From positions 100,070,001 to 100,134,000 of the forward strand of contig CM059431.1 in assembly GCA_030390025.1 (NCBI GenBank): a stretch of 64,000 bases of DNA, given 5' to 3'. This DNA comes from Squalus acanthias. Taxonomy: Eukaryota. This document shows positions 1-64,000 of the stretch, piece after piece (the first letter of the stretch is position 1; each line of letters starts with the position of its first letter). Under the pieces are notes generated by a model, which did no database searches, had not been told where the DNA came from, and saw only the letters and a list, made by a program, of their open reading frames with translations. A program made the position numbers and the translations under genes.

Positions 1-6
1 ATGATC

Positions 7-420
7 GGGTGCGGTAGCACAGTGGTTAGGCCACTGGACTAGTAATCCAGAGGCATGGACTAATGATCCAGAGACGTGAGTTCAAACCCCACCGTGGCAG
101 CTGGGGGATTTAAATTAATAAATAAAACCAGTTCATAAATAAATCTGGAATAAAAAGCTAGTATCTGTAATGAAACTACCGGATTGTTGTAAAAACCCAT
201 GTTGTTCACTAGTGTCCTTTAGGGAAGGAAATCTGCCGCCCTTACCCGGTCTGGCCGATATGTGGCTCCAGACCCACAGCAATGTGGTTGATTCTTAACT
301 GCCCTCTGAAATGGCCTAGCAAGCCATTCAGTTGTATAAGGCGGCTCACCACCTCGTTCTCGAGGGCAATTAGGGATGGGCAATAAATGCCGGCGATGCC
401 CACATCCCGTGAACGAATAA
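7..420 (+). mobile_element. tRNA-derived SINE (family B) with a 3' tail shared with the YSPLAW-type LINE
   Basis: A-box-like gtagcacagtgg, B-box-like gagttcaaacc; body gtcctttagggaaggaaatctgcc recurs at ~10459-10610, 21470-21855 (-) and 34035-34112; tail gggcaattagggatgggcaataaatg. Confidence 0.8.
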
Positions 421-786
421 ATTAAGCAGAGGTGCAAATTATTTTCTTTGTACTTGTCTTGTCGAGTGGAGAAAGGGCGGATGTACGGTTCATGTTTCCT
501 TTGGCCTCGTTCAAATGCACTTCACATCGGACCCTTCCAGCCGGCAAACCAAGGAGACTTTCCTCCCATCAGCCCGAGCAGGATTTGAACTCCAGGTCAC
601 ACAGGTGAAAGGCCAGACTGTTCACCAACACCACAATAGCAAGAGATGCTTATTCTAACGCCGTGTCACCAAGGAAAGGGGACTGGCATGAGGCCAAAGG
701 AAACATGAACCGTACATCCGCCCTTTCTCCACTCGACAAGACAAGTGCCAAGAAAATAATTTGTCTAAGTTGTGCCTCCACTCGTC

Positions 787-1440
787 ATAGTCGCACAGCA
801 CAGCAGGAGGCCGTTCGGCCCATCGTGCCTGTGCCGGCTCTTAGAAAGAGCTCTCCAATTAGTCCTACTCCCCCCTGCTCTTTCCCCACAGCCCTGCAAG
901 TTTCTCCCCTTTTAAGTATTTATCCAATTCCCTTTTGAAAGTTGCTATTGAATCTGCTTCCACCGCCCTTTCAGGCAGCGCATTCCAGACCACAACAACT
1001 CGCTGCGTAAAAAAGAAATTCTCCTCATCTCCCCTCTGGTTCTTTTGCCAATTACCTTCAATCTGTGCCCTCTGGTCACCGACCCTCCTGCCACTGGAAA
1101 CAGTTTCTCCTTATTTACTCTATCAAAACCCTTTGTGATTTTGAACGCCTCCAATAAATCTCCCCTCAACCATCTCTGCTCTAAGGAGAACATTCCCAGC
1201 TTCTCCAGTCTCTCCACGTAACTGAAGTCCCTCATCCCTGGTACCATTCTGGTAAATCTCCTCTGCACCCTCTCCAAGACCTTGACATCCTTCCTAAAGT
1301 GCGGTGTCCCAGAATTGGACACAATACTCCAGCTGGGGCCTAACCAGTGATTTTATAAAGGTTTAGAATAACTTCCTGGCTTTTGTACTGTATGCCTCTA
1401 TTTATACGCCCATGATCCAGTGTGCTTTATTAACAGCCTT
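787..1440 (-). mobile_element. 5'-truncated CR1 LINE (ORF2 C-terminus + 3'UTR)
   Basis: ERVQRRFTRMVPG...RGDL...TRGH motifs; tail tgggccgaacggcctcctgctgtgctgtg. Confidence 0.9.
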
Positions 1441-1607
1441 GTGTGCTGTGTCAGTTGTTTATTATTTAAAGGAATATCATAAAACAGAAGTGGAACCTGA
1501 AATTATTAAAATTAGAGAGAATATAATGAGTGGGAATGGCCATGATGCCATCCACACCAAAGGCACGACCGCCAATGGTGGAGCGATGAAAATCAGGAAT
1601 CTGGGAG

Positions 1608-1855
1608 GGCTGTAGGGCTAGAGGAGGTTACGGAGATAGGGAGGGGGGGCGAGGAAGGATTTGAACACTAGGATGAGAATTTTGTAATCGAGGCGTTGCC
1701 GGACCGGGAGCCAATGTAGGTCAGCAAGCACAGGGGTGATGGGTGAACGGGACTTGGTGCGAGTTAGGACACGGGGCAGCCGAGTTTTGGATGAGCTCAA
1801 GGTGGAAGGTGGGCGGCTGGCCTGGAGAGAATTGGAATGGTCGAATCTGAAGGTG
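1608..1855 (-). mobile_element. L2 LINE fragment
   Basis: RVLTRTKSRSPITPVLADLHWLPVRQRLDYKILILVFKS, typical L2 ORF2 C-terminus. Confidence 0.85.
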
Positions 1856-2059
1856 ATTACATGTTGCATCTATTTCCTCTGAATAAATGGAAGTTCAGAA
1901 GATCCGAGCAGTCGGAGAAAATCCTTATTGCCCCTGACCCTTGGCTATCCGAGTGTGCCGATGAGCAAAGGCTACATCACATTGCCTCGCAGGAAGGATC
2001 TCTGTTTTGGATGGGGCTCAAATATTGTTACAAACCCAGAGACATTCCAGTTGACCATA

Positions 2060-2325
2060 TGGTTTCTCTTGCCTTGCTCTTGCCTTGATCATCTCTTAAT
2101 GTTTCTTAATCTCTCCTTTTGTTCTTTCATCCCCTCCCCCTTTTCCCAGCTTTATCCTTGCCTTAAATCTATTTCATTTCCTGCTATTTCCAGTTCTGAC
2201 GAAAGGTTTTCGACCTGAAACGTTAACTCTGTTTCTCTCTCCACGGATGCTGCCTGGCCTGCTGAGTTTTTCCAGCGTTTTCTGTTGTTATTTCGGATTT
2301 CCAGCATCTGCAGTATTTTGCTATC
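2060..2325 (+). mobile_element. Penelope-like element terminal fragment (solo tail)
   Basis: Matches the sequence following the GIY-YIG ORF at 32400-32670 (ctgacgaa...gaaacgttaactctgtttctctctccac...ccagcatctgcagtattttgct). Confidence 0.8.
2192..2228 (+). ncRNA. Minimal hammerhead ribozyme motif (Penelope-associated)
   Basis: AGTT-CTGACGA-A-AGGT tttcg ACCT-GAAA-CGT-T-AACT: intact core, stem II, palindromic ACGT stem III, stem I AGTT/AACT. Confidence 0.7.
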
Positions 2326-2334
2326 ATATGGTTT

Positions 2335-2650
2335 CTCTTATTTGTTCTGGAGTGTGGGCGACGCTGGCGAGGCCAGCATTTATTGCCCATCCCTAGTTGC
2401 CCTGAGAAGGTGGTGGTTGGCCGCCCTCTTGCACCGTTGCAGTCCGTGTGGTGCTGGTGCTCCAATTCAGGATGGTGTGCGACTTGGAGGGGAACTTGGA
2501 AGCGGTGGCGTTCCCATGATATTACTGCTCAGTGGTAGAGGTCACGAGGGGGGCGGTGGAGGTGCTGTCAAAGTAAACTTGGCGGGTTGCTGCTGCGCTT
2601 CGTGTAGATGGTACATGCCGCAGTGTGCCGGTGGCGGAGGGAGTGGATAT
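2335..2650 (-). mobile_element. Degenerate 3' fragment of YSPLAW-type LINE
   Basis: Similar to 7955-8157 and 57510-57900. Confidence 0.75.
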
Positions 2651-2974
2651 TAAAAGAAAACTACTTTAAAATCAGGGTATCCTATCTCTGGCGGCAATTC
2701 CCCCTATTTTCCCTCTGCCCCTGCCCTAAGCATGTTTCCTTGTTCAGAGGCTAAGAAGAAAGTCCTCTTCTGACATTTCAAGCTGGTAGGGATTGTGAAA
2801 GAGCCCCCCCACTAATTTGACCTTTCCTGTGGTCATATTTCCCTCTCATTCTCACTGGCCAAAGGTTTATGTGTGGGGAATGTTAGACATGAACTTGTGT
2901 CCTGCTGATGAGATAGCGAGATGTGAAATGTCATCATTCTTGTGATCTTGGCCTCTCGGTATTTAAACTTGTTG

Positions 2975-3450
2975 TAGGAACAGGGGGAGGCCATTCAGCC
3001 CCTCGAGCCTGTTCCGCCATTCAGTTCAGATCACGGCTGATCTGTATCTTAACTCCATCTACCCGCCTTGGTTCCGTAACCCTTAATACCCTTGCCCAAC
3101 AAAAATCTATCGATCTCAGTTTTGAAATTTTCAATTGCCCCCCCCAGCCTCAACAGCTTTTTGGGGGAGAGAGTTCCAGATTTCCACCACCCTTTGTGTG
3201 AAGAAGTGCTTCCTGACATCACCCCTGAACGGCCTGGCTCTAATTTTAAGATGATGCCCCCTTGTTCTGGACTTCCCCCCCCCCCCCCCCCCCCCCCCCC
3301 CCAGCAGTTGAAATAGTTTCTCTTTCTCTACCCTATCGAATCCTTTAATCATCTTAAACACCTCACCCCTTAATCTTCTATAGTCGAGGGACAACACGCC
3401 CAGTCTGTGCAACCTGCTCTCGTAACTTAACCCTTTCAGCCCCGGTATCA
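2975..3450 (-). mobile_element. CR1 3' fragment with internal poly-C run
   Basis: MIPGLKGLSYE...RTRGHHLKI...FFTQRVVEIWNSLP; C-run at ~3275-3302. Confidence 0.88.
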
Positions 3451-4057
3451 CTCTGGTGAAGTTGGGATGTGATAGTTGAGTTCTTGTTGCATGGCAGACG
3501 TTGAGGTGTCATTGCTGTCGATGTGCTCATCACTTGAAGGAACGGTAGCATGTAAAATGTCATTGGTTTAAATAGTCTTATTTGCAGCACAGATTACAGC
3601 AATTTTCAGATTAACAGCGTATACTGTTGAGTAAAAGCAGACATCTGTCCATTATGGTCACGAGTGTCCGGTACCATTAGACCAGCCATCTGGCCAGATT
3701 AGCCTGGGCCTCCCCTGGAGTAACTTCAGTTCAGCAGGTTTACTTATTTGTTCAATAGGAGCTTTTAATTTTTTTCCCTTCTATTTTCAGAATGTGAAAC
3801 CATGCAGAAAAATTCATAGCATTGTAAAATATAGTAACTTGTCCGAACGAAATAACGAAAATATAGTAACTTGTCCTATGAAGCTGTTTTGATGGAGTAA
3901 ATAAGGAGAAACTACGCTTTGATCCCAATCTTATCCCTCTCCTTCTGTTTCTTCCCTTGTTACATTTCCTTTTTTCTGTCATTCCTGGAGTCCACAACTG
4001 GATCCTGACAGACTAAATGCTGCCAGCTAGAAAATAATAATATTGTGCATTTTCTGA

Positions 4058-4371
4058 GACCTTGGCATCTGCGCTCCTCCAATTCTGGCCTCTTGCTCAT
4101 CCCCGATTTCCATCGCTCCACCATTGGCGGCCGTGCCTTCAGCTGCCGAGGCCCTAAGCTCTGGAATTCCCTCCCTAAACCTCTCCGCCTCTCTCTCCTC
4201 CTTTAAGACGCTGCTTAAAACCGACCTCTTTGACCCAGCTTTTGGTCACCTGCCCTAATATCTCCTTATGTGGCTTGGTGTCAAATTTTATTTGATAATC
4301 CTCCTGTGAAGCACCTTGGGACGTTTTACTACGTTAAAGGCGCTATATAAATACAAGTTGTTGTTGTTGTT
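4058..4371 (+). mobile_element. L2 LINE 3' end
   Basis: ggcggccgtgccttcagc (GGRAFS)...aaaggcgctatataaatacaag(ttg)n; matches 23000-23308. Confidence 0.85.
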
Positions 4372-4412
4372 GAAAGGTGTAATTAAGTTGGCGCTGAAAT
4401 GGTGAAGGATGC

Positions 4413-4682
4413 TGTGTGTCTGGGTGTGTGTGGTTGGTTGGGTGTGTGTGGTTGGTTGGGTGTGTGGGTGGGTGTGGTGTCGTGGTGGGTGGGGGTGTGG
4501 GTGTGGTGTGTGGTGTCTGGGTGGGTGTGGTGTCTGTGGTGGTGGGTGGGTGTGGTGTCTGTGTGGGTGTGGTGTCTGTCTGGGTGGGTGTGGTGTCTGG
4601 GTGGGTGTGGTGTCTGGGTGGGTGTGGTGTCTGGGTGGGTGTGGTGTCTGTGGGTGTGTGTGGTGTCTGGTGGTGTGTGTGT
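4413..4682. repeat. GT-rich compound micro/minisatellite (~17-bp ggtgtctgggtgggtgt unit)
   Basis: Direct inspection. Confidence 0.9.
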
Positions 4683-4936
4683 ATAACTTGCTTTTAATGT
4701 TGGGTGAATCATTTTTTTGCCATTTGATTAGTTTGTGTGTTTACTGTTCGTGCTCAGAGCAACCACAGCGACGAATGTTGTCTGGTCGCTGTGACATTGT
4801 AAAGCAAAAATGTAAACCTTCAGACTAGGTCATAACTGAGGAAAAAATTCAACTCTTGAATTTAAAATAAAAATTCCGGTGAATTGTTGATGCTGGCCTG
4901 ATCTAAAGGGATGGTTCAGAAGGTCTAGTGAAGATT

Positions 4937-5407
4937 AGAAAGAAAAACTTGCATTTCTACAGCGCCTTTCATGACCACCGGACGTCTCAAAGCGCTTTAC
5001 AGCCAATGAAGTACTTTTTGAAGTGTAGTCACTGTTGTAATGTGGGAAATGCGGCAGCCAATTTGCACACAGCAAGCTCCCACAAACAGCAATATGATAA
5101 TGACCAGATCATCTGTTTTTGTTATGCTGGTTGAGGGATAAATATTGGCCCAGGACACCGGGGAGAACTCCCCTACTCTTCTTCAAAATAGTGGCCGTGG
5201 GATCTTTTACGTCCACCTGAGAGAGCAGACGGGGCCTCGGTTTAACATCTCATCCGAAAGACAGCACCTCTGACAGTGCGGCACTCCCTCAGCACTGCAC
5301 TGAAGTGTCAGCCTAGCTTTATGTGCTCAAGTCCCTGGAGCGAGACTTGAACCCACAACCTTCTGACTCAGAGGCGAGTGTGCTACCAACTGAGCCACAG
5401 CTGACAC
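4937..5407 (-). mobile_element. DeuSINE (SacSINE1-like), single 33-bp unit
   Basis: tRNA head (tggctcagttgg, ggttcaagtc), Deu-like domain (ggatgagatgttaaaccgagg...aagatccc...ccccggtgtcctgg), L2-like tail. Confidence 0.85.
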
Positions 5408-5734
5408 TGTAGTGCATGGTGATGGATCTAACCTACACGTACACTTTTTTTCATTACTCTTAAAGCTTTGACAGTTCAGCGCACCCTGTGGAGGAGCAGG
5501 GGAATCACTGACTGACAGCAACTTCTGGATTTACACCTCTAACAGTGCATGCGGTTTCACAGAGTAATGGCGGTGAAAGTCATTCTAAATATGGAAGGAG
5601 GAAAATGATACTTGGATCATTTGATCCTGCCATAACCTGAGCTAAGATTTTTTATTTTAGGTCGTGTGGTACCAAAATCCATTTTTTTTTTTGCCATTTG
5701 ATTAGTTTGTGTGTTTACTGTTTTGTGACACATT

Positions 5735-6095
5735 GGCCCTGAATTTCCGATCGGAGGCTCCCTGCGGGCGGATGCCTCCGATCGGATAAAATCTACGAAC
5801 TTACCTGCTGGCTCCGTAGATCCCGAGGCTTGCGATCCTGGGCCTCTCCTGGTCCGCGCGCAGAGGCCCAGGTATCCCAGGGGGCGCAGGCGGTTCGCAA
5901 GCGTCCCTGGGATCACGTGGGCCACGGGGAACCAATCAAAGAAGGGAATCCCCCTTCACACTTTTGACAGGTCTGTACACACAGAACTGTCAAAAGTATG
6001 AATGGGTATCACTTAAAAAAACACAATTAAACATTAACTAATTTTTTTTTTAAATCACATATTTAAAATTACATTAAATTTAAATATTTTAAATT
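5735..6095 (+). mobile_element. Truncated copy of the GC-rich hairpin MITE family (family M1)
   Basis: Begins att|ggccctgaattt; homologous to the left end of 38054 and the reverse complement of the 19796 end. Confidence 0.7.
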
Positions 6096-6247
6096 TAAAC
6101 TCCCCCTCTGCTCTTTCCCCATAGCCTGGCAAATCTTTCCTTTTCAAGTATTTATCCAATTCCCAGGAGGTCGAATATTGTTACCTGTACACAGTGATTT
6201 TTTTTTTTCTATCCAGGTCTGCTTGTTGATGGTTTACTCTTTTATAG

Positions 6248-6352
<105 letters not shown>

Positions 6353-6355
6353 TAA

Positions 6356-6565
<210 letters not shown>

Positions 6566-6574
6566 TAAGAACAA

Positions 6575-7804
<1,230 letters not shown>

Positions 7805-7954
7805 TGAGGCCTGATTTTACAAATGTTGCTTTTCTTAATCAATATTGGGTTATATCTAATTTATTATTTTGAATTATTATCTGTGGCTCCTTTTTTCGTG
7901 TCAACAAAATTTCTTTTCAATTAACTAATCTGTTTTATTTTTACTGAAATAAGT

Positions 7955-10458
7955 TTTTTTTAATTCGTTCATGGGATGTGGGTGTCGCTGGCAAGACCAG
8001 CATTTATTGCCCATCCCTAATTGCCCTTGAGAAGATGGTGGTGAGCCACCTTCTTGAACCGCTGCAGTCCGTGTGGTGATGGTACTCCCACAGTGCTGTT
8101 AGGGAGGGAGTTCCATGATTTTGACCCAGCGACGATGAAGGATCGGCGATATACTTCTAAAAAATCACTGGATTGGGGGTAATATTCTGGCATGGGTGGA
8201 TGATTGGTTATCTAACAGGAAGCAGAGAGTTGGGATAAATGGTTCATTCTCGGACTGGCAACCAGTAGCCAGTGGTGTTCCGCAGGGGTCGGTGCTGGGT
8301 CCCCAACTCTTTACAATCTATTAACGATTTGGAGGAGGGGACCAAGTGTAACATATCAAAGTTTGCAGATGATACAAAGATGGGAGGGAAAGTAGAGAGT
8401 GAGGAGGACATAAAAAACCAACAAAGGGATATAGACAGGCTGGGTGAGTGGGCGGAGATTTGGCAGATGCAATACAATATTGGAAAATTTGAGGTTATGC
8501 ACTTTGGCAGGAAAAATCAGAGAGCAAGTTATTATCTTAATGGCGAGAAACTGGAAAGTACTGCAGTACAAAGGGATCTGGGGTCCTAGTGCAAGAAAAT
8601 CAAAAAGTTAGTATGCAGGTGCAGCAGGTGATCAAGAAGGCCAACGGAATGTTGGCTTTTATTGCTAGGGGGATAGATTATAAAAACAGGGAGGTATTGC
8701 TGCAGTTATATAAGGTATTGGTGAGACCGCACCTGGAATACTGCATACAGTTTTGGTGTCCATACTTAAGAAAAGACATACTTGCTCTCGAGGCAGTACA
8801 AAGAAGGTTCACTCGGTTAATCCCGGAGATGAGGGGGTGGACATATGAGGAGAGGTTGAGTAGATTGGGACTCTACTCATTGGAGTTCAGAAGAATGAGA
8901 GGCGATCTTATTGAAACATATAAGATTGTGAAGGGTCTTGATCGGGTGGATGCGGTAAGGATGTTCCCAAGGATGGGTGAAACTAGAACTAGGGGGCATA
9001 ATCTTAGAATAAGGGGCTGCTCTTTCAAAACTGAGATGAGGAGAAACTTCTTCACTCAGAGGGTAGTAGGTCTGTGGAATTTGCTGCCCCAGGAAGCTGT
9101 GGAAGCTACATCATTAAATAAATTTAAAACAGAAATAGATAGTTTCCTAGAGGTAAAGGGAATTAGGGGTTACGGTGAGCGGGCAGGAAATTGGACATGA
9201 GGCTGAGTTCGGATTGGTCAGGGCCCTGTGGGTGGCGGAGCGGGCCCAGGGGCTGAGTGGCCGGGTCCTGCTCCTACTTCTTGTGTTCTTTAGATTTGAG
9301 GTGAGGATCAGATCAGCCATGATCTTATTGAATGGCGGAGCAGGCTCGAGGGGCCGATTGGCCTACTCCTGCTCCTATTTCTTATGTTAAGTCAGGATGG
9401 TGTGTGACTTGGAGGGGAACTTGGAGGTGGTGCTGTTCCCATGCACCTGCTGCCCTTGTCCTTCTAGGTGGTAGAGGTCGCGGGTTTGGGAGGTGCTGCT
9501 GAAGAAGCCTTGGCGAGTTGCTGCAGTGCATCTTGTAGATGGTGCACACTGCAGCCACGGTACGCCGGTGGTGGAGGGAGTGAATGTTTAAGGTGGTGGA
9601 TGGGGTGCCAATCAAATGAGCTGCATTGTCCTGTTTGGTGTCGAGCTCCTTGAGTGTTGTTGGAGCTGCACTCATCCAGGCAAGTGGAGAGTATTCCATC
9701 ACACTCCTTACTTGTGCCTTGTAGATGGTGGAAAGGCTTTGGGGAGTTAGGAGGTGAGACACTCGCCGCAGAATACCCAGCCTCTGACCTGCTCTTGTAG
9801 CCACAGTATTGATGTGGCTGGTCTAGTTAAGTTTCTGGTCAATGGTGACCCCCAGGATGTTGATGGTGGGGGATTCGGCAGTGGTAATGCCATTGAATGT
9901 CAGTGTTAATTGGTTGGGCCTAGGACACTGCCCTGAGGAACTCCTGCAGCGATGTCCTGGGGCTGGGATGATTGACCTCCAACAACTACAACCATCATCC
10001 TTTGTGGTAGGTATGACGCCAGCCAGTGGAGAGTTTTCCCCCCAATTCCCATCGACTTCAGTTTTATTCGGGCTCCTTGATGCCACACTCGGTCAAATGC
10101 TGCCTTGATTTCAAGGGCAGTCACTCTCACCTCACCTCACCTCTGGAATTCAGCTCCTTTGTCCATGTTTGGACCAAGGCTGTAATGAGGTCTGGAGCCG
10201 AATGGTCCTGGTGGAACCCAAACTGCTGAGCAGGTTATTGGTGAGTAAGTGCCACTTGATAGCACTGTCGACGACACCTTCCATCACTTTGCTGATGATT
10301 GAGAGTAGACTGATGGGGCAGTAATTGGCCGGATTGGATTTGTCCTGCTTTTTGTGGACAGGACATACCTGGGCAGTTTTCCACGTTTTCGGATAGATGC
10401 CAGTGTTGTAGCTGTACTGGAACAGCTTGGCTAGAGGCGCGGCTAGTTCTGGAGCACA
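7955..10458 (-). mobile_element. YSPLAW-type CR1-related LINE (RT to 3' end, rearranged), interrupted by a CR1 insertion at 8161-9387
   Basis: AAFDRVWH, GVPQGSVLGP, YKAQVRSVMEYSPLAWMSAAP; host junction atacttctaa|gtcaggatgg is contiguous in the copy at 57711-57730. Confidence 0.85.
8161..9387 (+). mobile_element. Young 5'-truncated CR1 (HER1-like) with duplicated 3' tail
   Basis: KFADDTK, RPHLEYC, TRGH, FFTQRVV; about 6 aa differences over ~200 aa from the 43846-45160 copy. Confidence 0.93.
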
Positions 10459-10714
10459 GTAATGGTGACCATGAAACTACTGGATTGTCGTAAAAACCCA
10501 TCTGGTTCACTAATGTCCTTTAGGGAAGGAAATCTGCCGTCCTTACCCGGTCTGGCCTATATGTGACTCCAGACCCACAGCAATGTGGTTGACTCTTAAC
10601 TGCCCTTTGTGGTTCAAGAAGGCGAGCTAATAGAACAATATTAGAGTGAAGCTCAGTGGAAACGCAGTAATAAAGAAACGGAGCCGAGCAATCTGCAAAA
10701 ACCGTTAAAAACAG

Positions 10715-11000
10715 CTTCTCCGGCAGCACCTCCCAAACCCGCGAACTCTTCCACCTAGAAGGACAAGGGCAGCAGGTGCATGGGAACACCACCACCTCCA
10801 AGTTCCCCTCCACGTCACACACCATCCTGACTTGGAAATATATCGGACGTTCCTTCATCGTTGCTGGATCAAAATCCTGGAACTCCCTCCCTAACAGCAC
10901 TGTGAGTACCTTCACCACACGGACTGCAGCGGTTCAAGAAGGTGGCTCACCACCACCTTCTCAAGGGGCAATTATGGATGGGCAATAAATGCTGGCCTTT
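10715..11000 (+). mobile_element. YSPLAW-type LINE 3' end
   Basis: cggcagcacctcccaaacccgcg...gggcaataaatgctggcctt. Confidence 0.8.
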
Positions 11001-11259
11001 GAACCTAGTTGCTTTTGTGTAGTCAGAATACAGAATCTACGCTTTTATGTCATGACCATGTCATCAATAATGTCTTTTCTTTTAAGCATCTTGTTGGTAT
11101 CGAGAGATTTTTTTTTTAAAAAGCAAAAATTGTAAGCATAACTTGATCTATTATCTCATGGTAAACAGAAGGACTAAAGTTGACCTTCCTTTTTATTAGA
11201 GTTTGCTGTTTTTTTGAAAAATCAGATGTAGTCCCCAGTTACAGCTTCATTTTGTCAAA

Positions 11260-12095
11260 CAAATCACTGGAGTCATTTCTAGAGGGATAGAATTGAAAAG
11301 CAGAGAAGTTATGTAAAACTTGTATCGAACCTTGGTTAGCCCACACTTGGAGTATTGTGCACAGTTCCATGAACAATGACGGACAGGTAGAGACCCTCTG
11401 GTCCATCCAGCCTGTCCCACACAATTGCGATACCTTGTATCACAATATATACACTCTCCACCCCAGTCGAAACCATGGGATCTCCTGGGAGAGGCAAAAA
11501 AACGGATAAAAAACCCAGGCCAATTTGGGGGGGGGGGACGGAAAATGGGAAGTTCCTCTCCGACCCACCTAGGCGATCGAAGCTAGTCCAGGAGACCTGG
11601 TCACCATATTATAAAAAGGATATGGAGGCACTGGAAAAGGTGCAAAAAAGATTTACAAGAATGATACCAGAACTGAGCGGTTATAACTATCAGGAAAGAC
11701 TGAACAGGCTGGAGCTCTTTTCTCTAGAAAAGAGAAGGCTGAGGGGTGACCTGATAGAGGTCTTTAAAATTATGAAGGCGTTCAATAGGGTAGACGTAGA
11801 GAGATGTTTCCACTTGTGGGGGAGACCAGAACTAGGGGCCATCAATATAAGATAGTCACTAATAAATCCAATAGGGAATTCAGGAGAGCGGTGAGAATGT
11901 GGAACTCACTACCACAGGGAGTGGTTGACGCAAATAGAGATACATTTAAGGGGAGGCTAGATAAGTGCATGAGGAAGAAAGGAATAGAAGGATATGTTGA
12001 TAGGGTGAGATGAAGAAGGGTGGGAGGAGGCTCGTGTGGAGCATAAACACCGGCACGGACCAGTTGGGCCGAATGGCCTGTTCCTGTGCTGTGGA
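11260..12095 (+). mobile_element. CR1 3' fragment containing an antisense ~230-bp insert (11368-11596)
   Basis: PHLEYCAQF|WSPYYKKD is split by the insert; RRLRGDLIEVFK. Confidence 0.85.
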
Positions 12096-12191
12096 CTCGA
12101 TGGTCTACCCAAGTGCTACTCCACTTACTGTTCTGCAGTTCGAAACTTTCAGGTTAAATTGGCGAAGAATGTTGCTATAAAGGTGAGATGA

Positions 12192-12377
<186 letters not shown>

Positions 12378-12414
12378 TAACAACTCAATTTTCCGATAGT
12401 TTTTTTTTTTAAAA

Positions 12415-12850
12415 AGGTTAAATTCTGAGGACAGGTTGCACAGACTAGGCTTGTATTCCCTCGAGTTTAGAAGATTAAGGCTTGATCTAATCGAGGTGTT
12501 TAAAGGAGTTGACAGGGTAGATAGAGAGGAACTATTTCCTCTGGTGGGGGGAGTCCAGAACAAGGGGGCATCACCTTAAAATTAGAGCCAGGCCGTTCAG
12601 GGGTGATGTCAGGAAGCACTTCTTCACACAAAGGGTGGTGGAAATCTGGAACTCTCTCCCCCGAAAAGCTGTTGAAGCTGGGGGGTCAATTGAAAATTTC
12701 AAAACTGAGATTGATAAATTTTTGTTGGGTAAGGGTGTTAAGGGAAACGGAACCAAGGCGGGTAGATGGAGTTAAGATACAGATCAGCTGTGATCTAATT
12801 TAATGGTGGACCAAGCTCGAGGGGCTGAATGGCCTCCTCCTGTTCCTGTG
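12415..12850 (+). mobile_element. CR1 3' fragment ~50 nt downstream of exon 7
   Basis: cacaaagggtggtggaaatctggaactctctccc; tail ggggctgaatggcctcctcctgttcct. Confidence 0.85.
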
Positions 12851-13194
12851 TTTTCTCAGACACCGTACTGAAGGCGCTGCCTCCTGCAGGAGCCTGATTC
12901 CACCGGAGCCAGCTGCCTCTTGCACCTCGTCAATGTAACTCTTCTTCTGTGCGACAGGCTAGATAATGAATATCATTTTTTGCTCTTGGGCTGGGTCAGC
13001 ACAGCCCGAAGTTGGATTCTGTCCCACGCATTCTGTCCCACGCATTCTGGTCCACACATGCTCGTCCAGCAGGGGTCAGTTGACTGCGAAGGAAACAATA
13101 ATCCGGGTTTACTTCACTCTTCCCGAGGACACGGAGACTCATTGTAGAAAGTCCCATTTCCCCATCCTCTCTCTCTGATCAGCTCATTTAGAAC

Positions 13195-13615
13195 TTGATA
13201 AAATTTACAGCACAGAAACAGGCCATTCGGCCCAACCAGTCCGTGCCGGAGTTTATACTCCACACGAGTCTCCTCCCATTCCATCTGCCTCATCTCAGCC
13301 TTTCAGCCTATCTTTCTATTCCCTTTATCTCTCATGTACTCGTCTAGTTTCCTTTTGAAAGCATCTCTGCTATTTACCTCAACCACTTCCTGTGGTAGCG
13401 AGTTCCACATTCTAACCACACTCTGAGTAAAGACATTTCTCCTTATTTCCCTATTGGATTTATTAATGACTATTGTGTATTTATGGCCCCTCATTTTTGG
13501 ATTCTCCCACAAGTGGAAACATTCCACATCTACCCTGTCCAACCCATTCATAATTTTAAAGACCTCTATCAGGTCATCCCTAAGTCTTCTTTTTTCTAAA
13601 GAAAAAAGCCCCAAC
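13195..13615 (-). mobile_element. CR1 3' fragment
   Basis: LGLFSLEKRRLRDDLIEVFK...WNSLP. Confidence 0.85.
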
Positions 13616-13774
13616 TTGCTACAGTCAAGTGATTGAACTTGGGATCTTCCTGATCGATTATGGCAGAGAAGATCACACTGGTTGTTGCATGTACCTCTCT
13701 GAGCCATCGTGGGAACATAGGAACAGGAGGAGGCCATTTAGCCCCTCAAGCCTGTTTCGCCATTCAATGAGATA

Positions 13775-14229
13775 AAAAGAAAGAGTTGCATTTATATAAC
13801 GCCTTTCAGGACCACCAGATGTCCCAGAGCGCTTTACAACCAATGAAGTAACTTTGAAGTGTAGTCACTGTTGTAATGTGGGGAAACGCCGCACAGCAAG
13901 CTCCCACAAACAACAATGTGATAATGACCAGATAATCTGTTTTAGTGATGTTGATTGAGGGATAAATATTGGCCCAGGACACCGGGGAGAACTCTCCTGC
14001 TCTTCTTCAAAATAGTGCCATGGGATCTTTTACGTCCACCTGAGAGAGCAGACGGGGCCTCGGTTTAACGCCTCATCCAAAAGACGGCACCTCCGACAAT
14101 GCAGCACTCCCTCAGCACTGCACCAGAGTGTCAGCTCAGATTTTTGTGCTCCAGTCTCTAGAGTGGGACTTGAACCCACAGCCTTCTGACTCAGAGGCGA
14201 GAGTGCGACCCACTGAGCCACGACTGACA
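13775..14229 (-). mobile_element. DeuSINE, single unit, nested in a CR1 tail
   Basis: Full head-to-tail copy; CR1 tail ccattcaatgagat|agatcatggctgatc flanks it on both sides. Confidence 0.85.
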
Positions 14230-14610
14230 CAGATCATGGCTGATCTGCGATCTAACTCCGTATACCCGCCTTTGGCCCATATCCCTTCATACCTTTGGTT
14301 AACAGAAATCTGTCAAACTCAGATTTAAAATTAACAATTGATCTAGCATCAATTGCCGTTTGCGGAAGAGAGTTCCAAACTTCTACCACCCTTTGTGTGT
14401 AGAAGTGTTTCCTAATTTCACTCCTGAAAAGTCTGGCTCTAATTTTTAGACTATGCTCCCTAGTCCTAGACTCCCCAACCAGTGCAAATAATTTATCGAC
14501 CCTATCTTTTCCTTGTAATATCCTGAAAACTTCGATCAGATCACCCCTTAACCTTCTAAATTCTCGGAAATACAACCCTAATTTCTGTAATCTCTCCTGG
14601 TAATTTAACC
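14230..14610 (-). mobile_element. CR1 3' fragment
   Basis: FRRLRGDLIEVFR...FYTQRVVEVWNSLP. Confidence 0.85.
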
Positions 14611-15029
14611 CTGGGAGTTGTCCGAGTTGGTTTTAAGAGATTATTATATATTTTTTTCCAGCTTAGATAAAACCAGAGGCAATTAACATCTCGCATGGCA
14701 TATCAGCACCTTATTTGATGTACAGTACTTAATTGTGGAGCTTGCAGGCTCCTGTAGCTGAATCAGCACCTCGTGTGAGGAGTCCCATCAGATCCAGTTA
14801 CTTCAGTAATGATGAGTGTTTGCTTTGGGTACTTTATTCAGAAAGCAAATATGTTTATACAGAGCGGAGTAACCTAATGATCACAGTTTAATACATCAAC
14901 TGTATCTTCATTGCAATTAAGAATTAACATGTCACAGAAAACAAATGTTAAATTCCAGGGCGTAATTCTTTTTTTTTTTTAAATGTTCTTTTGGATAATG
15001 ATTTGTTTTTCTTGGTTAGTAATAGATTT

Positions 15030-15530
15030 CTTAAGAACGTAAGAATTAGGAGCAGGAGTTGGCCATTCGGCCCCTCAAGCCTGCTCCGCCATTCAATAAG
15101 ATCATGGCTGATCATCGACCTCATCTCCACTTTCCTGCCCGATCCCCATATCCCTTGATTCCCCGAGAGTCCAAAAATCTATCGATCTCCGCCTTGAATA
15201 TACTCAACGACTGGGCATCCACAGCCCTCTGGGGTGGAGAATTCCAAAGATTCACAACCCTCTGAGTGAAGAAATTTCTCCTCATCTCAGTCTTAAATGG
15301 CCAACCTCTTATTCTGAGACTATGACCCCTAGTTCTAGATTCTCCAGCCAGGGGAAACAACCTCTCAGCATCTAGGAACATAGGAATAGCAGGAGGCCAT
15401 TCAGCCCCTCGAGCCTGTTCTGCCATTCAGTGAGATCATGGCTGATCTGTGACCTAACTCCATCTACCCGCCTTTGGCCCAGATCCCTTAATACCTTTGG
15501 TTAACAGAAATCTATCTACCCTGTCGAGCC
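15030..15530 (-). mobile_element. CR1 (HER1-like) 3' fragments
   Basis: RTRGHSLRIRG...FFTQRVVNLWNS; tail gaatggcggagcaggcttgaggggccgaatggcc. Confidence 0.85.
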
Positions 15531-15871
15531 CTCTAGTTATTAGTAACTGTCTACATTTTAGAAGGACCTGTACACAAGCAGGCACCACATTTTAAATGTG
15601 TCCAGGACAAGAAAATTCACACATTGTTCCTTTCTGATTTGGCTCAAATAACCATCACCTGTTGAACTAACTGTGCTGATGCCGATACATACGAAAAGTT
15701 ATCAGAGAAATCTCGAAACCAACCAATTCATTCGGCCAGATTTTATTTCGAAAGATACCAATCTCGTAGCAGCAGCTACCACGCAACATCCAATTGTATT
15801 GTTCCATTTATTTTCTCAAACCGCTGCCTTGATTTCTGATCCAGCCATATAAATAATGGGACTTAACGAAT

Positions 15872-16060
15872 AACAGAAAATGCTGGAAACACTCAGCAGG
15901 TCAGGCAGCATCCGTGGAGAGAGACCAGTTCAGACGAAGGGTTTCAGACCTGAGATGTTAACTCTGTTTCTCTCCCCTCGATGCTGCCTGACCTGCTGAG
16001 TGTTTCCAGCATGTTCTGTTGTTACTTCAGATTTCCAGCCTCCGCAGTGTTTTGCTATTG
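15872..16060. mobile_element. Fold-back Penelope-like tail (inverted arms around a decayed hammerhead core)
   Basis: Arms 15872-15912 and 15980-16020 are reverse complements at 40 of 41 nt. Confidence 0.8.
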
Positions 16061-16164
16061 ACTTAATGAATACTTTAGTAACTTAAATAATTCTGAAAAT
16101 AAACACTAGATTTATGAACTCTAATTGTATGTTAAAAATGTTGCCCAGACGATTCCACAAAGCA

Positions 16165-16500
16165 GCAACAGCTTGTATTTATACAGCGCCTTTAATGTAG
16201 TAAAACGTCCCGCGCCGTTTCATAGGAGCGATTATCAGACAAACTTTGACAATGTGCCACAGAAGGAGATATTGGGACAGGTAAGAGGTCGGTTTTAAGG
16301 AGCGTCTTAAAGGAGGAGAGAGAGGCGGAGAGGTTTAAGGAAGGAATTTCAGAGCTCAGGGCCCAGGCAACAGAAGGCACGGCCCCCAATGGTGGAACGA
16401 TTAAAATCGGGGATGTTCAAGAGGCCAGAATTGGAAGAGCACAGAGGAGGGTTGTAGGGCTGAAGGAGGCCACAGAGATAGGGAAGGGGGGCGAGGCCAT
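16165..16500 (-). mobile_element. L2 LINE 3' end
   Basis: Reverse complement of the 4058-4371 type. Confidence 0.8.
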
Positions 16501-16514
16501 TTGGAAAAAAATAA

Positions 16515-18221
16515 AAAAGACTTGCATTTCTCCAGCGCCTTTCATAACCTCAGGACGTCCCAAAGCACTTTACAGCCAATGAAGTACTTTTGGAGTGTAG
16601 TCACTGTTGTAATGTAGGAAACGCGGCAGCCAATTTTGTGCACAGCAAGCTCCCACAAACAGCAATGATAATGGGCAAAAAATTCATCCCGCGACGCGAG
16701 AGTACGCACTGCGTACTCTCGCGTATTCTCTCTCCAATTGCCGGTTTTCTGCATGCCCTGCGCATGCGCTGAAAACCGGCACTTGGTCTTTTGAAAAGGG
16801 GGCGGTTCCTCGGTGCATCGCGTGCGCGCTACAGGCTGCGCGCACGCTGGGCACTTCATGCTTTGGACGCGCAGGTAAGTACGGAAGATTTTAGAAATGG
16901 AAAAAGGAGGAGTAAGACCCACTTTTAACAAGGTAAGTAGTGAATTAAGTATTTTTTTGAATTTTTTTTAACAGGTATATCTTTTTTAAAGACTTTAAAG
17001 ACAGGTAAGTTTATTTTTATAACTTTTTAAAAGATTTTAAATTTTTTCAAAAATTTAATTTTTTATTTAAAATGGTTAATTTATTTAACTATACTTATTT
17101 TATTAATGTGATGGTTTTTTTTTTAATTTAATTGAGGTTTAGCTGTTATTTTGGGGGGGTGTAAGATTCATAGATTTCACAGCACGAATGTTAAACTTAT
17201 GAATGGAAGATGGTGTGCTGCCATTGGCTCTAACTGAGTCACGTGATCCCACAGCTCGCACGAATTCACTACGCCGGTGGGATACGCAAGCACTGCCCAG
17301 CTGATGTCTGGAACATCAAGTTCGTGCGAGCTGGATCTGAAAAAGCACAGGCGGAGTGAGAGATCGCGGGGAAGCCTTACCCCCGCGGGAACAGAGCGAG
17401 ATCAATTTCTGGGCCATTGACTAGAAAATCTGTTTTTTTGGTGATGTTGGTTGAGGGATAAATATTGGCCAGGACACCAGGGAGAACTCCCCTGCTCTTC
17501 TTTGAAATAGTATCTCTGGGGTCTTTTATGTCCACCTGAGAGAGTAGACGGACTTCGTTTTAACGTCTCATCTGAAAGACAGCACCTCCGACAGTGCAGC
17601 ACTCCCTCAGTACTGCCCCTCCGATAGTGCGGCGCTCCCTCAGTACTGCCCCGCCGACAGTGCGGCGCTCCCTCAGTACTGCCCCGCCGACAGTGCGGCG
17701 CTCCCTCAGTACTGCCCCTCCGACAGTGCGGCGCTCCCTCAGTACTGCCCCTCCGACAGTGCACCGCTCCCTCAGTACTGACCCTCCGACAGTGCGGCGC
17801 TCCCTCAGTACTGACCCTCCGACAGTGCGGCGCTCCCTCAGTACTGCCCCTCCGACAGTGCGGCGCTCCCTCAGTACTGCCCCTCCGACAGTGCGGCGCT
17901 CCCTCAGTACTGACCCTCCGACAGTGCACCGCTCCCTCAGTACTGCCCCTCCGACAGTGCGGCGCTCCCTCAGTACTGACCCTCCGACAGTGCGGCGCTC
18001 CCTCAGTACTGCCCCTCCGACAGTGCGGCGCTCCCTCAGTACTGCCCCTCCGACAGTGCGGCGCTCCCTCAGTACTGCCCCTCCGACAGTGCAGCGCTCC
18101 CTCATTACTGCACTGGGAGTGTCAGCCTGGATTTTTGTGCTCACGTCTCTGGAGTGGGACTTGAACCCACGACCTTCTGACTCTGAGGCAAGCGTGCGAC
18201 CCGCTGAGACACGGCTGACGA
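16515..18221 (-). mobile_element. DeuSINE with 33-bp VNTR (16 units, ~17586-18111), interrupted by a MITE
   Basis: SINE sequence gataat|gaccag is split by 16673-17415. Confidence 0.88.
16673..17415. mobile_element. Non-autonomous DNA transposon (MITE family M1), ~743 bp
   Basis: Termini gggcaaaaaatt...aatttctgggcc; flanks aat/att; GC-rich ends, AT-rich core; homologous (inverted) to 38054-38812. Confidence 0.78.
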
Positions 18222-19009
18222 CATAGATGAGAGTTTTAAAATCGAGGCGTAGCCGGACCGGGAGCCAGTGTGGGTCAGCGAGCTCCGGTCCAGCCCCTCT
18301 TGGGTACCTGGGGGTTGAGGTCAGCTGCACCTCGTGGCTCTCTGTGTACCTGGGCCTTGCCTGAGTGAAGAGAGCCCACCGAGTAGGGGACACCCAGAAC
18401 GCACACAATTCCCAGAACACTCTCCGGCCGATCCCTTTCTACTGGGTCTGATGCAGTCATTGATGGGGAAAACCGGCCTTTATAAAACTGGAAATCTCAA
18501 TATGCCATTGTGAATCAGAAAAAAATATCTGATGCTTTGCAGACACATGATAGAAGAGGTTCCTCTCGATAGCTAGGGACTGATTTTAGAGATTGAATTT
18601 CTTCCAGTAACTGTTTTCGAGCGGATAATCTTCAGCTACTGTTTTTACGAGGAGTGAATATTCTTCTGATGGTGCTTTCCCTTCATTTTATTGCAAAGTT
18701 TTGCAAGTTTATTGGTGAATTTGTTCGTCAATTTGGCCTTCGGTGTTGTCAATCCTTACACAATCTCCCTCCAGTCTAAATGTCTGTCTGGCACTGAAAT
18801 TCTTGGAGCCCTGCAAGCCAAGACTAATGTTTTCTCTCTCAATTTCATGGTCTGACCTGCCGGTATGAAATGAGTCGTAAACTTGCAACATTCCTGACGC
18901 TGTTTTTCCACTTTCCGGACTCTGAGAGATGTAATCCAGCTGTGCTTGCTTAACCATTTGGAGAATTTGTGTATCCCCAAGTTTGGCTCCGTTCTTTGCA
19001 GAAGTTATT

Positions 19010-19796
19010 GGCCCAGAATTTGCTGTTGCGATGGCGGCGTACGCTGGCCTTGTAAAAGGCCCCGCAGGTTCCGTGTTTCCACCTGTGCCTCTCAGCATAT
19101 AGGAACAGCAGGAGGCCATTCAGCCCCTCGAACCTGTTCCACCATTCAATGAGACCGGAAACTTGCGATCCGTCACGGTTCGCCTCGACAGATCATCCGA
19201 GCTGACGAGAAAGTCACTTTCGCCGGCGCAAAGTTGGGCTCTTTGCCCAACTACTGCCCAGTAAATGCCCACAAAACTCTGAACAGCTGCTAAAAGCAGG
19301 CACAGGGCCTGCTTCCACCAGCGTAAGGGTGAATATAAATCTTAAATTAAAATTTTAAAAATAAAAAAATGATGCACCAACACATAAAATGAGTTTATGC
19401 AAATATTGGCCCGGATTAAAATGTTTAAAATTATTTTTCAAATAATTAAATTTTTATTGGTATTTGCTGTAATGAAGGGACTTGTGAATAAAATTGAAAA
19501 TCAGAACATTTATATTTATTAGAGTTGTTTAATTATTTGGGAATTCCAGCAGGGTTTATGGGGATTCCGCGCGTAAATGGAATCCTCCTTTCTCGATGGA
19601 GGACCTGGCCCGTGTGATCCCAGGGACGCTTCCGAGCCGCCTGCGTCCCTGGGATCCTCGGGCCTTTACGCAGGCCCACGCCCGCAGGCCCGGGACCCGA
19701 ACTCTCCGCGGCTGTGGAGCCGAGAGGTAAGTTCGGAAATATTCCGCGGGTTGGAGGCGACTCCGGGGGTACACCTCCGACCGCATATTTAGGGCC
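19010..19796. mobile_element. MITE, M1-related, with ATT target-site duplication
   Basis: att|ggcccagaattt...atatttagggcc|att; carries a short CR1 tail insert at ~19096-19154. Confidence 0.78.
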
Positions 19797-19936
19797 ATTA
19801 TTTGTGGGCCAGCGGTTGAATTCCATGATGTAACCGTGAAATGCTTCTCCATTTCCGTTTTGTGCTATGGTGAAATGCGTAGCGAAGTACTTCTTTGTTC
19901 AGCCTTGCAATTATATCATATCTCCCAATGATCAGG

Positions 19937-20708
19937 AAGAAAAGAAAGAAAGACTTGCATTTCTATAGCGCTTTTCGCGACCACCGGACGTCTCAAAGCG
20001 CTTTACAGCCAATGAAGTACTTTTTGAAGTGTAGTCACTGTTGTAATGTGGGAAACATGGCAGCCAATTTGCGCACAGCAAGCTCCCACAAACAGCAATG
20101 TGATAATGACCAGATCATCTGTTTGTGATGTTGGTTGAGGGATAAATATTGGCCCCAGGACACCGGGGAGAACTCCCCTGCTCTTCTTCAGAATAGTGCC
20201 ATGGGATCTTTTACGTCCACCTGAGAGGGCAGACGGGGCCTCGGTTTAACGTCTCATCCGAAAGACGGCACCTCCGACAGTGCGGCGCTCCCTCAGTACT
20301 GCCCCTCCGACAGTGCGGCACTCCCTCAGTACTGCCCCTCCGACAGTGCAGCACTCCCTCAGTACTGCCCCTCCGACAGTGCAGCACTCCCTCAGTGCTG
20401 CCCCTCCGACAGTGCAGCGCTCCCTCAGTACTGCCCCTCCGACAGTGCGGCGCTCCCTCAGTACTGCCCCTCCGACAGTGCAGCGCTCCCTCAGTACTGC
20501 CCCTCCGACAGTGCGGCGCTCCCTCAGTACTGACCCTCCGACAGTGTGGCGCTCCCTCAGTACTGCCCCTCCGACAGTGCAGCACTCTCTCAGTACTGCA
20601 CTGGGAGTGTCAGCCTAGCTTTGTGCTCAAGTCTCTGGAGTGGGACTTGAACCCACAGCCTTCTGACTCCGAGGTGAGAGAGAGATGCCCACTGAGGCAC
20701 AGCTGACA
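19937..20708 (-). mobile_element. DeuSINE with 33-bp VNTR (10 units, ~20272-20599)
   Basis: Complete head, VNTR, Deu domain and tail. Confidence 0.9.
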
Positions 20709-21034
20709 CTGACGTTACGGGGTTGGATTGATTCCGTTGTCCTGCATAATTCTTCATAAAACTTGAGTGTTTCTACATCTGCGCTCCCGTCAGATGAGCT
20801 GTAGCAGGTTATTGTGGTGACCAGGGGTTGCCAGAGAATTCAGCAGCTGATATTCTACATTACATTTACAGATGTTGCGGAGGGTCTGTAAAGGAATAAT
20901 TCTTCTCCCGCCGTGGCCCCTACATTATTTTTTTCGTTGGTGAAGCTGTAACTAAAATCCGTTCAATATGAAGATCCCGGATTTCACTCCCTCATTCTCG
21001 CGATCGAGGCGATGTTCCTGTCGACCGATCACCT

Positions 21035-21340
21035 GAGGCGTTAACCGAGGCCCCATCTGCTCCCTCGGGTGGATGTAAAGGGTCCCGCGGCACAATTTCG
21101 CTGAAGAACTGGGGAGTTCTGTCCTGGGGCCAATATTTATCCCTCCATCAACATCACTAAAAAAAACATTATCTGGTCATTATCACATTGCTGTTTGTGG
21201 GAGCTTGCTGTGCGCAAATTGCCTGCCGCGCTTCCGACATTACAACAGTGACTACGCATCAAAAGTACTTCATTGGCTGTAAAGCACTTTGGGACATCCT
21301 GAGGTCATGAAAGGCGCTGGAGAAATGCAAGTCTTTCTTA
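21035..21340 (+). mobile_element. 5'-truncated DeuSINE
   Basis: Deu domain and tail aaaggcgctggagaaatgcaagtctttc. Confidence 0.8.
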
Positions 21341-21469
21341 TTCCTTTCTGTGTAATTTCTACTAATTCCGCAGGGCTGCACCGGGAGTGTCAGACTAGAT
21401 TTTTGTGCTTCAGCCTCTGGAGTGGGACTTGAACCCACAGACTTCTGACTCAGTGGCGAGAGTTTTTTT

Positions 21470-21855
21470 TAAATTTATTCATTCGCTGGCAAGGCTGGCA
21501 TTTATTGCCCATTCTAAATTGCCCCTTGAGAAGCTGGTGCTGACAACGGAGTGTCTCGCTAGGCCATTTTAGAGGCCAGTTAAGAGTCGACCACAGTGCT
21601 GTGGGTTTGGAGTCACATATAGGTCAGACCAGGTAAGGACGGCAGGTTTCCTTCCCTAAAGGGCATTAGTGAACCAGATGGGTTTTTACGACAAGCTTTG
21701 TGGTCACCATTATTGGTACTAGATTTTTATTCCAGATTTATTTAATTAACTCAATTCAAATACTGCCGTGGTGGGATTTGAACTCGCGTTTCCGAATTAT
21801 TAGTCTAAGCTTCTGGATTGCTAGTCCAGTAACATAACCACTATGCTACCGTACC
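21470..21855 (-). mobile_element. tRNA-derived SINE family B
   Basis: Reverse-complement homologue of 7-420. Confidence 0.8.
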
Positions 21856-22159
21856 CTCATAAAGCTACGGCTGACCTGCTATTGCTAACCTTGCAATAGC
21901 TCTGATTGAGAGCCAGGAAAGCAGGAGCTGCTGCCACCAGCTCGCCAGCCCTGCCCCTCTTAACCATTGGCCACATTTGTGGCAGGCAGAGGCTTCATCC
22001 CTCCTAATCCTCCTCGTCCCCTCTGCAGTCATTGACACAGCCGACCACATCACCTTCCTCCCACGCCTCTCCTCCGTTCTCCAGCTCACTTAGTTCCACT
22101 TTTACCTATCCGTTGCTAACCAGTGCATCTCCCACAATAGCTTCTCTTTAACCCAACTC

Positions 22160-22309
22160 CAGTGTTCCCCGTAATTTTTTGGGGGGACCCGCAGCCCCTT
22201 TGACGGGCTGCATGTCCGTTCAAATGTCCGCACATGCGCGGTATTTTCAATTTAAGTGGCGGCTGCGCGGGCCCCCCCGGGAGCGCTGCGAGGCTTGAAG
22301 GGAACATTG
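22160..22309. mobile_element. ~150-bp MITE with hAT-like TIR (cagtgttccc/gggaacattg)
   Basis: 10-bp TIR with one mismatch; sister copy at 34121-34280; no clear TSD. Confidence 0.6.
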
Positions 22310-22629
22310 ATTGGAGTCCCTCAAGGCTCCATCCTCTTCCCAATCTACAGGCTGCCTCTTGCTAACGTCATCCATTGACGTGAGGCCAGGTTCCACATGT
22401 CCACCAATGCAACCAGCTCCACCTCTCTTGACCTCTCCACTGTCTGTGATGTCAGACTGCTTGCCTTCCAGCCAGGAATGAATGAGTCAGAATTTCCTCC
22501 AGGTAAACATCGGCAAAATCGAAGTCACTGGGGGGTAATTTTGACTCTTGTGCGATAGTGTAAAACAGGCCATAGCGAATCGGCAACCCATTTTATATCT
22601 CTCCCCATTTGTATTTCCACTGCCGTTTC

Positions 22630-23308
22630 TGACCACATCCGCAGCATAACTAAGACCGCCTATTTCCACCTCCATAACATCGCCCGTCTCCGCCCTTGCC
22701 TCAGCTCATCCGCTGCTGAAACCCTCATCCATGCCTTTGTTACCTCTAGACTTGACTATTCCAACGCACTCCTGGCCGGCCTCCCACATTCTACCCTACG
22801 TAAATTTGAGGTCGTCCAAAACTCGGCTGCCCGTGTCCTAACTCGCACCAAGTCCCGTTCACCCATCACCCCTGTGCTCGCTGACCTACATTGGCTCCCG
22901 GTTAAGCAACGCCTCGATTTTAAAATTCCCATCCGTGTTTTCAAATCCCTCCATGGCCTCGTTCCTCCCTATCTCTGTAATCTCCTTCAGCCCCACAACC
23001 CCCCGAGATGTCTGTGCTCCTCTAATTCAGGCCTCTTGAGCATCTCTGATTATAATCGCTCAACCATCGGTGACCGTGCCTTCTGTTGCCGAAAAGCTCT
23101 GGAATTCCCTCCCTAAACCTCTCCGCCTCTCTCTCCTCCTTTTAAGACGCTCCTTAAATCCTACCTCTTTGACCAAGCTTTTGGTCACCTGCCCTAATAT
23201 CTCCTTATGTGGCTCGGTGTCAAATTTTTGTCTTGTAATACTCCTGTGAAGCGCCTTGGGACTTTTTAAACTACGTTAAAGGCGCTATATAAATACAAGT
23301 TGTTGTTT
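22630..23308 (+). mobile_element. L2 LINE 3' portion (older, decayed L2 sequence continues upstream to ~21900)
   Basis: AFVTSRLDYSN, LHWLPVKQRLDFK, (ttg)n tail. Confidence 0.88.
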
Positions 23309-25524
23309 ACTTTGGCATACTTTGCGAGAGACTAACTCTGTGCTTATTCAAGAGGGATACAAAGATTATAGTGCATCCAAAGTTTTGTATTTAAGGTAGT
23401 AATTCCACATTTAGTATATCTTTTTATGAGCGTGTGTACAACTGTTACTTTACCCTAAGGCAAAATACTGTGGATGCTGGAAATCTGATACTTTATCCTA
23501 CTTAACCATCTCACGCACGGTGACAACTTTCCTTTGCCTTGGAATGCTCCATTATGGAACGAGGTTACCATAGTTACCTCGTGTTATTATTTTGTTTTGC
23601 ATTAGGTCACCAAGGAGCTGTAAAATACATCTTTTGAAAGTTAGATCCCAGTTATTGGCATCTACTCGACCTCCTTGTGTAAAATAATAATGCTCTGTCT
23701 GGAGCCCAGATCCAGAGTATTGTTAGCTTTCTGATCCCACTTGCCTTTTTTTTTTCTGGTGGAGAATGAGTGAAGAATGATTTCTTCTGCAGGTTGTCCT
23801 ACCTGTGCTTCCCGTTGCTGAGCATCAAAGCTGTTGTCAGCAGTGGGTTAACGATGCTTGCTGTTCGTCCCATGAGGGTTCCTCTGTCAGACATGTGGCA
23901 GTGCACAGCTGGTAGATCCAGTTTGCAAGACAGTATCTCTGCTTCTGTAACATTTTCACGTCTCAACGCCAGGTTTTATTATTCAAGTGCCTTTCAGAAA
24001 TGTGTTTGTCGTTCTCGGGAATTTTTTTTTTAACGAGAAATAAGCAGATGTTGAAAGTTCAGTGTACTGTTCAAAGGTAATTTGGAAAGAACTGTGTAAA
24101 ACACAAGTTGCGTCTTATTTCAAAAGAAGGGCTAGTTCGTAAAATTGTTTTGACAAGTTTTCCTTTTTCATTTACAATTTTTATTTTATTTCAAAGTTTT
24201 TAATTTTGGAGCCTCAAGCAAACAAAAAGAATGTTTCAACAGACATTTTTAAAAAAAACTATACATTGACCTGTTTCTCAAGACCGGTAACATCAAAGGT
24301 TAATAATATTAATAGCAGTTAATTCCATTTATTACTGATACCGTGACATGGGAATACATATTGCCAGAAAGGGCAATAAACAGTCCACATCTGAATTCAG
24401 TTGATGTAAGTATTATCTGACAGAATTTCACTCTTCACATCTCTCCAGGACCCAGCTCCGCAAGCCAACCAGAATGATCAATAAAGGTTCGCCATTTATC
24501 AAGAGCTGAAAGTAGCTCGAGGAACTCGCTCTAAGTTGGCCACACAATGGCTGGGGAAGAAGAGAGGGTGAAGTTCAACTTTGGCGCAGACGTAAATAAG
24601 ACGGAGAATTGGGTGGGGTGTGTCGCGTGAGTCCAATCCATTACGGTTCAGCCAAAATTGAATTTCACCGACCCGACCCGTCCCAAAGTCTTTAACTGGC
24701 GGAAATTGATCTCATTGCTCTTTGTGGGAGCTTGCTGTGCGTAAATTGGCTGCCGCGTTTCCTACATTACAACAGTGACTACACTCCAAAAAGTACTTCA
24801 TTGGCTGTAAAGCGCTTTGAGACTTCTGGTGGTCGTGTAAGGCGCTATAGAAATGCAAGTCTTGTTTATCTTTCCAGTATTGACCTCTTTGCTAAATATA
24901 GGAGGGCGATTAGCCACCTTGACCAAATGGGTTGTGAGATGGACTGTCCTCTCTAATAGTCTGGGGGGTTTTTGTCTGTCAAAGATATGGAAGTGACGAG
25001 TGGACAATCCATGCGGTTTCTGATCTGTAATCCAGCAGCACGTGCATACCGTGTAGCCCCGGAGGCACGCTGCTCCCATTCAGTCCTTGGAAATTGAAAA
25101 TTAAATAATTTAAAGGAACGTGGGTTTGCTTGTGTAAACTGCAATCTCCCCTGAAATGAATAACCTGAATCCCTGAGAAGGTTCCAATCCAATCGCAACA
25201 TCTATAAGTTGAACGAGGAGGAGAGCAAAAATCAGAGTGGGAACGAGGGAAAGACTTTCAGTTTTGAAAGGTTTGGCCATGAACAAGACAACATTGCATG
25301 TCCGCGATGTGATCGGGTAGCATCAATTAATGTCGGCGCTCGGAACAATAAGACTGAAATTAGTAAAGATTCCAGAGGCAGTCTGGGCAAAGATATCAGA
25401 AGTGTTGAGGAGGAGGCGGATGGTGTAAGCACAGAAATGACCATTAAGTCAGATGTACTACAGACAGCCGTCATTGCTTTTATGCTGTCAGGCTTAGTTT
25501 AGGAACGAGATGCATTCAGGAGTT

Positions 25525-27806
25525 CATAGAATGGTTACAGCACAGAAGGAGGCCATTCAGCCCGTCGAGCCCGTGCCAGCTCTCTGCAAGAGCACTTCAG
25601 CTAGTCCCACTCCCCCGCCCTTTCCCCGTAGTCCTGCAAAATGTTTTCCTTCACATACTTATCCAATTCCCTTTTGAAAGCCGTGATTGAATCTGCCTCC
25701 AACACCCTCTCAGGCAGTGCATTCCAGATGCTAATCACGCAAAAGTTTTTCCTCATGTCGCCTTTGGTTCTTCTGCCAACCTTAAATCTGTGTCCTCTGG
25801 TTCTCGATCCTTCCGCCAATGGGAACAGTTTCTCTCTCTCTACTCTGTCTAGACCCCTCATAATTTTAAACACCTCTACCAAATCTCCTCTCAACCTTCT
25901 CTGCTCCAAGGAGAACAAACTCAGCTTCTCCGGTCTATCCACATAACTGAAGTCCCTCATCCCTGGAATCATTCTTGTAAATCTTTTCTGCACCCTCTCT
26001 AAGGCCTTCACACCCTTTCTAAAGTGCGGTGCCCAGAATTGGAGACACACTACTCCAGTTGAGGCCAAACCAGTGTTTTATAAAGGTTCATCATAACTTC
26101 CTTGCTTTTGTACGCTATGCCTGTATTCATGAAGCCCAGGATCCCTTAAGCTTTTTTAACCGCTTTCTCAACCTGCCCTGCCACCTTCATTGATTTGTGC
26201 ACATATACCCCTAGGTCTCTCTGTTCATGTACCCACTTTAGGATTGTACCCTTTAGTTTATATTCCCATCCGCGTTCTTCCTACCAAAATGTATCACTTC
26301 ACACTTTTCTGCATTAAATTTCATCTGCCACGTGTCTGCCCATTTCACCAGCCTGTCTATTTCCTCTTGAAGTCTATCACTGTCCTCCACACTGTTCACT
26401 ATACTTCCAAGTTTTGTGTCATCTGCATATTTTGAAATTGTGCCCTCTACACCCACGTCCAAGTCATCAATATATATCAAGAAAAGTGGTCCGAGTACCG
26501 ACCCCTGGGGAACACCACTGTATACCTTCCTCCAGTCTGATAAACAACCATTCACCACTACTCTCTGTTTCCTGTCACTTAGCCAATTTCGTATCCATGC
26601 TGCCACTGTCCCTTTTATTCCATGGGCTTCAACTTTGCTGGCAAGCCTATTATGTGGCACTTTATCAAACGCCTTTTGGAAATCCATGTACACCACATCA
26701 ACCACATTGCCCTCATCAACCCTCTCTGTTACCTCATCAAAAAACTCGATCAAGTTAGTTAAACACAATTTGCTTTTAACAAATCCATGCTGGCTTTCCT
26801 TAATTAATCCACACTTGTCCAAGTGACTGTTAATTTTGTCCCGGATTATCATTTCTAAAAGCTTCCCCACTACCGAGGTTAAACTGACTGGCCTGTAGTT
26901 GCTGGGTTTATCTTTACACCCTTTTTTGAACAAGGGTGTAAACATTTGCAATTCTCCAGTCCTCTGGCACCACCCACGTATCTAAGGAGGATTGGAAGAT
27001 TATGGACAGTACCTCCGCGATTTCCACCTTTACTTCCCTCAGCATCCTAGGATGCATCCCATCCAGTCCTGGTGACTTATCTACTTTAAGTACAGCCAGC
27101 CTTTCTAGTACCTCCTCTTTATATCAATTTTTATCCCATCCAGTATCTCAACTACCTCCTCTTTCACTATGACTTTGGCAGCATCTTTTTCCTTGGTGAA
27201 GATAGATGCAAAGTACTCATTTAGTACCTCAGCCATGCCCTCTGCCTCCATGCGTAGGTCTCCTTTTTGGTCCCTAATCGGCCCCACCCCTCCTCTTACT
27301 ACCCGTTTACTATTTATATGCCTATAGAAGACTTTTGAATTCCCTTTTATGTTAGCTGCCAGTCTATTCTCATATTCTCTCTTTGCCCCTCTTATTCCTT
27401 TTTCACTTCCCCTCTGAACTTTCTATATTCAGCCTGGTTCTCACTTGTATTCTTAACCTGACATCTGTCATACGCCCCTTTTTTCTGCTTCATCTTACTC
27501 TTTATCTCTTTCGTCATCCAGGGAGCTCTGGCTTTGGTTGCCCTACCTTTCCTTCTAGTGGGAATGTACCTCGACTGTACCCGAACCATCTCCTCTTTAA
27601 CGGCAGCCCATTGTTCGATTGCAGTTTTGCCTGCCAATCTTTGATTCCAATTTACCCGGGCCAGATCCATTCTCAATGCACTGAAATTGGCCTTCCTCCA
27701 ATTAAGTATTTTTACTCCAGATTGTTCCCTGTCCTTTTCCATAGCTAATCTAAACCTTATGATATTATGATCACTGTTCCCTAAATGTTCTCCTACTGAC
27801 ACTTGT
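25525..27806 (-). mobile_element. 5'-truncated CR1 LINE (~2.3 kb, frameshifted ORF2)
   Basis: LGNSDH, NYRPVSLTSVVGK, QHGF, DFQKAFDKVPH, GVPQGSVLGP, YADDTK. Confidence 0.93.
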
Positions 27807-27964
27807 CCTATTTGTTTCTCAAGATTGTTGTATTGTTTTAATTAAATTTTGTTTGACTGTAATATATAAGATGTAAATATGACAGAGCAACATGTTAATA
27901 TTAGACATTTGACATCATATATTTTTTATCCCGAAGGATTTCAACATCTATTGTCCTCATTTCG

Positions 27965-28282
27965 GACAACAACGTGCATTTATATAGCGGCTTGAACAAA
28001 GTAAAATGTCCCAAGTTGCTTCACGAGCATAATCAGAAACAATTTGACACCGAGCCACACAAGGAGCTATTCGGACAGTTGAAGGAGCGTCTTAAAGGAT
28101 GAGAGAGAGGCGGAGAGGTTTAGGGAGGGAATTCGAGAACTTGGGTCCCAGGCAGTGGCGGAGTGGTGAAAATCGGGGATGCGCGAGAGGCCAGATTTGG
28201 AGGAACGCAGAGATCTCGAAGGGTTGTGGAGCTGGAGGTGATTACAGAGATAGGGAGGCATGAGGCTATGGAGGGATTTTGA
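27965..28282 (-). mobile_element. L2 LINE 3' end
   Basis: Similar to the other L2 tails. Confidence 0.75.
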
Positions 28283-28390
28283 GCAGTATATTTTGATTAC
28301 ATATGTAGAATCATCGAATGATACAGCAAAGAAGGAGGCTATTCGGCCCATCGTGCCCGTGCCGGCTCTTTGAAAGAGCTCTCCAATTAG

Positions 28391-28915
<525 letters not shown>

Positions 28916-29087
28916 TGACACTTGTACAGAAAACTAATGTTACCAGTTAGTGTACGCTTTTCGTTTTATTTAAAGTTGAGAGGAGGAGGAGGAGGAGGAG
29001 GAGGAAGTAGTGTTCTTTTCAATCCAAAGTATCCCCCGAAAAAGTACAACAACTGCAAGAGCAAAGGCTGGGAGCATTCAGTTGCTT

Positions 29088-29330
29088 GCGGGCGGGATGG
29101 GGCAGGGGGGCGGGATGGCGCGGGGGCGGGTGTGATGGGGCGGGATGGTGCGGGGGCGGGTGTGATGGGGCGGGATGGGGCAGGGGCGGGTGTGATGCGG
29201 CGCGGGCGGGGTGAGGCGGGTGTGATGGGGCGCAGGCGGGATGAGGCGAGTGTGATGGGGCGCGGGCGGGATGGCGCAGGGGCGGGTGAAATGGGCGGGG
29301 GCGGGTGGGATGGGCGGGGGCGGGCGGGGG
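29088..29330. repeat. G-rich degenerate ~30-bp minisatellite (gggcgggatggcgcgggggcgggtgtgatg)
   Basis: Direct inspection; preceded by (GGA)n at ~28979-29005. Confidence 0.85.
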
Positions 29331-30381
29331 GATTGCCAGTTAAGAAAATATCAGTCTCGCCTAGAACTGCTTTGTTGAGTCTTTTAGTTAGAAAAGATCC
29401 TCACAAGTGACGTATTCAACTAGAAGGTTATGCTGATAGGGTGAGATGAAGAGGGGTGGGAGGAGGCTCGAGTGGAGCAGAAACAGTGGCACAGACCAGT
29501 TGGGCCGAATGGCCTGTTTCTGTGCTCTACATTCTATGTAACATTCTTTATGTTGCTGCCACGGAACTGTGATCATCATCCTTCCCCATCGTGGTCCTGG
29601 AAGGAAATCGAAGTTAATTTCAGCCTTAAGTCAATCGTTGCACTCGCCTGGGGGTAGGGGAGGGGAGGGGGTGAGGGCCTGGGGTGGGGGGAGGGGGTGA
29701 GGGCTCGGTGCTGGGGGAGGGGGAGGGGGAGGGGAGTGGGCTGGTGTAAAATCATGGGGATTGTGAACCCAAATGCCTAATTTCATAGAATGGTGCAGCA
29801 CAGCCGGCTCTTTGAAAGAGCTCTCCAATTAGTCCCACTTCCCCCTGCTCTTTCCCCCAGAGCCCTGCAAAATATTTTCTTTTCAAGTATTTATCGAATT
29901 CTATTTTGAACGTTACTATTGAATCTGCTTTCAGGCAGTGCATTATATGCAAAGTTCTGCGTCGGGAGCGCAAATCTATAAAATTATCCTTGTATGTCTC
30001 TCCCATCCCTGAGTTGTTTCTCTTTTAAAAGATGTCTTCAGTAATAAATAGGAAGGAGCACAGGAACAGGAGGAGGCCATTCAGCCCCTCGAGCCTGTTC
30101 CGCTATTCAATGAGTTCATGGCTGATCTGTATCTTAACTCCATCTACCCGCCTTGGTTCCATAACCCTTAATACCCTTACCCAACATAAATCTCTCAATC
30201 TCCGTTTTGACATTTTCAGTTGACCCCCAGCCTCAAACAGCTTTTTGGGGGGAGAGAGTTCCAGATTTCCACCACCCTTTGTGTGAAGAAGTGCTTCCTG
30301 ACATCACCCCTGAACGGCCTGGTTCTAATTTTAAGGCGATGCCCCCTTGTTCTGGACTCCCTCCCCCCCCCGCCCCCCCCA

Positions 30382-32670
30382 ACTGCCGGCATGACATCGG
30401 CCGTCTCAATTTCTCTGCTCCCCTCACTCACTCCAACCTACCTCCCTCTGAACTTGCAGCACTCCATTCTCTCAGATCCAACCCCAACATTGTCATTAAA
30501 CCTGCTGACCAGGGTGGTGCGATGGTTGTTTGGCGAACCGACCTCTACCTAGCGGACGCTGAACGCCAACTCTCCGACACCTCCTCCTACCTCCGCCTGG
30601 ACCATGACCCCACTACCGAACATCAAGCCACCGTTTCCAAGACCGTCATTGACCTCCATCTCCTCTGGAGATCTTCCCTCCACAGCCGCCAACCTCATAG
30701 TTCCCCAACCCCGCACAGCCCACTTCTACCTCCTTCCCAAGATCCACAAACAGGACTGCCCTGGTAGACCCACCGTTTCAGCCTGTTCTTGCCCCACGGA
30801 ACTTATCTCTTCCTATCTCGACTCTATTTTTTCTTCCCTTGTCCAGTCTCTTTCCCACTTACATCTGCGACTCTTCCGACGCCCTCCGTCGCTTTAACAG
30901 TTTCCAGTTTCCTGGCCCCAACCGTCTCCTTTTCACTATGGACGTCCAATCCCTCTACACCTCCAGGATGGCCTGAGGGCGCTCCGCTTCTTCCTTGAAC
31001 AGAGGCCCAACCAGTCCCCATCCACCGCCACCCTCCTCCGCCTGGCTGAACTTGTTCTCACATTGAACAACTTCTCCTTTGACTCCACTCACTTCCTCCA
31101 AATTAAAGGTGTAGCTATGGGAACCCACATGGGTCCTAGCTATGTCTGCCTTTTCGTGGGATATGTGGAACATTCTTTGTTTCAGTCCTACTCGGGTCCC
31201 CTCCCTCACCTATTTTTCCGGTACATTGATGACTGTATCGGTGCTGTTTCCTGCTCTCGCCCTGAACTAGAAAATGTCATTCTCTTTGAATCCAATTTCC
31301 ACCCTTCCTTCACCTTCACATGGTCCATCTCCAACTCTTCCCTTCACTTCCTCGACTTCTCTGTCTCCATCTCTGGGGATAGGCTATTGACAAACATTCA
31401 CTACAAGCCCACTGACTCCCACAGCTACCTGGACTACACTTCCTCCCACCCCGCCTCCTGTAAGGACTCTATTCCATTCTACCAGTTTCTCCATCTCCAC
31501 CGCATCTGCTCTGACGATGCCACATTCCATACCAGAGCTTCCGACATGTCTTCCTTTTTCCTCAACCAAGGATTCCCCTCTACTGTGGTTGACGCGGCCC
31601 TCGGCCGTGTCCGTTCCATTTCCCACACTTCTGCTCTCACCCCTTCCCCTCCCTCCCGGAACCACGATAGGGTTCCCCTTGTCCTCACTTTTCACCCCAC
31701 CAGCCTCCACATTCAATGGACCATCTTCCGCCACCTCCAGCGTGATCCCACCACCAAACAGCATTCCAAAGGGACCACTCCCTCCGCGACACCCTGGTCC
31801 ACTCCTCTTTCACCCCCAACACCCCTTCCCCTTCCCCTGGCACCTTCCCGTGCAAGCGCAGGAGATGCAACACATGCCCTTTTACTTCCTCCCTTTCCAC
31901 TGTCCAGGGCCCCAAACACTCTTTCCAGGTGAAACAGCGATTTACTTGTACTTCTTGCAATTTAGTATACTGTATTCGCTGCTCACGATGTGGTCTCCTC
32001 TACATTGGGGAGACCAAACGCAGATTGGGTGACCGCTTTGCAGAACACCTCCGTTCAGTCCGTAAGGGGGACCCCGAGCTTCCGGTTGCCTGTCACTTTA
32101 ATTCACTGCTTCACTCCCACTCTGATCTCTCTGTCCTCGGCCTCTTGCATTGTTCCAATGAAGCTCAATGTAAGCTCGAGGAACAGCACCTCATCTTTCG
32201 ATTAGGCACTTTACAGCCTTCTGGACTTAACATCGAGTTCAACAACTTCAGACCATAACCTCTGCCCCTATCTTTTTTTCCATTTATTTTCTCTCTCTCA
32301 CATGGCAGCTGTCTTTCATTCTGCCATCGCCATTTACACTTCATCTAGAGCCATCTTTTGTTTCTTAACTTGTCCCATGACCATCTCCTTTTGCCTTGCA
32401 CCATCATCCCTTTTGTCTCTTAACCTCTCCTGCCTTCCATCCTATCACAGACCTTCCCTTTTGTTCTTTCCTCCCCTCCCCCCTTTCCCTGCCCCCGCAC
32501 TTGCTTAAAAACCTGTTACATCTCCAACTTTTTCCAGTTCTGACGAAGGGTCATCGACCTGAAACGTTAACTCTGTTTCTCTCTCCACAGATGCTGCCTG
32601 ACCTGCTGAGTGTTTCCAGCATTTTCTGTTTTTATTTCAGATTTCCAGCATCCGCAGTATTTTGCTTTTG
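30382..32670 (+). mobile_element. Penelope-like retroelement (RT + GIY-YIG endonuclease), truncated and frameshifted
   Basis: [80 protein letters not shown]...SGLN. Confidence 0.92.
32536..32572 (+). ncRNA. Minimal hammerhead ribozyme motif in the Penelope tail
   Basis: AGTT-CTGACGA-A-GGGTC atc GACCT-GAAA-CGT-T-AACT. Confidence 0.72.
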
Positions 32671-32914
32671 CCCCACCAGAGGAAATAGTTTCTCTCCATC
32701 TACCCTATCAACTCCTTTAATCATCTTAACCACATCAATTAGATCACCCCTTAATCTTCTACACTCGAGGGAATACAAGCCCAGTCTGTGCAGCCCGTCC
32801 TCATAATTTAACCCTTTTAGCCCCGGTATCATTCCGGTGAAAAATGTTTTTTTCTTGAGTGAAGAGCAGTAGAGGAGTCCTGTTCTTAGCTTCGTAGACA
32901 TGTAACGTGATATA

Positions 32915-33278
<364 letters not shown>

Positions 33279-33307
33279 TGACTGGGAGTTCATGCATGGA
33301 AAGGTCA

Positions 33308-33600
33308 AACAACAGCTTGTATTTATACCGCGGCTTTGACGGAGTAAATCGTCCCAGGGCGCTTCACAGGAGCGATTATCTGACAACATTTGACACCGAG
33401 CCACATAAGGAGAGATTCGGACAGGTGACCAAAAGCTTGGTCGAAGAGGTAGGTTTTAAGCAGCGTCTTAAAGGAGGAGAGAGAGGGGGAGAGGTTTAGG
33501 GAGGGAATTCCAGAGCTCAGGGCACCAACAGCTGAAGGCACGGCCGCCAATGGTGGAGCGATTAAAATCAGGGATGCTCAACAGACCAGAATTAGAGGAA
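33308..33600 (-). mobile_element. L2 LINE 3' end, ~40 nt after the exon 9 donor
   Basis: NRSTIGGRAFSC...LWNSLP. Confidence 0.82.
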
Positions 33601-34035
33601 TCATAAGAAATAGGAGCAGGAGCAGGCCACCCGATCCTCGAGCCTGCTCCGCCATTTAATGAGATCATGGCTGATCTGATCTTGGCCTCAACTCCACTTT
33701 CCTGCCTGCTCCCCATAACTCTCGACTCTCCTGTTGCTCAAAAATCTGTCTATCTCCACCTTGAATATATTCAATGACCCAGCCTCCACAGCTCTCTGGG
33801 GAAGAGAATTCCAAAGATTCACGACCCTCAGAGAAGAAATTCCTCCTCATCTCCGTCTTAAATGGGCGACCCCTTATCCTGAGACTATGCCCCCTGGTTC
33901 TAGATTCCCCCACTAGGGGAAACATCCTCTCGGCATCTACCCTGTCCAAACCCCCTCGGAATCTTATATGTTTCAATAAGATCACCTCTCATTCTTCTAA
34001 ACTCCAATGAGTATAGGCCCAACCTGCTCAACCTG
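33601..34035 (-). mobile_element. CR1 (HER1-like) 3' fragment
   Basis: LGLYSLEFRRMRGDLIETYK; RTRGHSLRIRG. Confidence 0.87.
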
Positions 34036-34120
34036 TCCTTACCCGGTCTGGGCCTATATGTGACTCCAGTCCCACACCAACGTAGTTGATTCTTAACTGC
34101 CCTCTGAAGTGGAGGGCGAG

Positions 34121-34280
34121 CAATGTTCCCTGTAAAAAATAAATAAATAAATAAATAATTTCTGGGTGCGCGGCCCCTCGGCCCATTCGAAATGCAGCGC
34201 AAGCGTGGGGTTTTTTGTATTTAAAAGCCATCGAGCCGGCTGAGCGGAGGCTGCGACCGCACAGCTTTAGGGGAACATTG
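34121..34280. mobile_element. 160-bp MITE with hAT-like TIR (caatgttccc/gggaacattg)
   Basis: Perfect 10-bp TIR; sister of 22160-22309. Confidence 0.62.
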
Positions 34281-34979
34281 CTAGCTCGTCTCTCAGTTGC
34301 ATCAAACTCGGAGGCAACTCGGGATGTGCAATAAATTCCCGCCTTGCCAGCAACGCCCACATCCTCGGAATAAATATATATATTTTTTTAAAGATCCAGC
34401 GTGACAAATTTCCATTGCGTGTCCCGCTACTGCCCACCTGAATAGGCCCCCCCCAATCCCCAATAAACAACTCCCAAAATTGGGCATTCAACCGTGCAGT
34501 CCGGAGCTCTGTGTAATGAATTTCTAAAATGACGGCGAGATTACTTTTTCAGAACTCTGCCAGGATTTCACCACCTGCACATTAAGCAGATCGATAGATC
34601 CTTGGGCAATAACGGAATCAAGGGATATGGAGATCGGGAGGGAAAGTGGAGTTGAGGTTGATGATCAGCCATGATCTTATTGAATGGCGGAGCAGGCTCG
34701 AGGGGCCGAATGGCCGACTCCTGCTCCTGATTCTTATGCTCTGATGTAAGCAGAAGCCGTCAGCAGTGACGGCGAGTTGCACTCTCATAACTAGCACTCG
34801 TAAATTATGGCTCTTCACACTCGAAAGAATAACTGTAATTCCGTTTCACTGGTGATCTGTGCTGTCTTCATGTCAAGGCTTTGATGTATAATTTTATTGT
34901 CCAGAATCCGGATTGCTCATGCCACTGAAATCTCAACAAAAAAAAAGCACCTCGAATTGACTTAATGGTCCGATTCACA

Positions 34980-35385
34980 AAGAACATAAGAATTAGGAGC
35001 AGGAGTCGGCCATACGGCCCCTCGAGCCTGCTCTGCCATTCAATAAGATCATGGCCGATCTTCGACCTCAACTCCACTTTCCCACCCGATTTCCATATCC
35101 CTTGATTCCCCTAGAGCCCAAAAATCTATCGATATCTGTCTTGAATATACTCAACGACTGAGCATCCACAGCCCTCTGGGGTAGAGAATTCCAAAGATTC
35201 ACAACCCTCTGAGTGAAGAAATTTCTCTTCATCTCAGTCCTAAATGGCCAACCCCTTATCCTGAGACTATTCCCCCTAGTGTTAGACTCTCCAGCCAAGG
35301 GAAACAACCTCTCCGCATCTACCCTGTCAATCCCCCTTAGAATCTTGTATGTTTCAATGAGATCACCTCTCATTCTTCTAAACTC
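34980..35385 (-). mobile_element. CR1 (HER1-like) 3' fragment
   Basis: EFRRMRGDLIETYK...FFTQRVVNLWNSLP. Confidence 0.87.
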
Positions 35386-35889
35386 AGGTGTATTAATAAA
35401 ACCCAACAATGAAACAGAATAGCGGATGATGGCGTGTCCATTTACTTTCGAGAACGGTTGCGTGCATCTCTCCCAGGTCTTTCACACCTGATGCATTAGG
35501 AAACGTTTTTTTTTCCCTCCAGCTAACCATAGAAATAGAAAATGCTGGAAACACCCAGCGGGTCAGATACAACCGCCAGATACCTCCACAGACGCTGCCT
35601 GACCCACTGAGTGTTTCCAGCACTTTCTGTTTTTCTTTCAGATTCCCAGCACCCGCAGTGTTTTGATTTTGTAATATGCCAAGGCTATGTTCTGCCACAA
35701 AAAATATAACTTCGCTATGAAAGGAAAGAGTGTGTGTGTTTAATATTTCAATTTTTTTTTTTTAAGTTTCCTGTATGTACAAGGGCCAGTCTTTCGAGCA
35801 CAAATGTTTGGCAGGCACTAGTGTTTGGAAAACCAGCCCTATCCTGTTAACTTGCACAATTTCACTTGTATCTCGCTGACAGACTTCAT

Positions 35890-36457
35890 GGGGTGATTTT
35901 AACCCCCAACGACGGGCGGGTGGGAAGGTAAAAATATTAAAATTCTCAACCCCGACCCCAACTCGTCCACTTCCAGTTTTAACCGAGGCGGGACGAGGGG
36001 CGGGCGACCAATCCGCTCTCGGGCCCGTCAATAACATCTTTTAAGGAGGCTGCGTGCCTCCATTTTAACCAGGATTTTTGGCGCGTGGCGGTCGGGATTG
36101 CCGGGAGGTTAAAGGAGGCGAGAAGGGCCGGATCCATGAGGTAAGGGCCTTTCCAGCACTGCTGGTGGGCTGGGAGGAGCAGGAGTGTTCTCTCCCAGGC
36201 CCGACAAGCTTACCGTCGCACAATCGGACCCCCGCGATCAGCTGACACCCGGCTCCCCACCCCCCACACAGGGAGGCCCCCCCCCCGCCTGTCAATCTGG
36301 CTGTCGGCCAGGAAATCAGTTGAAAACATTTAGGAGTAAATTCACCAAGACCTGCGGGGAAACCCTTACCTCCAGATATCCCGATCGAAAATCCCATCCC
36401 ACCAACGCCCGCCCCCCCCCCACTCTCTATTTCCGGCTCCGGCTAAATATCGGGGAC
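35890..36457. mobile_element. GC-rich MITE family M2
   Basis: Both ends homologous (inverted) to 52560-53366; start also matches ~60217; flanks cat/aat. Confidence 0.6.
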
Positions 36458-36529
36458 AATGTATCTGTTGTGTTGAGTTCACGTGAAAATAGTGACTCAA
36501 ACTACTTCACCAATTCCATGGCTAAGCAT

Positions 36530-37215
36530 CACACAGCACAGAAGGAGGCCATTCAGCCCATCGTGCCTGTGCTGGCTCTTTGAAAGAGCTCTCCAATTAG
36601 TCCCACTCCACCCCTGCTCTTTCCCCTTAGCCCAAAAGATTTTTCCTTTTCAAGTTTACTATTGAATCTGTTTCCACCGCCCTTTCAGGCAGCGCATTCC
36701 AGGTCACAAAGTAAAAAATTCCTCATCTCCCCTCTGGTATCTTCAATCTGTGTCCTCTGGTTACCAACCCTCCTGCCAATGGAAACAGTTTCTTTTTATT
36801 TACTCATCAAAACCCTTCATAATTTTGAACACCCCTATTAAATCTCCCCTTAACCTTCTCTGCTCTAAGGAGAGCAATCCCAACTTCACTAGTCTTCTTC
36901 GACAGCACCTCCCAAACCCGCGGCCTCTACCACCTAAAAGGACAAGGGCAGCAGGCGCATGGGAACACCACCACCTCCAAGTTCCCCTCCAATTCACACA
37001 CCATCCTGACTTGAAAATATATCGGCTGTTCCTTCTTCGTCGCCGGGTCAAAATCCTGGAACTCCCTCCCTAACAGCACTGTGGGAGCACCTTCACCACA
37101 CGGACTGCAGCGGTTCAAGAAGGCAGCTCACCACCACCTTCTCAAGGGCAATTAGGGATGGCTAATAAATGTCGGCCTTGCCAGCGACGCCCAGATCCCA
37201 GGAATGAATTTTTTT
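36530..37215. mobile_element. CR1 3' fragment (-, to ~36888) abutting a YSPLAW-type LINE 3' end (+)
   Basis: LLSLEQRRLRGDL on -; RQHLPNPRPLPP on +. Confidence 0.8.
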
Positions 37216-37322
37216 TTAAGTCTCTCCACAGAGCTGTGTTGTAAAGATTATTGAATCTGTGTACTATTTTCTGGTTATTTAAAGCAGGTATGTTAGTGAG
37301 CAGAATTGTCTTTTCCCTGTAG

Positions 37323-37418
<96 letters not shown>

Positions 37419-37520
37419 TGATCGCTGGTTGATTAACATGTATGTGTGTTTCTTCTCAAACTAGGATTTCGGTAATACAGTCTACTGCTAACAACAACTT
37501 GCATTTGTATAGCGCCTTTA

Positions 37521-37912
37521 AAGAAAGAAAGACTTGCATTTCTATAGCGCCTTTCACGACCACCGGATGTCCCAAAGCGCTTTACAACCAATGAAGTACT
37601 TTTTGAAGTGTGGTCACTGTTGTAATGTAGGAAACGTGGCAGCCAATTTGCGCACAGCAAGCTCCCACAAACAGGAATGTGATATTGGCCAGATAATCTG
37701 CTTAGTGATGTTGGTTGAGGGATAAATATTGGGCAGGACACCGGGGAGATCTCCCCTGCTCTTCTTAGAAAAACTGCCGTGGGATCTTTTACATCCACCT
37801 GAGAGCAGAAGGGATCTTGGTTTAACATCTCATCCGAAAGACGGCACCTCCGACAGTGCAGCACTCCCTCAGCACTGCACTGGAGCGTCAGCCTAGATTT
37901 TTGAGCTCAAGT
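37521..37912 (-). mobile_element. DeuSINE, single unit, head-truncated, nested in an L2 tail
   Basis: L2 tail at ~37490-37520 and ~37917-38030 flanks it. Confidence 0.8.
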
Positions 37913-38053
37913 CCTAGAGATATTAGGAAAGGTGACCAAAAGTTTGGCCAAAAAGGCCAGTTTTCAGGAGACTCTTAAAGGAGGAGAGCTTGGCGAAGAG
38001 GTTTCAGGAGGAAATTCCAGAGCTTGGGGCATATAGTCATGGTAGCAAATATT

Positions 38054-38812
38054 GGGCCAGAAATTCAGCTCTCCGGCTTCCCGCGGGTGCAAGGATCGCG
38101 CGCGTACTTACCTAGCGCGCCTGCCGTTATGCTTCGGGCCCGCGTGAAATTCGGCTCCTGGGCCTCCTGCAGCTGCCAGCGTGCAGTGCTTGCGTAACCC
38201 AGGGGCGCAGTTAGTTCGAAGCGTCCCCTGGGATCACGTGGGCCATGGAGAGCCAATCGGAGCAGGGAATCTTCATTCATAGATTTGACAGGACCTGTCA
38301 AATCTATGAATAGAGATCGGCCCCAAAACCTCACTAAAACTTCAAATACATTTTTTTTTAATCACATTTTTAAAATAACTAGAAATTACATAAATTAACT
38401 ACTTTAAACAAAAATTTTAATTTTTGAAAAAATTAATTACACTTTTTAACGGTGCTAAAAATAAACTTACCTTTCTTTAAAGTATGTAAAAAAGATAAAC
38501 CTGTTGAAAAAATGTTTAAATTGTACTTAATTCACCACTTACCTTGTTAAAAGTAGGCCTTGCGCCTCCTTTTTCCCCGCGTAGCTTCTCCGTACTTACC
38601 CTCACGGAGAAACCTGAAAAAAAAAACGAAGTTCGAGGTCTACGCGCTGCCTCTCCAGCGCACGCGTTCGACCTCTGAACCCCTTCCTTCAGGGGAACGG
38701 AAGTTCCGGTTTCCAGCGCATGCGCAGTGCATGCACGAAACCGGCACTTTCGTTGGGTCTACGGGTGAGTACACAGCGCGTACTCACCCGTGGAGACCCG
38801 AATTTCTGGCCC
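38054..38812. mobile_element. MITE family M1, ~759 bp
   Basis: Perfect inverted termini ttgggccagaaattc (38052-38066) and gaatttctggcccaa (38800-38814). Confidence 0.82.
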
Positions 38813-39019
38813 AACATTGTATCAGGGTAATAATCTGAAACCAGCATAGTGAGAAGTCATTGCTATATAAGTAAGTTGTTTAAATTCCTCCCAGGGATAT
38901 GGGAGGAAGTTTTGTACTGTGGATGTCTCCGTGCGCGCTGTCAACATTCTTAATGATCAGACGGCAGGAAGTGCAGTTCCTAAAGGATAAGTCGAATCGT
39001 GTCAGTTTTCTCTTAAGAT

Positions 39020-39360
39020 CATAGACTAATACGGCACAGAAGAAGGCCATTCGGCCTATCGTGCCTGTGCCGGCTCTTTGAACGAGCTCTCCAATTAGTC
39101 CCACTCCCCCTGCTCTTTCCCTATAGCCCTGCAAATTTTTCCTTGGTATTTATCCAATTCCCTTTTGAAAGTTACTATTGAATCTGCTTCCACCGCCCTT
39201 TCAGGCAGCGCATTCCAGATCACAACAACTCGCTGCATAAAAAAAATTCTCCTCATCTCCCCTCTGGTTCTTTTGCCAATTATCTTAAATCTGTGCCCTC
39301 TGGTTACCGACCCTCCTGCCACTGGAAACAGTTTCTCCTTATTTACTCCATCAAAACCCC
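39020..39360 (-). mobile_element. CR1 3' fragment
   Basis: VTRGHRFKIIGKR...WNALP. Confidence 0.85.
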
Positions 39361-39675
39361 TCGAGAACTCCCCTTGTTTTGAGATAGAATTCCTAATTTA
39401 AGTGTGTTTCACGAAGTGAAATATTAATCTTTTTAATTATATGCATATTGGTAAACTTTGTACTCCTCCAGATGTGAAATGACTGCACTTATGTTTTCAC
39501 CTTTTACGCTCAGTGTCCACATCTGAGGGGGGGAGGGGGGGTAATTTCGACATTGGGTGATATCGGGTCAGCCGCCTGTTGTACATCTCTCTTGATTTCA
39601 CACCAAAGGTCCAGCGGTCTCCTGATAATATTATGCTCAGCTCTTGACTCAGACGTGACTGTAGCCCTTTATACA

Positions 39676-39830
39676 ATGTAACCTCATCTACACTAACCTA
39701 CTGATCCCAATGATGGTCCATAACTGGGCGCGCCTATTGTGCGCGCACTGCGCCCATCGGCTCTACACACTAGACTGTCCACGTTTAGGACGGGCACTGG
39801 GATCAGTAGGTTAATGTAGAGAGTCTACAC
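39676..39830. repeat. Small fold-back element (26-bp inverted arms)
   Basis: 39687-39712 vs 39795-39820 complementary at 24 of 26 nt. Confidence 0.7.
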
Positions 39831-40069
39831 GCTTGAAGGAACAAGCCTTGCAACAGTAAGTATATAGACTGGGGGCAAGGTTCATGTTTGGCAATCTGCT
39901 GCTATTGGATTGTCCGCCTGTTCTATACCCAGCCCGGTTTATTTATTTTTTTCCTTTCAATGATTTATAACAGGCAGTCAATCCGCTATCGTCAATTTAC
40001 CAAAAGTAAACATCAACTCCACCGTTTTCTGGTTTGCAACGCTGATATGTGGCAGAGTTTTGTAACATA

Positions 40070-40710
40070 ATATAGAACTTACAGCACAGAAACAGGCCAT
40101 TCGGTCCAAGGGGTCGGCCATTTCGGACCGAGACGAGGAGAAATTCTTCACTCAGAGGGTGGTGAATCTTTGGAATTCTCTACCCCAGAGGGCTGTGGAG
40201 GCTCAGTCGTTGAGTATATTCAAGACAGAGATCAATAGATTATTGGATACTAAGGGAATCAAGGGATATAGAGATCGGGCAGGAAAGTGGAGATGAGGTA
40301 GAGGATCAGCCATGATCTTATTGAATGGTGGAGCAGGCTCGAGGGGCCGAATGGCCGACTTCTGCCATTAATTCTTATGTTCTTGTGTTCTTAACTGGTC
40401 CGTGCTGGTGTTTATGCTCCACACGAGCCTCCTCCCACCCCTCTTCATCTCACCCTATCAGCATAGCCTTCTATTCCTTTCTCCCTCATGTGTTTATCTA
40501 GTTTCCCCTTAAATGTATCTCTGTTCTTCGCCTCAACCACTCCCTGTGGTAGCGAGTTCCACATTCTCACCACTCTCTGGGTAAAGAAGTTTCTCCTGAA
40601 TTCCCGATTGGATTTATTAGTGACTGTCTCATATTGATGGCCCCGAGCTCTGGTCTCCCCCACAAGTGGAAACATCACCTCTACGTCTACCCTGTTGAAC
40701 CCCTTCATGT
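40070..40710. mobile_element. Nested CR1 3' fragments (+ copy ~40111-40391 inside a - copy)
   Basis: FFTQRVV/WNSLP-type sequence on both strands. Confidence 0.8.
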
Positions 40711-41424
40711 TCTCGCACGTGCAGCATTGAGCAGTTTGGGGTTTGAGTTGCGTTCGATCTATCAAATCGAATCTCTCCATTGTCATTCGTGGTTTAATTA
40801 AAGTGATGCGATATGACTGTCAGTGGATGGAGAGGCAGTATGAACCTAACTACATCAGCAAGGCCAGAAATAGAATAAAAACGTACGTCTATGTTATCTG
40901 AGAAAATATTATCTTCGACATCGGCATTATTATATTCAATTGGACAGCTTTGGATTTTGAAAGATAGCCTGCGGTTACCTTTGTACAAAGCAGTATGAAT
41001 CGCTGTGATTTATTCTTGTAAAGGTGCTCGTGCTGAACTGATTCCGCACTGTCAGTTGATGTGATGTTTGTAAATTTAATCAGCTTAAAGAAGAATTTCA
41101 AAATACATTCAGCAGAAGTGAATTGCTTTGATTTTTGCTGCATTCATAACATCTGTTCAACATCGCCTCAGTTTCCCCTCGAGGCAGTGCACTCATCTCT
41201 TTCAGGCAGACACACCCCCCCGATACGTTAATCCTACCTTCCTCTCTCGACAGAGGCAGCCCGACCTACTGAGTCTTTCCAGCATTTTTTATTTGTTTGG
41301 TTTTGCAGAATCCGCAGTATTTTGGTTTTTTTATGCTATAGAAGAATGGTCATACAGTTTCTCTGATTGGGTAGCTATAAGCAGTATATCTACAATCATC
41401 TTAATCAGAGGGCATTCGAATTAC

Positions 41425-42385
41425 ATAGAATCACAGAATGTACAGCACAGACACAGGCCATTCGGCCCAACTGGTCCGTGCCGGTGTTTCTGCTCCACAC
41501 CAGCCTCCTCCCACCCCTCTTCATCTCACCCTATCAACATATCCTTCTATTCCTTTCTCCCTCATGTGTTTATCTGCTTCCCCTTAAATGCATCTTTGCT
41601 ATTCGCCTCAACCACTCCCTGTGGTAGCGAGTTCCACATTCTCACCACTCTCTGGGTAAAGAATTCCCGATTGGATTTATTAGTAACCATCTCATACTTC
41701 TGGCCCCTAGTTCTGGTCTCCCCCACAAGTGGAAACATCTTCTCTACGTCTACCCTATTGAACCCTTTCATAATTTTAAAGACCTCTATCAGGTCACCCC
41801 TCAGCCTTCTCTTTTGTAGAGAGAAGAGCCCCAGCCTGTTCAATCTCTCCTGATGGTTACAGCCTCTCGGTTCTGGTATCATCCTTGCAGATTCGAGCTT
41901 GGAATGGACCTCCTTCTCAAAGTTGAACATTAAACTGCTTGTTATGCTTGGAGAGGGTGCAGAGGAGATTTACCAGAATGTGGCCAGGGAGGGGAGACTG
42001 AAGAAGCTGGGATTGTTTCCCAGGGAGCAGAGAAGGTTAAGGGGAGGTTTAATAGAGGTGTTCAAAACTATGAAGGGTTTTGATAGAGTAGATCGGGAGA
42101 AACTTTTTCCAGTGGCAGGAGGGTCGGTAACCAAAGGTCACAGATTGAAGGTAATTGGCAAAAGAACCAGGGGGGAGATGAGGAGATATTTTTTTACACA
42201 GCGAGTTGTTGTGATCTGGCACTCGCTGCCTGAAAGGGCGGTGGAAGCAGATAAATACTTGTAAAGGAAACATTTGCAGGGCTCTGGGTAAAGAGCAGGG
42301 GGGAGTGGGACTAATTGGAGAACTCTTTCAAAGAGCCGGCACAGGCACGATGGGCCGAATGGCCTCCTTCTGAGCCGTATGATTC
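41425..42385. mobile_element. Two CR1 3' fragments in opposite orientation (41425-41885 -, 41945-42385 +)
   Basis: ORFs 41562-41930 and 41899-42264. Confidence 0.85.
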
Positions 42386-42734
42386 TAAAGAGAGGATAGA
42401 TGTCCACTCAGTATTGCCTCTGGAATTCAGTATGATTCTCTGCAAATTCACGCTCTCTGTACAAAAGGGGGAAAGAAAAAGCAAATGGTGCATTGTGTGT
42501 CAATAAACTCGTGCTGTGTTCCAGTCTATTGAAAGGCGCCTAAAGCACGAGAACAAATCATTTTCAATTACACCATACGAGCACTTGAATATAACGTGAC
42601 AACATCTGAAAGCTGAACAGAAACAATTAAGCTTACGGTTGCAGCCAGAGGAGTAAGCTGCAGAGCAAGTTTGTTGGTTGATTGATAATAGTTCTGATGA
42701 CTTGACGAGGACCCTTGTAAAAGAAAATATAAGA

Positions 42735-43690
42735 AGGACTTGCATTTCTATAGCGCCTTTCACTACCTCAGGACGTCCCAAAGCTGTTTACAGCCAATGA
42801 AGTACTTTTGAAGTGAAATCACTGTTGTAGGAAATGTACGTGACGCTGTGCTTTTGAAGTGTAGTCACTGTTGTAATGCAGGAAACGCTGCAGCCAATTT
42901 GCGCACAGCAAGAAACCACTAACAGCAATGTGATAATGACCAGATAATCTGTTTTTGTTCTGTTGGTTGAGGGATAAATATTGGCCCCAGGACACCGGGG
43001 AAAACTCCCCTACTCTTCTTCCAATAATGCCGTGGGATCTTTTACCTTTAATCTTTTTGCTATTCGCCTCAACCGCTCCCTGTGGGAGCAAGTTCCACAT
43101 TCTCACCACTCTCTGGGTGAAGAAGTTTCTCCTGAATTCCCGATTGGATTTATTGGTGACTGTCTTATATTTATGGCCCCTAGTTTTGGTCTCCCCCACA
43201 AGTGAAAACATCTTCTCTACGTCTACCCTATCGAAACCATTCATAATTTTAAAGCCCTCTATCAGGTCACCCCTCATCGTTCTCTTTTCTAGAGAAAAGA
43301 GCCCCAGCCTGTTCAGTCTTTCCTGATAGTTATAACTTCTCAGTTCTGGTATCATCCTTGTGAATCTTTTTTGCACCTTCTCCAGTGCCTAAATATCCTT
43401 TTTATAATATGGAGACTAGAAGTGTTTCATGGTGCTCCAAGTGTGGTCTAACCAAAGTTTTATATAAGTTCAACATAACTTCTCCTCTTTTCAATTCTAT
43501 TTCTCTAGAAATGAACCCCAGTGCTTTGTTTGAATTTTTTATGACTTTGTTAACCTGCGGTGCTCGTGTTGAATAATTTGTGATCTGTACCCCTGATCCC
43601 TTCATGCCTCTACCCCGTGTACACTTATTTGACGAGGAGAATGTGGCCTCCTTATTCCTCCTACCAAAATGCACCACCTCACACTTGCAC
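42735..43690 (-). mobile_element. DeuSINE tail (42735-43045) joined to a CR1 fragment (43050-43690)
   Basis: Chimeric ORF 42819-43376. Confidence 0.8.
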
Positions 43691-43845
43691 AACATCATTT
43701 GTTATTCTTAGGGGCTGATTTATGAATGAACATCAGTGATCCTGTTTCAGTGCCTCTCTGGGAATTATATTTGCTGAAGTAACGAAGGGTCGTTTTACTG
43801 CTTCAACTCCACGGCTCCCGACACTCTGGACCTGTAGTAGAGGTT

Positions 43846-45160
43846 ACATAAGAACATAAGAAATAGGAGCAGGAGTAGACCAATCGGCCCCTCGAGCCTG
43901 CTCCGCCATTCAATGAGATCATGGCTGATCTGATCCAACCTCAACTCTAAAGAACACAAGAAGCAGGAGAAGGACCAGGCCACTCGGTCCCTGGGCCCGC
44001 TCCGCCACCCACAGGGCCTTGACCGATCCGAACTCAAACTCATGTCCAATTTCCAGCCCGCTCCCCGTAACCCCTAATTCCCTTTACTTCTAGGAAACGG
44101 TCTATTTCTGTTTTAAATTTATTTAATGATGTAGCTTCCACAGCTTCCTGGGGTAGCAAATTCCACAGACCCACTACCCTCTGAGTGAAAAAGTTTCTCC
44201 TCATCTCAGTTTTGAAAGAGCAGCCCCTTATTCTAAGATTATGTCCCCTAGTTCTAGTTTCACCCATCATTGGGAACATCCTCACCGCGTCCACCCGATC
44301 AAGCCCCTTCACAATCTTATATGTTTCAATAAGATCGCCTCTCATTCTTCTGAACTCCAATGAGTAGAGTCCCAATCTACTCAACCTCTCCTCGTATGTC
44401 CACTCCCTCATCCCCGGAATTAACCGAGTGAACCTTCTTTGTACTGCCTCGAGAGCAAGTATGTCTTTTCTTAAGTATGGACACCAAAACTGTATGCAGT
44501 ACTCCAGGTGCGGTCTCACCAATACCCTATACAACTGCAGCAATACCTCCCTGTTTTTATATTCTATCCCCCTAGCAATAAAAGCCAACATTCCATTGGC
44601 TTTCTTGATCACCTGCTGCACCTGCATACTAACTTTTTGATTTTCTTGCACCAAGACCCCCAGATCCCTTTGTACTGCAGTACTTTCCAGTTTCTCGCCA
44701 TTAAGATAATAACTTGCTCTCTGATTTTTCCTGCCAAAGTGCATAACCTCACATTTTCCAATATTGTATTCCATCTGCCAAATCTCTGCCCACTCACCCA
44801 GCCTGTCTATATCCCCTTGTAGGTTTTTTATGTCCTCCTCACTCTCTACTTTCCCTCCCATCTTTGTATCATCTGCAAACTTTGATATGTTACACTCTGT
44901 CCCCTCCTCCAAATCGTTAATATAGATTGTAAAGAGTTGGGGACCCAGCACCGACCCCTGCGGAACACCACTGGCTACTGGTTGCCAGTCCGAGAATGAA
45001 CCATTTATCCCAACTCTCTGCTTCCTGTTAGATAACCAATCCTCCACCCATGCCAGAATATTACCCCCAATCCAGTGATTTTTTATCTTAAGTAATAATC
45101 TTTTATGTGGCACCTTGTCGAATGCCTTCTGGAAGTCTAAATACACTACATCCACTGGTT
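43846..45160 (-). mobile_element. Young 5'-truncated CR1 with open RT C-terminal ORF (375 aa) and duplicated 3' tail
   Basis: YLDFQKAFDKVPH, GVPQGSVLGP, KFADDTK with no stops up to the natural end. Confidence 0.95.
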
Positions 45161-45741
45161 GCAGCAATATTTAGAGTTTTGAATCTTACATTAGTTCACC
45201 TTTACTCATTAGCAACGTAAATGAAATATAATCAATAGAAAGTATTTCTTTCCTTGTGGAAAGACTTCAGATGCAGTAAGGATTCATTCAGAAGAATTAA
45301 ACCTGTGTGTCAGTGCTCTCCCATTGAAACAGGTCAATAATTTCTTACCGATTCATAAAACATGAGCATAAAATTCCAATGAAGTGGCACATTAGTGGTG
45401 TGGGATATCTCGGCTAATGGATCTATGAAAATAAATAGCTTGGCATCATTTTCATGTATTGTATTGGTTTATAAGATGAATTAATTTTTATTGCAAAGTA
45501 TTAAGTAGCCATTAGGGACATAGAAACCTTTTGAAGTTTGGTTCCTGAAGGTTATCACTGTAAAAGCCAGGAGCAATTGAATGATTAAGCTAATTGAAGT
45601 CCTCATGTCAGTCGGTGCATATTCTATTCTCTATGTAGAGTGCGAGCAGGAGACTTGTGTTGTGCTTGATTTGGTGAGCAGAACATGTCTGCATTTTGGG
45701 AAGCTGCTCGTGCTGCAGTCTAGCTTGGAACATGAAAGTAA

Positions 45742-46410
45742 AAGAAAGAACTTGCATCTCTATAGAGCCTTTCACAACCTTGGGACGTACCAAAGCGATT
45801 CACAGCCAATGAAGTACTTTTTGAAGTGTAGTCACTGTTGTAATGTAGGAAACACAGCAGCCAATTTGTGCACAGCAAGCTCCCACACACTGCAATGTGA
45901 TAATGACCAGATAATCTGTTTTTAGTGATGCTGGTTGAGGGATAAATATTAGCCCAGGACACCGGGGAGAACTCCCCTGATCTTCTTCGAAATAGTGCCA
46001 CGGGATCTTTTACATCCACCTGAGAGAACAGACCAGTCTCAGTTTAACATCTGATCCGAAAGACGGCACCTCCGACAGTGCGGCGCTCCCTCAGTACTAC
46101 CCCTCCGACATGCGGCGCTCCCTCAGTACTGCCCCTCCGACAGTACGGCGCTCCCTCAGTACTGCCCCTCCGACAGTGCGGCGCTCCCTCAGTACTGCCC
46201 CTCCGACAGTGCGGCGCTCCCTCAGTACCGCCCCTCCGACAGTGCAGCGCTCCCTCAGTACCGCCCCTCCGACAGTGCAGCGCTCCCTCAGTACCGCCCC
46301 TCCGACAGTGCGGAGCTCCCTCAGTACTGCCCCTCCGACAGTGCGGAGCTCCCTCAGTACTGCCCCTCCGACAGTGCGGCGCTCCCTCAATACTGCCCCT
46401 CCAACAGTGC
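45742..46410 (-). mobile_element. DeuSINE with 33-bp VNTR (~10 units), head missing
   Basis: VNTR ~46070-46410. Confidence 0.87.
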
Positions 46411-46765
46411 CAGCTGTGGTTCGTATTCTTCGCCACTGTGTCAGAAGGTTGTCGGTTCAAGTCCCACTTCAAGGACACAAATCTAGGCTGACACGCCAGT
46501 GCAGTACTGAGTGAGTGCTGCACTGTCGGAGGTGCTCTTCCTGGTGTCCTGGGGCCAATATTTATCCCTCAATCAACATAACAAAAACAGATGATCTGGT
46601 CATTATCACATAGCTGTTTGTGGGAGCTTGCTGTGTGCAAATTATCTGCCGCGTTTCCTACATTACAGCAGTGACTACACTTCAAAAAGTACTTGATTGG
46701 CTGTAAAGCGCTTTGAGACGTCCTGAGGTGGTGAAAGGCGCTGTAGAAATGCAAGACTTTCTTTC
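46411..46765 (+). mobile_element. DeuSINE, single unit, internally deleted
   Basis: Head tcagaaggttgtcggttcaagtccc; jumps ggaggtgc|tcttcctggtgtcc. Confidence 0.8.
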
Positions 46766-47774
46766 ATTGTGAATTCGAGTCGATTGATTGGATCATAGCT
46801 GAATAATCATCATAAACTGGGGACCCTCAGATTTTATAGAATGATACAGCACAGGAGGAGGCCATTCGGCCCATCGTGATTGTGCCGGCTCTTTGAAAGA
46901 GCTCTCCAATTAGTCCCACTCCCCTCCCCCCCCCCACCCGCTCTTTCCCCATTGCCCTGCAAAATTTTTCCTTTTTAATGTAGACATCTAATTCCCTTTT
47001 GAATGTTGAATATCCACAGATACATTTGTGGATTTTTCACAAGATGGTGAGTTGGTGAAATCCGATTTCCTCCCGAACTTGAGGGGGAAAAAAAGTTTCC
47101 CAGTTTCCTTACCAAAAATCCAGCCTGGAGCTGCATACCTAATAGCATCTGTGACATAACTGTGCATATCGCATACTATATCTGCTGTGTTTGACGTCAC
47201 GGATTAAATGTGTGTGCATCATTGCCCACGGAAAAGAGACAAAGTCTGGGCAATTGGTATATTTTTTTTTAAATAGACTTGTATCGTCTTTAGGTACAGA
47301 TGTGAGAACTATCTACCTAGAACTTATTAAAAATCTGCTGATGATAAATCTGCTCACCTGGGATGAAAATTGGGCTGGTTCCATATCAGGTGGGCAGTCT
47401 GCTTGGCCGCATTACCATCAGATGCGCTGAAGGTGAAAATGTGCCCACTGATTTTTTAAATTGGTTGTAAAACTGACTTTAATGGTCCATAGCGCTGATG
47501 TCAATTAACAATGTGAAACTTGTACATGCCTAATATCCCAGGGGTCTGTGACTATATCTCTGTTTGAGGGAGTAATTGAATTTGCATAATGGTCCCATCT
47601 TATCCATTAGGCAAATCAGCAAGGGGAGGGAAATCATTAATTAAAAATACACGGCCAAGTCTGTAGTCGTCCTGACAAGCATTGGAAATAAAAATTGTGC
47701 ATGCGACAGATCTACAATACCAGTTTTATGGCAGGCGATGAGTTGAAGATCTACCCTTTGGGAGGAAGAATAGA

Positions 47775-48755
47775 AAAACAGAATATTTTTTAAATGGTGA
47801 GAAACTTTCAAATGTTGCTGTTCAGAGAGATTTGGGTGTCCTCGTGCAAGAAACACAGAAAGCTAGCATGCAGGTACAGCAAGCAATAAGGAAGGCAAAT
47901 GGCATGCTGGCCTTTATTGCAAGGGGGTTGGATTATAAGAGTAAGGAAGTCTTGCTACAATTGTACAGGGCCTTGGTGAGACCACACCTGGAGTACTGTG
48001 CACAGTTTTGGTCTCCTTATCTAAGGAAGGATATACTTGCCTTGGAGGCAGTGCAATGAAGGTTCACTAGATTGATTCCTGGGCTGAGAGGGTTGTCCTA
48101 TGATGAGAGATTGAGTAGATTGGGCCTATACTCTCTGGAGTTTAGAAGAATGAGAGGTGATCTCATTAAAACATGAAGGGGATTGACAGGGTAGATGATA
48201 GATGTCTAGAACTAGGGGCCATCGTCTCAGGATAAAGGGTAGGCCATTTAAGATTGAGATGAGGAGGAAATTCTTCACTCGGAGGGTTGTGAATCTTTGG
48301 AATTCTCTGCCCCAGAGGGCTGTGAATGCTGAGTTGTTGAGTATGTTCAAGGCAGAGATAGATAGATTTTTGGACTCTAGGGGAATCAAGAGATATGGGG
48401 ATAGGGCGGGAAAGTGGAGATGAGGTAGAAGATCAGCCATGATCTTATTGAATGGCGGAGCAGGCTCAAGGGGCCGTATGTTCTTACCCCAGTGTATTTA
48501 TATACTGTAATATATATCGGAGCTGGGGAGTTCTCCCCAGTGTCCTGGGCCAATATTTATCCCTCAACCAACACTTAAAAAAAAAACAGATGATCTGGTC
48601 ATTATCACATTGCTGTTTGTGGGAGCTTGCTGTGCGCAAATTGGCTGCCGCGTTTCCTACATTACAACAGTGACTCCACTTCAAAAAGTACTTCATTGGC
48701 TGTGAAGCGCTTTGGGACGTCCTGAGGTGGTGAAAAGCGCGAGAGAAATGCAAGA
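47775..48755 (+). mobile_element. CR1 3' fragment (to ~48480) followed by a DeuSINE tail (48520-48755)
   Basis: KANGMLAFIARG, RPHLEYC; SINE tail. Confidence 0.87.
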
Positions 48756-49021
48756 TATATATTGCAACGATAATTTTTAAACAGGTTTAGGTTTTCTTAT
48801 GGAATTACAGTGATTTAAAAAGAATCTTTCTCGTCCCCAGACCGCACTTGTGATAAAACTGTAAATTTTCAGTATTTTGTTAAACTGGCTGGTAGTGCAG
48901 CTGACGGCACTTTACACTGTAACCTCTGATCATAAATGAATCTTCTGATGCCTCTGGATGTTTCAGTTTGCTGAACTAATCAATTAAATGAACAACCACA
49001 GTGGACAGACCAAGGTGAAAC

Positions 49022-52000
49022 GGGCTGGAATTTGCTGGAGTGGGGCATCTCGTGGCGTGCCCCGTTAGTTAGACTTTATCGCTCGCCCTTCAGCTCAAAA
49101 TGTTTTTGCGCCGTAACCTGCTGACTGTGTGAGCTGATAACGGGGCGGCGAGTTGGCTAGGATGGATTGGGGAGCGTTACTTATAGGGTTGACGGTGGAT
49201 AGGCAATGGCAAACATTTAAAGATCGCATGGATGAACTACAGAATTTGTTCATCCCTGTTTGGCATAAAAATAAAACAAAAAAGGTGACTCAACTGTGGC
49301 TAACAAGGGAAATTAGGGATGGCATAAGATCCAAGGAGAGGACATATAAATTGGCCAGAAAAAGCAGCAAATCTGAGGATTGGGAGCAGTTTAGGATTCA
49401 GCAAAGGAGGACAAAGGGATTAATTAAGAGGGGGAAAATAGAGTATGAGAGTAAGCTTGCAGGGAACATAAAAACTGACTGTAAAAGCTTCTATAGATAT
49501 GTGAAGAGAAAAAGATTGGTGAAGTCACGCATAGGTCCCTTGCAGTCAGAATCAGGGGAATTTATAATGGGGAACAAAGAAATGGCAGACCAATTAAATA
49601 CATACTTTGGTTCTGTCTTCACAAAGGAGGACACAAATAAACTCCCAGAGATGTCGGGGAACATAGGGTCTAATGAGAGGGAGGAACTGAATGAAATCAG
49701 TATTTGTAGGGAAATGGTGTTGGGGAAATTGATGGGATTGAAGGCCGATAAATCCCCAGGGCCTGATAATCTACATCCTAGGGTTCTTAAGGAAGTGGCC
49801 CTAGAAATAGTAGATGCATTGCTGGTCATCTTCCAAAATTCTATAGACTCTGGAACAGTTCCCATGGATTGGAGGGTAGCTAATGTAACCCCACTATTTA
49901 AAAACAGTGGTAGAGAGAAAACGGGGAATTATAGACCGGTAAGCCTGACATCGGTAGTGGGGAAAATGCTAGAGTCCATTATAAAAGATGTAATAGCAGA
50001 GCACTTGGAAAACAGTGACAGGATCGGACAAAGTCAACATGGATTTACAAAAGGTAAATCATGCTTGACTAATCTCCTGGAATTTTTTGAGGATGTAACT
50101 GGTAGAATAGATAAGGGAGAACCAGTGGATGTGGTGTATTTGGACTTTCAGAAGGCTTTCGATAAGGTCCCACATAAGAGATTAGCGTGCAAAGTTAAAG
50201 CACATGGGATTGGGGGTAAGCTACTGACTTGGATAGAAAACTGGTTGGCAGACAGGAAGTAATGAGTTGGAATAAACGGGTCTTTTTCCGAGTGGCAGGC
50301 AGTGACTAGTGGGGTACCGCAGGGATCGGTGCTAGGACTCCAGTTATTCACAATATATATATATTAATGATCTAGATGCGGGAACTAGATGTAATATCTC
50401 CAAGTTTGCAGACGACATAAAGCTGGGTGGGCGTGTGTGCTGTGAGGAGGATGTAGAGAAACTCCAGTATGATTTGGACAGGTTGGGTGATTGGGCAGAT
50501 GCATGGCAGATGCAGTATAATGTGGATAAATGCGAGGTTATCCACTTTGGTGGCAAAAACAGGAAGGCAGATTATTGTCTGAACGGCAATAGATTGGGAA
50601 AAGGGGAAGTGCAACGAGACCTGGGTGTCCTTGTGCACCTGTCGCTGAAGGTAAGCATGCAGGTGCAGCAGGCGGTTAAGAAGGCAAATGGTATGTTGGC
50701 CTTCATAGCGAGAGGATTCGAGTTCAGGAGCAAGAATGTCTTGCTGCAGTTGTACAGGGTCTTGGTGAGACCACACCTTGAGTATTGTGTGCAGTTTTGG
50801 TCGCCTTATCTGAGGAAGGATGTTCTTGCCATGGAGGGAGTGCAGCGAAGATTCACCAGACTGATACCTGGGATGGCAGGAATGACGTATGAAGAGAGAT
50901 TGGGTCGATTAGGCTTTTATTCACTGGAGTTTAGAAGAATGAGAGGGGATCTCATTGAAACTTATAAAATTCTAACAGGACTAGACAGACTAGATGCAGG
51001 AAGGATGTTCCCGATGGCGGGGGAGTCCAGAACCAGGGGTCACAGTCTAAGGATAAGGGGTAAGCCATTTAGGACTGAGATGAGGAGGAATTTCTTCACC
51101 CAGAGAGTGGTGAACCTGTGGAATTCTCTACCACAGAAGGCAGTTGAGGCCAATTCATTAAATATATTCAAGAAGGAGTTAGATATATTTCTTAAGGCTA
51201 AGGGGATCAAGGGATATGGGGAGAAGGCAGGGACAGGGTACTGAATTTGGATGATCAGCCATGATCGCATTCAATGGCGGAGCAGGCTCGAGGGGCTGAA
51301 TGGCCTACTCCTGCTCCTATCTTCTGTGTAACGGGGCATCTGGGACCCCAGTGAACGACGGGACCAACAGTCTATCTCCTTAACCCATGAGATTAAAGGA
51401 TTGAGAAAGAATCAGAGGAACGACGGAGAAAGAACTCTGGTGATTTAGAGTCAAATCAGGTACAGAAAGAGAAATAAAGAGAAGGAAAAAAGATTGGATT
51501 AAGAGAGAGAGAGAAAAGAGACAAAGAAAAAATGCAAGAACAAAAAATACAAAATGTAAAATCTGACATTTTTAAATCTCCAACAATTTATTACCTGAAG
51601 GAATGAGACTCAATAATTTACATTGTTCACTTTCTGGGCCAGAGAGATTGATTGGCATTCCATTAACAATTATCATGTTGTTAAGGGAATCGAGGGATAT
51701 GGGATCGGGCAGGATCTTATTGAATGGCGGAGCAGGCTCGAGGGGCCGAATGGCTGACTCCTGCTCCTAATTTCTTATGTTCTTAAAAGGGCACTTGCAC
51801 TATTAATTACTAGACGTGACTGTCTGCGGCGAGTTTAATGGGCAATTAATGCGCGAATCCAGCAAGTTGTTAAAAATAACGGGGAGGCTGAGGCCGAGAT
51901 GCCATTTGTGCGAAGCAAACAGCGGAGCGACGTAAACCGAGCAGCGAGTTCTGGAGATTCGCGACTCTCGGCGTACCTCCCCATCCCCTGAACTCACTGG

Positions 52001-52066
52001 CCGATTTGCCCATTATTAACGGCGTGCGTCGTTAACAAGCTGTAATTGTTCCAGCAAGATTCGGCT
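49022..52066. mobile_element. Probable MITE (imperfect TIR gggctggaatttgctgga / tccagcaagattcggctc) hosting a CR1
   Basis: CpG-rich ends with an AT/GA-rich core; imperfect TIRs. Confidence 0.5.
49147..51328 (+). mobile_element. 5'-truncated CR1 LINE (~2.2 kb) with 9-bp TSD taacggggc
   Basis: ORF2 motifs SPGPD, NYRPVSLTS, QHGF, AFDKVPH, FADD; one stop and a (ta)n frameshift near 50260-50365; TSD at 49138-49146 and 51329-51337. Confidence 0.94.
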
Positions 52067-52559
52067 CATCGTGTATCTTACAGAGTACATCCAAACATTC
52101 ACTAATAGCATGATTTGTCATCGGAAACAAGCAAAAAGGTCTGGGCAAAACTGATCTAAAAGACCACCAATTTAGAGTGGGAGAACTATCAAGGGCTTGC
52201 ATTTCTTGTATGAAAATGTAAACAATATTGCAGTGTTTGCTTTTGGGGTTGTCGATGAAGGTAAATTGTCGTGTGAAAATAGAGCAAAGGTATAGTTAAA
52301 AAGGCTAGATAATTGGAATGCACAGAGGAAAAATAGAATAAAACCGCAGTCTGGCATTTCAAAAACATTTGGAAGATTTACCATTAGTTTTCAAACTCTC
52401 CCGGCCCACGAGAACTGACCCACCTAGAAAAACCAACATATTGCCAAGAACCATCCTAACTTCTGAAACAGAGTGTTATTTACTCAAAGGAAAACCCAGT
52501 ACTGTACTATCATTGCTTAAAAAAATCTTTTTTTATTGGTATATAGCAATAGAAATCAT

Positions 52560-53366
52560 GGCCGCGGTATTTACTGGGGAGGGGTTTCAGAGCGGGGGCA
52601 GGCGCTGTGGTCGGGCGAACGCTGGAGTTTTAACTCCACGGCGTGCGTGCGTGCTTTTTAAACTGGTTCCCCGCACGGAGGCCCACCTGGTTGACGGGCT
52701 TGGCCGCCTGTTGGGCAGGGAAACAGTCGCAACCCAGGATCGGGTATGTTTTGTGGTTGTTGGGGGTCAAAGATCGGGGTGGGGGGGGGTGCGGTTGAGA
52801 TGGGTGGGTCCAGGGGGCGCGAGATTATGGAGGTGGGGGAGTTGGTGGTTGCGGGGGGGAACAGATGGGGGTTGGGGGGAGAGTCGAAGATGATGGAGGG
52901 GGGGTTAGTGATGGGGGGGAATCGGGGGCGAGATCGTGGAGTTGGAGACTGTGGGAGATTGAGATGGGGGGAGTCGGTGATCGTGGGCGGGGACGGAGGG
53001 GGGGCGGTGGAGTTGGGGAGTGTTTACAGGGTAGAGTTGGCCTGGAGGAGACACTCCTGCTCTTCCTGGCCCACAAGCAGTGCTGTAAAGGCACGTACCT
53101 GATGGATCCGGCCCTTCTCACCTCCTTTTACCTGCAGGGTTTCCCGACCGACGTGGGTTTAAAATAGAAACCTTGTTAAAATGGAGGCACACAGCTTCAT
53201 TCACTGGTTTCAATGACCGACCCGCCTCCTGAGAGTGGATTGGCCGCCCGCTCCTCATCCCGTGGGTGGGTTCGAGGCAGGTTGGGTTCGGGTTTCAGAT
53301 TTTTAACATTTTAACCTCCCACCCAACACAAACCCACCTGTTTTTGGGGGGTTAAAACTTCCCCCC
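52560..53366. mobile_element. GC-rich MITE family M2 with expanded G-rich interior
   Basis: Inverted homologue of 35890-36457. Confidence 0.6.
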
Positions 53367-53470
53367 AATGTCTTCATAAGTAGGAAGAAAAGAAATAAAT
53401 TAGAAACCTGACATCACTCATAGGGAAATCTAATGACCTTGGAGTCCTCCTGGAATAATTATGTCCCAAT

Positions 53471-53945
53471 AACAACAACTTGCATTTATATAGCGCCTTT
53501 TAATGTAGTAAAACACCCCAAGGTGTTTCACAGGAGCGATTATCAGACAATATTTGATACTGAGCCACATAAGGAGATATTAGGGCAGGTGACCAAAAGC
53601 TTGGTCAAAGAGGTCAGTTTTAAGGAGCATCTTAAAGGAGGAGAGAGAGGCGGAGAGGTTTAGGGAGGGAATTCCAGAGCTCGGGGCCCAGGCAGCTGCA
53701 GGCACGGCCGCCAATGGTGGAGCAATGGGAATCGGGGATGAGCAAGAGGCCAGAATTGGAGGAGCACAGAGATCTCGGAGGGTTGTAGGGTGGAGGAGGT
53801 TACAGAGATAGGGAGGGGGCGAGGCCACGGAGGGATTTGAAAACAAGGATGAGAATTTTAAGAGCGAGGCGTTGCTTAACCAGGAGCCAATGTAGGTCAG
53901 TGAGCACAGGGGGTGATGGGTGAACGGGACTTGGTGCGAGTTAGT
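53471..53945 (-). mobile_element. L2 LINE 3' portion
   Basis: LTRTKSRSPITP; (aac)n tail. Confidence 0.87.
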
Positions 53946-54342
53946 TTGGAGATGTACGATTTGTGTAACTGGTGCAGTGTGGTATCACAGCAACCTGGGG
54001 ACAGGTTCATACTCGTGATTCTACTACCTCGCCTCTGGCAGTAGACAGATGGCGCTGGATTTTCAAGTCCGGATAGCGATGGAAAATCAGCAGACGGGGC
54101 CTCCCATGCTACTCGTGTCCTGACCCCTATTTCCCTGCCAACCACCCCTTACCTCACCTGCTGTGTGTTAATTTTACCGGGGAAGTGGATTCCAAGAAGT
54201 CACCAAATTTCCCTCATGCTGCCGCGGTGTCCACTGACCTCCAGAACCAGTAGGTGGTAGTAGTCCCCGGAGCTGTAGTGGTAAATCGCCAAGGATGCTA
54301 GATGGAGGAAAGGGCCCAAGTAGCGGACTTCACTCCTCCATA

Positions 54343-54765
54343 GGTGTCGGCCGTGGCTCACCTCTCGCCTCCGAGTCAGAAGGTTCGTGGGTTCAAGAAC
54401 CACTCCAGAGATTTGAGCACAAAAATCTAGACTGAACACTCCCAGTCCAGTGCTGAGGGAGCGCCGCACTGTCAGAGGTGCCGTCTTTTGGATGAGACGT
54501 TAAACCGAGGCCCCGTCTGCTCTCTCAGGTGGACGTAAAAGATCCCATGGCACTATTTCGAAGAAGAGCAGGGTGGTTCTCCCCGGTGTCCTGGCCAATA
54601 TTTATCCCTCAACCAACATCACTAAAAACAGATGATTTGGTCATTATCTCGTTGCTGTTTGTGGGATCTTGCTATGCACATATTGGCTGCCGCGTTAACA
54701 GTGACCACTTCAAAAGTCATTCATTGGCTGTAAAGTGATTTGGGACGTCCTGAGGCCGTGAAAGT
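54343..54765 (+). mobile_element. DeuSINE, single unit
   Basis: Head, Deu domain and tail. Confidence 0.85.
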
Positions 54766-55019
54766 TATAGGCACCAAAGACTAACTTTTCTAGGCAAAAA
54801 ACAATCTCCAGTCCTCATCTTTGGAGCTTTTTCTTCCTCCTTTAAATTGCGTCGGACTCGTCAGGGGCTACAGCACTGGCCTTGTTGCTGCGCTCCCAGA
54901 ATCTCCGATACTTGTAACAGTAAGGTGTCCTCGAGATGGCGGGGACTCCGCCAGGAGCCTGCCTTGCTTACCAAATATTCCCAACCCACCGACTCCGTCC
55001 CCTCCCTGGCCATTGTCTA

Positions 55020-55605
55020 AAGCTGAACCAGACTGTTCGTGACCTTGGCATCCTTAATTGACCCTGAGCTGAGCTTCCAACCCCATACCCTCTCCATCGC
55101 CCGTCTCCACCCCAGCCTCAGCTCATCCGCTGCTCAAATCCTTATCCATGCATTTTTTTCTCCAGACTCAACTATTCCAACGCTCTCCTGGCTGGCCTCC
55201 CACATTCCACCCTCTGTAAACTTGAGCTCATCCAAAACTCCGCTGCCCGTGTCCTAACTCGCACCAAGTCCCGTTCGGCCATCACCCCCTGTTCTCGCTG
55301 ACCTACATTGGCTCCCGGTCCAGCAACGCCTCGATTTAAAAATTCTCAGCCTTGTCTTCAAATCCCTCCATGGCCTCGCCCCCTCCCTATCTCTCTAATC
55401 TCCTCCAGCCCTACATCCCTCCGAGATCTCTTCACTCCTTCAATTCTGGCCTCTTGCCCATCCCCGATTTTAATCGCTCCACCATTGGCGGCCGTGCCTT
55501 CAGCTGCCTGGGCCCTAAGCTCTGGAAATCTCCTCCCTAAACCTCGCTGCCTCTCTCACCTCCTTTAACACGCTCCTTAAAACCGACCTCCTTGACCAAG
55601 CTTTT
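55020..55605 (+). mobile_element. L2 LINE fragment
   Basis: cctacattggctcccgg (LHWLP); GGRAFS. Confidence 0.85.
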
Positions 55606-55794
55606 GGGAGCAAGAATTCTGTGCCACTGTGTCTCCAAGTGGTTGGTGATAATGTTTCATCTGATAATACCATGGGATGTATTGAAGATTTATTTTCAAT
55701 TCCTGTTGAGAATTGCTCTTTTTTTTCCCCAAGTAACCTGAAAAATATTTTAATAATTCTGATGAAGTTGGCATTTGTGGGTTACGAGATGATG

Positions 55795-56757
55795 CTCGAG
55801 GTGTTTCCCCTGGTTGGAGAGTCTAGAACTAGGGGGCATAGTCTCAGGATAAAGGGTCGGCCATTTAGGACTGAGATGAGGAAGAATTTCTTCACTCAGA
55901 GGGTGGTGAATCTTTGGAATTCTCTACCCCAGAGGGGTGTGAATGCTGAGTTGTTGAGTATATTCAAGGCTGAGATCGATAGATTTTTGGACTCTAGGGG
56001 AATCAAGGGATATGGAGATCGGGCGGGAAAGTGGAGTTCAGGTCGATGATCAGCCATGATCTTATTGAATGGCGGAGCAGGCTCGAGGGGCCGAATGGCC
56101 GACTCCTGCTCCTCATTTTTATGTTCTTGCATAATAAATTCAGTTTTACTACTCCTGATTGTGTCCCAAATTTATATGGTCTCTTTAAACAAACTTGTCA
56201 AGCTCATATCAGTTAATAGCATTGTGTTGCTTTTTTTCTATAATACATAGAACGATACCGCACAGGAGGAGGCCATTCGGCCCATCGTGCCTGTGCTGGC
56301 TCTTTGAAAGAGCTCTCCAATAAGTCCCACTCCCCCCTGCTCTTTCCCCAGAACCCTGTAAATTTTTCCCTTTCAAGTATTTATCCAATTCCCTTTTGAA
56401 AGTTACTATTGAATCTGCTTCCAGGCAGCGCATTCCAGTTCACAACAACTCACTGCGTAAAAAAAATTCTCCTCATCTCCCCTCTGGTTCTTTTGCCAAT
56501 TATCTTCAATCTGTGTCCTCTGGTTACCGACCCTCCTGCCACTGGAAACAGTTTCTCATTAACACCCCTCATAATTTTGAGCGCCTCTTAAATCTCTCCT
56601 TAACCTTCTCTGCTCTAAGGAGGACAATCCCAGCTTCTCCAGTCTCTCCACAAAACTGAAGTTACTCATCCCTGGCACCATTCCAGTAAATCTCCTCTGC
56701 ACCCTCTCCAAGGCCTTGACCTCCTTCCTAAAGTGTGGTGCGTAGAATTGGACACAA
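55795..56757. mobile_element. CR1 3' fragments (55795-56128 +; 56245-56757 -)
   Basis: RTRGHSLRIKG; ERVQRRFT. Confidence 0.85.
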
Positions 56758-57500
56758 TGCCCTTTTACCTCCTCCCTTCCCACTGTCCAGGGGCCCAAAC
56801 ACTCCTTCTAGGTGAAACAGCAATTTACTTGTACTTCTTACAATTTGGTATACTGTATTCGCTGCTCACGATGTGGTCTCCTCTACATTGTGGAGACCAA
56901 ATGCAGATTGGGTGACCGCTTTGCGGAACACCTCCGTTCAGTCCGTAAGGGTGACCCTGAGCTTCCTGTCGCCTGTCACTTTAATTCTCCGCTCCACTCC
57001 CACTCGGACCTCACCGTCCTCGGCCTCTTACACTGTTCCAATGAAGCTCAACGTAAGCTCGAGGAACAGCACCTCATCTTTCGACTAGGCACTTTACAGC
57101 CTTCTGGACTCAACATCGAGTTCAACAATTTCAGATCATAACCTCTGCCCCTATTTTTTCAGGCTGGCAGCTGTTGATGATTCTGCCATTCCCATTTACA
57201 CCTCTTCTAGACCCATCTTTTGTTTCTTTACTTGTCCCATTACCATCTCCTTTTGCCTCGCACCATCATCCCTTTTGTCATTTAATCTCTCCTACCTTCC
57301 ACCCTATCACAGACCTTCCCTTTCGTTCTTTCCTCCCTCACCCGCTTTCCCTGTCTCTGCACTTGCTTAAAATCTGTTATATCTCTAACTTTTTCCAGTT
57401 GTGACGATAGATCATCGACCTGAAACGTTAACTCTGTTTCTCTCCCCACAGATGCTGCCTGACCTGCTGAGTGTTCCCGGCATGCTCTGTTTTTATATTG
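56758..57500 (+). mobile_element. Penelope-like 3' fragment (GIY-YIG + tail with mutated hammerhead)
   Basis: CTSYNLVYCIRCSRCGLLYIVET; near-identical to 31870-32640. Confidence 0.9.
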
Positions 57501-57509
57501 GATACGATA

Positions 57510-58258
57510 CTTTTTTTTTTTTATTTGTTCATGAGATGTGAGCATCACTGGCAAGGCCAGCATTTATTGCCCATCCCTAATTGCCCTTGAGAAAGTGGTG
57601 GTGAGCCGCCTTCTTGAACCGCTGCAGTCCGTGTGGTGAAGGTGCTCCCACAGTGCTGTTAGGGAGGGAGTTCCAGGATTTTGACCCAGCGACGACGAAG
57701 GATCGGCCGATATACTTCTAAGTCAGGATGGTGTGTGACTTGGAGGGGAAGTTGGAGGTGGTGGTGTTCCATGCACCTGCTGCCCTTGTCCTTCTAGGTG
57801 GAAGAGGTCACGGGTTTGGGAGTTGCTGCAGTGCATCTTGTAGATGGTACACACTGCAGTCACGGTGCGCCGGTGGTGGAGGGAGTGAATGTTTAAGGTG
57901 GTGGATGGGGTGCCGATCAAGCGGGCTGCTTTGTCTTGGATGGTGTTGAGCTTCTTGAGTGTTGTTGGAGCTGCACTCATCCAGGCAAGTGGAGAGTATT
58001 CCATCACACTCCTGACTTGTGCCTTGTAGATGGTGGAAAGGCTTTAGGGAGTCAGGAGGTGAGACACTCGCTGCAGAATACCCAGCCTCTGACCTGTTCT
58101 TGTTGCCACAGTATTTATGTGGCTGGTCTAGTTAAGTTTCTGGTCAATGGGGACCCCCAGGATGTTGATGGTGGGGGATTCGGCGATGGTAATGCCGTTG
58201 AATGTCAAGGGGCGGTGGTTAGACTCTCGCTTGTTGGAGATGGTCATTGCCTGGCAAT
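57510..58258 (-). mobile_element. YSPLAW-type LINE 3' portion
   Basis: MEYSPLAWMSAAPTTLKKL. Confidence 0.87.
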
Positions 58259-58437
58259 TGTGTGGCTGTGCTTTATAAAGGTTCAGCATAACTTCCTTGC
58301 TTTTGTACTCTATGCCTCTGTTTGCAAAGTCAAGGATCCCGTATGCTTTTTTAACAGATGCTTTTGGATAGATTAGAGCTCATGCCCTAGAAATCAAAGC
58401 CTACTTATATTGTGAGCATGCTAAACATTTAACTTGA

Positions 58438-59118
<681 letters not shown>

Positions 59119-59682
59119 CCAGAGAGAAATGGAGAATCCACGTTAGTCCAAGAGTGTTGAATCAAATGCCTTTCTCTATTCCCTTAAGCATCCCGATAAA
59201 CCTCTAACTGACTGGCTTCAGCCGTCTGTGTCTGACGGAGTGTAGATGGCTGTCAGACTGCCACCCTGGACATGTTTTCTGATATGAAATGCCAAGAGGT
59301 AATGAGCAGGCAGCAGAGTAGAACGTTCAGAGGCTGTACATGGTTGCTAGTTCACTTATTCCCATCAGTTGAATAACAGTCAGCGTTTGTTACGTAACAG
59401 TTCCTGGAAGCAAACTTATTTTAGGTTGAAGTTTATATCACAAAGCATTTACAGCACAGAAACAGGCCATTCGGCCCAACTGGTCCGTGCCGGTGTTTAT
59501 GCTCCACACCAGCCTCCTCCCACCTCTCTTCATCTCACTCTATCTATATTCGGAAACACTTCATCAAGTTTTGCTTTTCAAGCATGCTTAGTAGTAGCTT
59601 CAATACAGTACCTTTTTTGAATTGCATTTTATTTTCCATACACTGTTAGAAGTAATAGAGAGAGAGTGTCCGGTAGTGCATA

Positions 59683-60118
59683 ATAATCATCATCATTTCG
59701 CATCTTCTCGCTCTTCCCTTGGGGACCAGTGTGAGGCAGTGGAAGGATTCACAGGCCGATTAACAGTCTGACAGGCCGCGACGTGACCACTCCTTCCATG
59801 GCCGTAACCATCTTTACACCAGCGGATAGGGGGGTCAGTCCTATACGCTGAAGGGGGGGCCACCCATGCCCACCGGACACGAGCATCCCGCTGGATGTCA
59901 ACCCAGAATTCAGAGCTGGGGCTCCGACCCCACTCGCCGGGACTGTCTGGAGTGGGGTTCAAACCCTGAACCTTCTGACCCCACTCGCTGGGACTGTCTG
60001 GAGTGGGGTTCGAGCCCTGCACCTTCTGACCCCACTCGCCGGGACTGTCGGGAGTGGGGTTCGAACCCTGAACCTTCTGACCCGGAGGCAGGAATGCTAC
60101 CCCTGAGCCAATGGCTCG
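59683..60118 (-). mobile_element. tRNA-derived SINE (family C) with a triplicated 51-bp B-box unit and (atg)n tail
   Basis: A box tggctcaggggtag; B box ggttcgaaccc x3 (units 59926-60078). Confidence 0.7.
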
Positions 60119-60216
60119 CTCCTTACATAATGACGAGCTCTCTCTCCCATTCCTCGACCACAACCCGACAGGGACATTAAAATATATACTCGTCATTTCC
60201 CTGTGACATTGTACAC

Positions 60217-60715
60217 GGGGCTGGATTTTACCACCCAAAATCACGTGGGTTGAGGTTGGGTCGGAGGTGAAAATTTAAAAAAATCTCAACCCCCAACCCG
60301 CTTTCAACGCGCCCACTTTAACAAAGGCAGGACAAGGGGGTGGGCAGCCAACCCACTCCCAGGAGGCGGGCTGGCAATTTAGATCTTTTAATCGGGCTGG
60401 CAGCCTCCTAATTAAACCTGCTTTGCGGGTTTTGCAGTGCGTTTCCCAGGCCTCAGGAAACCCGGCAGCTGAAGGGAGGCGAGGACAACTTCGAAGGGCA
60501 GGCAGGTGCCTTCACAGCACTGCTTGTGGGCCTGGAGAAGCCGGAGTGCCCCCCCACCACCCACCCCCCCCCCCCCCCCCCCCCCACACCATACAAAGAA
60601 CCCCGGGGTCTGGTATCGGACCTACCTGGTCCTGCGGCCTGCTCCGGAGTCCTTTGTGCCCAACTTGCAGCCAAGCCTGTCAATCGGGCTGAATTTTGGG
60701 TGGGGGGGACCTGTC
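60217..60715. mobile_element. MITE family M2, partial
   Basis: Start homologous to 35890. Confidence 0.5.
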
Positions 60716-60819
60716 AAGGACAAAAGACTCACACTGTGGAGTCAAGACCAAGTACAGCATTCGGGTCAAGCAAGTTAGAAAGCGCAAGGATATCTAGACC
60801 TGCCTGAGGAGTGGGTGTC

Positions 60820-61195
60820 AAGGAACATAGGAACAGGAGGAGGCCATTCAGCCCCTCGGGCTTGTTCCGCCATTCAATTAGACCATGGCTGATCTGCATC
60901 TCAACTCCAGCTACCCGCCTCGGTTCTGGATCCCTTAACACCCTTGTCTAGCAAAAATCTCTCAATCTCAGTTTTGAACTTTTTAATTGCCCCCCAACCT
61001 CAATAGCTTTTTGGGGGAGAGAGTTCCAGATTTCCACCACCCTTTGTGTGAAGAAGTGCTTCCTGACATCACCCCTGAACGGCCTGGCTCTAATTTTAAG
61101 GTGATGCCCCCTTGTTCTGGACTCCCCCCACCAGAGGAAATAGTTTTTCTCTCTCTACACTGTCAACTCCTTTAATCATCTTAAACACCTCGATT
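60820..61195 (-). mobile_element. CR1 3' fragment
   Basis: Same subfamily as 2975-3450. Confidence 0.85.
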
Positions 61196-61975
61196 TCCCG
61201 ACTGTCGAGCATCAACTTCACGTTCCTCACCAGCAGCGTTTAAATGATTAAATTTGAATTTGGGTCGCGGTGCAGGCTGGCGCGCTCTCGTCCGTTTCGG
61301 GTTCAAGTCGAACTTCTCCTTTCGGAGAAGAGGTTGAGAAACTGATGACATTGGAGAAGTTTTTTTTTTAAGACTCTACTTTTACCTTGTAGCTGACTTC
61401 ATTTTGCAAAATAGTACAGTTTGAGTTTTTAAAATGTGCACCACTGTTGGAGAAACACAAGACCTTCTCCAAAAAGAGCGCCGTTTCTCTGACATGGGCA
61501 GAGACCAGCTGTCAAAATGTCCCCTCGTCTCTCACTGAAACAAGTTTCCAAATTTCCCAAAGTTACCTCAAGTGAGAAGAGAGCTGCCATTTTATTCTGA
61601 TCCCTGAAGTTAAACTGATGTCAAGCTGAGTTTTAACCAGACTGGCATGGGAATGATGTCTTTTCTGTACTGTTCACATGAACAGGGCAAATATTTCAGT
61701 AACCTTCATCTGGCATCAGGCCACAGACTGTTATTGCTTCGACAGGAAGATCTTGAATCGCTGCGCCTGCTGAGAATAGCAAACTTGCTCACCGACTAAT
61801 CATTAAAAAACAAGACGGATCGTTAGATGCTTCCCGATGAATATTCATCGTCTCTTGTGGTTATTTTAAATGTTGATTTGATGCAAGAAGTTATCGATTC
61901 TCGCTCAGCAACTTTTTATTTATTCATTTTTTTAATTTTAATTTATTCATTCATGGAATATGGCCAGCATTTATT

Positions 61976-63000
61976 GTGTCAGCCGTGACTCAGTGGGCAG
62001 CACTCTCGCCTCTGAGTCAGAAGGTTGTGGGTTCAAATCCCACTCCAGAGACTCGAGCACATAATCTGGGCTGACACTCCAGCGCAGTACTGAGGGAGCG
62101 CCGCACTGTCAGAGGGGCAGTACTGAGGGAGCCCTGCACTGTCGGAGGGGCAGTACTGAGGGAGTGCCGCACTGTCAGAGGGGCAGTACTGAGGGAGCGC
62201 CGCACTGTCGGAGGGGCAGTACTGAGGGAGTGCCGCACTGTCGGAGGGGCGGTGCTGAGGGAGCCCCGCACTGTCGGAGGGGCAGTACTGAGGGAGCTCC
62301 GCACTGTCGGAGGAGCAGTACTGAGGGAGCGCCGCACTGTCGGAGGGGCAGTACTGAGGGAGCGGCGCACTGTCGGAGGGGCGGTACTGAGGGAGCGGCG
62401 CACTGTCGGAGGGGCGGTGCTGAGGGAGCGCTGCACTGTCGGAGGGGAAGTACTGAGGGAGTGCTGCACTGTCGGAGGGGCAGTACTGAGGGAGCGCCGC
62501 ACTGTTGGAGGGGCAGTACTGAGGGAGCGCCGCACTGTCGGAGGTGCAGTACTGAGGGAGCGCCGCACTGTCGGAGGGGCAGTACTGAGGGAGCGCCGCA
62601 CTGTCGGAGGGGCAGTACTGAGGGAGCGCCGCACTGTCGGAGGGGCAGTACTGAGGGAGCGCCGCACTGTCGGAGGTGCCGTTTTTCGGATGAGGCGTTA
62701 AACCAAGGCCCGTCTGCCCTCTCAGGTGGATGTAAAAGATCCCATGGCCACTATTTCGAAGAAGAGCTGGGGAGTTCTCCCCGGTGTCCTGGCCAATATT
62801 TATCCCTCAACCAACATCACTAAAACAGATCATCAGGTCATTATCACATTGCTGTTTGTGGGATCATGCTGTGCGCAAATTGGCTGCCATGTTTCCTACA
62901 TTACAACAGTGACAACACTTCAAAAGTACTTCATTGGCTGTAAAGCTTTGGGACGTCCTGAGATCGTGATAGGCGCGAAAGAAATGCAAGTCTTACTTTT
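61976..63000 (+). mobile_element. DeuSINE with 33-bp VNTR (18 units, ~62084-62675)
   Basis: Complete head, VNTR, Deu domain and tail. Confidence 0.9.
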
Positions 63001-63004
63001 CTTT

Positions 63005-64000
63005 TATTGCCCATCCCTAATTGCCCTCGAGAAGGTGGTGCTGAGCCGCCTTCTTGAACCGCTGTAGTCCGTGTGGTGAAGGTACTCCCACAGTGCTGTT
63101 AGGGAGGGAGTTCCAGGATTTTGACCCAGCGATGATAAAGAACGGCCGATATATTTCCAAGTCAGGATGGTGTGTGACTTGGAGGTGCTGCTGTTCCCAT
63201 TCACCTGCTGCCCTTGTCCTTCAAGGTGGAAGAGGTTGCGGGTTTGGGAGGTGCTGCCGAAGAAGCCTTGGCGAGTTGCTGCAGTGCATCCTGTAGATGG
63301 TACACACTGCAGCCACGGTGCGCCGGTGGTGGAGGGAGTGAATGTTTAAGGTGGTGGATGGGGTGCCAATCAAACCGGGTGCTTTTTCCTGGATGGTGTC
63401 GAGCTTCTTGAGTGTTGTTTGAGCTGCACTCATCCAGGCAAGTGGAGAGTATTCCATCACACTCCTGACTTATGCCTTGTAGATGGTGGAAACTAGCGTG
63501 ACATAAGATGTATCACTAATGTAAACACCTGCTTTATTCGTTCGCAACCATCTTCAACCAGAAGTGCCGAGTGGATGATCCATATCGGCCTACTCCTGAG
63601 GTCCCCACCATCACAGAAGCCAGTCTTCAGCCAATTCGATTCACTCCACCTGACATCAAGAAATGGCTGAGCGCACTGAATACAGCAAAGGCTGTGGGCC
63701 CCAACAATATCCCGGCTGTCGTGCTGAAGACTTGTGCTCCAGAACTAGCCATGCCTCTAGCACAAAGGAAGATGGTTGTGGTGGTTGGAGGTCAATTATC
63801 ACAGCCCCAGGACATTGCTGCAGGATAGTGTCTGAGGCCCAACCATCTTCAGCTGCTTCATGAATGAACTTCCCTCCATCATAAGTTCAGAAGTGGGGAT
63901 GTTAACTGATTGCACAGTGTACAGATCCATTCGCAATTCCTCAGATAATGAAGCAGTCCATGCAGCAAGACCTGAATGACATTCAGGATTGGGCTGATAA
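63005..64000. mobile_element. YSPLAW-type LINE pieces (63005-63490 -; internal ORF2 fragment 63535-64000 +)
   Basis: MEYSPLAW; KAVGPNNIPAVVLKTCAPELA. Confidence 0.82.

What the first reader, a model, noticed from the sequence alone, without database searches (positions are those of the whole stretch)
2192..57435. Minimal hammerhead ribozyme motifs in Penelope-like tails, sense to the NALCN pre-mRNA
Seen: at 2192-2228 and 32536-32572 the + strand reads AGTT-CTGACGA-[A, stem II]-GAAA-CG-T-T-AACT. This is the full hammerhead core (CUGANGA, GAAA, predicted cleavage after GUU) with a 4-bp stem I (AGTT/AACT) and a loop-less palindromic ACGT stem III. The 32536 copy lies directly downstream of a Penelope RT/GIY-YIG ORF. 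Decayed copies occur at ~15927 (CAGACGA/GAGA), ~57397 (GTGACGA) and ~32977 (- strand, truncated). Established: Penelope-like elements carry minimal hammerheads with palindromic stem III that are thought to cleave as dimers. Inference: two intact cores in one pre-mRNA (the intron before exon 4 and intron 8) could pair and cut nascent NALCN RNA, or the dimer requirement may explain why sense intronic copies are tolerated.
Basis: partly seen in the sequence, partly recalled or inferred. Interest (0 to 1): 0.8.

Follow-up and report, generated by a model that had tools for sequence, protein, structure and literature searches.

The report
Penelope-element minimal hammerheads in NALCN introns
Two small hammerhead-ribozyme motifs really are present, but they are ordinary tail pieces of dead Penelope-like jumping genes that litter this cartilaginous-fish genome, and nothing suggests they cut the NALCN message.

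Summary
Exact minimal hammerhead motifs lie at 2192-2228 and 32536-32572 on the + strand. That is the sense strand of NALCN, and both sit in introns. Mutated copies lie at about 15927, 57397 and 32977(-). The 32536 copy lies 278 nt behind the GIY-YIG reading frame of a broken, 5'-truncated Penelope-like element (30368-32670).

The motif shows the published marks of Penelope minimal hammerheads: CUGANGA and GAAA boxes, an unpaired A after A9, a 5-bp helix II, a loop-less palindromic ACGU helix III and a GUU cut site.

It is ordinary in this genome. There are 51,456 intact cores of this type (about 0.9 per 64 kb) and 81,854 of a second type whose helices II and III differ by compensatory changes.

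The functional idea is not supported. The monomer is predicted to fold into an inactive hairpin, and the active dimer scores about 12-14 kcal/mol worse. The two copies sit in different introns 30 kb apart. Published work reports weak or protein-dependent cutting. A spliced NALCN contig exists.

This scan had already noted the same class in this genome (e1-7790369) and in another shark genome (e1-7789389). It is a new member of a known kind, of low interest.

The parts
2115..2322 (+). Short 3' tail fragment of a Penelope-like element (older copy, 86% like the 32457-32666 copy)
   Evidence: blastn; alignment
2192..2228 (+). Minimal hammerhead motif, intact by sequence. Helix II is AGGUU/GACCU (A-U, G-C, G-C, U-A, U.G). 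The predicted cut lies between 2224 and 2225.
15925..16060 (+). Tail fragment with a mutated hammerhead (15927-15963: U4>A, A13>G, C15.2>U). An inverted tail piece at 15869-15924 abuts it head to head.
30368..32670 (+). 5'-truncated, broken Penelope-like element. Its reading frame is split over frames (30165-30767, 30553-30897, 30898-31932, 31746-32258) by at least two frame shifts and one stop. It is inserted into a SINE-like repeat (30053-30367 plus 32671-32760).
31746..32258 (+). Reading-frame piece with the GIY-YIG endonuclease motif; it ends 278 nt before the hammerhead
   Evidence: Pfam PF01541, 23.2 bits against a cut-off of 22.6
32536..32572 (+). Minimal hammerhead motif, intact by sequence. 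Helix I 32536-39 / 32569-72; CUGACGA 32540-46; bulged A 32547; helix II 32548-52 / 32556-60; loop 32553-55; GAAA 32561-64; CG 32565-66; UU 32567-68. The predicted cut lies between 32568 and 32569.
32573..32670 (+). Tail behind the hammerhead. Copies elsewhere end either at about 32635-32642 or at 32669-32670.
   Evidence: loose ends in all 4 runs
32908..33012 (-). Tail fragment on the antisense strand with a mutated hammerhead (33012-32976: A6>G, A9>C, A13>G)
56752..57496 (+). 5'-truncated element copy (88% like 31870-32635) with a mutated hammerhead at about 57397-57434 (C3>G and others)
28733..28894 (+). NALCN exon (human residues about 267-315), upstream of the intron that holds the 32536 copy
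33165..33269 (+). NALCN exon (human residues about 316-350), AG|..|GT, downstream of the same intron

Best explanation
The motifs are the minimal, dimer-type hammerhead of an abundant, recently active Penelope-like element (PLE) family of a cartilaginous fish. In the element's own life cycle the motif sits in the terminal non-coding region, about 100-135 nt before the 3' end of inserted copies. By analogy with studied PLEs it helps to process long or tandem element transcripts, probably only as a dimer and with help from the element's protein. The copies in this window are dead, 5'-truncated insertions in NALCN introns. As single copies they most likely fold into an inactive hairpin and are removed with the intron, with no effect on NALCN through RNA cutting. 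Shown here: the sequence anatomy, the PLE context, the abundance, the covariation between families, and the predicted energies. Inferred: the role in the element's life cycle and the inertness in the intron.
For: The motif is exact and far above chance.

It carries marks that my search patterns did not ask for and that PMC4209133 (main text read) lists as typical. These are an unpaired nucleotide between A9 and 10.1, a palindromic 15.2-16.2, a short helix I, and a place in a PLE terminal region behind an RT/GIY-YIG frame.

Genome-wide, CTGANGAN{10,24}GAAACGTTAAC is found 51,456 times (25,559 forward, 25,897 reverse) against 7 for the reversed control. That is 0.89 expected per 64 kb.

A second type, CTGANGAN{10,24}GAAAGCTH, is found 81,854 times against a control of 338. 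It keeps the bulged A but has helix II GGAGC/GCUCC and helix III AGCU. Compared with the window's GGGUC/GACCU and ACGU, three pairs therefore change on both sides (10.3-11.3, 10.4-11.4, 15.2-16.2). The A/T-palindrome pattern is at chance, 10,480 against 8,758.

Copies show PLE hallmarks: variable 5' truncation, head-to-head inverted pieces, and two discrete 3' ends about 33 nt apart (passages of PMC8557442).

The monomer minimum-energy fold pairs UGACG of the core with CGUUA (-11.7 and -10.1 kcal/mol). The active dimer evaluates at -9.7, -8.7 and -7.7 against -23.4, -21.8 and -20.2 for the monomer pairs.

PMC11167929 (passages) reports on an Anolis PLE hammerhead. It cuts only with the element's protein. 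Core mutants do not affect insertion. No RNA-seq reads begin or end at the cut site.
Against: No cutting was measured here, either way.

The 10.1-11.1 pair is G.U or A-U instead of the G-C that PMC4209133 calls highly conserved.

No upstream repeat with a second hammerhead was found for the window's element or for one longer copy, so the 'both flanking repeats' arrangement is not shown for this family.

Within the family the core is not clearly better kept than the helices. This rests on my hand tally of the 100 listed rows. Non-CpG core: 19 changes in 1,100 cells. Helix I: 23 in 800. Helix II: 10 in 700. This is what neutral decay of dead copies gives, so it does not support selection either.

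Nearest-neighbour energies ignore the tertiary contacts of the core.
Confidence: 0.85

Rival explanations
1. The sense copies do cut NALCN pre-mRNA. They would do so either by pairing of the 2192 and 32536 copies within one nascent transcript, or by pairing in trans with other tail-bearing RNAs. This would lower NALCN output.
For: Both cores are intact by sequence and on the sense strand. The helix III palindrome allows a dimer in principle. Tail-bearing contigs are very numerous in the three runs guessed to be RNA, with 5,337, 4,513 and 4,146 records laid, so partners in trans could exist.
Against: The copies lie in different introns, 30,344 nt apart. By general knowledge of co-transcriptional splicing (inference), the first intron should be gone before the second copy is made. 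The dimer structure scores 12-14 kcal/mol worse than the monomer hairpins. With intact cores about every 72 kb (28 kb counting both types), most long genes would be hit. The literature reports low in vitro activity even as dimers (PMC4209133), protein dependence, and no reads ending at the site (PMC11167929). A 5,545-nt contig carries the exon 33165-33269 without its introns.
Confidence: 0.04
2. The motif is not a working ribozyme in this family. It would be a conserved hairpin of the element's 3' region (for example for protein binding), or a vestigial passenger whose hammerhead boxes no longer matter.
For: The minimum-energy fold is a hairpin that buries the core. No Rfam hammerhead model matches. 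The 10.1-11.1 pair is non-canonical. The core is no better kept than the helices within the family (hand tally). Passages of PMC8557442 say that the function of hammerheads in endonuclease-bearing PLEs is unclear and that PLE clades without them proliferate well. In PMC11167929, core mutants do not affect insertion.
Against: All 11 invariant core positions, the bulged A and the palindrome are kept in two families whose helices differ by compensatory changes. An Anolis PLE hammerhead cuts, with C3G/G8C rescue (PMC11167929).
Confidence: 0.09
3. One of the copies has been taken over by the host as a conserved intronic regulator of NALCN, like the intronic hammerheads of amniote RECK and CTCL.
For: Sense orientation in introns of a long neuronal gene.
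Against: The tail of the 32536 copy is 96-99% identical to 39 other scored copies elsewhere in the genome (40 rows listed, one being the window itself), so it is a young insertion. The 2192 copy is one of tens of thousands. No conservation at the same place in other species was shown or sought.
Confidence: 0.01

Closest known systems
Minimal hammerheads (min-HHR) in the terminal repeats of metazoan Penelope-like elements (Cervera and de la Pena 2014, PMC4209133; main text read)
   Same: Type I layout. CUGANGA and GAAA boxes. An unpaired nucleotide between A9 and 10.1. No helix III hairpin, but a palindromic 15.2-16.2. A short helix I. Found mostly as single motifs of truncated elements, often in inverted pairs, behind an RT/GIY-YIG frame.
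   Different: 10.1-11.1 is G.U or A-U, not G-C. Helix II has 5 bp, against 6-8 in the cases described there. The copy number is far higher (51,456 plus 81,854 intact cores, against about 9,000 reported for Xenopus). Cartilaginous fishes are not named in that paper or in the 2 of its supplementary files that could be searched.
Hammerhead of the Anolis Poseidon element PAc (Frangieh et al. 2024, PMC11167929; passages read)
   Same: A vertebrate PLE with a hammerhead at the border of the terminal repeat. Copies end at discrete internal sites that define a 'tail'.
   Different: In PAc the reading frame starts inside helix II. Here an ATG lies 22 nt behind the cut site and is open for 27 codons to the element's end, but it matched no PLE protein start.
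Non-LTR retrozymes and dimeric hammerheads of newt and Schistosoma repeats (PMC7229834, listing only; preprint 10.64898/2026.07.22.740005, results section read)
   Same: Type I hammerheads with a weak, palindromic helix III, thought to act as dimers. They are related to PLE terminal repeats and are reported as under-represented in introns of Xenopus.
   Different: Those are tandem arrays. The window's copies are dispersed single tails 13-30 kb apart.
Intronic hammerheads of amniote genes (RECK, CTCL; reviewed in PMC6155905, passages read)
   Same: Sense hammerheads inside introns of host genes.
   Different: Those are canonical monomeric ribozymes conserved at one place across species. These are young copies of a repeat without a helix III hairpin.

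Membership tests
Hammerhead ribozyme (catalytic core) | C3 U4 G5 A6 N7 G8 A9 box, and G12 A13 A14 followed by A15.1 | tested here: met
   Both copies read CTGACGA ... GAAA
Hammerhead ribozyme (catalytic core) | Cut site N-U16.1-H17 followed by the helix I strand | tested here: met
   GUU then AACU, which pairs with AGUU
Hammerhead ribozyme (catalytic core) | Three helices around the core within one molecule | tested here: not met
   Helix I (4 bp) and helix II (5 bp) are present. Helix III has no loop and can form only between two molecules.
Hammerhead ribozyme (catalytic core) | Match to Rfam hammerhead covariance models | tested here: not met
   No hammerhead hit at gathering score or at E<=10. 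This is expected for motifs without a helix III hairpin.
Hammerhead ribozyme (catalytic core) | Self-cleavage | not testable with these tools
   Only contigs were on hand, with no table of read starts or ends
min-HHR of Penelope-like elements (PMC4209133) | Unpaired nucleotide between A9 and 10.1 | tested here: met
   A at 2203 and at 32547. It is kept in 100 of the 100 listed rows (one row has an extra A beside it) and in the second family.
min-HHR of Penelope-like elements (PMC4209133) | Palindromic 15.2-16.2 without a loop | tested here: met
   ACGU in the window; AGCU in the second family
min-HHR of Penelope-like elements (PMC4209133) | G10.1-C11.1 pair | tested here: not met
   G.U at 32548/32560 and A-U at 2204/2216. 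In one search, 32 of 100 rows differ from G at 10.1 (31 have A). The second family does have G-C.
min-HHR of Penelope-like elements (PMC4209133) | Families with compensatory changes in the helices | tested here: met
   Between the two types of this genome, 3 pairs change on both sides. Within the family there are only one-sided changes.
min-HHR of Penelope-like elements (PMC4209133) | Motif in both flanking repeats of a full element | tested here: not met
   No upstream repeat or second motif for the window's element, nor for the C19 copy extended by 4.4 kb. Both are 5'-truncated, so the test is weak.
Penelope-like element with endonuclease | Reverse transcriptase followed by a C-terminal GIY-YIG endonuclease | tested here: met
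   GIY-YIG in the window's frame. The RT frame itself has no Pfam hit, but 101 relatives were found at E<=0.001 (best 2.7e-143), most of them with RVT_1 and several with GIY-YIG on record. Rescanning two of these, P0122 reached the RVT_1 cut-off (32.9 against 29.6 bits), P0143 fell just short of it (29.4 bits), and P0143 matched GIY-YIG.
Penelope-like element with endonuclease | Variable 5' truncation, inverted head-to-head copies, discrete 3' 'tail' ends | tested here: met
   Seen across the 30 loci. In the window: 15869-15924/15925 and 35529-35566/35584. Loose ends at 32635-38 and 32669-70 in 4 of 4 runs.
Non-LTR retrozyme | Head-to-tail tandem array of hammerhead-bearing units | tested here: not met
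   The window's copies are single and 13-30 kb apart

The most novel reading that the evidence does not exclude
This genome holds at least 133,000 intact minimal hammerhead cores, about one per 28 kb. Sense intronic copies might dimerise, in trans with abundant tail-bearing RNAs or in cis, whenever active elements supply their protein. They would then cut long pre-mRNAs such as NALCN, giving a damping of long-gene expression that depends on transposon activity.
Probability: 0.03. Interest if true: 0.75.

Novelty: new member of a known kind. Interest (0 to 1): 0.2.

Why it matters
As it stands, the finding adds a cartilaginous-fish family to a ribozyme class described in 2014. It also shows how large the class can become: more than 130,000 intact cores in one 3.7-Gb genome. 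The window's two copies have no special standing. The open question they touch is what Penelope hammerheads do, and whether sense copies in introns cost the host anything. That question is real, but it needs end-specific RNA sequencing and a genome-wide orientation test, not this locus.

Tried and rejected
- **Rfam hammerhead models.** No match.
- **Bare core pattern.** CTGANGA..GAAA..TH alone is at chance in the window, 10 hits against 6.3 expected. The hit at 42690 is chance.
- **A/T palindromes in helix III.** At chance genome-wide.
- **RNA evidence for cutting.** No RNA holder is listed. All four runs laid were contigs, so no table of starts and ends could be made. Stretches without cover in the three runs guessed to be RNA are not used as evidence.
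- **Unbiased genome sample.** That sample gave only 11 tail hits, too few for per-position statistics. I used whole-genome pattern counts and the 100 listed rows instead.
- **Upstream terminal repeat.** None found for the window's element or for one longer copy.
- **Tail reading frame.** The frame from the ATG at 32591 was compared with the starts of 101 PLE-like proteins; no match better than E=0.3.
- **Sense/antisense bias relative to genes.** Not testable, because the genome is unannotated. In the window, 4 hammerhead-bearing tails are sense and 1 is antisense, which is too few to judge.
- **Lunse, Weinberg and Breaker (RNA Biol 2017).** The paper is not held. It is known to me only from the reference list and text of PMC6765202.
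- **Print search for this class in sharks.** 'Penelope' + 'hammerhead ribozyme' + 'shark' gave 1 paper, where 'shark' refers to the shape of the fold. There was no mention in PMC4209133's main text, in 2 of its supplementary files (one could not be searched), or in PMC8557442. The 2026 preprint sampled one unnamed Chondrichthyes species; its supplements are closed.
- **First pattern for the CPEB3-like repeat.** It had the wrong gap and found nothing; it was corrected.


Full report
**What is there**

The + strand reads AGTT-CTGACGA-A-AGGTT-TTC-GACCT-GAAA-CG-TT-AACT at 2192-2228. At 32536-32572 it reads AGTT-CTGACGA-A-GGGTC-ATC-GACCT-GAAA-CG-TT-AACT.

In hammerhead numbering the parts are:
- helix I: AGUU/AACU, 4 bp;
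- core: C3-A9;
- one unpaired A;
- helix II: 5 bp closed by a 3-nt loop;
- G12 A13 A14 A15.1;
- C15.2 G16.2 with no loop between them;
- U16.1 U17, with the cut expected after U17 (2224/2225 and 32568/32569).

The pattern CTGANGAN{8,30}GAAACGTT finds these two places and no others, against 0.03 expected from 100 shuffles. A fuller descriptor of my own finds the same two and none in 50 shuffles. The bare core boxes alone are at chance, 10 hits against 6.3. The signal therefore lies in the whole motif.

At 15927 the changes are U4>A, A13>G and C15.2>U. At 57397 they are C3>G plus changes in the bulge and helix II. At 33012-32976 on the minus strand they are A6>G, A9>C and A13>G.

Rfam's hammerhead models match none of them, at gathering score or at E<=10. 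This is expected, because those models include a helix III hairpin.

**Context**

The 32536 copy lies in the 3' non-coding end of a Penelope-like element at 30368-32670.
- The frame 31746-32258 matches the GIY-YIG domain.
- The frame 30898-31932 has 101 relatives at E<=0.001. Most have RVT_1 on record and several have GIY-YIG. Two were rescanned: P0122 reached the RVT_1 cut-off, P0143 fell just short of it, and P0143 matched GIY-YIG.
- The reading frame is broken by at least two frame shifts and a stop.
- The element is 5'-truncated and sits inside a SINE-like repeat, whose two halves are 30053-30367 and 32671-32760. An uninterrupted copy of that repeat lies at 60820-61195.

The other copies in the window are tail fragments of 90-750 bp. 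Two of them have a short inverted piece abutting head to head (15869-15924 and 35529-35566).

NALCN exons lie on the + strand, so both intact motifs are intronic and sense. I could not check the exon numbers.

The best named protein matches are to cartilaginous fishes. The assembly has 3.71 Gb.

**How common it is**

In the window's own genome, CTGANGAN{10,24}GAAACGTTAAC occurs 51,456 times, split evenly between strands, against 7 for the reversed control. That is 13.9 per Mb, or 0.89 per 64-kb window. Two in one window, both on one strand, is unremarkable.

The tail of the 32536 copy is 96-99% identical to 39 other scored copies, so the family is young.

Most copies are short tails, many in inverted pairs, and they end at 32670 or near 32640. 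Contigs of four public runs show the same two ends: 32635-38 and 32669-70. These are the features that PMC8557442 (passages) and PMC11167929 (passages) describe for Penelope-like elements.

**Is the hammerhead fold under constraint?**

*Within the family.* I anchored on flanks only (TTTCC, a gap, then 28 nt of tail; 7,772 hits) and tallied the 100 listed rows by hand. This was done by eye, so single counts may be off by one or two.
- 54 of 100 rows keep the full core.
- Most losses are at the three CpG pairs, at 8-14% per site.
- Non-CpG core positions changed in 19 of 1,100 cells.
- Helix I changed in 23 of 800 cells.
- Helix II changed in 10 of 700 cells.
- The two non-CpG loop positions changed in 12 of 200 cells.
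- N7 changed in 20 of 100 rows and 10.1 in 32 of 100 (G to A in 31 of them, which still pairs with U11.1).

So within the family the core is not clearly better kept than the helices. This is what neutral decay of dead copies gives.

In the contigs of four runs, the differences listed at 10% or more inside the motif fall only at N7, 10.1 and 1.1, all of them tolerant positions. However, 19 rows of that table were not shown.

*Between families.* A second type, CTGANGAN{10,24}GAAAGCTH, occurs 81,854 times against a control of 338. The pattern asked only for the core boxes and the GC palindrome. The hits nevertheless all show the unpaired A and a complementary helix II, GGAGC/GCUCC, with varied loops.

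Against the window's family, the changes are:
- G-C to A-U at 10.3-11.3;
- U-A to G-C at 10.4-11.4;
- C-G to G-C at 15.2-16.2;
- G.U to G-C at 10.1-11.1.

Patterns with A/T in helix III are at chance. These compensatory changes are the best evidence here that the fold matters to the elements. I did not test whether the second type is also carried by Penelope-like elements.

**Would the copies cut NALCN RNA?**

The 49-nt monomers fold best into a hairpin in which UGACG of the core pairs with CGUUA at the cut site, with helix II at the tip (-11.7 and -10.1 kcal/mol).

The active double hammerhead has helices I and III both formed between the two molecules. It evaluates at -9.7, -8.7 and -7.7 kcal/mol for the three pairings, against -23.4, -21.8 and -20.2 for the pairs of monomer hairpins. 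These energies ignore the tertiary contacts of the core, so they are a guide only.

The two intact copies are 30,344 nt apart and in different introns. By general knowledge of transcription and splicing rates (inference), the first intron should be removed before the second copy exists. No second intact sense copy shares an intron with either, within the window.

The literature points the same way:
- Cervera and de la Pena found no cutting by single motifs and low cutting by dimers (PMC4209133).
- Frangieh et al. found cutting only with the element's protein, no effect of core mutants on insertion, and no RNA-seq reads starting or ending at the site (PMC11167929).
- A 2026 preprint reports that related tandem elements are under-represented in Xenopus introns (10.64898/2026.07.22.740005). 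This leaves room for some cost of genic copies, whatever its cause.

A 5,545-nt contig of run X1 lies on 33163-33269 only, without other letters. That stretch is the exon plus two letters that the preceding exon can supply. Spliced NALCN RNA is therefore made across the intron that holds the 32536 copy. Cutting itself could not be examined: no run on record as RNA, and no raw reads, were on hand.

**Verdict**

One defining feature of the published class is not met (G10.1-C11.1), and one could not be shown (a motif in both flanking repeats). The idea that the copies cut NALCN RNA is unsupported and unlikely. The idea that the dimer requirement makes single sense copies harmless agrees with the data and with print.

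The class was described in 2014. Its presence in cartilaginous fishes was not found in the papers searched. This scan had already noted it in this genome (e1-7790369) and in another shark genome (e1-7789389). It is a new member of a known kind, of low interest.

Noticed in passing
window 59741-59815 (-): This is the only Rfam hit above gathering score in the window: CPEB3_ribozyme (RF00622), 44.6 bits against 35, E=1e-8. It belongs to an old dispersed repeat, with 1,696 first-look candidates and 40 scored at 84-100% identity. This copy has T where the model's catalytic C aligns, which is a CpG site. Of 10 genome copies that match an exact flanking pattern, 4 have C. The aligned P1 has only 4 bp, and the repeat extends at least 30 nt upstream of the expected cut site. 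It may be an HDV-like ribozyme family of a fish repeat, or a look-alike.
   Followed up: partly
genome-wide; none intact in the window: A second, even more abundant minimal hammerhead type: bulged A, helix II GGAGC/GCUCC with G10.1-C11.1, helix III AGCU. It has 81,854 hits against a control of 338, very often as close inverted pairs.
   Followed up: partly
window 32573-32670 (+), and the same part of the other tails: The tail behind the hammerhead holds two pyrimidine tracts that end in CAG (about 32573-32590 and 32638-32659). These look like 3' splice sites. An ATG at 32591 is open for 27 codons to the element's end. Sense copies in introns could offer cryptic acceptors. No joint using them was among the listed rows, and the frame matched no PLE protein start.
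   Followed up: partly
window 30053-30367 + 32671-32760; also 2976-3379, 12469-12850 (-), 60820-61195 and many weaker copies: A SINE-like repeat of about 380 bp, very frequent in the window. The Penelope-like element is inserted into one copy, which fixes the element's ends.
   Followed up: partly
window 15869-16060 and 35529-35671; loci L002, L004, L007, L012, L013, L016, L022, L025, L028: Head-to-head inverted tail pieces. Several junctions lie close to the 5' edge of the hammerhead (element positions about 32534-32556). This suggests a favoured point of truncation or strand switch next to the stable hairpin.
   Followed up: no
window 28966-29400 and 59910-60110: G+C-rich tandem repeats in introns. 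They read as open frames on both strands (GRDGAGAGVM-type units; units of about 45 nt reading GQKVQGSNPTPDSPGEW).
   Followed up: no
window 57723-58043 (-) and 58694-59161 (-): Two fragments with the same conserved C-terminal protein piece (…TIQDKAARLIGTPST.LNIHSLHHRRT…CTIYKMHCSNS…). They are probably the 3' ends of a LINE family, antisense to NALCN.
   Followed up: no
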